Program-made: the position numbers and the translations under genes
The notes under the pieces: generated by a model
What the model saw: only the letters and a program-made list of their open reading frames with translations
Told to the model about the DNA's origin: nothing
Databases searched by the model: none
Shown: positions 1-64,000 of the stretch, piece by piece
Position numbering within the stretch: position 1 is the first letter of the stretch
Layout: each line of letters begins with the position of its first letter
Origin: Trichoplax adhaerens
Lineage: Eukaryota > Animalia > Placozoa
Assembly (NCBI RefSeq): GCF_000150275.1
Contig: NW_002060955.1
Coordinates: forward strand, 226,886-290,885
DNA: 64,000 nt
Reading direction: 5' to 3'

Positions 1-2
1 GT

Positions 3-1991
3 CTATAATGCCACTTCGGTAGGTATTGAGCTACTTTCATCTTCGATAATAAAGCTTGAATCATCAACTTGACTTAAATCGACACTGTTATTCACACATT
101 CTTCATAGCTAGGAGGTGGTAAAGCCAAATACGCATTTTCTATGTAATGGAATAATTTGAAAAAGTAAATCTTAAAATACTTATTCTTTATAATGGTTAT
201 CACAAGTCGATGTCTGTGCTAAAAGTATACCTGCTTCAGTAATCGTTGATGATGAAGGCTCAGGACACAAATTGGAATCGATTTCTTGAAGGTTTTGAGC
301 ATAACGATCTTGTAGTCTTGCAGAAACTGTACCAATCACGACTGGAAAGGTTACTTGTATATTTTCATCATAAGGAATTACGACTGTTGCCTATCATTAA
401 TGAGATAGCATTGAGAATATATTATATAATCATATCCCGATAGTAATTTACGTGTCTTATCTATCACATCTAGCCCTTTAGAATGATCAGTCCCATAATG
501 AATATTGGACAAGGGAAGTTATACACCGAAAATAGAATTACATCATTATTCTAACCTTTAGTTGATAAGTTACAGATATAAACCGGCAACTCTTAATTGT
601 CGGAGGAAGAGCAGGAAGAGCAGATAATCGATCATTCCATTTATAAGTCTCCTGCGGTCCAATTGATTGATTCGATTGTGTTTCATAACATATAAAACTT
701 CTGTAGCAATGAATACCTATAATATAATTATTCTTGATCAGAGATCGCTCTTCAGTAACAGTATCTAAGGTATGTATTAAAGCAGCCTGAAAGCTATTTC
801 AGTCTCTCAGAACAATTTGAATACACCTTTTGCCTTCCAATGGACGTGACGAATCAGCGTAATTCGGATGCTACTTAATCTTCTAGATGATAAATTTTCA
901 CATTCAGCATCGATGATAATCTTTTCACCGGGGCAATAGCCGCTTCTATCGATACCAGCTCTGAGCTTAATCGGGCCTGACTGGCAACAACAACAGCATA
1001 AAATGGTTTCATTTTCTTTAAGACAAGGTGGTTGCTGTGAAAGAGAAAAACACCTTTTTATCAGCATATGATAGACAACAGTAGATGACGAATTTGGGTA
1101 TCCTGAAGGAGTTATTTTGTATCGTACGTGAAAGGTAATATCTAATAGCAGTATCTTTTATAATTTAACAATCAAGCCGATTATATATTTTAATTTTTAA
1201 AACATTAATCCACTATTATAGAGCATTAATAAAATTTCTGTTCAATCAAATTGCAACGTACAATTAAAGCAGGCCTATCGATACTGATCGATTCTAACAA
1301 GGCTATTGGTCGTTTGATGATTCGAGGGGATTTTCCAGTTCGATCTATGCTAGCTATCACGACATAACGAATACTACATTGACTAAGAAGTGAAAATGAT
1401 GATGGTATCCTAACTTCGGCCGAGAGAGAAAAATTAAATTCAAATTCATGACGACCAGCCGGTAGAAATGCGTCATTGCCATTAGTTTGACCTTCATCTA
1501 AGCCAAAGGAGGTTCGACAATTACAATCAAATTGAACAAAATTTCTATTCCAAAAACTAGATTAAACAGAGTAGCGAAATCTTCCCTATCATAATAATAT
1601 GTATCCTACGGTATCGTAGTTTATTATCTGAATTGTAACGACGTCTATCAAATAAGTAAGAATCGAGTAATTAAGAATATGAAATCAACTTATAAAAATT
1701 ACTGTTGCCCCATAAATTGATGGATCGATCCAAGTAGACTTCTTTTTCATTATAGCAATAGCCGCCACCGGGTTGTATCGCAACAGTACCATTGCCATGA
1801 TTAATGAATGGATTGCCATTTCTCATTCTAATGCATGTATTGGCTTCTCCATAGATTCGAACTCGAATACTACGAATCTCGATATCTTGGCTTACATGAA
1901 CAACCACAATACCATCAACAGATCGACCAGAAAAAAATATCGGTGGTTTTTTAGCAAATAGGATTTCGAAAGCAACAAGCTTCCTCATCAT
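3..1991 (-). CDS. Alpha-arrestin (ARRDC-like) paralogue 1; 6 exons: 1991-1703, 1497-1262, 1034-827, 716-556, 390-231, 139-3; ~396 aa; PPSY tail
   Basis: Manual splicing at GT-AG sites gives an open 1191-nt CDS. Motifs: IFFSGRSVDG, GRHEFEFNF...IPSSF...IRY, LCCCCCQSGPI, DRSGYCPGE, LPPTI, FPVVIGTV and LPPPSYEECV, all typical of Arrestin_N/Arrestin_C alpha-arrestins. Confidence 0.92.
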
Positions 1992-2165
1992 AATCTCGTT
2001 ATTGAATACGCTTAATTTTCTATTTTACAGGCTTTGGCTAATGCTGATAGTGCAAATAGTTCAACAGAGAAATAACTTGGTTATATCCAAACTTCATAAT
2101 ATTCCTTAAACCTTGAAAATACAATCAAAATTTAAATTTATTAAAACTAGATTTAGTTCTGTTTA

Positions 2166-2192
2166 TACGCCAATGTTTACGCCAATGTTTAC
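2166..2192. promoter_or_regulatory. 12-bp tandem duplication containing two CCAAT boxes and two TGTTTAC (forkhead-type) sites, ~180 bp upstream of arrestin 1
   Basis: tacgccaatgtt occurs twice (2166-2177, 2178-2189); TGTTTAC at 2174-2180 and 2186-2192. Function is inferred. Confidence 0.35.
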
Positions 2193-3089
2193 TGATTACA
2201 ATAATTCAGTTGTAAAATACGAGCACACTTATCTAATTTAATTAATCTCTAGATCAGCTCAGCAAGATTTGAGCTTTAAAACTCTTAGAATTCTGTCGTA
2301 TAGTACAATTTTGTATCTATTGATTTGAGAGCTTACTTTCAAATATTTATGTAGCACTGATTTATATTTCAATCGCTTATGCCAAATCTAAAATCAATAT
2401 TGAAGTATATTTCCTACAATATTTCTACTTCTGCTATTAGGAATACTGGAATTAGCCTGTCAACTTGCTATCTCGTAAAGAATTAAAAATGCGAACCTTA
2501 TTTTATTCAGACAGTCTCGACTAGAAAAGACATGGTAGACTAAATAGTCTCATTACACTGAATCCCATTTACATCAAGTACTAAAGATTGTCCTGTGAGA
2601 AACTATCATATTTGCATTAAGATGTGTCTTTGCAGTTTTAAAGCCATGACTTCGCTATTTAGTTTAGCGTGCGTCAACTCTAATAGTTACAGATGCTCAA
2701 TTTTATTCATTAGTTACGATAAAAATCATATATGATCCTTTTTAAATTTTAGCCTGTACTCTTTTTATAGGGTGGAATAATAAAAAACTAGGCCGGAGAC
2801 GAGATTTATTAATTTTATTTCAAGACAAATAGACTAGAAGCCGTGGCTATAGGACGATGCCTAAAACGATATTTCGACAGTTCATCTAGTTTTGGATTCC
2901 GAAAATTGTTCTATTCGTATTTTAATTAATCAGCAAATTCACACATAAATCGTCATTAACTGAGATTCTCAGTAGAGCATTTCTGTGCTTCACTTTATTA
3001 TTTATTATTATAGGCGTCGTTATCCTATAAGCTAGTGCATATATAATATATCATAGCTAATACTGTACTATACAGCAAAATCAATTAAG

Positions 3090-3115
3090 TTTACGTGATG
3101 ACTGTATCACGTAAA
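3090..3115. promoter_or_regulatory. Perfect inverted repeat carrying paired TACGTG/CACGTA (HRE/E-box-like) cores
   Basis: tttacgtgat-gactgt-atcacgtaaa: 10-bp arms and 6-bp spacer, in the divergent intergenic region between arrestins 1 and 2. Confidence 0.35.
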
Positions 3116-6100
3116 ATGATAGTTTTTGGAAAGCCTATATACTATTTACCTTAGAAGCAATAATTCTAAAATAAATATGATTAAGTATGGATGACGTTAT
3201 TAATAACTTATCAGATTGTTAGTAGATTACTTTATAAAGTATATGATCCAGTAATGTCTTTCCATAAAGGAGAGAACTACCGTAGTTTTAAAGCAATTTT
3301 AGGAACGTTTATATATTCTCCGGTCATTTATCTTGACTAAAAATAAAGTGATGTCACGAACTTCCATAGAGCGAACATTATATCATGGATTATTGAAATC
3401 AAGCTGTGACAGCAATCCTGAATAATGGTAGAAAATATTGTGGGCTAAATATTATGCTACTAGCATTGATTTTTTACCTTAAGCAATCTTAGCCTATTTA
3501 AATGAATAAGTTATTGTCAGGTATCCTGCGACGTACAACAACAATAAGACTGAAATTCACAGAATGGTTATCGAGAAAATAGATGCGTAATTTTTGGCTA
3601 GACGGGATGGCTATGGAATACGAGTAATTTGCTACGCAAACATTACGATTATATTTAGTATTGCCTTTTTTCAAGAGAAAAGTCATTTAAAGTGATAATT
3701 ACGGTATAAGGATTTTGGAATAACTGGTAAAATATCAACAAATGTAGACAAAAAGACCAAAACGCTAACTCCTATCAAGGGCAGGACATTAAGAGGACTT
3801 TAATCTATTATGAAGATTGATAATCCGTTCATTCGTCTATAGTCACATCAAACTCAGATATCAATGCCTATCATAATGACAGATTTTGTATGATATTATT
3901 AAATTACATGAGGATGAAAATAAAATTAAAATAGTTTTAGTTGGTAGTACCTTCATCGTCCATTGGATAGAACCATTTCGTGGATATTCTTCAAGCTACT
4001 AATCGATCAAAAATTCGCTCTCTAACTGTATAATCAAGCTGACGATTATTCTTAGCCTTTCTTATTCAACAATAATAATATTTTCAAGTTCTTCATTCGA
4101 TACTATTTATCAATGTAAAATGGCGTGAATAAACTAGTAGATGATAAATTCAAGCATTTAACATCTAAAGTCAACAAATTTCAACACTACAATCAATCGT
4201 AGCCTACGTATCAACTGATCAATATCCGTAATGTGGCAATCTTAGTCTACCCAGTGAGAAGTTACAGCCTACAAGCTTGTCTTGATGAATAATCTGGATG
4301 AAAAATAAAATTGTAGTGATAACTTTCGTCTTAGGACCGACTTACAACGTGACCAATAAGTAAAAGAAATAAGAATCTATACGAAGGCCGGCATTACCTA
4401 GTGACTCCATCATTTTATTGTCAACGTAGCAGTGTCTTCAGCCTTTTTGCCAATAAATTAAACTATAGTTTTGATTGATCAACCGCTCAATGGCTTATAT
4501 CGACTAAGATATGCCATGATATCTTCCAACACAATATAAGAATAGACTTCTAAACAATTGACTACCATTTTATCTAACAAAACAATAAACTAGTACTATT
4601 GCTATATTGTTCATTATGATAGATAAATACTGCGCAAGATCGCAATAAATTTCGAAGTCAATAAAAGGTCAACCTAGCCTATTTCTACTTATGATGAAAA
4701 CTTGGAGATTTTAATATAATATTCTTAATAGAATTTTGGCCACAACCGTGGCCTAGAGAAAAATAGACTACGCAGAGTTAAAATATTGTTCAAAACAAGT
4801 TTCATTCCTTAAATGGCTATCAAAGTTTATGTTTTAGTGAGTAGCATCTTGTCTAATACCAGTTCTAAAATTCTTTATTATTATCATACTCTTGTTCTAA
4901 TTTCATATTTTTTCTTCTAATACAATTTAATGATCAAATTGTATTCGACTCGTAATTTATCATTAAATTTCTTTGCATCTCCTGCTAGTACATTTCTGAA
5001 AGTATTTAATAGCTTCTAATTCTAGTAATATTCGCAATAGTATATAAATCAAAAATTTACGATTGCAGTAGTTTTAAAAGAATTTTCTTTTTCTACAACT
5101 AAACAGAACAGCAAACAACCTACATAATTAATCTAAAGGCCTTCAATGCCAGTACTTATCTAAATATACAGCTGTCTCTAATTATCAAAATGTAACCTTT
5201 TGTGAAGTAATATACCGTGCAAGCATACATTTTGCATGAAGAAAAAATAATGTTCTCTGGGTAGATAAGCTTATTTAGCAACTCGAATCATAGCCCAATA
5301 AATCATGCATAAATTTATTTACCTATTATACGTATAATATTAAGCCAGAAAAGATTACTACTTATAAGTCAAATTATCATTATTCAAGTGTCCGATGTTC
5401 ACTTGTTGTATTAATTCGTGAAAAATAAAAAATTTAGTCGAGAAAAAACAATTGATTTATCGCATCAACAAATACTGTAATGATAATGCTAAGAAATATA
5501 TCATGGACCCGTTAATCATTTGATGTCAAGTTAGTTGTGTTATTTTAGTCATTACATTTGTAGTGTTAACTTCTAAATACGGTATAGTCCATTTTTAGTA
5601 AAAGTATTAGTATTCACTAGACTGCAGCATAACTCTAAATATGTATGATCTCTATTTAACAATTTACCCTGAGTAAATATCTTGTACTCTAGCTAACTTA
5701 TACCGTAGCACTAGCTTAACATATAAGTAACCTATTTTTACGAATCATTCGTGCCTATAAATAATTTCCTTCTGCTTTGCTCCTAATATTATAAAAGCTA
5801 TCTTCTTTTGCCTATCTCGTTAGTTATTTCTGGTAGTTATACGGTAAGTTTGCACGCTTTACTTATTCTACACTACTATAGTTATTCGACTAGCTACGTC
5901 ATTACTCGCACGATAATCTTAGACGATTATTCTATTACACTAGCTCAATAAAGGTTACTCTTCCGTTAATAACTACTCTATTGTACTTTATAGCGACTAA
6001 TGCGGAACTGTTAACCTTCCGAAACATCACAACATTCAATTATATAATTTATTACTGTTACAAGTTAATATTCCAATTACGTAAAATTTCTTCGTGTTAA

Positions 6101-7765
6101 TTCTCATCGGGTTTGGGTTGAAGTTGTCATTACTCAGTTAACTTTTTGGCATAAATATAATTACATAAAGATAAATAACTGCAAGTTGTATTAATTATGT
6201 AATTATTAATAATTCAAATACTTCTTTAAGCACTACCGATAGGTCAAAGTGATATCTAATATAATTCCAGAGAGTAGATATGCCTGCTCTGATCGGATTT
6301 TCGCCTCTAGCTTTCTAGCCCTAAACTGTCGTATCTCATTAATTTTTTATTTGGATTACATTATAATCTAAGCTGTGTTTCCATTACTGATTGCTCAAGT
6401 GCTTTTCTAGGTGAATAACTCGTTCTATTCTATTAATTTCTCTTCCCTATCACTACCTATAATGTCACACCTCATTTGAACTTTCAGTTGCGGTAGCTTG
6501 TTAATATAGAACTTGCACTGCTGTGGAGGAGATTTGGTGGATAGCATTAAGCAAGTTTGATATAAGTTATAAGTACCAATTTAGCCTAGAAAATTGCAAT
6601 TATCGCCACTTGGCCGTTTCTTAAATGTACAGTAGTGTCTCTCTATTAATAATACTAATCGTAGTTTCCGTGATAGTTTCCTTTTAACAATAGTATAAAG
6701 ATGTACAGCAATCCACAATTATGCAGGACTACAAGTTTTGAAAACTATAAGCGAGTATGCAACCCACATAATTCTCATTTGCTTCATTATTGTAAAGTCT
6801 TTCATTGGCAATACCGCACCTGAATTAAAATAAATTGGCTAAAGATGATAATTTTATTTCAAATTTGCATGATAATATATATGATTTAAGCATGTAGTAA
6901 TATGATACCGTTAAGTACGGAGCGTAAATATATATTATAACGACTTGCGTAGAGCCAGTCAGTCAGTCATTAAGTCAGTTGCATAGCGGCTTAGTGATCA
7001 TCAGACGCTGAGCTGAACTCTTCACAAGATTAAGAGGAATATTATTATTGTCATCCCTCGAGGAAGACGTCGTAAATGTTTCAATAAAGTAATTAGATCT
7101 AATCACTGATGATTCTATCGGTGTGTTTTATTGATCTGTGAGCTCGGATAGTCGGAGTACCTTACAACCCCTTTCAGGCATTAACGTATCAGATACAAGA
7201 TTGTAACATATAGTATGCTTATCAGCGATTGAATACTTCGTCAGAATATTTGAAAATATCTATACATCGGATAAATTTTTATTAAAGATAATGGTGGAGT
7301 TACCTTATCTATAATAATTAGAACTTAATCTATAACAGTCAATCATCAAAATATAAGAATTCTATTCGTTACTGCGTTGAATAAAAGCATTTATAAGATA
7401 TTGGCGTACATAGTTTAGCTTATAATTACATAATTATTGATCACTCAAGGTTAAGAATAAATGGCGATACACTCGTATATACAGTACATGAGCCATTTTC
7501 ATATAAATCGAAGTTCTTATATCTAATGCTAGTTGCTTTGTTGACTAATACTATAGCACAAGCCAATATAAAGCTACAGTTTATGCTCAATATTGTTCAT
7601 AATAAAGTAAACATCATAGCTCTAGACCTTCTGGATAGGCTCCAAATATATTTTTAATTTTTTTTTCTCATATTCTCATTATAGTAATAGCAATATTGAT
7701 CATCTATCTATATGTCATATACACTTGAATGATAAAAATACAGCATTGGGCAATCGCAAAACCAA

Positions 7766-7773
7766 CACGTGAC
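7766..7773. promoter_or_regulatory. E-box (CACGTGAC) ~200 bp upstream of arrestin 2
   Basis: Canonical CACGTG with a GTCACGTG flank on the minus strand; reverse CCAAT (attgg) nearby at ~7746. Confidence 0.3.
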
Positions 7774-7964
7774 TAATTAAATCCACATTAGTTAAGGAGA
7801 GGCTCTTTTATAGACAAAGTTAGATCATGCTATGTTAGCCTATATTGCAACTAAATAGCTTCTTCAGTATCTCCTTTTAGATAGTGTACAAATTACTTAA
7901 GTGTTTTTACTAATAATATCATCCTCTTTCCCCTGAAATTGTAGCAAAATTGAGTAATACAGGA

Positions 7965-10833
7965 ATGATAAACAATACGTCAATCAAGCAATTTGAAATT
8001 TCATTGGGTACCAATCCGGCAGTCTATTTTCCTGGTCAAGCAGTTAATGGCAAAGTGATATTAGATTTAGAAAGGCAAATCAATATTGCAAGTATTCAAG
8101 TTCAGTGCTTAGGTTTCAGTAGTTGGAACGTACATCGAAGAACTAGTGCACGACATCATCACTGCGACATCAACTCTAGAAAGGAAACTTTCATCGATGA
8201 TAGCGAAACTTTATGGGAAAATGGTAAGGACTAATAAAGAATAATATGTCTGCTTTTAGGGTTCTGTTAATACCAAGTTTTGATGAAGTTGTTCAATTTC
8301 ATCTCTTAAGTAAACGTTCTGCAGTGTTGCAAATTTTATATCCACGTATACAGCAGCAAGTATAGAACCATAGTCGTACTTGAAATCCATGAACTATTCT
8401 TAACCATTCAAATTTTACCTCGAAGTAATATTTACATTTTATAGGAGTCATTAGTGTTTTTAGAGAAAACTTCGGTCCTTTTATCTAGCTTTTGAGTAAA
8501 ATGAATTGATCTTGTTTAAACTATCGATTAAGCATTTCAACAAACATTTTCTACTTTAAATCTCAAGGTGGCTATCGTATTTGTTAACATTACGATCATA
8601 TACTGTATGTATTCTAGATAGCTATTTTATGCAAGTGGACGACACTAAAAGTGGATATCTAGGATTTTCAACTAGTTTCAATGCTCTACTTGTGCATTAC
8701 GAAAGAATCATAGTATACTGTTATATAAAATAAAGCACTATGAAGTGTAGAATATTCCGTAGTGCTTAATAGTTATTGTAGATTAGGGATTGCAATTTCA
8801 TGCATCACAGTATATTTAATAGGAAGTGACCATGAATAACATTTCCTGTATTTCTGACATACATAACAATGATATACAGCAATCTTATCGACATTGACAG
8901 TCGATATTTGTGGTCTGTAACTAATAGTAATTTTACCCTTCCTGTTTTATATCATAACATACTATTGATCAGTTTCATTAAATGAATGACCGTTCTTATG
9001 GAATCAGTAAAATAGAGTATAGCTATATCTAGCCTATAATAAATTGCTGTATAATATGATTAATCTATCATTGAATTCGTTCTGATCATAATGGGTAATT
9101 TATGATTTCAAAAACTTTAAAAATTACTATTCCATAGAAATACTGACGATCAGATACCATCATACTAATTTTAAAATTAAACTATTCCCTAGGAATTGAT
9201 AAATCATCAGTAATAAGTTATAAATGAAAGCCTAACGTCACTTATATCTATTTTAGTGGAGGGAAATTTGCAAGAAATGCCAGTAGGACAATATGAATTT
9301 AATTTCAACTTTCCACTGCCTATTGATAAAAAATTACCATCATCTGCTGAACTGATGTGGTATGACAGCCGTATTCGCTATTGCATTATTGCAACTCTCA
9401 ATGATAAAAAGAAAAAGCTATATCGAACCGTAAAAGTCTTTACATTTTTAGAAATTATTGATGTAAATCGCCCACAATTTAAGGTAAATATTTAAAACTC
9501 TTAATTCCTAACAGATACAGAGTCTAATTAACCAGTATCAGCCCACAATAGGCCATTACTAAATCCAATTTAATAACTTCGTTTCCTTCATCATGTAAAC
9601 CTGATGAAAATCATCTCTTCCTATTTGAACTATGAAAACTTTTATTACTCTATAATTCCAAGGTTACTAACTGTATGGTATTATAACTGATTCTAATCTT
9701 ATATTAGTAACATGGCAAAAGTGAAATAATGTCTTATCATAATAATAGTTACACAAAGATTTAAATAGAAAAGAAATAATTAGAATCTGAAGATAATATA
9801 CCATAGTAAAAACTAATGCAATAACATTTCACATATAAATCTGCCTTATTGTAGTGGCAAAATTCGTATAAAATCTAATTTATCTTATTCAATGAATCAT
9901 CTTCATAAAATAGGCACCTCCACCGCTAATCGAAGTTGAAAATACTTCATGTTGTTTATGTTATCAATCTCTACCTACACTATTAACGATATCTACTGAT
10001 CGATCTGCATATTGCCCTGGAGAAAGTATCAAATTTGAAGTTGTTTGTGATAACATGACATCCAGTAGAATTAAGTATATAGCAGCTAAACTTGCTCGGA
10101 CAACTGATTTACATGTAGGAGAACGTAAGGCAACTATTTAATTATATAAACTTAAACCTGAATTGAAAATAGAGCAGTGTCAAGAATCGTTTCATAATGA
10201 TCTATGACTGGGTTGCATAATGGCAAATACTTTATTCATAGGTACTTTTCTACACGTTCGACATTATTACAGTGAAGTTCGTTCAACAGAAGAAATAACT
10301 GGAGGTCAATCCTTTACTTGGCATGAAGCATCTATGAAAATACCTTCTTTACCTCCGTCAATTAAATCGAATTTTATCACTGTTTCATATGAATTATTGG
10401 TTAGCAGAAATTTTGCTGAATCTATATTGGAATTAAATTTCTTGGTAGTTTAAATATTCCCATTTTTTTCCGGCTTTTATGATACAGATTATCGCGAAAT
10501 TTGTCCACAGTCCAAATCAATTAGCTTCTGCACCGATCACTATCGGTAGCATTCCGTTAAATTTGCAACCAGATCCAAGCCCTCCGGCATCAGGTAAGTA
10601 TATATTTATTTACTGTATAGAATAGCATCTCTATAACATAACGGTATTCAATTAGCTTAAATACTATCAGATAGATAGACCACATAATATCCGGTTTATT
10701 TCCATTCCTTTTCGTAGACGTAAATAGACTCCAATCTGCAAATGTCGTCTTTGAAGGATGTGTTGATGATTGCGAAAGAAACATTAATTCGAAAAATAAA
10801 TTTAAACCTTTTTATCCAGTCGCTAGAATATGA
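7965..10833 (+). CDS. Alpha-arrestin paralogue 2; exons 7965-8223, 9257-9483, 9914-10124, 10242-10399, 10488-10593, 10718-10833; ~358 aa; no PPxY
   Basis: Spliced 1077-nt open CDS. Motifs: VYFPGQAVNG, GQYEFNFNFPLP...LPSS...IRY, SCCLCYQS, DRSAYCPGE, IPSLPPSI, PITIGSIPL, FKPFYP. Confidence 0.92.
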
Positions 10834-13325
10834 GTTTATAATGGAAAGATGAAAGCTTTGAGATATTGACAGTAATCAAATTACTAAAAAATTTTCATTA
10901 TAATTTAAGTAAACTATAGATCCTCTCCATAAGCACATTTTGGATACAGAACATAACTTATATTACGGCAATATTTTAGAATCTTAATTATTTAATTCAC
11001 AGTGATATAACGAATCACGCTTTGTTAACTCTACCGAATATAACATTTTTTATGGCCATAGTTTATTAGCTTTTATCTAAAGTATAGCTGTTTAGAGATT
11101 CTACTGCACCAATATACTCGATACCTTCAGTATTACACTGTTGCTAAAATGAAAATTACGAAAAACGCTATTATAAATAAGCATAGCTGTCAAGCTTGAA
11201 ATCTATCATGTTAATAGAATATATATATATAATATAAAATTCAGAATGAATTTTACTGAATCTAACCAAATTTCTTGTACAATTCAATTTAATAACTGGA
11301 ATTAATAACCTTGACATTACTGATGTCATTGCTATTAAATTATATTTGCAATAGCCATCGACTCCATCAGCTGATAATAATTAATCGATACAGATGATCC
11401 AATTAGTTGCTATCGCCATTTCTACATTCTATTAAAGTTATAAAGTAATTGCTTAACTAATATTAAATTAAAGTCTAGGCAATCAACGCAATCACCAAGA
11501 ATTTTGGCGATTTTATTTTGCGCATAGTTAATCGCCTTAAGAAACCTTGTTTAATTTCAGTATCAATTTGTGTCCAATGTACTTATCTAAAGTCTTCGTT
11601 ACACATACGTATGTCCAATAAATGATAGCACGATCTTGATAGAATAATTGCATCGAAAGAGCTACATCTTCAGCTAACGCTAACAAAGAAATTTTAAATT
11701 TGGAAGCCCCTCAAATCTCTATTACATAATTAATATTACTTCTAACTTATATTTTAACCGTTCATATAATTACCGAAGAAATGCTTATCTAATAACATAC
11801 AGCGTTTAGTGTCACATTATGCAAGTCTATAAAACTAAATACCTGATGATAACCTGATAATTACTTTCTCACTTAAAATCTATCATTAGTCTTAGAAATT
11901 ACAGAGTACTAAGGATATAGTAGTAAGAGCATATTGAATCGAGATAAGTAATCAAGATACCGACCAACGTTAACTATACACTTGTATGGCAAAGCGCTAA
12001 TTACCAATTCTTCAGAAACCTTTCATTGTATAATATAACTTAAAAGTATATTTATAATCTTCTTCATCTATTTAGTTGCTCATGTCCATTTGAGTAAGCA
12101 GTGATTAGCAATAGATTTTTTAGAATCTTACTGGATCTATTTCGTTGCATACCTATATAGCAGTACTACACCAAGTCATATAACCCACATATGAATAAAT
12201 ATTTCTACATACTGCCGATGCGACGTTTTATTATATTAATCACAATATACGTTAGATATTGCGAGCATAAACGTAATATGTCATATCATCTTACCAGTTT
12301 AAGTCAAGCTTCTGCAAAAAATATAGAACTGCCGCAAGTAATGAAGCTTTATTAGTCTTTTATTCATTACAATTCACAATTGAAACACATCTTTGTTAAT
12401 TTCAAATAATTAGTTTAACGTATCTAGGAGAAAACTTTCCAATCGTAGACATTAATCCTACAAGCATAGATATATATTTAATAGGTCATTCACAAAATTA
12501 AAGTCCTCTTTCTTAAGATCTTTTCATCACTAAACATTTTAAGCCTCTTCTAATAATTTCACTTGATCACCATATGTAATATTGCACTCGAATCTCCCAA
12601 GTTAGCTTACCAGTCAATAGTTATTCCGCCTTTTTATCTTTCAAGATCTCGTTTAATACTGCAGCATTGATGACTATTCTACAGTTCATGGATAAGCGTG
12701 CTCATCCATATTATTTCGGAGGTGATAAGTAGCTATAAGATCTAATTTAGTCCATTCATCATTAAATTGACATTGTCCTACGAGTAAATAGTATTTATTA
12801 TTTTGGACTGGCTTATTCAGTTAATTTAATGCCTTTACGACACAATGGCTTGCTACTGTTTACATAATAGCTGATTAAACTGTAATTAAATGTGTACCTA
12901 CGTCTATAAGATAAACGGAATCGAATAATCACCAATATCGTTAAATAGCATCGAGAGCATTACAATTCAGAAAGAATCTAATACCATGCTCTACCGTACA
13001 GTAAATTATCTTTAATTTTAGTTTTAGCTTCGATATTTTCATTAAATTCGAGCATTACCGATGAACCTGTTGCGCACTTGCTTATTTTCCTGTGATACCC
13101 TGTAAATTCTTGATGATAAGCGAATGATCTATAAACAATTATTCAAATCAGCACCAATTAAATACTATATTTATTTCTGATAATTGTTTTGCCTATTATT
13201 CAAAATAATATCATGCCACTACTTTTATAATGATAATTGTTGTTGATATAAAAGCATCAGGGCAACGTAATTAAAGCAGCAAAGCCCTAGTCGTAACAAC
13301 AACTAATTTGGACCGTAATAGGAAA

Positions 13326-16300
13326 ATGGCTAAGAAGATCGTAACAAACTTTGCTATCGACTTTTTAATTCAACCACCTGTTTTCTTTCGAGGCCAACCA
13401 ATTTCTGGGATTATTTCTATTTGTTTAGAAGAACCGATAGAAATCGAATGTCTAAAAGTTCGCATGGTCGGTAAAAGTCGAACTAATCTTGTATTTATGT
13501 CACATAAAAGTAATCCTAAATTTAATCAGGAAATTAAAGATGAAGAAACTTTTGTTGATCAATATCGAATTTTAGTGGGTAAAGGTAAGAGTAATAAGAG
13601 TTTAATACTTGTTATTAATCTACGTGTAGAAATTATTTCCAGTACAATTATTACTCCTTAACGCGTTCTTTGCCCCTACGGTTATTCACCAAACTCTTAA
13701 GATTTATCTCAGACCTTATGACCCATGTAAATTAAGTCCTACTGATTTTAATTGAATCAGATAAGCTAAATTATCTTAAAAACTATCCTATTATATACCT
13801 TAAACGTCCATAAACCAACAAAGAGACAGCATTTAAGTAATTGTGTCCTTAAATGAAATCAAAAATTCTTGGATTCATATTTTATCCAGATAAAATAGTG
13901 TAATATCGTCTTACGAGGATGTTGAAAATAGTTGTAGTAGTTACGGCTATCTCACATCGCCATTCTGATTTGAAAGCACAGGTATAAACTATTTTACTGT
14001 AGGAAAGTTTAATTAATAACAATTTATTCCCTACGGCAGTTAGTAATTCGGCACCCAAAGCTATTTTTGAGTAAAGTGAAAGTCATAGTATCGAAACTTA
14101 GCCATCTAATATTTGTCAAGTATTGCTTACTTGTACAATGTTATTTCATCTTTGGAAGCTCTTCTTTAAAACTTATTAAAATAAACTTTTCCTAAGAGAT
14201 AACGTCAAACTAAGATTCAGCTTCCAATAAACAAGATTGTATTTAAATAATTTTAGAATATACCATGATGGACCGTAAAGACATGCAGTATGATAGTGTC
14301 TACCACATGTAGTCCATAAAAACGCTTAATTCCTTTAAAATGTGAGGATTTCGAAGTCAAAGTTTGGAAAAAGGATCTAGAAAATGTTTGTCTATTAAAA
14401 TTTAAGCTTTCACTAGAAACAAATTTTTCTTTAAGGTGGTGTAAAATCTTACTGTACTATATGATACATCGGCAGGATCGTTTCTTTCTTCATTACAAGA
14501 TCATTCACTGCAACTATGTAAAGATATGTCAGTAATTTGCTCAAAACTAAATAACATTGATTGTTTGGTCCCATCACCCAGTACAGTCTATTTTGGTAGT
14601 CTTACGGGGTAGGTTGTTCAATAGTATAGTCAATTGAGGTATTTGATCAAATAATATAGTAGAATTTGGTTGCAGTAATTAATTAATAACACAGTTGATA
14701 GTAAAATGCTATAAGTTCGCAAACAAGTCATTGAACAGGAATCGCAGAGCGAGGTTCATTGCTTATAAAAATAATTATCGAAATCTGCCCTTTCTCCTAA
14801 ATTTAATACAATTTACATTTTAATTTTTTTGTAACAGAACATGAAGGGCGTCTATTATTACCTGCCGGTAAATCAGAATTCAATTTCAACTTTACGTTGC
14901 CTACAGAAAGTAAATTGCCATCGACATTTGAAAGTAGATCTTCAGAGGGTTATATTCGATATTCAATAGCCGCAGTATTGATGAGACCATGGGATACTGA
15001 CTATATCTCGAAAAGAGCTTTCACAGTCTTGGAAGAAATTGATGTCAATCAGCCAGCATTAAAAGTGAGAATGTTTCATTCAATTACCGTACAGATCTAA
15101 CCGTATAGTCATAAATTATTACTAGCAAAATATTTCTTCAGACTGTATCAAATTTGCAAATAACACTTTATAGTACGAGTAAAATGAGGAGTATTCATTT
15201 TCTGATCGTAATTAGTATCGTAAAATTCTAGTCAGAGTGTGTAACAGATTACTATGCAGCACTAAAACTCTATCAACAGGGTTTTAATTCTTGGTAATTC
15301 TACTATGTAATTGTACACTATACAGGTGCAACCACCAATACTAGAAGGCGAAACATCTGTTTGCTGCCATTGCTGGACTCGTCGATCCCTTAATCTAGCA
15401 ATGACAATCGATCGTAGTGGTTATTGCCCTGGTGAAGCTATTGTATTAAATGTAAGGTGTAAAAATACTTCAAATCGAATATTAAATGGCTTGCAAGTAA
15501 AATTATGTAGACGAACACAGTATTATGCTAAAGGTAAACACTAGTAAACCCATAACTCCAATAATTCAGAATAATCAATAGTATTCCACCATTCTTTTCT
15601 AAGTTTAACTTTACTTTTTATTTAGATCATGATCAAATTACTTATAAAAGCTACTATAGGCTTACCTCAGATAAACAAATTAACGTAGGTGAGACTTTTA
15701 TTTGGTCAAATCAATTAATCAGGATTCCATGTATATCACCAAGTATCAACTCTGCAAAACTGATCAAAGTGAACTACGAACTTCGGGTTAGTGCCTATGT
15801 TATTTGATTATTCTATTTTAAATCACTCTCTGTATTTGTCAAAGGATTTAAATTGTATTTCTTGATAATTAGAATGATTGCACTGCGTATATTCCATCAA
15901 GGCTACTGTTCATTTACTTGCATTGCACTAAGTAAAGTAAGATATAGCGGTACCCTTTGTAAATTGTCGATTTCTCGATATATGATCAGGCCAATTAACT
16001 CTTAGTAGCATTACAGTTAAATTATATCTTGTGAGGTCAATTTTATTAAAATTAATAGATTATGGCTGACAGTTAATCCTTTAAGTAGAGAGCTCAGATC
16101 TATACTTAATTTGGTCTGAATTTTATCCTCACTACGTAAATTTATTAAATTAAAACAATTATTGCAGTAAAAGCCATTCATAGTACAATAGTGGCTTACA
16201 TAAAATATTTAAAAGCTGCGAGGAGTACGAAAAGATTTTGACATTATCATCCTTAGCTTATCTTAAAACATCTAAAGATTTTGCTACTATAAATCTAAAG

Positions 16301-16858
16301 ACAGATATTTATGAAAATGACTTGCATAACACTTCTAGAGCTTAAATAACCTGATTTATCAATATTTATAGCAGATACTATTGACGTTCGAAAACGAAAA
16401 TAAATTGATTTCATTAAATTATTTTCTATTCAAAATTGTTAAGGTTTCTGTTAAAGTTCCGTATGATACAGACTTTAGAGCTGTTATTCCGATAGTTATT
16501 GGCACTATCCCTTTAGAAGTACAAACACAATCAGGAGGACCTATACCTATCCGCGCATTCTATGATGATACATCCAGAGCAGGTCAGAATTTCCGAATTG
16601 AAAGCAACATTAATATTGTATAAAATGCAGCAATCCTTACTCTATTTTCTCACAACATTATTATATATCACGTTGGTATAATTGAATGATTTAATGATGA
16701 ATTCATTTATTGCAGGGGCTTATAGACTAGATACCAATTATTCAAAATGTGTGGATGGAACCGTACCTATCCACAAAGTAAAATCGACTTTCGGTCAGCC
16801 TAATTACATTCCGTATTATCCATTTGTTCGAAATTATCGGCCACCCTTAACTAATTAA
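13326..16858 (+). CDS. Alpha-arrestin paralogue 3; exons 13326-13584, 14838-15064, 15326-15533, 15626-15786, 16444-16582, 16716-16858; ~378 aa; no PPxY
   Basis: Spliced 1137-nt open CDS. Motifs: VFFRGQPISG, LPSTFESRSSEGYIRY, RPWDTD, VCCHCW, DRSGYCPGE, IPIVIGTIPL, YIPYYP. Confidence 0.93.
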
Positions 16859-19606
16859 CTTATTAAGAGTAATTTTGTTTACTAATCAATCCACATATTG
16901 TTATTACGGTTAAACTCTCCTAAAGTAGGCGATCGCTTACGTAATGATTTTATGATTAATATCATCATAAACGTGGTGAGCTAACATATGAAAGATCCAT
17001 TTGCAACTGCTTTTCTAGAACCTTAAATGGCGGTCAAACAATCGCGTACTATATACAATTACTGTTATTTCATCATTTAATGTACCTATTTTACCGTTAG
17101 ATATAGTATAGATATTGCTTATTTTTAAAGTACTACCAAGTAAGGCTATTTATAAGCTAGATTTCAAAATTATACAGTCTCTAAATAGAATACCACTGAT
17201 CTTAAATCATCTTGTGAATTCGCTGATAGCTAGGAGTACTGCGAATGAAACTCTATTATACTATTTGAATGGGAACTTTACTAGTCCTAATGTATAAATT
17301 GCAAACTGAATCAATTGAAAATTCTGTAGGCTGAAATGAAGAATACTGATTCAGCAAATTTAAATGAGATGAATAAACTGAATATTATTTCAATATCCAT
17401 TTTTCAATCCAACAATTTAAGAGTCGCTGCTAATTTCTAACAGCTATTCTTTCAATTTAGAATTTACACTATTATACTTTAGATATCCATGAGTATACTC
17501 TTAATGCATTTATTAATACCGATTGCGATTAAGCCTTTACATATTTTTTTTTCACGTAAATGAATTTATTATAGTTACCGCAATTTAACCCTTGGCCTAT
17601 AAGGATATTAACGTGAATTTATGATACTCGACCTAATTTAATTGTTTTCTTACCAAGCCTATAGTATAGATGATATTGTACAAATATCATATACTTGGTG
17701 ATTTTCTGGTAATTTCAATCCCCCCCTACCTTCATTCAAATCTGGAAAGCTTTATATACTCTCCCAGAGTTACTCCAGTTGAGTACCTTTTTAATGTTTA
17801 CAGTTCACTTCAAAAATAAAAAATAGGTGCCTACGGAAAGGAATATCTTGTTTTATTGTAGTGTATCCTCGCATTCTATAGCAAAACTCTGCATTAACCT
17901 CGTTCACAGAGGTCTGTTCTACAGTAATCGCTTCCCCACCGATGCTTGATGATATTAAGGTCAAAAGTAAATACCTCTATGCTAGATCATATATTGTGCT
18001 GTCGTACTATATAATGGCATAACTTTCCATACCTGCCTATTTCCATGTTACGGTCTATCGTGCAGCAACGATTAACTTCAGATTAAAATTTAAAAAATTA
18101 TTCTAAAATTAAGTGTATAGAAATGTTGCATTTTACTGTAATAGTAATTTAGATAGTCCTTGGTAGTTGTAGGACGAACCTAATTTATATAATAAAGTAG
18201 AGTTTACAAGAAACTGTAGTTCTTGTTTTATTATCACTAGCCCTTGTTCACTTGATAATTTCACCAATGATAAACAACAAGGATCTTGACTCATGACGGA
18301 ACTGCTATCAACAAGGCTACTAGTGTAGTCAATGAATAGTATCGCTATAATGATGTTGTGTAGTTTGTAGTACTGTTGTCAAAATTATGGAGCTAGTCAT
18401 AACAAGTAAATACAAGCATGGTCATGTTATTAGTATAAAGGATGAAAGGAAATTTCATGTTCAGTTTCGTAAGAAGCTATAGTAATTGTAGAATTTCGCT
18501 CTTATACTGAGTCTAGAAGTTAATCGATGTTGTTCAGTAATTCCTGCTTATGATCTATTAATTGTAAACAGGTTAGCTAAGGATAGAAGCAGTTAAGGTA
18601 ACGCATTAGGGTTTGTCATTTGTACTTGAGATTATAGTCTGCAGTTGAAAACTTTTGTTAACAAGAACCCCCGTCCTACACTGTTTTACTCGGAATCGTT
18701 TGGGATTAGAACTATTCGAGAATTACAAAGAAAAGATTTATGACAATCGCAGACATTAAAAGTCATGGCGTAAAGCTTATGATTTCAAGACTGCATTTTT
18801 AACTGTATACTACTGTTTTGCTGAGGTAGTTTGCTGTACAACCAGGTCAGTGTTTGAGTGGAAGAGTTGGGTAAACCTTAGACCTGATCATATCGATCCT
18901 TATTTGAGATCTAGTAAGCTAACAAGATCAAGAAAAATCACCCCTAGTACATAAATCAAGTCGCTACCTGTAATAAATGCGTCTCACAATAACTATCTCA
19001 GTCAAATGGTATTTTTTAAAAGGCTTTTATTACAAGGTTGTGGGAATAGTTGAGCAATAATTAATTACTACAAGAATCTTGTCTAAAATCTAAAGTATTC
19101 CCAGTTCAAAGCGAAGTGAAGTCTCTTCTCCTTCGTGAGCTCATCTCTGTAGTTCTTATAAACATTTCGTTAAATGCATCGATGGCAACTTGATTCATCT
19201 ACAATCAGACATGAGTCATCAAACAAAACACGTTTCTCAAATAGTACATCATTACCTTTTACAATCTAAATCATTCCACTTCAAAGATCTCTACACTTCT
19301 ATTAACGTCTAGCCCCTTTCTCCGAAGGGCATCTTAACCACTACAGTGTTTCTAGCTACATCCATCTTGTAGCATAATTAGTCAACTGATTACTATTAGT
19401 CGTCAACATTTTCTAATATAGTAGTTAGCAATCATCTAATATTAGCTTTACGATAATGTCTATTCAAAGCAACCTAACTATATTAAATACAGCTATCCGT
19501 ATAATCCAATATGGATGAATCACTATACTACCTTTCATTGCAGTTTACGGCCATGACCCAGTCTATAGTGCACTGTTTTGTTAATGCATTTGCTACTTAA
19601 CATCTA

Positions 19607-20188
19607 TCAACTTACGCCAATCTTTCCAATTCTCTTATCCAGTTGATCTATTTTCGTCCAACCGAACAATGCTAGTTTTAGATATATTTGCGCTGTAGCA
19701 TAACTGTAGAGTAGACTGTCAATGGGAAGGAAAAGGAAATATAATTAGTCAATTGGCTAATATTCGCCAATCTTTCCAATTCTCACATCCTGTTGATCTA
19801 TTTTCGCCCAATGAAACAATGTTAGTTTTAGATATATTTGCGGCTGTAGCACAACTGTAGAGTAGACTGTCAATGGGAAGGAAAAGGAAACATAATTAGT
19901 CAATTGGCTACTATTCGCCAATCTTTCCAATTCTTACATCCTGTTGATCTATTTTCGCCCTATGGAGCAATGTTAGTTTTAGATATATTTGCGGCTGTAG
20001 CACAACTGTAGAGTAGACTGTCAATGGGAAGGAAAAGGAAACATAATTAGTCAACAGGCTACTATTCGCCAATCTTTCCAATTCTTACATCCTGTTGATC
20101 TATTTTCGCCCAATGGAGCAATGTTAGTTCTAGATTTATTTGCGGCTTTAGCACAACTGTAGAGTGGGCTGTAAATAGGAAGCAAAAG
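19607..20188. repeat. Tandem repeat, ~4 copies of a 150-151 bp unit
   Basis: Anchor cgccaatctttccaattct at 19615, 19765, 19916 and 20067; copies are highly similar. Confidence 0.95.
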
Positions 20189-20723
20189 TATTGGAAACAC
20201 TCGTTGCTACCAGCGTTGTCGCTGTCCTATCATCAAATCCAACTATGTTCAAATGGGTAAGCAAAGAAATTGAATTTTAGCTGTACATGAGGTAGTACAT
20301 AATGCACAGTAGTATGCAATACTCCGCAATCCCCATGGCGATGATGTTACGCCCCATAACGACGATGGCCATGGCGATAGTGTACCGATCGACTGTACAG
20401 GAAACTAGTATCAACAGTGATTAACATTGCATTAACGTCTATAGTGTAATTTCCTGTTGAAGGGCGTTAACCCTTCGAGCTGTAATTAATTAATCAATCG
20501 CAGCTAATATTGACTTGGAGTCCAAAATAAAACACTCCAGAATTTATTCCTGCAGGACCGGCAACGATAATTATAGCACAAGTTTTCGTTAATCTTTCTT
20601 CATCATTACCGCAAGATTCAGCACCTCTACTTGCCAAGCTTTGCCAAGACTGATGGTATCTATCCTTTGGAAGTAACACTAAATGATTCATTTTTACCTT
20701 AGAGTGCTACCAATTCAATCCCG

Positions 20724-23250
20724 ATGACGGTGTTACAAGCTTTAGACATTGTCTTGTCAGACCAGATGGCAATCTATTTTCCTGGCCAAACCGTCGAAGG
20801 GGTGATCATTGTCCATATTAGCGAAGCGATGAAAATGCGTAGTATCAAAGCATCCATTTTAGGTTACTCGTATACTGCCATTGAAGACCCTGGTGGCCTT
20901 CGCTTGGGTGTTCTATTTACACGAGAAAAAGAAAAGCACTTAGATGAGACCATGGTAGTATGGGGAGATGGTAAGAAACTGTCCATGTCTAACCCTATCG
21001 TTCATTAACAACAATCAATCACACATGTATACTGTACTCATGGAAGTTTTTACAACCGATGGACAATCCATACTTCCATTGAATCTAGTTATCAATGTTA
21101 CCATTACTCGATCATGCCTTGCAAGTGGCTACAATAAGTAGACATACACCGTGCTGGTAAAGTAGTGTAGTACTACAATTGCATACTTTAAATAAATGTC
21201 TGCAATGGGAAGATCATAGTAAGTTAAAATTGAGCAGTCTCGATCAATTAATGCCATATTGTGAACCAGTGAGTTATCTAAACAGCACAGGGAATAATAG
21301 TTCCAGTTAGTACAGCACAGGGAATAATAGTTCCAGTTAGTATAGGTACAAAGAATAAAATTATATATCATACTAATGTAAAAGTCACAAGGCAAAATCA
21401 AAAGAGTGCCACTAAAGTGGATCGCTGTAATATGACCCATGATTTTATTTTATACTGTACCTTTGACTGTATTAGCGAAATTGAAACACTGTTATTATCC
21501 TTTGATTCAATAGCAAATGGGTCAGAAGATGTGCTGGCAGCTGGAAAATATAACTTTAATTTTCAATTTAAGTTACCCAATGATGCCCAATTACCATCGT
21601 CGTTTGAGTACAGAACAAGCCACATTAGATATGAGATCATGGCGACAATTGATAGGCCATGGAAATCGGATCACTTGTCGAAGAGAGCATTTACATTTTT
21701 ACAGATCATTGACGTCAATAAACCTCCTCTCTCGGTAAGTTAATTAATAAGTGATTGCTTTATTAATTAAGCCATTCAATAACTCAACGCCAAATCAGAT
21801 AAAATAAGCGATAGATGTTTGGATAATTTTCCCCCCTTGTATGGTTGAAGTTGTACCTAGTTAAATGAAAATCGTATGTGTTTAAATGGGAGTTGGGCTG
21901 TTTTTTTCGTTCTGAACTTTGACCAATTATTCATATGAACTAACTGGAGTTATACGATACTATACTTTAACATCGAACACCAATGGATATGACGTTGTCT
22001 ATTTTGTCTAATACAGTAGAAGCCTTTAATTGAATTAAAATTGTTTCTTATCCAATTCCGCTTGGTAAAATAACCATCGTAATTCATGATAATAGTAAAG
22101 CATCCATAAAGGTTTATGCAGTTGCTTTTAGTCAATACAATCGACGACCTAAAAGAAGCTGCTACATTTTATACCATAGCAACCACTTCCACCAAAAGAA
22201 GCTGAAACATCCATTTGCTGTCTATGCTGTACTTCTGGTCCGATTACACTTAAAGCAAGCATCGATCGATCTGGTTATTGTCCCGGAGAATCAATTTCTT
22301 TAAAAACAGAATGTATCAACAACACAAACACAGATATGGAAGGTATCCAAGTGCGTCTCTACCGAATCGATTCACGAACTGTTCCAGGTTTATCTTTAAT
22401 AGAATAAATTTCTATTTCAAGTCATGAACAGTAGCCCTAAACCATTTTGTATACATTACTTTAAGTATACAAAGTAATTTATGCAAAAGGGTTCTAGCTT
22501 ATAAACAGTGGTAGTCGCATTATTGTTATGATATGTCTATTTTATTGATTTGCAACGAAGGTCGCACGATAATCCATAACGAAATATACAGCAAGCTTTG
22601 CTCCGATCCGATAAAAGAGCTGCAAAACTTTACTTGGAATCCAGCAATAACAGTACCAGTGGTTGCACCAACCATCAACACCTCCAAATCGATTACAGTT
22701 TCTTATGAATTGCAGGTTTCCAATTATGTCTTAGCTGATCCATTTCATGTTACATAGCAATGAAGAGTATTCGTTTATTTACGGTATGCTTTTTTTCAGG
22801 TATCTCTCACAGTCCTTTCTGGAAACACGTTAGAACTGAAAATTCCCATCACTATTGGAACCATTCCATTGCATGTAGCTGCGCCTAATATCGCAAATCC
22901 ATCACCTGGTCAGTCGCCACCTGATGTTCCTCCATCCTGTAAGTACTGACAATTAGTGTATTCTATTCTTGATCCTAGGTAGATTTCATTCGGTTCAAAT
23001 TTAATACGTGCTTGAATATTTATTTGTAGACGATGCCATTCATGAAGCAGTATCATATGATTATATGGAATGCGTTGATGGTCCGTATGAGTTAAAGGAA
23101 ATTGACAGCCGTGAATATGTAACCTACAAGCTATCATTTGCACCTTTGTATCCTTGCGTTAAAAGTAGTTTACAAGCCAACAACTCTCCTGTTACTAACC
23201 AGCCCACAACAACACATGTAGATGATGTTGCGATCAGTACCAACCAATAG
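20724..23250 (+). CDS. Alpha-arrestin paralogue 4 (most canonical); exons 20724-20970, 21514-21734, 22180-22387, 22561-22715, 22800-22938, 23030-23250; ~396 aa; PPSY split by intron 5
   Basis: Spliced 1191-nt open CDS. Motifs: IYFPGQTVEG, LPSSFE...IRYEIMATIDRPWK, ICCLCCTSGPITL, DRSGYCPGE, IPITIGTIPL, VPPS|Y, FAPLYP. Confidence 0.94.
21283..21342. repeat. 30-bp direct tandem duplication in intron 1 of arrestin 4
   Basis: cagcacagggaataatagttccagttagta at 21283 and 21313. Confidence 0.9.
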
Positions 23251-24114
23251 CTGAATCGACTAAACAGAACATCATGACCAAGTAATGGTTACAATTAAAA
23301 TTTTTTGAATTAACAAAATTGTTAATCAATTGGTTGATAATTAATCATTTCGATAGAATATGCACATAATTCGATTCAGATATAATAGGTAAAGGTAACT
23401 TGGCCTAAATATCTTATTATTAAGCATCATCCTCTAATTTATCGCATTAAAATCTTCCATTGAGCCATCTCAAAAACTTTATCTAGTTATCTATAGCAAT
23501 GATCAATTTTCCCTACAGAAGACAATAATTGGTTAGTTAAAATGTTGTATCGATGATGGAGTACACCATCCTTGTACGCTTGAAGTCTTTGATATAGTTC
23601 ATATTAAAAATGAAATTTTTCAAAACAATTCTGACAGATAGCAACATTATAAATTTGCATGTTATCATGGATTAAAAAATAGAAATTATTATGTAAATTA
23701 AATCGTTCTACCATCTAATATGTTGATAATTTTTTAACCTAGTCAAAAATAATCGCAAATAAATAAATCCTCAGATGTTATTTTAAGCTACATCTGAGTT
23801 TTTAAGTTCTATCTAAAAGTCCTTACATGTTATTTGAGCCACGGTTATTTTGTAACGTCTTGTCGCATAAATGCTTTTAGTGGTAGCTACAATGAATTTC
23901 GAGGTATGACGGACATCATCTTAGCTAAGGTAGCTCCTTTGCGTTGAATTCGTGTGCACTATTTTGTATCAGAACACCTACTTTATCTCAAGCGAGAGAA
24001 ATTAAATCACTGGAAATTGTTCCTTCATCCATGTCACAAAGTTTGGTATTGGAGATCATGCTATTGGCATCTTAATGCACAGGACTGATATAAATTTTAC
24101 GCATACAATACAGC

Positions 24115-24495
24115 AGAAATCATCAAAACTTTAACATAGCGAGATTAGCATTACCTGAAAGTTATTATTGTAGAGGAGCTCCGATTGCATCCAAAGTATC
24201 ACTATAATAACATCAGGATATCAAATACCCCTCAAAATCAGCTATCATCAAACTTGAACATCGCTAGATTAACATTACCTAAATGTTAATATTGTAGGCG
24301 AGCTCCGATTGCATCCAATATATTATTATAATAACATCAGGATATCAAATACCGTTCTCAATCAGCTATCATCAAAACTTGAACACAGCGCGATTAATAT
24401 TACTTGAATATTAATATTATAGGGGAGCTCTGATTGCATCCAATATGTTATCATAATAATATCAGGATATGAAATACCGTTCAAAATCAGCTATG
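24115..24495. repeat. Tandem repeat, ~3 copies of a 124-125 bp unit, possibly a decayed TPR-coding repeat
   Basis: Anchor gagctcYgattgcatccaa at 24176, 24300 and 24425. Confidence 0.9.
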
Positions 24496-25968
24496 GTATG
24501 CAACAGGCACCAGCATGCAATGCTCAATATTTTATCTACGCGATATTTATTGCCTTTAAGCAGAGATTTCGATTTTATTGACCTACACTTACAGTAGCTC
24601 TTAGGTATCACTTGATGTGTCTTTGCCTTCCATTTTTTGAAGGTCACTTGATCTCCCTTTAACATAAAACGCTTTATATTAAAGGCAGCCATCTCAGAAT
24701 CACTCTTACATAATAAACAGACGATCAATCTACTTTTTTAAGTTATTTCAAGACTGTATTGCGATCAGCTAGAAACTAGATGGTAGGCATAGTGCAACGA
24801 AAGCCAAAGATACAGCTGCCGTAGACATTGGAAACGCAAAGAGTCCTTGCTGTCAATTTTCCACATTATTTCAAGAGCCAAGAAGAGATCCTGAACATGA
24901 AGACTTGAAAGAGGCAATCATCAGCTGTATCCCACAAGGTGAAGATGTTGGTGCTGGAGATGTTTACCCTGGTGATGTGCATAGTTAAAATAGCGTTTTG
25001 ATCTAGCTATACAGTTAAGTCATCCAATGTCATCAACAGTCCTATGCCACAAACTGCGAAATAAGGAAGCATTAAGCCCTAACTACCAATAGATAATAAG
25101 AAAGATATTGAATAGCATTCCCTAAATATATTCTATTTTTATTTGTTTACTATGTCGATGAATTAGTTATTACTTTTAGTTAAGAAACAATCACTTTAAT
25201 ACATCCGCATGGAGCATCTACTGCCTATACTTCTAGAAGTTGCTGATGATACTCCGTGGTGGTCTTTCAGTGTTTACAACACCGATGATAACGATGGTGT
25301 TGCTGATATGACGAAAAGTGTGATTGGATTGGCACCAATATTTCTATCTGTAAGCATAACTCGAGATTGGTGTTAACACATGATGAGCAAGTTATGCAGT
25401 AAAATCCATCTTCGCCATTTTCAGCATCGATAGTATACAGTCGTAGGCCATCCCATGTTGATTAACAGCTGTCCACTGGTCTGCACTATACAGAGACTAC
25501 AGACTAGACATTAAAATGCAGAAAAGATTCCTGCCCCAAAGGTAATAATGGATCAGATTTAATCATGTCCAACAACGAAGTCTCCTGATATGTATGAATC
25601 ATGTTGCTATTCTTGTTGATATAATTCTAGGATATAATTCAACTAATTACAGTATTCTTGGACTGGAAAGGTGATTGACGATTGTTATTCTTTAGCACCT
25701 TGCCACACCGTACGGTTCTATTGATTCCGGGTTGGACTTGTCATTCTCCTTCCTCTTGGGGCGGTATCTTCCACGATGATGAGTGGAGGCTGGAATCGTT
25801 TATAGTTTATGAGCATATATATGTATATACAGTAGTATGCGATCAAGAGGTTAATAAACATTAAAATTCCTCTTGCCGTGAATCATAATGCAGTAGCAAT
25901 CGATAGAGCATGATTGCGATCGCAGTGAGTGAAGACAGCACAGCATAAACTACAGTACAAGAGAGAAA

Positions 25969-28900
25969 ATGTCCAAAAAATCAAAAACTAAAATTCAGGA
26001 TATTGCCATCGAAATCGACGAAAATCTATCGTATGTTCTATCTGGCCAGTTACTAAAAGGCAAATTGGTTATCAACACTTTGGATCCGTTAACAGAGATT
26101 CAAAAAATCGTTGTCGAAGCTCATGGAGATGGTTATACGATGTTGAGACCTGCAGCCAATGCCGGAGAAGGAAATGTACGACATGGCCAATGGAAGGAAT
26201 ACTTAAAGTGTAGTAGCACCGTGATGAATCAAGGTAGGTTAATTTTAATTGACAAGGTATCTACTCTTACTACGGACTTTTAAGAAGATAATAGTACAAG
26301 TGCCTGCTATGATCATCGACTGTCCATCGTGCATGTACAGTGCAACGGATTTGGAACATTTTTAGACAAGAAGCAACTTATTACTCATCTCCGGGCAGGG
26401 ATTGTTGTTTACATTGACCCAGCTGTTTCAATTTATCGTTTGCGTGTTGATGAATTACATCACTGTAGAGTATTTCATCAACTAAAGACTAGAATTAATA
26501 TCAAACTTACCATGGAATAAAATAAGAAATTATCATTTGGTAATGAATTCCAACATCAAGACTATGATATTATTTCCGCCTTATTCGCATAGAATTGATT
26601 GCCGATTGATTTCGCTCTCGTTCAATAAAAATGACATTTTCATGACCTTAGTTCCAGTTCTTGACAGGATTGGAATACGGTAGATAGATGATGATGCATC
26701 GATAAAGTAGGTAATGATCGATTGACTACCTTCAAGGTGCATCAATTTTCTAGCTAAAACTGCGAAAGACAACGATAGCTACGCTTTCACTTTATACGTA
26801 ATTCAATCCATCATGATGTCTTCCAGCGGCATCGCTAGATGTTAACTTGTACATGTTTAGGAATGGAGAAGCTTTTTCTATTTAGGGAAAGGTTTCAATT
26901 CACCATGATGATTAAATGATGACATAGAAAGCTTTCAATCAGAGTTGAATTTGTTAATTTAAATACTATCCTCACCAAAATGATCCCCAATCAAAGGTAA
27001 TGTCCTGCCAAAGCCCGATTATCGCGGCTCCCGTGCATTTTTTGGACTTCGCAATCAGATCCAAAATGCTGAATTAAGTATTCTCAACGATCTCACTATG
27101 GCACTAGCAAAACTAAGCAATTTCCTTTCGTTTCCAATCAAAATAATAATAATAATAAACCGATAGTAAAGGACTACTGCACAGATTACATGTTGAGTGA
27201 TTATCGGAACATCAACATTCCCATGCTTTACAGAAGAGCCAATTTGAACATTTCAAGGCTGCTTTTAGTATTGCTCAGTTTACGCTCGATATAACGTAAT
27301 TTATGCAGATTGCTCACTTTGAAACTTGAAATTTTAGATTACAGCCAGGTCCAGTGATCCCGCCTGAGTTCTTGCCTAATAGTCCATCGGTAAAGGAAAG
27401 GTTTACTCCCTCTGTACATTAATGATTCCAATCGGATGATGAAAAGCAATGAATACTTCAAATCTAATTGATATCAATCACGCTAATAGTCAGATTAATC
27501 TCTACCGTGATCCAATACAGAAACGCTTATTTGTTGGCCATCGTCAAATTTTCAGATTAGAATTATCGCCAAAATATTAACTATGGTAAAATACATGTTG
27601 AATTGAACAGAAAGGGAATTTGACTAGTTCTAGAATAATAGCTCAGATCAGATACTTTATAAATCAAGACCAATTAAAGGCCAATAATCCCCATCAACCT
27701 GCACCGAGCCACACCATATAGGGCAATACTGTAATTAGGCAAAAACAGGATAGCGATACAGAAAATCCATCAAAATGTGAGTAGTAATTGAGCGCTAAGC
27801 AGTCGAAGAAAACTGTAGCGAACATTATTAGATTCGATGCCAACGTATTAAATGCTCTTCCTATTAACTAATTAACGTTAACATAGATCAAAATATCCTT
27901 ATAAATGTTTATGATATATGACGTTGAAGAAGGCGAAATATCTCAATAGTCTTTTTTCTCGCAGTAGATGAAAGCGAAACATTAACTTTGGATTCCGGTC
28001 GACATGAACTCCCCTTCAACTTTGTCTTGCCGTACTATCTCCCATCCTCATTTAACACAAGCAATAAAAACCACAACTATATTCGTTATTGGATTAAAGG
28101 AACTGTTTTCTTTACCAAAGACCGATCGGCAACTATTTATAAATCGTTCAAAGTCAGAGAAAAGGTCGCTTTAGGTACCTTGCAGATGAAGGTAGGTCTA
28201 GTAATAATAGGCTTAATTATAATTAATTAATAGCCGTTTAGGAATGAGCGCTTATTATATCCCCTGAAGTAATGATAAAATTGAATTACCCATCTTATGC
28301 CAATGGCTATTGCTGTCCATCTTTTCTAGAATGAGCTAAAATCTACTTCAACTGACAATGAATTAGTCGATCATAAAGTAAAGCAGTTAGTACTCAAGAT
28401 ATAGGATATAATATTAGCTCAATGTGCCATAAAATGCTATTCCCCCAGCTTTAAACACCAATAGAATCTAAAAACGCGTATCTTTGTTTCAGCTCCAATT
28501 AATTATTATCACCAATGCGTAATAATTAGGACTGATTATCGCCTGACCTTTTCCATCTTATTAACAGCAGTAACTAACTTAAGATTTAGAACATCGAAGT
28601 AAAACTTTCCGTTAAATTCAATTTATCCCTTGATCAAAGCTTCCAACTTACATTGACTGTAAGCGATGTTATGCTGAAGCAATTTTCGTAGACGGTGACC
28701 CAGTGTTGCACATTAGTCCCTCAAGAGAGACCAAGTTAATACTTTTATATTAAACATGATACCCGTCTATTTTATGTGGCTTTAGGAAGAACCGAGATCC
28801 ATTGATTTAACGCAAACATTATGCTGCAATATATTAAGGCCTGGAAGCGTCCATTTGACCTTTGTAACCGATCGAAAGGCTTACTGCACTGGACATTCGA

Positions 28901-30489
28901 TGTTATTAACAGCAACGGTAGAAAACTTAACTCGTTTACGCCTAAAAGCGTTGAAAGTCGAACTAGTACAATGTGCTACCGTTATTGCTGAGGGTAATCT
29001 GGTAGCCACTTGAGAATATCATTATGTAGCCCATATATAATTTAATCAGTAAATTTGAATGTGATTATAGGAATTCTAATGATCATTTGTGTTAGGTAAC
29101 TCCAAAGTAATACAAACAAAATGTGCCAGCTTGGAATCAGATCCGATTGAAGCCGGAGACACATTGGAATGGCAAAATAAGTCTTTCCATCTACCAGATG
29201 ACCTTATGCCGACCTCGCACTCTTCTGCCCTTATACAAACGCAATACGAATTGGTGGTAAGGAATGAAACTAAATTCGACAGCTAGCTATTGCAATATCT
29301 ACTTTTCTTTTTCTTCCAGTTAATATTAAGTTTTCTATCGGTAAATGCAACTGATAGATTAAATACTCAAGGCAAGCAATCTTGTGTAGCTCTAACGCAA
29401 ATTTAATAGTAAATTATAATTCTCAATCAGCTCTACGCTGCTTCTGATATACTCGTACGTTATTACAGCAGCCAATTAACTATGAAACCACTATCTACCT
29501 TGAATGAGAAACCTTTCGATTCGTTACCAACTATGCTTAAACGACTACTTCATCTAATTCAAGTACCTAGCGTTCAGATTTTCTTAAATTTAGAGGAGAC
29601 TATACTATTAAGTGTTCTATCGATTATCAATGGAGCTGCTACATGGAAGCAAACATGTCAGTTGATGCAAAGCTAACCCATGTTACCTGTATTCAAATGC
29701 ACAAATAAGACCTGTCCTTGCAGTTGCTCTGCCTACTACTCCATGTTCAATGATTCAATTCATTTATATAACATTGTCACAACCCTCTCTTGTGGCAAAG
29801 GAAACGTTTATTAACAAAGTAAAGAATCTCTCTTGTAACTATAATAACTTGGGTTACTTTTCCAGTATCTCCACTTTCTATGTTAGTGATATACGAGAAC
29901 TCGATTTCTCAACAAACTCCACAGATGACTGAATATATTACACTATTCTTCACTATACGAGTCTAGCACCATTCTTGAGCAACAACTGATTTATTCCACA
30001 TACACTCGCGCTTAAATAGATTTCTACAATGAATTCTAACGTTAATCAGTGAGAATTAAGTTGGCGTTATCATTATAATACTTTACTAATTATGTACTTA
30101 GATATTCTCGTCTTGAGGTAGCTACAAGCTATCACACACGACATAGAGCATGATTGGACTATTTATTAATTAACAGTTACTTATAAGGTTATCATATTGA
30201 CTGCATTAAACTGCCTAGCAGAATTTATCGATTTATTTATTTACATCGTACGTCTGAGGACTGTTATAACTATAACTAATCGTTGTTGTATTCGTTCCAG
30301 GTTACTGTAGTAATACCCATGGCAGCTAACCTTTCCTTTCGACAAAATGTTGGCATTGCAACAGTACTCGATGCCGACGACGATATCCAAAGTAAATACC
30401 AGCAGCATGTAATACTACAACGACAATTATCAATACAGCAACAAAGTCAACAACGGCAAAGACATAATTCAGCGGTCACGGATGTGTAA
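25969..30489 (+). CDS. Alpha-arrestin paralogue 5; 5 exons: 25969-26233, 27965(or 27968)-28191, 28786-28993, 29096-29256, 30301-30489; ~349 aa; Q-rich tail ending VTDV
   Basis: Spliced 1050-nt open CDS. Motifs: SGQLLKG, GRHELPFNFVLP..LPSSF...YIRYWIKG, TLCC, DRKAYCTG, LPDDLMPT. Confidence 0.9.
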
Positions 30490-33265
30490 TGTAGAATTGT
30501 ATTTATACTTTAAGTTAATTAACAGAATTTATCAAAGTTAGTCAAAATACTACAAGGTAAACATCAATACTTGTAGCTTTGTTTGATATCCTCTCCTGGT
30601 TCAAAACCTCAAACCTGTTTTTTTTCATCCAAATAAAATTCTAACTGACTCTCAACACCAATCTAACTGCAAAGGATAACAGTTACGATACAGAAGTGCT
30701 AAAATCGTTACAGCTATTTTAATAACTGTTTAGCGCTGCAATTTTTACTAATTTATTTCTAAGGGTCCGCCTAAAAGTAAACATTGAAAGCTTTTGAAAA
30801 TCTGTTCATTTTCTATGTTATGACATTTGAAAGTCATTGCTTTTGCATAGTGTGTGTCAGTGTCTGAAATCAAATCCATAAAGCTGATGTTTTTCATACG
30901 TATATTCAATACTACCCTATTATTTCAAAACCTATCAAGTGATAGCGGAATATTTTATAGAATCGTACCGGTGTGGATTTGTTCTACTCTCAAAAACTAA
31001 TTTTGCTTCAAATAAGAAATATAATGAGGTAGGCTTGATGTGAACTAAATCGCTAAGAAAGATGTAGCTGCATTCGAAAATTTTAAATCTATTTAGGAAA
31101 TCGTATTTGTGCTTGGTTTATACTCATATTTAAATTTAAAGCTGATTTATCCTTCTTATTAAATCATCAAAGATGAATTTAATCTATTTAATTTGAAGGC
31201 AATAATAAGATATAGCTATAGCAATTACAGCTATCAGGTTTGAAAGTATCACCCAATTTACGCTAGTATCTGTATTTTATTCCACTGAAACTTTCTCTAT
31301 GTAACAGATTTTTCCCATTTACGAATGTTTAATCGCTTTGCTAAAAGTTTGTAATGAACTTTATTTGAAAAATATGGAATGTTTACCACTTACAATTAAT
31401 TTATCATTACTCTTCACTTAATAAATGTTAGGTATAAATAATAAATTTTATGAAATATTCATCTTAGGCGAAAGTTAGTATTGATTCTTCATTGGTAGGG
31501 TCAATTCAATTTTAGTTTACCAAAAGTAAAGAAGGAATAGGTGACTCTGCTTTATTTCTTATAACCTCCAATTTGATATCACATATATTAAAATTCGATA
31601 CAATCGGTGATTGCGCCGAAGCATTTGTTAGTTTCTAGAAATATATCACGTTATCTTAAATACTACAATTTACAGTCTTCAGATTTATTAGATAGTTCTG
31701 AGATTAATGTTTACAGGATTATTACTGACCTAAATATAATATAAGTTAATTAGGCATTAAAAGGCATTGATTTCAGGTATTATTTAAAGCCAAAAAAATG
31801 ATGATTAACTGAAAATTAGCATCACTAAATTTCCTTAATTTAACTTTTAACTTATAAAGGGTCGCAAAATCTTTTAATAATACAACAAATTCACCAAGAC
31901 TAAATATCTGCGCTACCAATTATTCAATCATAGCCATTTTAAGTTCAATAATTGTTTCACGATGCATGAAAACCTAATTTTCAACAACGCGAAAACAATC
32001 CTATCTCACAATTAGTTCGCAAAGATTACGTAGTAAAGCCAAGTTATAGAATTTCACGGACTACTTCCTAACAAGCATACCAGTCTAATGTATCGCCTTA
32101 CTACAATTTAGAAAACAATTTTATTCTGCGAAAATACTAAAATACTGTGAACATCAGCATTTCTATAACTCTATACTTTTAGGCAACGTAATGCTACAAC
32201 CAATATATAATAATAAAGCCCTCCAGAACGTAACTAAATAACAATTTTTGAATCAGCATCTATTTACAGCGGCAAAAGCGATTGTATTAAAATGATTAGA
32301 CATCTGTAGAATAAATTTGCAAGTACCGATAAAAGCGAAAGAAGTTCTCATCACAAGAAGTATTTAAGCAATTCTAGCATATTAAAAGGGACTTACTCAC
32401 ACACTCATAGAGCAGTGATATTACTATGAAACATTTCAGAATGAGAGCTTAAATCATTACAAACCAAGACGAAGAAAATATGAATACAAATACTAATATT
32501 ACCAAAAGGCTAGGCTTAAGATAAACCTCTTAAAAGCCAAGCTAACCATTCAAAATCGAAAGAAATCAACTTCGAAATTGTTATTTATCTATATCTACTG
32601 CCATTAATTCGCTAATTTGGTGGCAGTTCTGTGACAGTCATCAAACCAGCAGTTAATACCATTGCAGAGCATTAAAAGTGACTGCATAGCAATAGTAGAT
32701 TATTATCAGTGTCTGTTCTAGAGTTTTTCGCTCTTTCGTCTATATCAGCCTAGATTTGAGCAAAAGCTAGCTCGTAACTGTCAAGACATGCAAGTATTGA
32801 TCCATTCTAGCGATTTGTATGATCTCATCCTGACTCATATATGTTCAAAAAGGATTTAGACAGAAACTTGCATGTTTTGTCAGCATTAAACATTGGTAAA
32901 TTCTAGGTACTTGCACAAGCTAATAGCTACTTCCAAACGAACTTTTCGAATATTTTTAAAGAAAACTAGGGATTACTCTGGTACTGTGTAAGTTACTACA
33001 TTGTCGGAGAATGAGATCGGTACTCCGGTGAATCCATTTTTATATTGCAGAGCAACGTAAACTTAACAGTGTTACTGCTTTAATCAGTTTAATATAGATT
33101 GGTCATTACCTGAGAGATCGATTAATGAAGTATATGTAGGCATCATTCATCTTCACATTCAGTTGTCATTTATAGTTTCCCATCTCTGCTTAATGTTCAA
33201 GCATCCAATATTATTATATAAACTTATGATCTTAATATCAAGGTTGTATTGCCTAGATAAGAGAC

Positions 33266-36200
33266 TTATTTAGGTATTGATGAAGATTGACGATTGGCTG
33301 AAGGATTGATTACTGAACTATAGGTGGGAATCATTTCGTCTCCATTTTCAGCTCTGGCGATGTCATTTATTGTCGTATTAGATGCCACGCAAGTATCATA
33401 ACTAGGAGGTAAATTATTCTTGGCTTTTGCAAGTTTAAAAGAACAAAACATTTCGAGTAAGAGATGAATAGTCATTCAAAATTTGATTTTTATTTTCTAA
33501 TTAGAATATCTTACCTGGTACGTCATTAACCCTTGTGCTATCGAAAATGGATCGTAAATAAGAAATCGTATTTTCTACGTCTATCGAATTTTCTGATACC
33601 CATGATGAAGAACAACTCGAAGAACTAGTGCTAGCATCACTAGTTCTTCTACTGATGCAGCTATTGGACCAATTGTGGCAACTAGTAGGAGAAGATGATC
33701 TGAGTGACATTGTTCCTATAACTACCGGCATATTAACGCATAGGTTAAATCCAAATGGAACTTTAACAGAAATCTATCAAGTATAGAAAAAAGTTTGCCA
33801 AATTAATACGCAAGATCAATAGAAGCGGATTACTCGTTGTTATCAAAATGCTAAATGGCCCTAACATATTAGAGCAATTGAATAACTTATTGGCTTCAAT
33901 ATGTATGAATAATAAGCAGAAGGTATTAATTAAAGGATATTGAAAAATTGTTTGGATTAAATAAAAAATATCAATGCATTCTGCATTGCATCTCATGGAT
34001 CTAAAGATAGAAGTATTAAGCTATAATTCAAATGCCATATGAGATATTCAAGCTATCTACATGAATAGGTGTACTAAATACTTTTAATATATGATTTACT
34101 TTCCCAGTACCTTAATGTAATAAAGTAATTCAATGATTGAGCATTTGATAGTCGGTGAAAGGTTAGGAATGATAATTTCCCCATTCGTCCATGCCATTGT
34201 AGCACCTCCAGTAATTGGACGATTGTAATGAACTGCTGCAAGTTCTCGATCATGGTGTTCAAAAGTTCCTAGGGACAAAGTAGTTTCACCTCACTTTTGG
34301 TTAAGCGATAAATATATCAAACAAAAGTAAAAATTAATCATCTACTTGCTACTTATCAGGTATTAGCTCTTTCATTGTACATATTACTTAAAGTTTCAAG
34401 TAATATACAAAGATTAAGGTATAGCAACATGATGATAATTGATTAATCTTAATAAGAATTTAAGCAAGCCAAAAGCAGCGGTGAATTAAGTATCATAACA
34501 ATTTATATCTAGTTTCAAATTGGTTTGATAACAGGTAACTGCTAATTGTCATCAAACTGATAGAATAGCATGATGGAACCTACGATAAATTCAAGACACT
34601 AAGCAACTTATATAATAACTTAATATCTTAATGAAATACGAATCATCTATTGCTACGTACAAATTCAAGCTTACTAAATCTACTCGTTAACCAAATATTA
34701 AGCAATAAAAAAAAATTTTATATGTCGGAACCCTAATTCAGAAGCAATACCAGATACAATTTCAGTCATTTAAATTATTTGTATGACGGTCAATAAAGTA
34801 CGAGTTCAGTTACATATAAATTTAGAAGATATACCAGTATTTAATAGTAGCAAGCATCTACTCCTGAACACAAAATTAAGCTGGATAAATGCGTTTACTA
34901 TCCAAAGTATCCGACGATGCTAGAAATATTTGCAGCATATAATGATAAGAGGCATTGCTAAACTCAAAGTCAAGCTCTACAAATTAAACTGGCTGCCATC
35001 GATGTATGATCGAGGTATCACGACGATATCGATGCAGCAATATATCAATTTGATACAAACTGCAGAAGAGAATTAATATTTTAGTATTTTCTGTCAGCTA
35101 CTGTAAAAAAACATAACAGCTAAGGTAAGGTGCAGTACGAAATCAGAACTTATAATGACTGCATCGTTTAATATTGCATTGCGGCAATCATACTTTACTA
35201 ATATTATACGCTGTAAACTTCCAATTTACGTATGCGTTGTAGGTAGGTAAAATGCTACTAAAACCAAAATTAGAGAATTTAATGACTACAAAGCTTTCAA
35301 TTTATGCTCATATCTAGTCAAAATTATAGAAGTGGCTGATCATAGAAAATCTAGCAAGCTAACCTTCAGCCACATAACGGACATCTTGTAATAGTTTAGC
35401 TTTTACGTACGGGATTGTTCTACGAGTTAAATTTTCAATCTCCACATTAATAATAATCTTATCACCAGGACAGTATCCATAACGATTTAGCCAACTAGTA
35501 ACCTTTAATGGGCCTCTTTTCCAAATAAGCCAACCGACATTTTTTTGTCTCTTAACGGGAGCTTTAGCTCGCTACAAAAGTGCAACACCATTCAATATAT
35601 TGAGTAATTATTATGCAGATAATTAAGATTCTTAACAAGCACAGAAAGTAGAGATCTAAGTTATTTTGCTAGCAAATGGCTTCATGCTTTCACTGCCAAT
35701 TCTGCAGAAGTAAAATCAACTTACAAAGAGAAAGGGTAAGTTGATATTAATTCGTTCTTTAATAGTAATTTCTACTTTAGTTTCATATTTGCGCTCCTTT
35801 GGCCGCTCTGCTGTCGCTTCTAAGCGATATCGGATATAACAGTCGGAGCTATAGTCAAAAGAAGATGGCAAATTTTCAATCGGCAATTGAAATTGGAACC
35901 CAAATTTGTGCGCTCCAGCCGGAATCCAAGTATAATTGCCATCGCCATCTCGTTCTACATAAGAAATTTTTAGGCATATACTTAATTTACTGGATTTAAA
36001 CGAGTACTTTATCTCAATGCTTTATTACATAAATTTGAATATACTCTTTTCATATTTAAGCAATCAACAGTATCTCTGGAAAGAGTTTATCAAGTGAGAA
36101 ATAAAATCTCTTATAAAAACAAGAGCACCCATTTGATACTGAAATTTACAGTCATTTCCGAAGTGTATTATCGAGAATTTGTAAATCTTGAAGGCTGGGT

Positions 36201-37597
36201 TCTGATTATTTCAGTATGAAGTACAATATCTTATTGCTGTCATTAAAATCAATCATAGAGTACAGCAGCCAGCTCCTATGATAAACTAATCCATTTTTGT
36301 TACAATTTACTGTCTCCATGATTTTGATACCGAAAATACTTGTTAGTGAAACATGAAGGTATCTATTTCTCTATTTCTATAAAATTTTATTCTACTACAA
36401 ACTCTGGCTTCTGATATTTTCGATATGAAGTACAATATCTTATTGCTGTCTTTAAAATCAATTATTAAAGTATGGTAGCCAGTTACTATCACAAGCTAAT
36501 CAATTTATATTACAATATACTGTCTTAACAACTTTGGTTTCGAACCTATCGGTTGGTAAAATATTAGAATGTCTATTTCTATAACTCTTTATTCTACAGC
36601 AAACTCTGGCTGCTAATATTTTCTATGTGAAGTACGGTATCTTATTTTACTCACTTAAATTAATCCTAGAGTGCGGTAGCCAGCAACTATCATAAATCAA
36701 TCAATTTTTATTGCAATTTGCCATCTCTATAACTTTAATATCGAACATACTCGTATCTGTTAATAAAACATTGAGCTGTCAATTTCTATGACGATTTATT
36801 GTAAATTAAACTATATAACATTGAAAATCTTATGAGCGATTTTTCTTTCAAGACAATTAAGCTATTTTATAAGAAATAATACTTATACGAAACTAACGCA
36901 ACTTTATGTTTGTGATAAAGTATCTTTAAAACATTAAAAGAGGTAGTACTTCGCGTAAGACTTCATTTTATTTCATAAATTTGGCTCTGCCAACAAAATT
37001 CATAACTATCCATTTCCAGTCTAAAACTGTCCATTTTATTGCAACTAAATCTACTATTCACATATAGTATAGAGAGTACTTTTTACCTCTAACTCAAATT
37101 CTAACTTCTTGTTCAATTTATAAGCCATTATAGTAGATAGTACAAAGATATTATATTGATATGCATGATTTTTCTAGAACAGATTTTTTTTCTTGTTCAT
37201 ACATGAGCAGTTTAAATTAAAATGAACTAGATTCAATCCCATATGCTACCTTTTTAGGCTCTTACACAAATGGCCGTAATGCAAAACAGCATTTTTCATT
37301 GCTTTCTATCGTCTAGCATCAGTAAGGCTGTAAATTATTCTTACCTCCGCCGTAAATAGCATTGGTGCGATCGCAAAAAGTCAGAAACTCATAACAGTCG
37401 TTCACTTCACGTTCGATAACCGATCGATTCTTCGATTTTGTATGAGTATAAGCACAACCAAATAAGCGAATTTTAATAAATTTTAATTTAATTGCTTCAC
37501 GAAATTCAATTAACACTTGACCATGAATAGAATCTCCGGGATTATAGATCAATTTATTTTGATCCAATATGATTTGAAATAATATCAGTTTTCTCAT
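33266..37597 (-). CDS. Alpha-arrestin paralogue 6; exons 37597-37345, 35954-35725, 35571-35364, 34268-34111, 33773-33515, 33423-33266; ~421 aa; Ser-rich tail with PPSY
   Basis: Spliced 1266-nt open CDS. Motifs: IYNPGDSIHG, GAHKFGFQFQLP..LPSSF...YIRY, NRYGYCPGD, IPNLSPTI, MPVVIGT, LPPSYDTCV. The exon 6 acceptor (aaag|cc) is the least certain boundary. Confidence 0.9.
36195..36795. repeat. Diverged tandem repeat, ~3 copies of a ~202-209 bp unit, in intron 1 of arrestin 6
   Basis: Anchor tgaagtacRRtatcttatt at 36217, 36426 and 36628; tagccag and aaactctggc also recur. Confidence 0.85.
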
Positions 37598-39685
37598 GAT
37601 GTAAACGCCGTTATGCTATTTCTAACATGATACATCAGGAAGAACATATTTTACTTCGGTGACCTATCACCACTCTCATCCATCAAATGATGATATAATA
37701 CCGCTTTCAAGGACTATTGCTCAGTAAGAGAATAGCTACGATCGGTAACTCTGATTATATTATAGAATACCAAGTTCAAACTTTGCCATATTGCGACGAC
37801 AGTTCCTGGCACAAGGTTCAATGTTAACATATTTTTGTAGGAGTATGGAAGCAATCATCAAATTATCATTTGTTTATTTACTTTTATACAGACACCAGAG
37901 TTCATGTACACTTATGCAGTTCTTTGCAACGCAGAATCACTGGCGCAATCTTAATTCGACACAATCTTACCAATTTCATTTTAATTAACGTTGTTGTGTA
38001 TTATAATCTACAGTCAAAGCTAACAACCTTATTGAAGGTTGGTACTACTCTCAATCAGCATAGAGAATTGGAAAATAAACAAGTATTTAGAGTTATTTTA
38101 AAATTAACTACGTACTCCTACTCCAATTATTAATTGAAAAATGGCCGCTTATATACTAGCTTCATTTACGCTTATACTTACGTCGCATTATAATTATAAA
38201 TTTGTAAAACAGCAGATTAATACATATACGTAACACAATCCAAAATTAGTATGTAGAATTAGCAAGCATTAAATAACGCATTTATAGAATACTATAAATC
38301 ATTATTATCAGTCACGATTATCGTATTTGTAGTTTGCAACAATAGTTAGTTTATGACATGTTCATTCAGAAGATACCGAATTAACACAAAAGCGATCTTT
38401 ACCTATACTATCAATATTACGTGATATAATTAATACGGTATATAGTAATATATCACATGAATGCAAAATTCAACAAATTTAGCATGAAATAAAATAAACG
38501 ATTTCATTTTGCTCCCAGTAAACGTTAAATATATGATGTCAGGGTAATGACTATATGTCGGAATTATTCATCACATTCTTGGTGAAAGTAATCTCTGCCC
38601 GCATTCATAGCCAAAAGTTACATAGTCCGTAAAGATGTAAGTTACTCCCTAAAATTACAATCATATACTGTAAGAACATTTTTAAGGGATGATAACAACC
38701 TACAGTATACCTTCACATCCTTATAATATATTCGCTTCAGAGGTAGACTTATTGTAAACTCAGAACATCGAATTTAATTATTTATAAATTTAAAGCTAGA
38801 AACCGATCTTGATTTATATTATACTCCAATCTTTTATATTGGATATTAGTAGGCATTAAAGTGCAGTCTTCTCCAATTTTAATTATTTTTCAGCTTTAAT
38901 AGTATCTTTCCCGGTAAGCTAATTACATCATTCATAGTGCTATAGCACCAAGATTGTCCACAGCAGTATTTATTCATTTTTATTTTAAAAAATTTGCTTT
39001 GGGGATTATCGAAGTCAGAAGCAAAGCATACTGCAAGTAGATCCATAATACAAAGGTGACAGATTAATAAATATGCTAAGTCAGCAGAGTTTCCATATAA
39101 TGCGTCAAGCCCAATTTTAATAGCTCAAGAACAAGTACGCAAAAGCCATGGATTTTATTTGTCGTTAAGAAATGTACATTCTAATCGTTTGATTTAACTT
39201 AATAAATTAAGATCTTATTTCACGCCAGTACGAGTAATTAATATCAATCAAGCATGAACATTAACAAATTCAACGTTTTATAGCATTCTACACTATCGGT
39301 TTTTATATACGCTATCTTAACTGTTATAAGCATAATTTGGTAATCAAGTAAGTTGACTAAGGTAAATTAGGTTTAATTTCAGAGTTAACGATTAAATTAA
39401 AAACGCCTTCAAGAATCTAAAAACTAAGCTATTTTCAAGTATGGGACAGGAAATAAAAATAAATGAAATGGGATAAGCATTTCTTAAATTGTTAGTATAC
39501 TTATAAAGCAATGACACTTAACTGATTACCATATAGTATAAGAAGTGAATTAGAATAAATAATACTCTAAACTACATCCTAGAATAGTAAAACTCATCAA
39601 AATATTTCAAAATGCAGAAGCAAATTTGTCGATGATAGTCCAATTTGATAGGTATATACTTCAACCGACAATAAGAACTATTTAG

Positions 39686-42600
39686 TTATGCTTTAACACC
39701 CGTTACCATAGCTGGTTGTGCGGCTTGCACTGGTTGGCCCATATTGGCAGCATCATAGCCAGGAGGTTGTTGGGGAACTGTCGTTGTAGTTGTTTGCTGA
39801 ATAACGACGGTAGTTTGTGCCGGCTGGACAATAACTGTAGCAGTACCCTATTGGAGAGATAATTTACAAGTTTATTTTAAAATGATTACAACAATTTGAA
39901 ATACTTTCATCATAGATAATACATCTTTAATAATGTAGTTGGATTGCGATTGACTAAAAACAAATAATTAATTATAGATGACATATCATTAATGTTCCTA
40001 AAGGTGCAATCTAAAGCCACAAATTTATAAGAACTGCTTAATGTACGGCAATGATGTTAAATACACCTTTACCGTAACAGAGACACCACCTAAGGTACTT
40101 TCATAATTTATAGATATTTAAAAATAGTGCAATAAAACTAGTTATAGTTATAATAACGACTTATTTGACGATAGCGATAGAACGCTGCGGCAACAAGTAA
40201 ATCAAGATTAATCCTAGAAAAAATAAGATTGTTCCTCCAATGTTATCTTGGAAAATTAAATTATTCTAAAGTAATTTATTTCCCTATGCCCCATGCATAA
40301 CAGCTAATAAGATGACAATCCGTAATATTAATTACATTATTTTAAATTACCTTTATGATAGCTCTGCCAAGTGTCATAAAGCGTATGCATACTGCAAAAT
40401 TTGCGAGAAATATTAACATATAGATGACGGAAAAGATTATTGGGACAAAGTTGTACAAAGGGTTAAGTTGACCAATAGTTTGAAGATAAGTAACGCTGGT
40501 TGAAATGCTGTTGCATCCAAAGCAGAAGGCAATAAATTGTGTAATAAAGCCAACCAATCCAACAAATGTAACGCCTTTGACCTAGTTAGTAAGTAAGTAA
40601 ATTGTTGCATATTTTCTTTATATGTTCTTTCGAAAGAAATTGAATCAACAAAACTAATAAATAAATACTTTCAGTGGCTTAAGAAATATATAATTATAAC
40701 CTTTTTTTAACGATTTAATGATTTATTCAACAACGAATGGTAAAGGCTATAAATCCAGTACCGTAACTAGCAATGAGTAAATAGTTTAGAAATCTAAATT
40801 ATTAATAACAATTTAATTCAAAAAAATATTTTTGGGATGATTTTGGATCTAGACATTTCCTTCAATGTTTGAACTATATCCTGGAGCATAGACTTATTTC
40901 TTTTAAAAAATAGATAGTTTCAACAGCTAGTATTATCCGAACCAATAGTGTTATCAGGACAGTTTTGAGATAGAAACTACTATTAACAAATGTCGTTAAC
41001 AACATTAAGAAGACGTTCTGTATATTTTTCTCTTTCAGTAAAATCTTAATGGATTTAAGGCATAGATTAATTATTGTAATTATCATAGATTAACTATTGT
41101 ATTGTATTAATTATTGATTAATTATTATAGTCATGTAGATGATAATTTACTAGTGATTAAACTTTGATCAATAATTAATTGCAGTAGTGCTATTCCTAGA
41201 ATAGAATCTTTTAGAGAAAATTATGTTGGACCTAAAGAACAGGTAAACACTACCGGTATGGTATCCTGTATCTAATAGTATTGACTGCTATGAAGATAAT
41301 ATCTAGGTAATGCATTTATTAATTATTAATAATAAAATCTTCGTTAAGTATGATGGCAGAAATAATTTATCATTTCCTAGATCCGAAAACTATGCAGATT
41401 AACCAATATATACCAGTATTGAGAATTACTATGTCACTTTCAAGAAGTCGATTTTTATATATAAATTCCTGTCAATCAATGTTTGATCAATAATGCTGTG
41501 ATCTAAATGCTTCTTGCATCTTTTCTTTACAAACACCCTAACTAGAGCTAAAACTTAATTTGAAGACTGCCTAACACTATAATAATACAAACGGTCATCA
41601 TTGCAATTAAATTTATGATAATCACTGCTGTGCTATATATTAGAAGCCATTCTCATTTTAGAATTATATTTAGATAGATAGAATAACAAATTATTAATAT
41701 TTACCGAATTCGATGTTCTTTGGACCGCTGAACCCACAATAATGCCGACAATTCCTACTAAAATTGCCTAAACATCAAGCGATTTTAGAGTCAATATACA
41801 TCATTTTAAACGTTTAATCCCTAATATGTATTCAGATCAATGTCAAGACGTTAATTCGTTCAAAGTTTGGTTCTGTGCTGAAGAAGCATAGAAAAGAAAT
41901 TTTACAATGCACTGATTTTTTAGCAATTGCTATAAAAATTACGTAATTATAATTTATTCTGTTCGCTTTATCCTTAACTCAGTTTGGATAAAGGTTTACC
42001 AAGTAATACGTCAAAAAAAATCCACTTTTAAGCCATACTCCAGTTAACAAATTCGGCTTGATAAAATGTTAGAGCGTATAGAGAGAAGATATAGAACGTG
42101 CTCGTACTTGTAGATTAAGCTCTTTTAATGGTTGATCGATGGCAAAGAGATTTATGATTAGCCATTTTACCAGTACTTTCATTGAAATGGCATATCCAAT
42201 TCTCACGCGACATTAAGTAAAATTGCCTTAGATCTCGAATTTACTAATATACCCGTATAGAGTAGTTTAAAAGCATCAGAATCGAAGAGCGCTAATAATC
42301 AATACGTATCTATTCTCAATCATGATAACATTTAGCTACGGTTAAGGCCTTAAACTAAATTCTAATGGTTTTCAAAGAAAATTTTTTTGCTTTCTAATTT
42401 CTAGGTAGTGTTTATTTATAATTAACGCTCTTTGCGAAGCTTTTGTGAAAAATCATATATAGTAAACTAATTTACTGCGACTACTACTAGAACGCTGCAG
42501 ATATCAGTCATTGATTTAGAATAAGTGAGAAGACGGATAAGATAGGCTGACCTCTAGCTAATTCTAAAAGCTATAAATATGTTTGATATTAGCACCATTC

Positions 42601-43672
42601 TTTCACACATATTGTGGTAACTTTTAGCATCAATATGGCGTACAAACTACATGCTCTAGTATCGCTTTCTATCACCTTCGAAAGTCACTGTAATTTGTGT
42701 AATTGCAGTACGAGTTCTTTCCAACACACGTATTTGATCTAATCCTGCCGCTTTACGATTATCATAACGCCTGTTTTTATCAGGTAATGCCGCTTACATT
42801 TTGTTGCTATGGCTGAATTCAAGTATTACTAACATGTTCAATACAAAATCTTTTAAAATTAGTTTCAAATTAAGATTTGAAACATAAAGTGCACTTGTAG
42901 AACCAGCTATTTTCCCCAGTAAAAAATAATAATTAATGAACGTAATATCAATATTTGCGGTTTCTCGTTTAATAGATTCCATCCAGAAGAAAGAAGCACT
43001 GATTGATCATATTGAATTTTCATAACCATTAATTCAATGTCGAAGAAACTTCTATAAATTACAACTAACAACTCACTGCTTAATAGGGACAAATATAGAA
43101 AATGATTAGGCTACTTCAGATATAAAATTAAATTTTTCTCTGACTTTGATTACATTGAAAGATATTGTCGTGTATGGGCATAATCATCTTGCTATCTCCC
43201 TATTTTTCATTAACCAATCTTACAAGGAAAAAATCTTATAGAGAATTTACAATATAATTCATTGGACAAGCAAACAAACTGACAAACAAACAATTTATTC
43301 TATAAAAGGGCTAGATAGTTTGTTTTCTCTTGAACATCATTTCAAACAGTTCTATGAATCCATTCAGGAAATAGGTCAGATTTTATTTCAATCACTCACT
43401 AATTGTTCTATCGACAGAAATAGCAAAGGGGAACGAGCCCCGATTTATAAGAAACACCAAGATTTAGAATGGCAAATATTACTTACAAAAACGCCTCCCC
43501 ATACTGGATAATGATAAATTACAGTTTGTGTGCCAGCGTATACAACAGAAGCCAAGATTGGATTGGAACCAATACCGTAATGAAGAGCAATAGTAACGAT
43601 GCCCGATATGATTAATTCTATTCCCATATGAGTGAAAGCGATGGTGGAATAAGCTGCAACTACTGCACTCAT
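39686..43672 (-). CDS. MS4A/CD20-like four-transmembrane protein with C-terminal PPGY; exons 43672-43487, 41767-41705, 40581-40351, 39847-39686; ~213 aa
   Basis: All introns are phase-0 GT-AG and give a 642-nt open CDS. Four hydrophobic segments; TM2 reads HYPVWGGVF|AILVGIVGII, matching the YPxWGG..F...G signature of the CD20/MS4A family. The Q/T/P-rich tail contains QQPPGYD. Confidence 0.8.
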
Positions 43673-45129
43673 TTTGTCTTTAATCTCGATGTAGATTTTA
43701 AAAAGAAAATAAAAGGAGAGAATCTAGTCACTAATTCAACAAGTTGAAAGTAATGGAGAGTAATAGCGAGGATTTATCAATCAATGGAATAAAATTCTTT
43801 TTTCTCTATCCTAAATAATTTACAGTAACGTAGTAAGATATAGTTATGATGTTGCTACTGTCGCTTATATCCGTCTTTTAGTGTTGCTATGTACTTTATA
43901 ACATTAGTTATTTCTATGGCGGTTTTACTCAGCATTGATTGTCTATGAAATACATTTAACAACATCATGCCCTGCAGGGAAAGTTATTTTTAGCATAGAG
44001 AAGGACCATCAGAAAACCTCCATATCACTATCAGAATTACAGTCGAATTGATTATAAAGGTCGGTGTTATTAACGATAATAACAGTCTTAATTCAGATGG
44101 TCCATAAAGATAAATCAATTTCTTTATCTTCATTATCAATATACATACTCGATAAGACACAGTAACATCTTTCTTCTTATTATTCAATAACTGCTAGTGC
44201 CCTTTCTTTGTGTAAGAACATAATTTAATTACTATCGAACTAGAATTAACAATAACAATTAATAATTATAATGAGACACAATTACCTTGTCATTAAACTA
44301 CCTGTTAACATATACTGTACTAGTTCCTATGATAGTATTCCTATCCAATCCCTATATGAAAGTATCTGACGTAATCGAATTACTTGGATAATCCTCTATG
44401 AATAGCTTTGCATTTCTTCAATCAAAACATGATAAAGGCTGATTTTATTACGTATCAGTTGCTATAGGAACCCTAGGAGAAAGCTATAATTTGGCGTGTC
44501 ATGACCGATTTGCATATACTTCCTACAGTGAAACTATAGGATAGGATAAAAATTCATGAGTTCAAGGTTTTAATCTTAGTAAGATAAATCACGCATTAAT
44601 CACGGCATAATTTAGTGGTTAAAAGTAGATCAAGAAGAATTGATTGAATACACTTGCCCTAACATCCGCTATTATAAACTTTAATTCTAATTTCAACATT
44701 CTTGCAATAATAACATCTTCTGAAAGATGTCTTAAATATTTTGATTAAACATAAGGCTTTTCCTTGTTCAACTAGATAGACTGAGTACGTATAAACTAGT
44801 ATTAAGTACTTAGAATTTCAACAATATTCCATTATTTTCAAGCACAATAATATTGTTGGAAGCTTTTAGCTAATGATGATACTTTTCGACTTTTCCTACC
44901 GTATTAATTTATCGTATGCTAATATTCAATTAAATTACTGTGAAATTTCGAGATTCTTCCTACATTATCAAGCACAAGAATTATCAGAGTTTATTGATGA
45001 TTTTACTTATCTTACTCAATCCTTTCACGATGAACGAACAAACCAAATATATTATATTAATAGGTTTATTTAGAATTCAAATACTTTAAGAATATCATTA
45101 TGAATAAGAATTAAGCCAAAATAGTTTTA

Positions 45130-46215
45130 AAAACATTACTTTTATTTATTCCATCCAATCCTTTAAGGATAATATGATGGAATGAATAGACCAAACAAAT
45201 GCCATTAATAAGTTTAAAGCAATTTCAATATCTTTTCAATCTTTTACTAATTCTACTCAATCCTGCATAATGAATAAACGAAATACTATATGTGTGCTAT
45301 TATGACGTTTTACCAGGATTTCAATATCGTTTCAAATCTTTTCACTATCATCGGGTTTAAAAATACTTCAGAATATTGTTATTAAAGATAAAATTGTCAA
45401 TGGAAGCATATGCAAAGCAGATACATTTTGTTTATCTTAAGCTATATGATACGGATCTCATTACAATATATCATTACTTCTTCACCAAATAATATTCAAA
45501 TCTCTAAAGCAACCTAGAGTAGATTCTATGCCACTTACTATTTTAAGTGAGTCTAAAATAATAATATTTGCTCTGGAAATCCTCTCATTGATCATAATTT
45601 ATAATATTACGATCCATAAATTACGACGTTATAATTACTTCACAATTACTATTCTTGCAAATAAATTCGATCATTAAATCCTTATAACTACTCTATCAAT
45701 GAAATATCAAGCTAATTTACCTTCAAAATCTACGTGGATATTAAAATGTATTTAATTGTATAGTTTTAAAAGCTTCAAATCTATCAATAACTCTAACTCA
45801 CCAGATTAAATTGCTACCTGTAGCAAAATCAAACTGAATGAATATCAATACTCTATATTGCTACTTTATGTAATATCCATTCATGAAATTGAACATACGG
45901 ACTCAGTACAATCACATAGCATCAAGTGTAGACAAAATTTAGCGTAAAGCAAAAACTATTTACCCCCATTGGATCTAAAGCTACATATGTAATTGTAGAT
46001 ATATTCGTAAACTTATAGCCTTACGGCGGAAGACAGTAGTTACTGACATATGTAAAAGCGTATCCTATCTAAAATAGTGTTTGCAAAGTGCAACACCATA
46101 AATACCGTATGTGATGACCATAGCTTTAGGAATTTGCATTCTGATGATTGTAATAATTTGGGTCATCACATCAGCAAAGAATTACGCAAGATTATAGAGG
46201 AAATAACCATCTTTA
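45130..46215 (-). pseudogene. Probable decayed rhodopsin-class (family A) GPCR
   Basis: In order on the minus strand: YFLYNLA*FFADV (TM2-like), GVALCK...HMSVTT...AISLRIYL (TM3/ERY-like), VYT*CYVIVLSPY (TM4, stop at the expected Trp), IYCNE (ECL2 Cys), HMLPLTILSL (TM5). Multiple stops and frameshifts; alignment by eye only. Confidence 0.5.
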
Positions 46216-46675
46216 TTGCAATTAATATTAATGAAAAATCAAGAGTAAGGTTTCAGCATGAAAACAGTATAATATATTCTGATAGCTATAGTAAGATAGG
46301 ATAGATTGATCATGCAAGTTCACGTGCATTTAAGTGAATGAACTACATAGATAATTGTAACACCACTTTATAATACGTTTAGGATTATTCACATACTAGA
46401 ATGTATAATACCACCGCTACCAATGACAATTTTAGATGCCGTTTAAGAAAAATATGAAAATCACACTGCACGATTACTAGATCTATTTGCCAATTTCACC
46501 TTTTAATTACTCTCAGTTAGGCTTTACTACTTTCGTCTTGGTGCTATTACAGTAAAGTCCTAGATCCAAAATAATCTAAATTGTACGTTTTGATTATGGG
46601 CTACGTTCAAAGTAATATTCGTTTCTTACTTTGCATTTTGTAAACCACTGTTACAGCTATTGAAGTCTATCTACA

Positions 46676-46768
46676 TTACTTAAGATCCATAGATACAGCG
46701 TAATTTCGTCCAGTATTTTGTTGGATAATGACTGCAGCGTTAGCTGGAGCCACCACAGTGTCACAGGT
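46676..46768 (-). other. Orphan exon-like segment resembling the last exon of the MS4A-like gene
   Basis: Acceptor tttataaacag| is followed by TCDTVVAPANAAVIIQQNTGRNYAVSMDLK*, compared with GTATVIVQPAQTTVVIQQTT at 39847. Upstream exons were not found. Confidence 0.4.
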
Positions 46769-49700
46769 CTGTTTATAAAAGAAATAAAAACTCATATTAT
46801 TCCATGCTAAATACAAATCTTTTCCTATTAGCTGTAAAGGATGTCAAAATAATTACTATTTGTGGAAGTCATTAGTGAATTTCGAAGGATTGTAATAGGT
46901 CCTAAAAATTTATGCTTGACGAATGATAAAAAATGAATATAACACTTTGTCCATCGATCAATACAGGCACACAGTGTATCAGTTTAGTGTTAACGTATTT
47001 TAAAATCTAATAGGTCCGAAATAGGTTTTGATAAGTAGCGCAAGTTTAATGCTAATACTGCAAGCTCTCAAGAGCGACGGTTCGTTCCATTCTTGACTAC
47101 AGTTTTAAAAATGATTAATTATTCTGGTTTATATTTTCTTTCCAATTCGTATTGTAAAGATAAAATCGTTAGTTAGCAAGTGCAGCCAAAAACTCTTACC
47201 GCAATCTAGTTTTTTATAGCAACATTTCTCGATGCCTAAAATAATTTAATTCGTTGATGTCGTAATTTAATACCCTAATTACTATTCTAATTTAAGCCAA
47301 CTGTTAATTTACTCCTTGCGGCTAAGATCAGAATTAATTCCATATGTGGTAAGTTAATTTAGGTTTATCAATGATGGTATTATAAATTTAAGTAAAGCCA
47401 AAATCATAGCTAAAATTATAAGATTATACAAGAATAGTTTAACTTAAATATTAGATTACAAGATTACGTTAGTATCTACCAGTAGAAGACAATTATAATA
47501 TGTATTGTAGTAATTCTACTAAGATGTTCATATTAAGATTCCGAGGCATAAGTAGATTAACTAAATACGTAATGTAAAATTTGTATTGCGATACTTTAAT
47601 TTAAAAAGCAAGTTATGAACAGATCGCATGATAGTAAATATGCAATTAATCTTGTAGCTTGCTTGGCAAGATAGGATAGTACTGTTAAAAAGAATCAACA
47701 CGTTACTAGCTCTTTATAAATGATGAATTTGGCTGTAATAATTTAGTTAGTCTGATAGCAGCTAGTTATCCTTGGTATTTGTATGATAAACCTAACTTAT
47801 GTAATAATATGAAGTTTAAAAGAAATTATGGTTCTTGTTTTATTATTTTGAAACACTTTATCACAAACTTTAATGCTGATTTTATCTACTGTATTTCTTA
47901 CGGCTATAACGTATTGTTTCAGTTGTCGATAGTTGCAGCTTCAATCTTAGTTTCCAACATTGCTTGGATATACGATAAGCGTATATTAAAATAATTTTAT
48001 AGTTTATAATCATGGTCGTTCATTTTAACTATCATCCAATATTGTCAAAATATCTTATATTTTATAGCATAAGATTTAGTGTTAAAATATAGAATATTAC
48101 AGAATAAAATAAAATAAATTGAAATTATCCATTTTTATATCATTAATATTCTAATCACTTATTTCTCGCAATTATATATTGCCCTATTTAAGCTGATCAC
48201 TTCTAGAACCACTACCAGCAACATACTACTACTTAAGTCGAATTTATGAATAAGATAAAGTTTATCATGAATTTAAGTAACATTTAGAACACGGCTTCTG
48301 ATACAATTTTGGTCAGGTTTGTGTCTATTTTCTTTCGTTAAGTATCACTTCCTTGGCACTTTATTTATCTACCTCATCTACATACGAGTTTAGTAAAGAT
48401 CCATATTCCTTGCTCGTATTATAATTATCAATTAAAACTTTGCCTTCAGATAGGTATAGAATATGCTCCTGTAGCAGAGTATAGTTTTAAAAATTTGCTA
48501 CAATTGATTTTTTCGAAATACTTTAGCCTTAAATACGACAATCTAGCCAACTTACGAAAGCTATGATCCTTACCATGGTCTTTACGAAATAATTCATGCT
48601 AACATGGATCTCTGTATCCAGTAGGAATTCATCTTTTTCAGAAATAAAGATTTGGCTATGATTGTTATTCTAATCATAAGCCTGAATAATATTTTTGCAT
48701 CTGGATATGTACTTAGTAGGGTGGGATAGTATATATACATTTACTGCCTAAGATTAATATTTATATTAGTGGTAACTCAGTGTGTTACTTACAGTGCTGT
48801 ACTATATGAAATAAAGAATCAAATGATCATTCATATTCCCTTTGTTATCCTAATCTTAACTTGCTTACCGGTAACTCCATCAATTAATATTGGCTAGAAG
48901 GGCCTTTAACTGCTACTACAAATGATATGTTACAAATTTTTTATGAATATAAGCCATATTCATACCGAATTATGTCCTCATTTCATCTCCAATTTATACA
49001 ACGGAAGTTCCTTTCAATCTTTATGTTTTACCCTTTTCTAAAAACAGCCACTATCTAAGATCTATATAGGAGTTTTTACTCGTCTGAAATTCATTCTACC
49101 TGAAGCACTTTATCGTAAGTCAACGTATAATAAAGTTATTTATTCTACGTTGAAGATATAGCAGTCTATGTTTTACAGAAAGACTTATGATTTCATAATA
49201 TATAACGATATAGTATAGACACGAATTCTTCGAAATTCTATGAAGTTATAAAAGTTCAGCCACAGAATATGTAATTTTGCCTAGTAGTATGAACTAGAAC
49301 TAAAAGCATCAATCAATCAATCTGCAAGGACAATTACTGTTCTTCCGCAATATTAAGCAAATAATTTTTAATTCTAATTTTAAAGACAGCTAATAGAAAT
49401 CCACTTTCTTATCTAAACAAGCACTTTTATAAAATAATTAAACTATTCAATCTATTACAAAAGTTTAATTTTAATTCATGACGTATCATTATACCGGATG
49501 AAGTAACATTAAACACAGAATAAAATCAAACAAGATTGATATGGTATTCTTTTCTATATGAAGTATATTCTATTATTAATATAAATCAATTTCTACTACA
49601 CTGTAGCCTAATTTCACATACCTATTATCTATATTTAATAATTTACTTTGTAGAATTGTATTTACATTCTAGTTTGAGTATAATGTAAAAATACTCCAAC

Positions 49701-50349
49701 ATAGACATAAGTTTTTTTAATCACTCTTTCAATTTTATAACTAATTCTCTCTTGATGCGCTTTCTATATAGTAAAATAAATTATTATCATAGATCTTGAT
49801 AATTAATTCTACTAGCTGCGCGGTAAGCTTATACACATTACCTCTTCTACTTTACTATAGCTACTTAACCAGTTCATGTTGTTTATAAACGTAGTTATCG
49901 AACACAACTTCTTCAAACTTTAACTGCAATAAAATGTCATTATTTTGTTGTATAAGTCCGATGTAGTTTTTCGTTATGGTAACGGACTCTCAATTTTCCG
50001 AAATACTAAAACTGAATGACCATTTTCTTCCAATTTAAATCTTATTCATTTTAATGTAATTATAAGTACCATTAATTAAGATTAATCTCTTTCACCTTGG
50101 TACCGATAATTAATGTCGATAGATTTAACTAAATTAGCTACTAGTAATCATGAACATATTAAGATATATTCACATTTCCGAACATTTAAGTATAACCCTT
50201 AGTGTCTATTTCTCGGTTAATCACGTATTTGCCGGAGCAGAATATTAGCCTAGTATTATGTACCTATTGAATATTTTAAAAAAGATATTTCTATATTAAG
50301 CCTAAAGTGTTATCTCTTAGGTGATAAAGAATATTTTAAACAAAAATCA

Positions 50350-50880
50350 AGGAAAAGCTATTAATTGCTTTCGCAGAAATTTTAATCCACAATATTTAAA
50401 CATGCCTTGCATTCAACTAATATGGATTACAATACCTGATATGAACAGCTACTGGGAGCATCGATGTAGATAAGTTATAAGCAGCAAATAATGTATAGAA
50501 TGTTAGTTTTTCAATATCTTAAGAGATGAAAGCTTCCATTGTAACCGAAATCATAGATATCTGTTTTCTTCGACTAGAAATACCTTTCGTTAATTAGGAC
50601 GTCTCATCATTGCATAAAACAGGTATAGTGAATTTCAGAACTCTCCACTTCATATGCCGGCTGATACGCTGAACTCAAGATCAATCCAAATATCTTTTAT
50701 CTATGGAGTGGAAATTAGACTTGTTTATAATAACTTAGTAAATACAAAGGTTAACTTAGTAAATACAAAGGTGAACTTGTAGAAACCACTTTGGCTATTG
50801 TTATTATTGTCAGGAGCAAAGCGATAAATAAAGTATTAGAAACGATGAATATACATAGTAATAAATATCTGTTCTATCTC
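50350..50880 (-). pseudogene. Possible GPCR remnant (TM5-TM7/helix 8 region)
   Basis: In order: TLFIALLLTIITIAKVV, RRKQISMISVTMEAFIS*, HIRYCNPY, IVD*NFCES; broken by stops. Weak because AT-rich DNA readily yields hydrophobic translations. Confidence 0.25.
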
Positions 50881-52214
50881 CTAAACTGTATTAGAAAATA
50901 GAGTAATTATTAGACTTAATGGTCAGCTGATGATATTTTTTTGTATTTATCGCTGCTTAGTATCAATCTAACTTCAAATATTAGCAACTACAGTAATTAT
51001 TGTTGTTTTTGAGATATGGAAAATAAAGAAATCACCAACGGCTTTAGATTCAATTAAAAAGAAAAATTGTTAATCTATTGTAACACTACAATATAATTTT
51101 AATTACAATCTTAGGTATATTGATAAAATACGTATCTGTTATCTTCGGCTCGATTCGCGAGCAGTAGAGTAAAATAATTCATCTATATTAGCATTTAGGA
51201 AAAACATTTACTTTCATACTCTATTGTTTAATAATTAAAAATCAAGAAAGATGTAAGTAACATCTCCGAATTCTTGAATCATTCCAATAATTATTTAGTG
51301 GTAACTTACTCTAATCTAGCGCTAATTTATTTATTGCTATAACTATGAAATGTTCCATATCTTTCAGATATTTACGCTACTATCCATCTGAAATATGGCA
51401 AAGATATTAGTTCATTTTTTTATGATTCAAACTTTAAGAAATACATTTCAATTTTATTTGTAATCATGAATATCTTTCTTTAGCAAGACACACAAGTGCA
51501 AGTTTAATTAGTCTACTTATCTAATATGTAGGAAAGCTTGCTAAATTTTACATCAAATTTATTAATGACATCATATTTTATTCATAATTATAACTATAAA
51601 TATTAGTTTCTTCAGTTAGACGGCATTAAATAGGGTAAAATAATTATAATTTATCTATTCCATATACGGAAAGGAAATTTCAAATTTTTTATCATAGTAT
51701 AAAATTTATCGACCTGATACACAGAAACGGTATTTTACATTTCATGATTCAACCATTTTCTTCTTAAGATGTAATATTTACAAAAAAACATCAAAAAAAT
51801 AATATAACTTATGCAACTTTAATTTTATTTATAATTATATATTACCAACGTAGCTACAACTACCGGCACTAAGTATAGCATTGTTGAGCAACTTTTTCGT
51901 TGAGAACTATCGGTAACTACATTTTCTAGAATCAATCTCCACTGGACATTTAAGTTACAAAGTTTAACTATAATTCATGAGCTATATAGCTAGAAATATT
52001 CGCTCTTTAACTAGATCTAAATTTAGTGTCGTAAAAATGTAAAAATAATTTATCTGACTGCTGTAGTGCATGAGAAAGATGCATATTTGCATTGTGCAAT
52101 ATTTAATGATGAAAAAGAGAACATTATAATATGCAACTTTTGTAGGATTCGTTCGCTGTTTATAATTACTTTATGCTATCTTATATTCGATTGCAATTAA
52201 CTGCGTTGATTCTT

Positions 52215-53490
52215 AGATTTATAGCCTTATTGGTAGCTTTGACACTTTTAAACTACCAACTGTGATGGATTCTAGCTCATTTTTAAATCATCTCTACATA
52301 TGACTTTCTAATTTATTTTCGCCGACGAATATTTTCTATATTCGGTAGGGACAGCATTCATTATAATAGGTAGAGTTATACATTCAGTCCTAGGGGAAAG
52401 ATTTTTCATCATTTAATTATTTACAATTATAATATTTATTAAATAAAATAAAAAGTTCGAAATGTATTTTTCTTGTTACACTCACTAAAGTATTTAAATA
52501 CTGCTTCCGATTCAATGGTATACACGAATGAGTCTTCTATCCAATTGGATAGAAACCTCTTCATTGTGAAAAGAAACAGCTTGCATAACTTTACATTTTG
52601 TTATACTATACTTAAAGCACTAATATAGCCTGTTAAAGCCCTAAATTCGTAAATTCTTGCTCTTAATTCGTACATTAACAGGCTATTATAATTATGCATA
52701 ACAGCAGGGATCGAGATTTACCGAAATCGTATAAAGTAAGAAAGCTAGCTTTCGCGTATCCACAAATCAACATATGCAAAACTCTAATATATGATTTAAA
52801 AATAGCTTAGCAGACGCACATGATTAACAGAAGGTTAATGTATTCAATTTGAAGCTTTCTTGTAAATATGACGCCTAACTGATGGACGTACCGCTGAACG
52901 AAAATAGGAAGTTTATACTTTGGATGTTTACTCTGGTAATGATCCTTTTACCTAACTTAGGTTGTATTATTGCACGTTACAGCCTAAATTCCCTGACTTA
53001 TCCAATCTTCCAGAAATTTTAATCTTATTTATCATTATTTAGCGGTAACTTATTTATCGTCAAGAACTTGGAAATGGATTAACAACTCTCATAGCGCTCA
53101 CTATAGTCAAAATTTTCGTCCATCTTTGACCGATACTAGGCTTTATTCCTATTTTCTGAATAGGTATTTTCCAGTATTGAATCTGTTAACTGTAACTCCA
53201 TTTAAGAAACCAAATAATATTGATGTAGATAAGCTGGAAATAATTGTACGCAAATGGCTTATTCTACGTGACAACATAGTTATAACAAAGACATCTTGCC
53301 CCCTGTTTGTTAACAAACACAATCAATAATGAATTCTGTGACGCCAACTGGTATTGATGCAATGTGTTATTTCTATATTTTTTTCTTACTCCACCTATTG
53401 TTGACAGCATGGAGATAACAAGATTGAAAATGAAATAATAAAATAGCCAATCAACATGATGTGGTTATTGTTCGGCCTGTAATGATCACT
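52215..53490 (+). pseudogene. Possible decayed rhodopsin-class GPCR
   Basis: Frameshifted pieces in the expected order: FIALLVALTLLN, FAD, LCITAGIEIYR (ERY-like), FILWMFTLVMILLPNLGCIIARYSL (TM5-like), IVRKWLIL...LPLFV (TM6-like), PPIV.S/DNKIENEII (TM7/helix 8-like). Confidence 0.35.
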
Positions 53491-54720
53491 TAATCAAGAT
53501 TGAAAATTGTATAAGGTATTCCATTTTTCATATTATCTCAATACGTAGGTTGATCAATTAGGTTATTATCTTACCTTCAAATAACCAGCCTTCATAAATG
53601 ATTACAACAATAGAATAATAGATAAGATTCAATTAACGGTCCAACATCTTTTATTGACTTGATACAGTTAATATTTAACATTTGTATTTTATCTTCTCTA
53701 CTTTCAAATTTTTCCTTTTCAATTTTCTTTTCCATCCGACACTCAATACAGTACTATTATCCTAAATATCATTCCATCATTATCTAGCATCCAATCAATC
53801 ATATACCTAAGGTATCTTATAAATCTTTGTCGAGAATTTTTTTCTAAACTAGCAACTTACCTTATCATGCTCTACTATAATTTTTTTTTTCAATCGTGCA
53901 TTACACGGGAAATGATGGATTTACTACTGCCATAGTTGTATGAAAAAAAGAAATATCTTCTACGTTGTCTTAGACACGTTACTATTAACCTATTCGTCGC
54001 ATAGATTTCTGTCTTCAGTTCATTTTAACTGTCATATCCTGCTCTAATTTGACATCAATTCAATTATAATAGAAACTGCCTGTGATGATCAAATGAGATA
54101 TAAGAATTAATATTACAAGGTAGGTCGCTAAATCCTTGTACAATCCATGCTATAGATTTTTGAAATATACTTTTAGATGAAAACTGGGGTCTACTTCAAA
54201 TGGCTGAATATTTCCTGGTATTCAGTTAAAATGATACATTCTAAACGATAACTAAATAATTTTTACTTGATAATTGAAATTGAATATTCGTTAACAGCAT
54301 TATCTTGAATGTCATTCCTAACAGTCTTATTTTCATCCTTTTTCAATTTCTAACTGCCTCAGAAAATAATAATCTAACTTATTTTAATCAAGATCTACTG
54401 ACAGCATGAACCAAGCTATAATCAAGCTTACTGATTGAATCTAAATATCATTGAAAATAGGATATGATTAAGAATAAATAGTCAATAGAGTGATTTGTGG
54501 TGGAAAAAAACCAAGATATTAAAGGTAGGATAAATTCATGCATTATCAAGCTGTTAATAATGAAATAATGGATTGAAACAATTTTCCTTTTAATCTTCTG
54601 CTTGTCCACAATCAATACGATCTTTGAAGAAACTAATCTATTTGTTACTGTAGAAGCATTCCTTATCCTTTCTTTTCTTCTTTTAGGGCATATACTATCT
54701 GTACATCAGATATTATCATT

Positions 54721-54894
54721 ATGGTTAAAGCTTTGACTTTGAAAGTTCAATTTTACGATAACCGCGATATTTATTATCCCGGGCAAATTTTAGCCGGTTA
54801 TCTCGATACTGATATCAGAAGAGATGTCCAAATCAATTATATTTCAGTTCGGTTATTAGGCCAGGCTAATAGCTCACCGCCAATGGGAATGGTA

Positions 54895-54925
<31 letters not shown>

Positions 54926-57900
54926 GCGACAGAGATGATTATCAACGACGTACAAGCACGGTTAAATTGGATGAAAATCAATATCAAGCGTCCATCATCG
55001 ATCGAATAATTGTGCCTTGGGGTAAAGGTAAGAGAAGTTTATCATTCTTGCAGGATTGACCTTGATGAATACTATCATCAATTGAGGCTCAAATTCAATG
55101 TAACAGAATACTCTCCTTTCAAGCATTTAAGAAATTAAAATTTCTTTCTTCCAATTTGATTATGGTTGATTTTGATCCTAACAAATTGCTACTAATGCTA
55201 AAAGTAGCATCGATCAATTTTATCCGTTTCCTCTAAAAAGACAGGAAAATTAAATAGCCTTTACAATAAATCCTAAATCTACCCATTACTCTCTCTCTCT
55301 CTCTCTTCCTCCCTCCATCATGATAGGAATTAACAAAGATCAATTTCATATTTATGATTAGTATTGTACCTATTTAGGTGATATTCCCATGTTACTGCCC
55401 ATTTTACACCTAGAACTCGTAGGCGTTTACTAGTAATAATAATTTTATTAATTATTATTTCGTACTTTGGCTATTTTTTGCCATTTTTGAAATACTATCG
55501 ACTTAGTACGCATTACAGCAACCAATTAATACTTATTCTCATATTAGAGTCTAGACATTTCCAACGATGACTATCCATTTTTGAAGCCACCTTTGCACGA
55601 ATAGTTTGCATGAGGAGTGCTCTTGTATTGCCGTTGGAGCAGTTATTATATCATCCAAATTGAATTGTCCATTCATTTTCAAGCCTTTATAAATATTCTT
55701 ACACCATTCTACCGATATTCTACAGACAAGTTAAACAGGAACTTTATGGCTTGATGAATTGCAATTGTTGCAAATTGACTAATATAATTTGTAACATTCA
55801 AATGTGCCTTCGTACATTTCAACTGAAACTACAGTCAATATTGCACGTGATAGAAGGGATTTGATTAACTTTATTGCCGGAAAATATATTCATCATTTGA
55901 ATAAAATCTGTTCCGATTTTTTCTGATCTGCTTATATTGCCATCTTCATTCTGTAACTCTATTAAAATTGGTTTGGTGGTTGGTAATCATAATATTTGAT
56001 CTTTAAATACCAAAATCGGCTCGTCATCATTGCATGCAGATACAATAAACATTCTTCGAGTTAACTTACATCCAATACAGCTACTCTTACCTAATGTGTC
56101 AAAGGTATTTAACATCTTTATTTCTTACCTATACTATCAGTATATTCAATTAGTATACATTTCTCTCCACATGATCAGAGCATTCTATTCAAGATTGTGA
56201 ATACTTACTTTTATTACGGAATAATTGACTAGTGGCATGCTAGACTAGATTATGCTCTTCAATCAGAGCATGATATTCAAGATTGCAAGTTCTTTTCCAA
56301 AGCAATATATGGATAATACTGTCCTTGTTTAGTCATCTAGCTTATTTATTTAAAACCTCTATTAACATATTATAAAGTAAGATGCTTCACAGCATTCAAA
56401 ATCTTCCAATTCTAAACAAATGGAGCTAAATTCTAGCTCTAGTTTATGTTATCATTAATTTTAGGATGCTATATCTCTAACCTTGCAGTGATGTGTCATG
56501 GTTTTTCATTCTGCAAACTACTTTTTATGATGACAATTAACTTTACTTTTTATCACAAAAATTTCTACCATATTTTCAATTTCTACTATTGCTTTAACTA
56601 ATAATGGCGGAATATTCTACACCAATCCATTCTAACCTCTATTATCATAATTTAAGATCATAATACATTTATTCCCTGATTATTGTGGCATGATTTTTAA
56701 TATTGTATATGCATGTTAAGATTGCATGACAATTAAACTTTATTCTCTTACCCAGTAAATTTGACTTCTTCATTTTAAATCTCTACTACTGTATTAAAAG
56801 GCCATCAAAGATGTTAGGTATTCTAACATCTTCTAGACGTAGCCTTTCCTATCCTAATGTAAAAAGCTATATCTGTATTAATTATTACAGCAGAAATTTC
56901 CAAGATTGCAAATCCTTCCTAATTATACCATTACTTTCCTCCCATTTCTTAGAACTCTATCCCTATTTTGAACCTCCATTGTAGGACTAAAGGAGGTAGA
57001 ATAATCAATATTCTGATTTTCTATCTCAGTCTTCATAAAGTCAGGCTGTGAAGCCTCTGGCATTTTATTATCATGCTTCAACTTTTGCAATATACGAGCA
57101 TGTATGTAGCCATTACAAAAGCCCATTTTTCCTTTTTCTCCAAGACTGATCTTATGATTTTGAATCTCTTTTCTCAATCCTTTGCATGTGTATGCATATT
57201 TCAAATCCGTCTCTACTCTTTTAAGGCTCAAAATGGCAAAGTTTATTCGTTACTGTCAAGACTGCAGTCCTTGTATCGCTGACTATATTCGTAATTCATT
57301 TTTTCGAACTAGCTCTTCAAAGACCAAAAATGGCAAAGTACATTTATTACTTTTAGGACTGCGATACTTGTATCGCTGACTATATTCTACATAGTTCATT
57401 TTTTACTTTGAATTTCCTGCCTCAGTATTTTGCATCTTTACTTCGAATAGCTTTACTAATATAAGGCTAAAGATCGTGGGCTATTTAAAATTTTTAGTTA
57501 TCAAGTCTACAAAGCTTGTACTTGAATATGAAAACATTTGGCCATTTTTAGGACTTTATATTCTACTTTATACGACAATCGGTTTTAAATTTACAATCCT
57601 TTTTTTCATTTTAATTTTGGGACTTCATTACCGTTATCTATAATAATGATTCGAAAGGTCGAGGAGTTGTTCTCAATTAATTGTCTAGGCTTTGATTAGA
57701 GGTCAAAATAACATGCATATATTATTAATCTGCAACCTTTCAGTTCCTTTCCAAGTTTCATACCTTTGTTTTAAATTCTAACCTTAATTTGTGATACAGT
57801 TGAAGGCTAAAATTAAAAAATAGAATCTCATTCTCTCATTTCACATATTCATCCATTCTAATGAAAAAGGAAATGTCTTGCTATATCAATCTACATCTGC

Positions 57901-60900
57901 TATTCTCTTTTCATCTCGATATTTATATCTTCATTCCTCATCTTTCACTATATCCTCTTCCTAATTGCCGCATCTTTGTTCTACATATTGAGTATTATCT
58001 TCTTTTTCAACGTGTCACTAAAATGGAAAAATCTAACTTTATTTTCATCATTCTTTGTTTTCTATAGTTATAAGATGATATATTTGTCTCTATTCATTTG
58101 CACGTAGCTATTCTTAAATATTTCTGATACTTCTATCTTTATTTCAATGGCTTACTATTAGTTTCGAGGAACAAAAATAGACTAAAACTGAACATATCAG
58201 CTCAATTTCATTATTTTATGCTTTTATCACATACCAATAAGTAACATCCGCCATGTTAGTCTACACCAGCTGTTCTATAATATCCCGTTATTCGAAAGTC
58301 TACAGTTAGAGGATAAGGTTAGGGTTCGTATTTTAAATCTTTTTTCATTTCTTCTTTATAAACCTAAATATTAAGGATATAATATTCACTGATTGTCTTA
58401 TTCTTTTGTGATTCAACTAGTTAGATCAAGTTACTTTTGTAAACCTTTCTCTATATTTATCATCTACCTATTTTATGCTATTACAAGTACTGTTTATGTT
58501 GGTAGCGGTAACTAACATAACCATCTCCTCAATTATTTTTTCCTTCACCATTCAATCTCATGCTATCGAATTGATAACCATAAAATGTCTATCCATATCA
58601 TAGACATTTTAACATGACAATTACAAATAGATAGATAATAACTTTTCAATCCAAGATCAGCAATATCGTCCGAGTATCAGTTGTAAATGAATTTTAACTT
58701 GAAGATATTGATTAAAGTTGATGATATTTATATTTTAGCATTGATGAAAATAATACTTGGTATTTTAAAATATGTCATAACTTTCACTGAAATCAAATTC
58801 TAATCTGTATCATATAGTGAAATCGGAAATATCCTACCCGAAACTGCTAAAGTTTTTGAATAAAAACCACATGTCCTACTCAAATCATGCCACTCTATCT
58901 AGTAAAATTCATTAAATAATTAATTTCCGAATGTACAGTAAGGGACAACAACATTATTTCCATACCCACTATCAGAAATAATGATTTAATAGCTTTTTAA
59001 AACGATATGAATGATTAAAAGGCTTACATTGCGGTCTAATAATATGCTATTCCACAGTATTGCATTAAATCGATTTCCGCAATATATCAAAATTCTTTAT
59101 CTTAAGATGTATTTAATATAAATTAACTCTATAATACTACCTTTCTACTAGGATAAATTACAGCATTTTCTCCCATACTCTACATTATTAGTAACTATTT
59201 TAATTTTCTACATCTAAATTTTTGTTGAAATGAACTACTTACTAATGCAACTTACGATGATTAAATTATTACTGAGCTACTGACAGCTTCAGACTATTTT
59301 CCAAAATTTCAAACATCTATTCTATGCAAATCTGCTTTACTAATAAGTTTGGCACATTTCTGAAACTCTTTAATTTTTAAATGTAACTCACAATGACTTT
59401 ACATTATTAATATTTCTTATTATAATTTAACATACCTAATTTGCGCTGAATTAAACTGCTTACGGTGTAGCCGGCGATGACGAAGTTATTACTGCACTAC
59501 TGACAAGACAGGTGTTTAACTATTCCTGAACATCTTAAAATATTAAATATAACTTATAATGACTCTACATTTGTTATAAAGCAGCTTTTCAACAAGATCA
59601 CGTAATGTACGATCAATAAGTCAATTCCTTGAACCACGTATCAAGGAACGATATCTGCAACTATCAGCAGCACTTTTGCTTTACTTACAGACTGCACAAA
59701 GGCTTAGACGCCTCGTATTTTACGTTAAACACTAAGTTTAAGAATTAACTATATTATACGATATACTACATTTATATACTCTTCCTCAATAGTTCATGAG
59801 TCATAGTTAGTACGATTACTTTTGGAATCATTCACTGAGTATTTACGAACATAGACATCTGATGACTAATACAGAATAGTCAGATTACGATATGTCCTAT
59901 CACGGAACATTTCCACAATAATTTGCAATCTACCATAAGTAAGTTACAATCACAACGATTCGAACTGTAAGTAGATAATTCGCATTCCCTAATATATAGC
60001 TAATAATTTGAAAATATGTATATGTGCCACTGTCATAAAAAGGCAGTGCTATATTAAAACACAGCATAACCAAATTAGAAGTTAACTGTATAAGGATAGG
60101 CTGACAAAATTATCCTAAGATTGATTTTTCTACTCTAATAGAGTATATAACACTGTCACAACATTATTAATATTTTTAGAACTTTTCATATCCAATTTAT
60201 AGTAAATTAATTACGTACAGTGTAGCTTGTGACGATAAAAATTATTACTGGACTACTTACAAGACAAGTTTTAAATTATTTCTGGCCTTCCCAAAACTTC
60301 AAATACCTATCCTAAATTATTCAGCTCTGCTAACATCATAATATTCAATATACTGACTAAACCATTTACAGTTTAAGATGATAAAACTATCACAGTTTTG
60401 CTTAATCATCAGATGAACTAAAAAGTATTGCAAATATGGATCATAAATTACTTTATCTTGCTAGCATGTGCAAACTGCTTTAGGATGAAATATTTATAAC
60501 TCAAGAAGGTGAAATTACTTTTAGTTTTCTACTCTCGACATAAATTGTATACTCTTATCTGACCTATGCTATATTATACTGTTCCACTAATACACTTTAC
60601 AACTTCGATATCGAAAGATTGCCAACTAAACCACTTAAGCCACTATTTTCCGAATCACAGATGAAGTTCGATTATTTTAGGCAGTCCTATGGTTGCAAAT
60701 AATGATTATAGACTATTCAGTCTAGTTATTATTTTAAAAATCAAGCTTATTACATTCAAGTACATCCTAAGATTATGCGACGATTGCTTTGCTTAATTAG
60801 GACATAAATTTAGGGATAGCTACAGGGCTTGCTAATTTAAATAGCTATCATAAATAATTTATTTTCTTTTACTTATATTTTCTGGTAAGCTTTAAATTTA

Positions 60901-63629
60901 AAAGCCTGGTTATATGTACTAAACTACTTAGAGCCTGAAATGGAGCCAGCAACATTGTTTACAAAATGGAGGCTTAAATCTGAGTTATTTCAAACAGTCA
61001 CAGCAACAAGAATAGATTTAGAAAAAACAATGATTTCCCAACACCTTTAGCCTTGGCTAAATTCTAATTATTTAAATTTTATTTGATTTAAATTGATTAT
61101 TGCTATCTGTTCTTCCCAAATCAATCATAATGATGTTTAACGTAGTTGTGGTCTTCCATCTAGTATAAATCTAGTATAAATAAAACATCGATATCCTCAA
61201 AGGCAATAAAATTCCGACTAAAATCTTAAAGACCGACTGCGATCTTGCATCAATTTCTGGCGAAATATTCTAAAATGAGTTTTAAATGACAATTTCTATT
61301 TATGCTATCCAATGCCATTTAAATTAGCCACCTATGACTCATATTCAATAAATAATTTTTCTTTCCGCTTCTCAATAACGGAAAATAACCTTGAATTTGT
61401 TAACCATTTTATTATTGAACTACACCTATAATTATAATTAAAAGTAAGATCGCCATTTTTGCCAAAGATTCAATATATTATCAATATAGAAGAGAAATGG
61501 AAATGAATTCGAGATTAATGTTTTCCAAACACTGTTATTCCAGTACAATTAAAACGGAGCTAGTAGAAAGCATATCAAACGTTGGGAAATGTTGAGTAAT
61601 AATAAGTTTATTATATCATGTCCTATTTATTTTCATTTACGGCTAAAGTTGCTCATTCCTCATCATTTTAAGGCATTAAAAATGTCGAACCAAAGCATTT
61701 CTACTCATTTTTATGCTATACGATTATGATTTAGGGTCTTTTAGAATGAATGCAGTAACAGCTTTCGTATCCCATCTAATTCTTTAGCCCTTTTTTGGTC
61801 TTAAAGCTGCACTAAAATGAAAATTTTAATACCTATAGGTAACTTTGCAGACGATCAAAAGCCAATTCGACACGACATTTTAACTGCTGGACACCATAGA
61901 TTTCCTTTTGCATTTGTCTTACCCGAAGAAGGTTTACCATCCTCAGTCAAGGCTGGCTCCACATTTACCATCAATTATCAAATTTCAGCTACGATTGTTT
62001 TTCCTCATCGCCCTTCTTATACTGTGCATCAATCTTTTTTCATCTTTGAAGTAGTTGATGTTAATTTGCCACGTTATGTTGTAAGTCCTAATTTCATCCT
62101 GTTGTTGATTCTTATATCATTAAATATACTAACATTGATTGCTTGATACAATATAGAAATCATCTAAAACCGATACGAAAGAGATTAAAATATCCAAATT
62201 ATGCTGCCTGCATGGATCCATTCGAATAACGGCCTCAACAAATCATGTAGGATTTCGTCCAGGAGAACCAGTTTGCATGAATGTTAGAGTCCAAAATAAC
62301 AGCCACAAAATCATTCGTTATTTACGTGCTAAATTAATTCAAATCGTGGAAATTAAAGGTAGGTTAGAAAGGCAATAGTTTAATCTAATCAAATTACTTT
62401 AATTACAACTTAAAGAGAGCCGAAAAATAGGATAATGCTATTAATCCGAATTCATTCTATATCTGTCACTACATTTACTACCGTAATTTAATATGGTACA
62501 TCCGACGGTTAGCGAAATTAAAGCAATTTAACCGCACTATCGAGCATATTTGCTCGGAAAAACATTCTATCAAATCAATCGTTCAAGATGAAGAACTTAT
62601 ATGGGAAAAGGAACCTTTACAAATACCTTCAGTGCCTCCAACGGTGAATTCATGTCCTGCAATTAGCATTAATTACGCTGTTGAAGTAAGTAGCACAAAT
62701 AGGATATACTATTTACCGTAATTTCATTAGAATCACGCCTTTTTTCTCGCCTTTTTTCTCGACACTGTCTTCTATTCCATGTTAATAACTAGCATATTAG
62801 CTATCGCTGATTTTACATTTACTTGTAAATAATTTTTGGCTCAAGCCGGAAGCTAGCATACGGTAGTAGCGTAGTTGATGATGATCCAAAATGGCCAAAG
62901 TAGATCATTCGTTCAGAATAATTTCTAAATACTACCTTATAGCTATACTGTCCTTTCAAAATGCGCCAAGAGTATCCAAGATTAATCGTAATCGCTATTA
63001 GTCGAATTGTTTGCTAATAAAGCAATTATATGATAACTAGTGTATAATTAAACAGATTATAACACCCATTTACTACACTTAAGTATAAATTTTATTCTAG
63101 CTCAAAACTATAATGCATCGTTTTTTTTCAAATAGAAGCTATATTTAAAATCATAATAGAGGCAAAGTATATCATTCTCTCGGGAATAAATTATAAGGGA
63201 TATCGATTAAAGGAATGAATTTTGTGCCTTTTATTGTAGATACAGGCAGTCTTGCCACGTAAATATCATCTAGTCGTTCGAATTCCGATCACTATTGGCA
63301 CAGTTCGGTTATTTATAAATACTTCTGCATCGGTTACTGCCTATCGCTCCGGAGTAGACACAAATTGTCGTCTAGGTAAGTTATAAACTAAACCAGATTC
63401 ATTTTTATTAGCAGGAGTTATAAACAGATCAAATTAATATGCCAAATTACTTACTCAATATATTATGTAAAGTACTATCAATCATTAAATAACTGCTATT
63501 GCTCTTCTTAAACACTTGATAGATGGTTCTGAATCCGTTAAACAACAACTTAAGGGTACTATTAGTGATGCCGTTGCATTTAAAGACGTTGAGCTCGATT
63601 TTAATGAACGTCGTCAAGCTTCTCTTTAA
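54721..63629 (+). CDS. Alpha-arrestin paralogue 7; exons 54721-55027, 61839-62080, 62157-62358, 62513-62685, 63240-63375, 63523-63629; ~388 aa; poly-Asp loop, tail RRQASL
   Basis: Spliced 1167-nt open CDS. Motifs: IYYPGQILAG, GHHRFPFAFVLPEEGLPSS, LCCLHG, GFRPGE, IPSVPPT, IPITIGTV. Joining across the 6.8-kb intron 1 is supported by the conserved phase-1 WGK|G junction and the absence of another exon 2. Confidence 0.88.
54895..54924 (+). repeat. (GAT)10 coding microsatellite encoding poly-Asp
   Basis: Ten consecutive GAT codons in exon 1 of arrestin 7. Confidence 0.95.
55289..55306. repeat. (CT)n microsatellite in intron 1 of arrestin 7
   Basis: Run of ctctctct... Confidence 0.85.
57228..57390. 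repeat. ~97-bp imperfect tandem duplication in intron 1 of arrestin 7
   Basis: aaatggcaaagt at 57231 and 57328; tgtatcgctgactatattc at 57272 and 57369. Confidence 0.85.
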
Positions 63630-64000
63630 TTTGCATGGCAGAAAAAACTATCATTAGCTGTATCATTTTCTGTTTCTAAGCTAATTAAATACAATGCTTT
63701 GATAGGCAATGTCATATTAAGTCTTTACTTATCATTATTGGCATAGCGATGTAAAATTTCACTTTGTAAAGTAAATTTCTGAGTTTTCTATGAGCATTGA
63801 TAATGCGTTCGTAAACAAGAATGCAATTAGCTGCGCTAATTAGTAAAAGATGCAGGAATTTATATCGAATTTATAACAGTTGCAATCCTTTAATTTGTTG
63901 CAACTATAATAACTAATCTTGCGTGCATATTATTAAGGATAGACTCTGATCTCAATGACTGCAATTTTGTGATGATACCGTAACTATAATTGGAATTGAT

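Follow-up and report, generated by a model that had tools for sequence, protein, structure and literature searches.

Seven genes for alpha-arrestins lie in the 64,000-nucleotide stretch of Trichoplax adhaerens DNA analysed here (the window), and the locus raises the question of how such a set arose and what its members would do. The preliminary description read them as the product of an old local expansion that selection has retained, giving a repertoire of cargo-sorting adaptors. We consider it very likely that the window is the end of a placozoan-lineage ARRDC cluster, made by local duplications with dispersal of some copies, whose members have diverged but are open and constrained. The seven genes themselves are a real observation of an ordinary kind, known already.

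Gene models and family membership

The seven genes (G1–G7), found with Pfam profiles and spliced models, occupy positions 3–63629 on strands -, +, +, +, +, - and +. The models were built from GT..AG sites and frame continuity and are as follows.

G1 (TRIADDRAFT_59959), 3..1991, - strand: alpha-arrestin, 396 aa, 6 exons, PPPSY tail; exons 1991-1703, 1497-1262, 1034-827, 716-556, 390-231, 139-3 (289/236/208/161/160/137 nt)
G2, 7965..10833, + strand: alpha-arrestin by Pfam matches, 358 aa, 6 exons, without canonical PPxY; exons 7965-8223, 9257-9483, 9914-10124, 10242-10399, 10488-10593, 10718-10833 (259/227/211/158/106/116 nt)
G3, 13326..16858, + strand: alpha-arrestin by Pfam matches, 378 aa, 6 exons, without canonical PPxY; exons 13326-13584, 14838-15064, 15326-15533, 15626-15786, 16444-16582, 16716-16858 (259/227/208/161/139/143 nt)
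G4 (TRIADDRAFT_59962), 20724..23250, + strand: alpha-arrestin, 396 aa in this model, PPSY split by intron 5; exons 20724-20970, 21514-21734, 22180-22387, 22561-22715, 22800-22938, 23030-23250 (247/221/208/155/139/221 nt)
G5, 25969..30489, + strand: most divergent copy, 348 aa and 5 exons in this model, without PPxY; exons 25969-26233, 27968-28191, 28786-28993, 29096-29256, 30301-30489 (265/224/208/161/189 nt)
G6 (TRIADDRAFT_59964), 33266..37597, - strand: alpha-arrestin, 421 aa, 6 exons, LPPSY tail; exons 37597-37345, 35954-35725, 35571-35364, 34268-34111, 33773-33515, 33423-33266 (253/230/208/158/259/158 nt)
G7, 54721..63629, + strand: divergent alpha-arrestin, 384 aa, 6 exons, without PPxY tail; exons 54721-55027, 61851-62080, 62157-62358, 62513-62685, 63240-63375, 63523-63629 (307/230/202/173/136/107 nt)

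Base 3 is the first base of the G1 stop codon and base 63629 is the last base of the G7 stop codon, in agreement with the span given in the preliminary description. All seven spliced ORFs are open with GT..AG introns, as expected from its statement that none is pseudogenised, and the orientations that it listed are reproduced by exon-by-exon matches to Arrestin_N and Arrestin_C. A tetraspan gene is the only other gene noticed in the window.

RefSeq annotates the array genes as TRIADDRAFT_59959–59964. The G1 and G6 models are identical over their full lengths (100%) to the public proteins P0020 (TRIADDRAFT_59959) and P0119 (TRIADDRAFT_59964), respectively. For exon 4 of G1, an acceptor at 764 (209 nt) was rejected because the acceptor at 716 gives the RefSeq protein exactly. 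The exact matches to G1 and G6 are found in the genome scaffold only, and no transcript contig encodes either of them exactly. The RefSeq label "expressed hypothetical protein" is carried only by A15, a gene neighbouring the window copies. The public model of G4 (P0075) has 318 aa versus 396 aa here and probably lacks one exon. The models of G2, G3, G5 and G7 are predicted, and come from this analysis alone; the orthologue of G5 in Trichoplax sp. H2 is annotated over the same span as a protein of 365 aa, as compared with 348 aa here.

The first exon of G7 should be noted. A first intron of 6.8 kb, unusual in its length, separates it from exon 2, and it carries a poly-Asp insert. The Pfam genome scan missed this exon, which came to light only with an HMM made from the first exons of the other six genes (E = 1e-7); its end (..WGK|GTAAG) is the phase-1 donor common to the other copies. 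The first intron also contains a dispersed repeat, about 600 bp long (59569–60165). For exon 2, an alternative acceptor at 61839 instead of 61851 gives a protein of 388 aa.

In all seven genes, exons match Arrestin_N (PF00339) and then Arrestin_C (PF02752) in the right order, which is also the order in mammalian ARRDC2/3/4 and TXNIP. Exons 2–4 match in G5 (clearly) and in G7, and exon 1 of each, taken alone, falls below the threshold with the expected profile positions (Arrestin_N 2–60, E = 0.09, and 2–46, E = 0.07, respectively). Among solved structures, the N domain of the cluster gene A10 finds matches only in a C. elegans ARRD protein, in ARRDC3 and in TXNIP, and all named neighbours in the representative search are ARRDC-like. 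With exon 3 of G4 alone (C-domain), ARRD comes first, followed by beta-arrestin-1 (E about 1e-3), and TXNIP is weaker. These Pfam, PDB and representative searches were run on single exons, whereas the joined models were used for local alignment, local BLAST against fetched proteins, trees and pN/pS. The profile matches and the best solved relatives (ARRD, ARRDC3 and TXNIP) bear out the identification of the genes as alpha-arrestins.

Tail motifs, ligases and cargo

In mammals, ARRDC2/3/4 and TXNIP are adaptors of Nedd4-family ligases, and alpha-arrestins typically carry two PPxY motifs. Canonical PPxY is found in three of the window genes, as PPPSY in G1, PPSY split by intron 5 in G4, and LPPSY in G6, whereas the tails of the other four lack it, unlike those of mammalian ARRDCs. 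The three tails share the motif PPSY-(E/D)-x-CV with coral and amphioxus ARRDCs, align with the PPSY/LPSY-x-E-C motifs of these animals, and resemble mammalian ARRDC2/3/4 and TXNIP. The prolines of the motif are lost in G2 and G3, and the motif is wholly absent from G5 and G7. In the family as a whole, a canonical PPxY follows exon 4 in about 10 of 30 genes. This figure, made up of nine credible motifs within one exon and the intron-split motif of G4, is a minimum, since other split motifs are missed.

Candidate partners are present in the genome, where WW adjoins HECT at a distance of 1–2 kb on the same strand at three loci.

C1411:5.476-5.479 Mb: WW and HECT on one strand
C1412:3.178-3.182 Mb: WW and HECT on one strand
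C1413:5.706-5.709 Mb: WW and HECT on one strand

The two-lobed arrestin fold is kept in the copies and would bind the cytosolic tails of membrane cargo, as is the role of known alpha-arrestins. Since G1, G4 and G6 have kept the PPSY tail motif, it is plausible that they could recruit one of at least three WW-HECT (Nedd4-type) ligases; the recruited ligase would then ubiquitinate the cargo, leading to its endocytosis. The suggestion that the array encodes Nedd4 adaptors is thus plausible for only these three genes, because they alone carry canonical PPxY, and the mechanism cannot be general, because four of the seven lack the motif. Judging from their tails, G2, G3, G5 and G7 probably act without direct WW binding.

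As for the cargo, it is rather unlikely that the repertoire serves the traffic of GPCRs and not that of transporters, through the endocytosis of C-type-lectin adhesion GPCRs, which are expanded in placozoans. This cargo hypothesis, in which the receptors act in defence and symbiont management, was proposed by Kamm et al. 2019 (PMC6321704), and literature cited there describes alpha-arrestins acting on GPCRs together with beta-arrestin. However, the sequence is silent about what kind of cargo is bound, and no GPCR gene was noticed within the window, where the additional gene is the tetraspan.

Exon scaffold, descent and constraint

Intron phases are 1,0,1,0,1 across the window genes, with only four introns in the G5 model. 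Throughout the seven genes, each of introns 1, 2 and 4 keeps to one and the same alignment column, and intron 3 does so in five, with G2 and G7 deviating by 1–2 columns. The shared intron positions and phases in the preliminary description are confirmed. Its count of five genes with an exon 3 of 208 nt is exact (G1, G3, G4, G5 and G6); the exon measures 211 nt in G2 and 202 nt in G7.

The scaffold is not a property of the array, however. An ARRDC4-like gene of the coral Orbicella faveolata (XP_020612616.1, P0105) has the same five introns: its six exons (238/233/205/161/172/182 nt) are joined in phases 1,0,1,0,1, with introns 1 and 4 in the columns of the window genes and introns 2 and 3 within one column. 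Its tail motif, LPSY-A-E-CV, is like the PPSY tails of the window. It is one gene over 12.9 kb with no adjoining copies within the stretch fetched, and it falls outside the Trichoplax clade. Because the coral gene shares the five intron positions and phases, the constant scaffold is, as judged from gene structure, inherited from the cnidarian-placozoan ancestor.

The window genes are the rightmost members of a cluster that comprises about 24 genes and lies on C1402, the 1.92-Mb scaffold carrying the window (C1402:17k-290k); whether this is one cluster or two hinges on a 79.6-kb run of N within its span (C1402:85240-164885). Seven further alpha-arrestin copies are dispersed elsewhere in the genome. 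The "seven-gene array" is hence an artefact of the window, and the seven genes as a clade of their own are rejected (AU p = 8e-5), as is a grouping of the clustered genes without the dispersed ones (AU p = 0.0017).

All 30 usable Trichoplax copies form one clade (SH-aLRT 93; IQ-TREE, LG+C20) in a tree with 37 ARRDCs from other phyla (sponge, coral, amphioxus and protostome). The Trichoplax rows in this tree are exon 1–4 cores extracted by HMMs made from the window genes, and one query alone (the A10 N domain) supplied the outgroups as its best hits; both choices could favour the grouping. AU comparisons were made by -fast LG+G4 searches followed by the AU test. The LG+C20 monophyly topology is not rejected under LG+G4 (p = 0.18), and a fast search constrained to keep Trichoplax monophyletic gave a borderline result under the same model (AU p = 0.044). 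In the free LG+G4 tree, a single outsider joins the Trichoplax clade, namely the long-branch transcript P0098, an intronless Logan contig of 1.3 kb (run SRR15421486).

These trees bear on a very unlikely alternative, in which each window gene would be orthologous to a different pan-metazoan ARRDC clade within a conserved ancestral cluster. The deep divergence noted earlier is real, since identities among the seven genes are 23–38% over 283 conserved core columns, as low as those with ARRDCs of other phyla; these values, the long and deep branches of G5, G6 and G7, and the borderline result of the constrained search would fit ancient copies. However, in none of the trees does a Trichoplax copy fall together with a named ARRDC of a sponge, coral, amphioxus, insect or mollusc, the monophyly topology obtained with the site-heterogeneous model is not rejected, and two published analyses call the expansion lineage-specific (PMC3971589 and PMC6321704). 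The phylogeny supports old paralogues in one lineage-specific clade, and not separate ancient ortholog groups.

Constraint was estimated against Trichoplax sp. H2, whose contig NOWV01000076.1 is 99.0–99.4% identical to the window over 29.8 kb and carries orthologues annotated as "Arrestin domain-containing protein 3" (RDD41395.1 for G6). G1, G5 and G6 are intact in H2. Pooled over these three of the seven genes, H1 and H2 differ by 12 substitutions, 8 synonymous and 4 non-synonymous (pN/pS 0.14, binomial p 0.0012), and pS (0.0104) is close to the non-coding divergence (0.0096). G1, G5 and G6 are under purifying selection, and retention by selection, as claimed before, holds for them on these 12 substitutions. 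That the array is largely neutral duplication debris, open-looking copies without function, is scarcely credible: the missing PPxY in four of the seven genes and the strong divergence of G5 and G7 would fit it, but none of the seven ORFs is broken even though divergence is saturating, the introns have kept their positions and phases, G1, G5 and G6 are open in H2 too, and their pN/pS is 0.14 with pS equal to the non-coding rate.

In the favoured account of a placozoan-lineage cluster, one ancestral six-exon ARRDC gene would have been duplicated locally and repeatedly within the placozoan lineage, with some copies dispersed. The copies would later have diverged to their present core identities, staying open under purifying selection.

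Relation to known repertoires

Both the expansion and the cluster are already known. De Mendoza et al. 2014 (PMC3971589) described a lineage-specific ARDC expansion in T. adhaerens, and Kamm et al. 2019 (PMC6321704) reported a total of 23 alpha-arrestins for Trichoplax sp. H2, of which 17 form a cluster on scaffold 76; this is the same locus as the window. Our count for H1 is 24 clustered and 7 dispersed genes, and fused H2 gene models (567 and 790 aa) may account for some of the discrepancy. Mammalian alpha-arrestin genes, in contrast, are dispersed and few (six, PMC6321704), and the Trichoplax copies form their own placozoan clade. The two earlier studies give counts, and gene structures, PPxY content and selection are not reported there. 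The present analysis adds the size of the H1 array, the ancestral exon scaffold, the ligase motif carried by a minority of copies, and a first small measure of purifying selection.

We think it improbable that the PPxY-less copies, which are G2, G3, G5 and G7 in the window and about two thirds of the family, constitute a new functional class of alpha-arrestins independent of Nedd4-type ligases. Such copies might, for example, be competitive cargo shields, or partners pairing with PPxY-bearing copies. If this is true, sorting in placozoans would follow a combinatorial code that fits their expanded set of receptors. No animal is reported to have a larger alpha-arrestin repertoire than placozoans, in spite of their few cell types, and the cluster is a reasonable place to study the diversification of membrane-protein sorting, a point made in print before.

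Gene models and exon structure

The Pfam Arrestin_N and Arrestin_C profiles, scanned in six frames against the entire genome (105.6 Mb, 1414 contigs), match seven exon groups in the window (G+C 28–36%, N count 0). Spliced models of these genes, G1 to G7 from left to right, were built by listing open frames and then enumerating frame-compatible GT..AG junctions, while Pfam and database searches were run per exon and not with the joined models. The G1 and G6 models match TRIADDRAFT_59959 and TRIADDRAFT_59964 residue for residue, and this exact reproduction of RefSeq proteins confirms that the method works. For G4, the public model TRIADDRAFT_59962 is 318 aa long, shorter than the 396 aa obtained here, and probably lacks one exon. 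Scan and models agree on seven genes in the orientation −,+,+,+,+,−,+, all seven spliced ORFs are intact, and the preliminary description of seven genes stands.

Strand, exon lengths (nt) and ORF lengths of the seven window alpha-arrestin genes
G1, minus: 289/236/208/161/160/137; 396 aa
G2, plus: 259/227/211/158/106/116; 358 aa
G3, plus: 259/227/208/161/139/143; 378 aa
G4, plus: 247/221/208/155/139/221; 396 aa
G5, plus: 265/224/208/161/189; 348 aa
G6, minus: 253/230/208/158/259/158; 421 aa
G7, plus: 307/230/202/173/136/107; 384 aa

The length of 208 nt previously read for exon 3 in five of the seven genes is exact in the spliced models. The shared intron positions and phases are also confirmed. 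The phases are 1,0,1,0,1 in every gene, and in the protein alignment introns 1, 2, and 4 occupy identical columns in all seven; intron 3 falls in one column in five genes and is shifted by 1–2 columns in G2 and G7. The proteins are as diverged as described, with core identities of 23–38%.

The first exons of G7 and G5 should be noted. Exon 1 of G7 (54721–55027) was found by an HMM of the six other exon 1 sequences (E = 1e-7), and its donor, ..WGK/GTAAG, is in phase 1 as in the rest of the family. Given this exon, the first intron of G7 spans 6.8 kb. It contains a dispersed repeat of ~600 bp (59569–60165), of which at least 40 copies with 79–90% identity were scored on many scaffolds (640 first-look candidates) and which resembles a non-autonomous mobile element. 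In both G5 and G7, the Arrestin_N match of exon 1 stays below threshold and lies at profile positions 2–60 and 2–46, respectively, complementing the exon 2 matches at 85–148. No part of the window resembles human, viral, or toxin sequence. Other features observed in the window are as follows.

54880–54940, plus strand: G7 exon 1, ten aspartates followed by GDRDD in an Arrestin_N loop, an insert absent in the other six window genes
39686–43672, minus strand: multi-exon gene between G6 and G7 encoding hydrophobic tetraspan-like segments (open frames 43448–43723 and 40345–40581); the annotation of Trichoplax sp. H2 has a 213-aa gene at the corresponding position
19615–20188: intergenic tandem repeat, 151-bp unit, 3.8 copies, 93% match
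24119–24494: intergenic tandem repeat, 125-bp unit, 3.0 copies, 85% match
21282–21342: perfect duplication of 30 bp (two copies) in G4 intron 1

Three outgroup proteins were placed on their own genomic loci. The ARRDC4-like gene of the coral Orbicella has six exons (238/233/205/161/172/182 nt) with the same phases as the window genes; its introns 1 and 4 lie in the same columns, and introns 2 and 3 lie within one column. An amphioxus ARRDC gene has introns 1 and 2 in common with the window genes and carries additional ones. The ARRDC3-like gene of the sponge Corticium candelabrum (1170 nt; L034, OY729831.1), one of the closest sequences to the Trichoplax clade, has no introns. The exon scaffold is ancestral, as the coral gene has matching introns, and the common architecture therefore shows only DNA-level duplication of an ancestrally structured gene.

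Extent and phylogeny of the cluster

Most of the genome-wide Pfam matches are upstream of the window on the same scaffold, C1402. Matches of exon HMMs in C1402:1–226885, in the flank to the right of the window, and at the dispersed loci were grouped into genes, giving 24 genes between C1402:17,029 and 289,564. Eight lie to the left and 16 to the right of a 79.6-kb N run (C1402:85,240–164,885), which may be a scaffold gap. The seven window genes are the last of the 16, so that the "seven-gene array" is right in its genes but is itself the edge of a cluster of ~24. The exon HMMs find no more alpha-arrestin copies within 30 kb to the right, and seven copies are dispersed elsewhere in the genome as two tandem pairs and three singles.

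Several cluster genes left of the window have features of their own. A09, directly after the N run, is partial, with exons 5–6 only. A10 has lost intron 1, and a single frame free of stops runs through its exons 1 and 2 and encodes a full Arrestin_N (L017:8526–9032; C1402:168526–169032). A13 (plus) and A14 (minus), tail to tail at C1402:196855–203828 (L020, L021) with 74% core identity, are the sole recent duplicate pair of the family.

Compared with solved structures, the A10 N domain has matches in three proteins only, a C. elegans ARRD protein, ARRDC3, and TXNIP. One C-domain exon is less decisive, with ARRD at the top and beta-arrestin-1 next. A search of 1.84 billion cluster representatives with the A10 N domain (E ≤ 1e-3) retrieves 439 proteins; the named relatives are "arrestin domain-containing protein 3/4/17-like" from sponge, coral, amphioxus, insects, molluscs, a nemertean, and a tunicate. 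The 90%-identity protein cluster of G6 includes the short fragments P0207 and P0208 (Global Ocean Sampling, ENA metagenomes), which suggests placozoan DNA in ocean metagenomes.

The phylogeny was computed from the exon 1–4 cores of 30 usable Trichoplax genes, cut with HMMs from the window genes, and 37 outgroup proteins, the best matches of one query. Under LG+C20+F+G4 (PMSF) in IQ-TREE, all 30 Trichoplax genes fall in one clade (SH-aLRT 93), in line with the local expansion proposed earlier. In the free LG+G4 tree, a single outsider enters this clade, P0098, a long-branch 1.3-kb transcript contig. The monophyly topology is not rejected by the AU test (p = 0.18), and a hastily searched constrained monophyly tree is borderline (p = 0.044). 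Forcing the seven window genes together is rejected (AU p = 8e-5); they are not a unit of their own. A tree that unites the clustered genes to the exclusion of the dispersed copies is rejected as well (AU p = 0.0017), so the dispersed copies nest within the clustered set. G1–G4, A12–A17, and two dispersed genes form a 12-gene subclade (SH-aLRT 95), and G5, G6, and G7 are long, deep branches.

The window genes have been annotated since 2008. A lineage-specific expansion of the family in T. adhaerens was published by de Mendoza et al. 2014 (PMC3971589). For Trichoplax sp. H2, Kamm et al. 2019 (PMC6321704) described 23 alpha-arrestins akin to ARRDC2–4, with 17 of them in a tight cluster on scaffold 76, as a unique expansion in Placozoa. 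That scaffold is the H2 scaffold aligned to the window here. The cluster and the expansion are thus real and already known, and the present additions are details.

Selection and a possible ligase-adaptor mechanism

The H2 DNA consists of two stretches of NOWV01000076.1, located via the orthologues RDD41395.1 and RDD41415.1, with identities to the window of 99.4% over 1–5456 and 99.0% over 23271–47594. H2 also has open reading frames for G1, G5, and G6. Between the window strain H1 and H2, these three genes together differ by 8 synonymous and 4 non-synonymous changes. The pooled pS (0.0104) is in line with the non-coding divergence (0.0096). With a pN of 0.0015, the pooled pN/pS is 0.14, a value from small counts that covers G1, G5, and G6. 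The neutral expectation is ~78% non-synonymous, and the binomial probability of 4 or fewer in 12 is 0.0012, consistent with the earlier proposal of retention by selection.

The C-terminal tails should also be noted, since the preliminary description proposed a repertoire of cargo-sorting adaptors and cited the role of alpha-arrestins as Nedd4/Rsp5-family adaptors. PPxY tails are found in G1 (PPPSY), G4 (PPSY, split by intron 5), and G6 (LPPSY), each followed by (E/D)-x-C-V, and this motif aligns with coral LPSYAECV and amphioxus PPSYDECM. The other four lack a canonical PPxY: G3 keeps the motif tyrosine without the prolines, G2 has lost both, and a tail of this kind is absent from G5 and G7. 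Downstream of exon 4, about 10 of 30 family genes, a lower bound, have a canonical PPxY; nine of these motifs are credible and lie inside one exon, whereas that of G4 is intron-split. At least three loci in the genome encode WW domains adjoining a HECT domain, and therefore the partner ligase class exists. From these tails and the WW-HECT genes, together with established ARRDC/ART knowledge, a ubiquitin-ligase adaptor mechanism is plausible for only three of the seven genes, G1, G4, and G6.

Follow-up and report, generated by a model that had tools for sequence, protein, structure and literature searches.

LAPTM4/5 and Ndfip1/2 are small multi-pass membrane proteins that serve as PY-motif partners of Nedd4 ligases and carry several conserved PY motifs; Ndfip possesses three membrane spans. 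In published work, Ndfip is described as a PY-motif partner of Nedd4 ligases, and ENTREP/FAM189A2 binds ITCH via PPxY (PMC8811627), so that the background cited by the first-pass annotation of the DNA studied here is accurate on this point. For the MS4A proteins, a published analysis found that the resemblances in invertebrates are confined to short transmembrane stretches (PMC2826416). Furthermore, the alpha-arrestin repertoire of placozoans is unusually large: in Trichoplax sp. H2, 23 alpha-arrestins have been reported, 17 of them in one cluster, and the arrestin cluster that surrounds our locus has thereby already been published (PMC6321704).

Here, we analysed a window of 64,000 nucleotides of Trichoplax adhaerens (contig NW_002060955.1), which corresponds to C1402:226886-290885 in the genome that was searched (105.6 Mb, 1414 contigs, ~30% GC). 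Within this window, a gene predicted to encode a four-pass membrane protein with a PPGY motif in its tail is situated among alpha-arrestin genes. With a probability of roughly 55%, we consider that this is a real, single-copy and lineage-restricted gene for a four-pass protein with a conserved membrane domain, which acquired its PPGY and is a bystander in the arrestin cluster.

Gene model and homologues

The tetraspan gene was predicted from the sequence as a four-exon gene on the minus strand (43672-39686), the exons of which encode 62, 21, 77 and 53 residues, adding up to a protein of 213 aa. Exon 1 (43487-43672, minus strand) opens with a short N-terminus and continues with TM1, which contains a conserved glutamate, and with outer loop 1; near its end, TM2 starts with YPVWGG (43493-43510, minus strand; read directly from the sequence), after which two further residues follow. 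Intron 1 (41768-43486, minus strand; 1719 nt, gtaagt..tttag, phase 0, GC 0.31) separates it from exon 2 (41705-41767, minus strand), whose 21 residues contain the remainder of TM2 and the beginning of the inner loop. After intron 2 (40582-41704, minus strand; 1123 nt, gtaaat..actag, phase 0), exon 3 (40351-40581, minus strand) contributes 77 residues that begin with VKG and comprise TM3 and TM4 with outer loop 2 between them, as well as a basic juxtamembrane segment. Intron 3 (39848-40350, minus strand; 503 nt, gtaatt..aatag, phase 0) then leads to exon 4 (39686-39847, minus strand), which encodes 53 residues and the stop codon. This last exon forms a T/Q/P-rich tail that is predicted to be cytosolic and contains PPGY (39755-39766, minus strand), a candidate WW-domain ligand by motif reading.

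All three introns are of the GT..AG type and in phase 0, with gtaagt, gtaaat and gtaatt as donors. The exons have a GC content of 36-49% and the introns one of 26-31%; between 37.6 and 54.7 kb of the window, no stretch is richer in GC than exon 4 (GC 0.49). The assignment of this tail exon is based on its open frame, its GC content, the splice site and a weak similarity to the tail exons of the homologues described below. A 17-nt micro-exon at 40073-40089 was considered and rejected, since with it the reading frame is not maintained into exon 4. The first-pass annotation had proposed a four-exon gene of about 213 aa with YPVWGG and a tail PPGY, of which exons 2 and 4 were invisible in the open reading frame track. 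These proposals agree with our analysis: splice sites, phases and summed exon lengths are consistent, the two motifs are present at 43510-43493 and 39766-39755, and exons 2 and 4 are missing, in their own frame, from the list of open reading frames with an ATG, GTG or TTG start.

To date, relatives of this gene have come from biofilm metagenomes. With exon 3 as the query, HMMER found one true relative (P0002, a 62 aa open reading frame) and one repeat-protein artefact (P0001) among 1.84 billion representative proteins. P0002 is located on L006, a 2.4 kb scaffold from a marine-biofilm metagenome (PMC6355793). A word search with exon 1 led to P0003, which is carried on the metagenome contigs L010, L011 and L012, and L010 contains a full-length homologue whose exon plan is that of the gene in the window. 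Exon 1 of L010 ends 2 residues past FPVWGG at a gtaaat donor and shares 55-60% identity with its counterpart in the window gene, whereby both the position and the phase of intron 1 are identical in the two genes. It is followed by a 21 aa exon 2 in phase 0, by a 77 aa exon 3 with the same boundaries and 48% identity over all 77 aa, and by a 31 aa tail exon with a ttatag acceptor. Likewise, L006 shows a 21 aa phase-0 exon, a 77 aa exon (43% identity over all 77 aa) and an 18 aa tail exon, and the start of exon 4 of the window gene aligns weakly with the tail exons of both L010 and L006. L006 represents a paralogue, and both contigs stem from one metagenome.

The only DNA match of L010 in the Trichoplax genome is the window locus, namely the TM1 part of exon 1 with 78% identity over 79 nt. 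This points to an orthologue-like relation between L010 and the window gene, which may be orthologues or co-orthologues. In its own genome, the tetraspan gene is single copy, as the exon and profile searches returned the window locus only. The exon 3 profile and the exon 1 word searches gave the biofilm-metagenome homologues alone; neither a protein-pattern scan nor a search with a degenerate DNA pattern detected a homologue in the JGI metagenomes, and exons 1 and 3 matched only unnamed clusters with uninformative scores in the ESM Atlas. The gene thus appears to be lineage-restricted, and it is best described, as far as these searches reach, as a tetraspan of placozoan type that is an orphan by sequence and has a PY tail specific to its lineage.

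The identical exon plan in two metagenome homologues, which both derive from one organism, speaks for a real, conserved coding gene at the tetraspan locus and against a series of open reading frames joined by chance. A non-functional locus, whether such a chance series or a decaying pseudogene, would fit the observation that the protein libraries, which possibly do not include the records of this genome itself, gave no self-match. However, the four exons are intact and GC-rich, their splice sites are canonical with matching phases, and the exon plan and residues are kept in the two homologues, which makes a non-functional locus barely credible.

Conserved membrane domain and possible relation to CD20-like genes

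An exon-by-exon hydropathy analysis gives four hydrophobic spans in the predicted protein, with YPVWGG preceding the second span, in line with the four-TM topology that had been assigned earlier. All five lysine and arginine residues outside the spans (5/5) are located in the TM2-TM3 loop or immediately behind TM4, and none is present in the two presumed outer loops. From this distribution, we predict that both termini face inwards (N-in/C-in), which places the tail in the cytosol. Comparison with the homologues revealed that conservation is concentrated in the membrane spans and that loops and tails are divergent. The conserved positions in the spans include polar residues: TM1 has E, TM2 opens with PVWGG and has GS..Q, TM3 has Q and finishes with CNS, and TM4 has N and C. 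The conserved glutamate of TM1, PVWGG of TM2, Q and CNS of TM3, and N and C of TM4 suggest a function inside the membrane. There, the protein would most likely assemble with itself or with a partner, as is the case for small tetraspan subunits.

The first-pass annotation had assigned the protein to the CD20/MS4A family. In a fuller version of this idea, the gene would be a divergent true member of that family and an ENTREP-like membrane adaptor of Nedd4/ITCH, which works with the neighbouring alpha-arrestins by supplying PY in trans or as their cargo. The likeness to the CD20-like family (PF04103, which comprises MS4A, TMEM176 and the FAM189/ENTREP domain) is one of general design, since both are small four-pass proteins with short outer loops and with both ends inside, as predicted for the window protein, and in both P-x-W-G-G starts TM2. 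The CD20 chain reads YPLWGG at this place, according to the alignment of a joint profile with the PDB, compared with YPVWGG in the window gene and FPVWGG in L010. Differences are also evident, as the exons of the window gene match neither the HMM nor the profiles of the family, the N-terminus is very short and TM1 carries a glutamate. By eye, TM1 of the window protein has G, I, G and IAL positions in common with a CD20 segment, which the search tools left unscored.

Searches at the level of sequence did not connect the gene with CD20. When each exon of the window gene and the exons of L010 and L006 were searched singly against Pfam, no family, including CD20, was matched at E ≤ 10. In contrast, exon 1 of each of three other genes in the same genome does match Pfam CD20 with E 2e-4 to 2e-3, and therefore the exon-wise negative result has a positive control. 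The genome-wide PF04103 scan yielded three loci, of which C1409 carries a tandem pair and C1408 the third, and did not pick up the window locus. The joint profile of three placozoan CD20-like exons (A1) found CD20 chains as its only PDB matches, which were weak (E 4-9), and did not find the window gene in its own genome. Searching the PDB with the tetraspan exons and exon profiles gave chance matches to photosystem II subunit K alone, and no CD20 chain was returned at E ≤ 10 by phmmer with exons 1 and 3 or by the exon profiles A5 and A6. Finally, hhalign aligned nothing but the 8-9 residue PxWxG motif between the window and CD20-like exon 1 profiles, pairing YPVWGG with PIWxG of the placozoan CD20-like exons at a probability of 3-5%. 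The LAPTM, Ndfip, MARVEL, claudin and tetraspanin families were also considered and rejected, as no exon has a match to them in Pfam, and to our knowledge the hallmark motifs of these five families are absent from the tetraspan.

The exon plan speaks, genuinely though less strongly, for a remote relationship. In all three CD20-like genes of this genome (3/3), exon 1 ends exactly 2 residues past WxG, in phase 0 and with a gtaagt donor, as it does in the window gene, and intron 1 thus has the same position and phase in each of them. One CD20-like gene was modelled further: its exon 2 encodes 19 aa in phase 0, and its exon 3 starts from V-N-S immediately ahead of TM3 and contains TM3, the loop and TM4. 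The plan shared by the window gene and the CD20-like genes therefore extends to a phase-0 exon 2 of 19-21 aa and to an exon 3 that begins with V-K/N-G/S and contains TM3, loop and TM4, a full comparison that rests on this one gene. An automated search for exons 2 and 3 in the two further CD20-like genes gave no clean models. The agreement in exon plan is suggestive but not decisive, and because it coincides with the PxWxG motif, a very distant common origin with the CD20-like genes is possible.

In view of the exon-wise CD20 negatives and the published warning that invertebrate similarity to MS4A is limited to short TM stretches (PMC2826416), the gene is not filed as a member of the CD20 family. 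The membership claimed earlier is not supported, given that motif, exon plan and topology are all that the two have in common after exon-wise Pfam, PDB and profile searches. The CD20-type adaptor outlined above is favoured by the motif, the exon plan and the four spans with a predicted cytosolic PPGY tail, and disfavoured by these search results. Further support for such an adaptor comes from ENTREP as a precedent (PMC8811627), from the position within the arrestin cluster, and from another CD20-like gene of the same genome, located on C1408, which lies upstream of, and on the same strand as, an open frame of 210 aa in which two PPxY motifs stand next to each other. The combination of CD20-like gene and PPxY open frame on C1408 has an ENTREP-like layout. 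On the other side, PPGY is not conserved and the contigs of the homologues, with their 1-2 kb of flank, show no arrestin exon. Overall, we consider a CD20-type adaptor working with the arrestins improbable.

The PPGY tail and the alpha-arrestin cluster

Within the tail that follows TM4, PPGY is situated 30 residues in and represents a canonical group I (L/PPxY) motif in a predicted cytosolic segment. Its conservation in relatives, on which the first-pass annotation had partly staked its proposal, was not observed: APGY is aligned with it in L010, and the tail of L006 carries no such motif because it stops before the site. The tails differ in length as well, with 53 aa in the window gene, 31 aa in L010 and 18 aa in L006, whereas the TM exons are 43-60% identical. 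The tail is short and fast-evolving, and its one canonical PPGY has probably been acquired in the Trichoplax genome.

The genome contains at least three loci in which WW repeats immediately precede HECT exons of the same strand (C1411:5476394-5479059, C1412:3181793-3178520 and C1413:5706394-5708835). Since Nedd4-type WW-HECT genes are present, docking of a Nedd4-type ligase at the candidate PPGY is possible, even though the motif is no conserved feature of the family. That PPGY is a functional PY motif is a tentative proposition, with roughly one chance in three on the sequences at hand.

Because PPGY is absent from both homologues, it could be a chance motif. According to this alternative, the tetraspan would be unrelated to ubiquitin ligases, for example an auxiliary subunit or membrane organiser, and PPGY would have arisen by chance in a P/Q/T-rich, fast-evolving tail. 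The contrast between the conserved TM exons and the tails, which differ in both length and motif, agrees with this, as does the conservation of polar residues within the spans. Moreover, PPxY occurs in 1.1% of shuffles that keep the composition of the tail, and a rate of about 1% for one tail is not negligible proteome-wide. However, PGY is common to the window gene and L010 at the aligned site, indicating that the site is not wholly random. A tetraspan with no connection to ubiquitin ligases is somewhat unlikely, though to be taken seriously, and we continue to prefer a membrane protein whose acquired PPGY could serve as a docking site.

The genomic surroundings are dominated by alpha-arrestins. 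Matches to Arrestin_N extend over C1402:17.6-289 kb, which is about 270 kb with about 25 genes and one gap of 85 kb without matches. The tetraspan gene lies near one end of this cluster, between an arrestin at 262-264 kb and the last two at 281 and 288 kb (C1402), so the earlier claim that it is embedded in the arrestin array is borne out by the Arrestin_N matches on both of its sides. Downstream of the tetraspan gene and on the same strand, the neighbouring alpha-arrestin gene is placed at 33398-37597 (minus strand), with an Arrestin_N match on the open reading frame at 37319-37597. On the other side, 11 kb without an evident exon separate the tetraspan gene from an open reading frame at 54721-55059 (plus strand), read as the first exon of the next arrestin-like gene.

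Two further details of the first-pass annotation concern the arrestins. The exon at 54721-55059, on which the next arrestin on the far side had been placed, has by itself no Pfam match, and an Arrestin_N match is located at 61817-62146. The PPSY motifs that had been attributed to some of the arrestins are present in open frames at 105-116 and 33398-33409 of the window, which establishes them at the level of open reading frames and not of arrestin gene models.

The earlier proposal had gone further, suggesting that the tetraspan could supply PY in trans to the PY-less arrestins or be cargo of the arrestins. In its most far-reaching form, the protein would be a membrane partner dedicated to the alpha-arrestins next to it, as their cargo or as an anchor that provides PY to those lacking it. 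When the open frames of the window were compared by tblastn with the homologue contigs, no arrestin exon was found in flanks of only 1-2 kb, which are too short to assess linkage. A dedicated partnership is in our opinion very improbable. The simpler reading is that a tetraspan gene within a 270 kb tandem arrestin array is a bystander, and the preferred explanation of the locus would account for its position in this way.

If the partnership were nevertheless true, both components of a Nedd4 adaptor system of placozoan origin would be encoded at the locus. More generally, if adaptors of the arrestin and tetraspan classes cooperate, a tetraspan located in the cluster is the natural first candidate. 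The practical value of the present work is modest and consists of a curated gene model. In addition, the shared exon plan provides a clean example of how a very old CD20-like kinship may be hinted at where sequence searches fail.

Comparison with known PY-bearing membrane proteins

The ITCH activator ENTREP/FAM189A2 and the window protein have in common that both are membrane proteins with a cytosolic PPxY, which for the window protein is a predicted location and a candidate ligand. They differ in scale and conservation: ENTREP has a cytoplasmic region of 343 aa with two conserved PPxY motifs (PMC8811627), whereas the window protein has one non-conserved PPGY in a tail of 53 aa. Furthermore, ENTREP contains a CD20-like domain, while none was detected exon-wise in the window gene. 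With respect to LAPTM4/5 and Ndfip1/2, the exons of the window gene have no match to the corresponding Pfam families, but the design is the same, combining few TM helices with a short cytosolic segment that bears PY. If a Nedd4-type WW-HECT ligase docks at PPGY, the tetraspan could thus be a client of that ligase or a minor adaptor, similar to LAPTM, Ndfip and ENTREP.

The alpha-arrestin cluster around the tetraspan gene

The alpha-arrestin cluster occupies ~270 kb of contig C1402 in the Trichoplax assembly (G000:C1402:17600-289000) and comprises ~25 genes bearing Arrestin_N, with an 85 kb gap at 83-168 kb in which no Arrestin_N matches were found. Smaller groups of Arrestin_N-bearing genes are located on C1410, C1409 and C1383. 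In the window, the four-exon, PPGY-tailed tetraspan gene is separated from the next arrestin-like gene by 11 kb (43700-54700). This interval contains neither an open reading frame of note nor any GC-rich exon-like segment, except for one 120-nt window at a threshold of 0.40, and its sole tandem repeat is short (50731-50778).

Within intron 3 of the tetraspan gene, a 17-nt segment on the minus strand (40073-40089) is flanked by AG and GTAAAG. This segment was left out of the gene model; splicing it in would shift the frame.

CD20-like genes outside the cluster

On C1409 (G000:C1409:5086000-5095999), a tandem pair of CD20-like genes lies on the plus strand at positions 4391-4564 and 8691-8873 of this segment, with a spacing of 4.3 kb. 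The first gene continues with a phase-0 exon 2 of 19 aa (4741-4797) and an exon 3 of 89 aa (5007-5273), both on the plus strand.

In the 2.4 kb marine-biofilm metagenome scaffold carrying one of the two tetraspan homologues (L006), the GC content of the 3′ end (2100-2409) is markedly above that of the remainder; this end may represent repetitive sequence or another kind of element.

An ENTREP/FAM189-like layout on C1408

A further CD20-like gene was located on the minus strand of C1408 (G000:C1408:3610000-3619999), where exon 1 (8842-8985 of this segment) matches Pfam CD20 with an E-value of 3e-4. One of its introns contains several near-identical short open frames in tandem (~4780-5830, minus strand), exemplified by a DHLLIDWLITLAIL-type segment, which probably constitute a repeated element. 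Downstream of exon 1, the same strand carries an exon of TM3-TM4 type as well as an open frame of 210 aa (3938-4567). The latter has no Pfam match and carries two adjacent PPxY motifs, PPVY and PPAY, separated by a single N. This combination of CD20-like exon 1, TM3-TM4-like exon and double-PPxY frame resembles the layout of ENTREP/FAM189.
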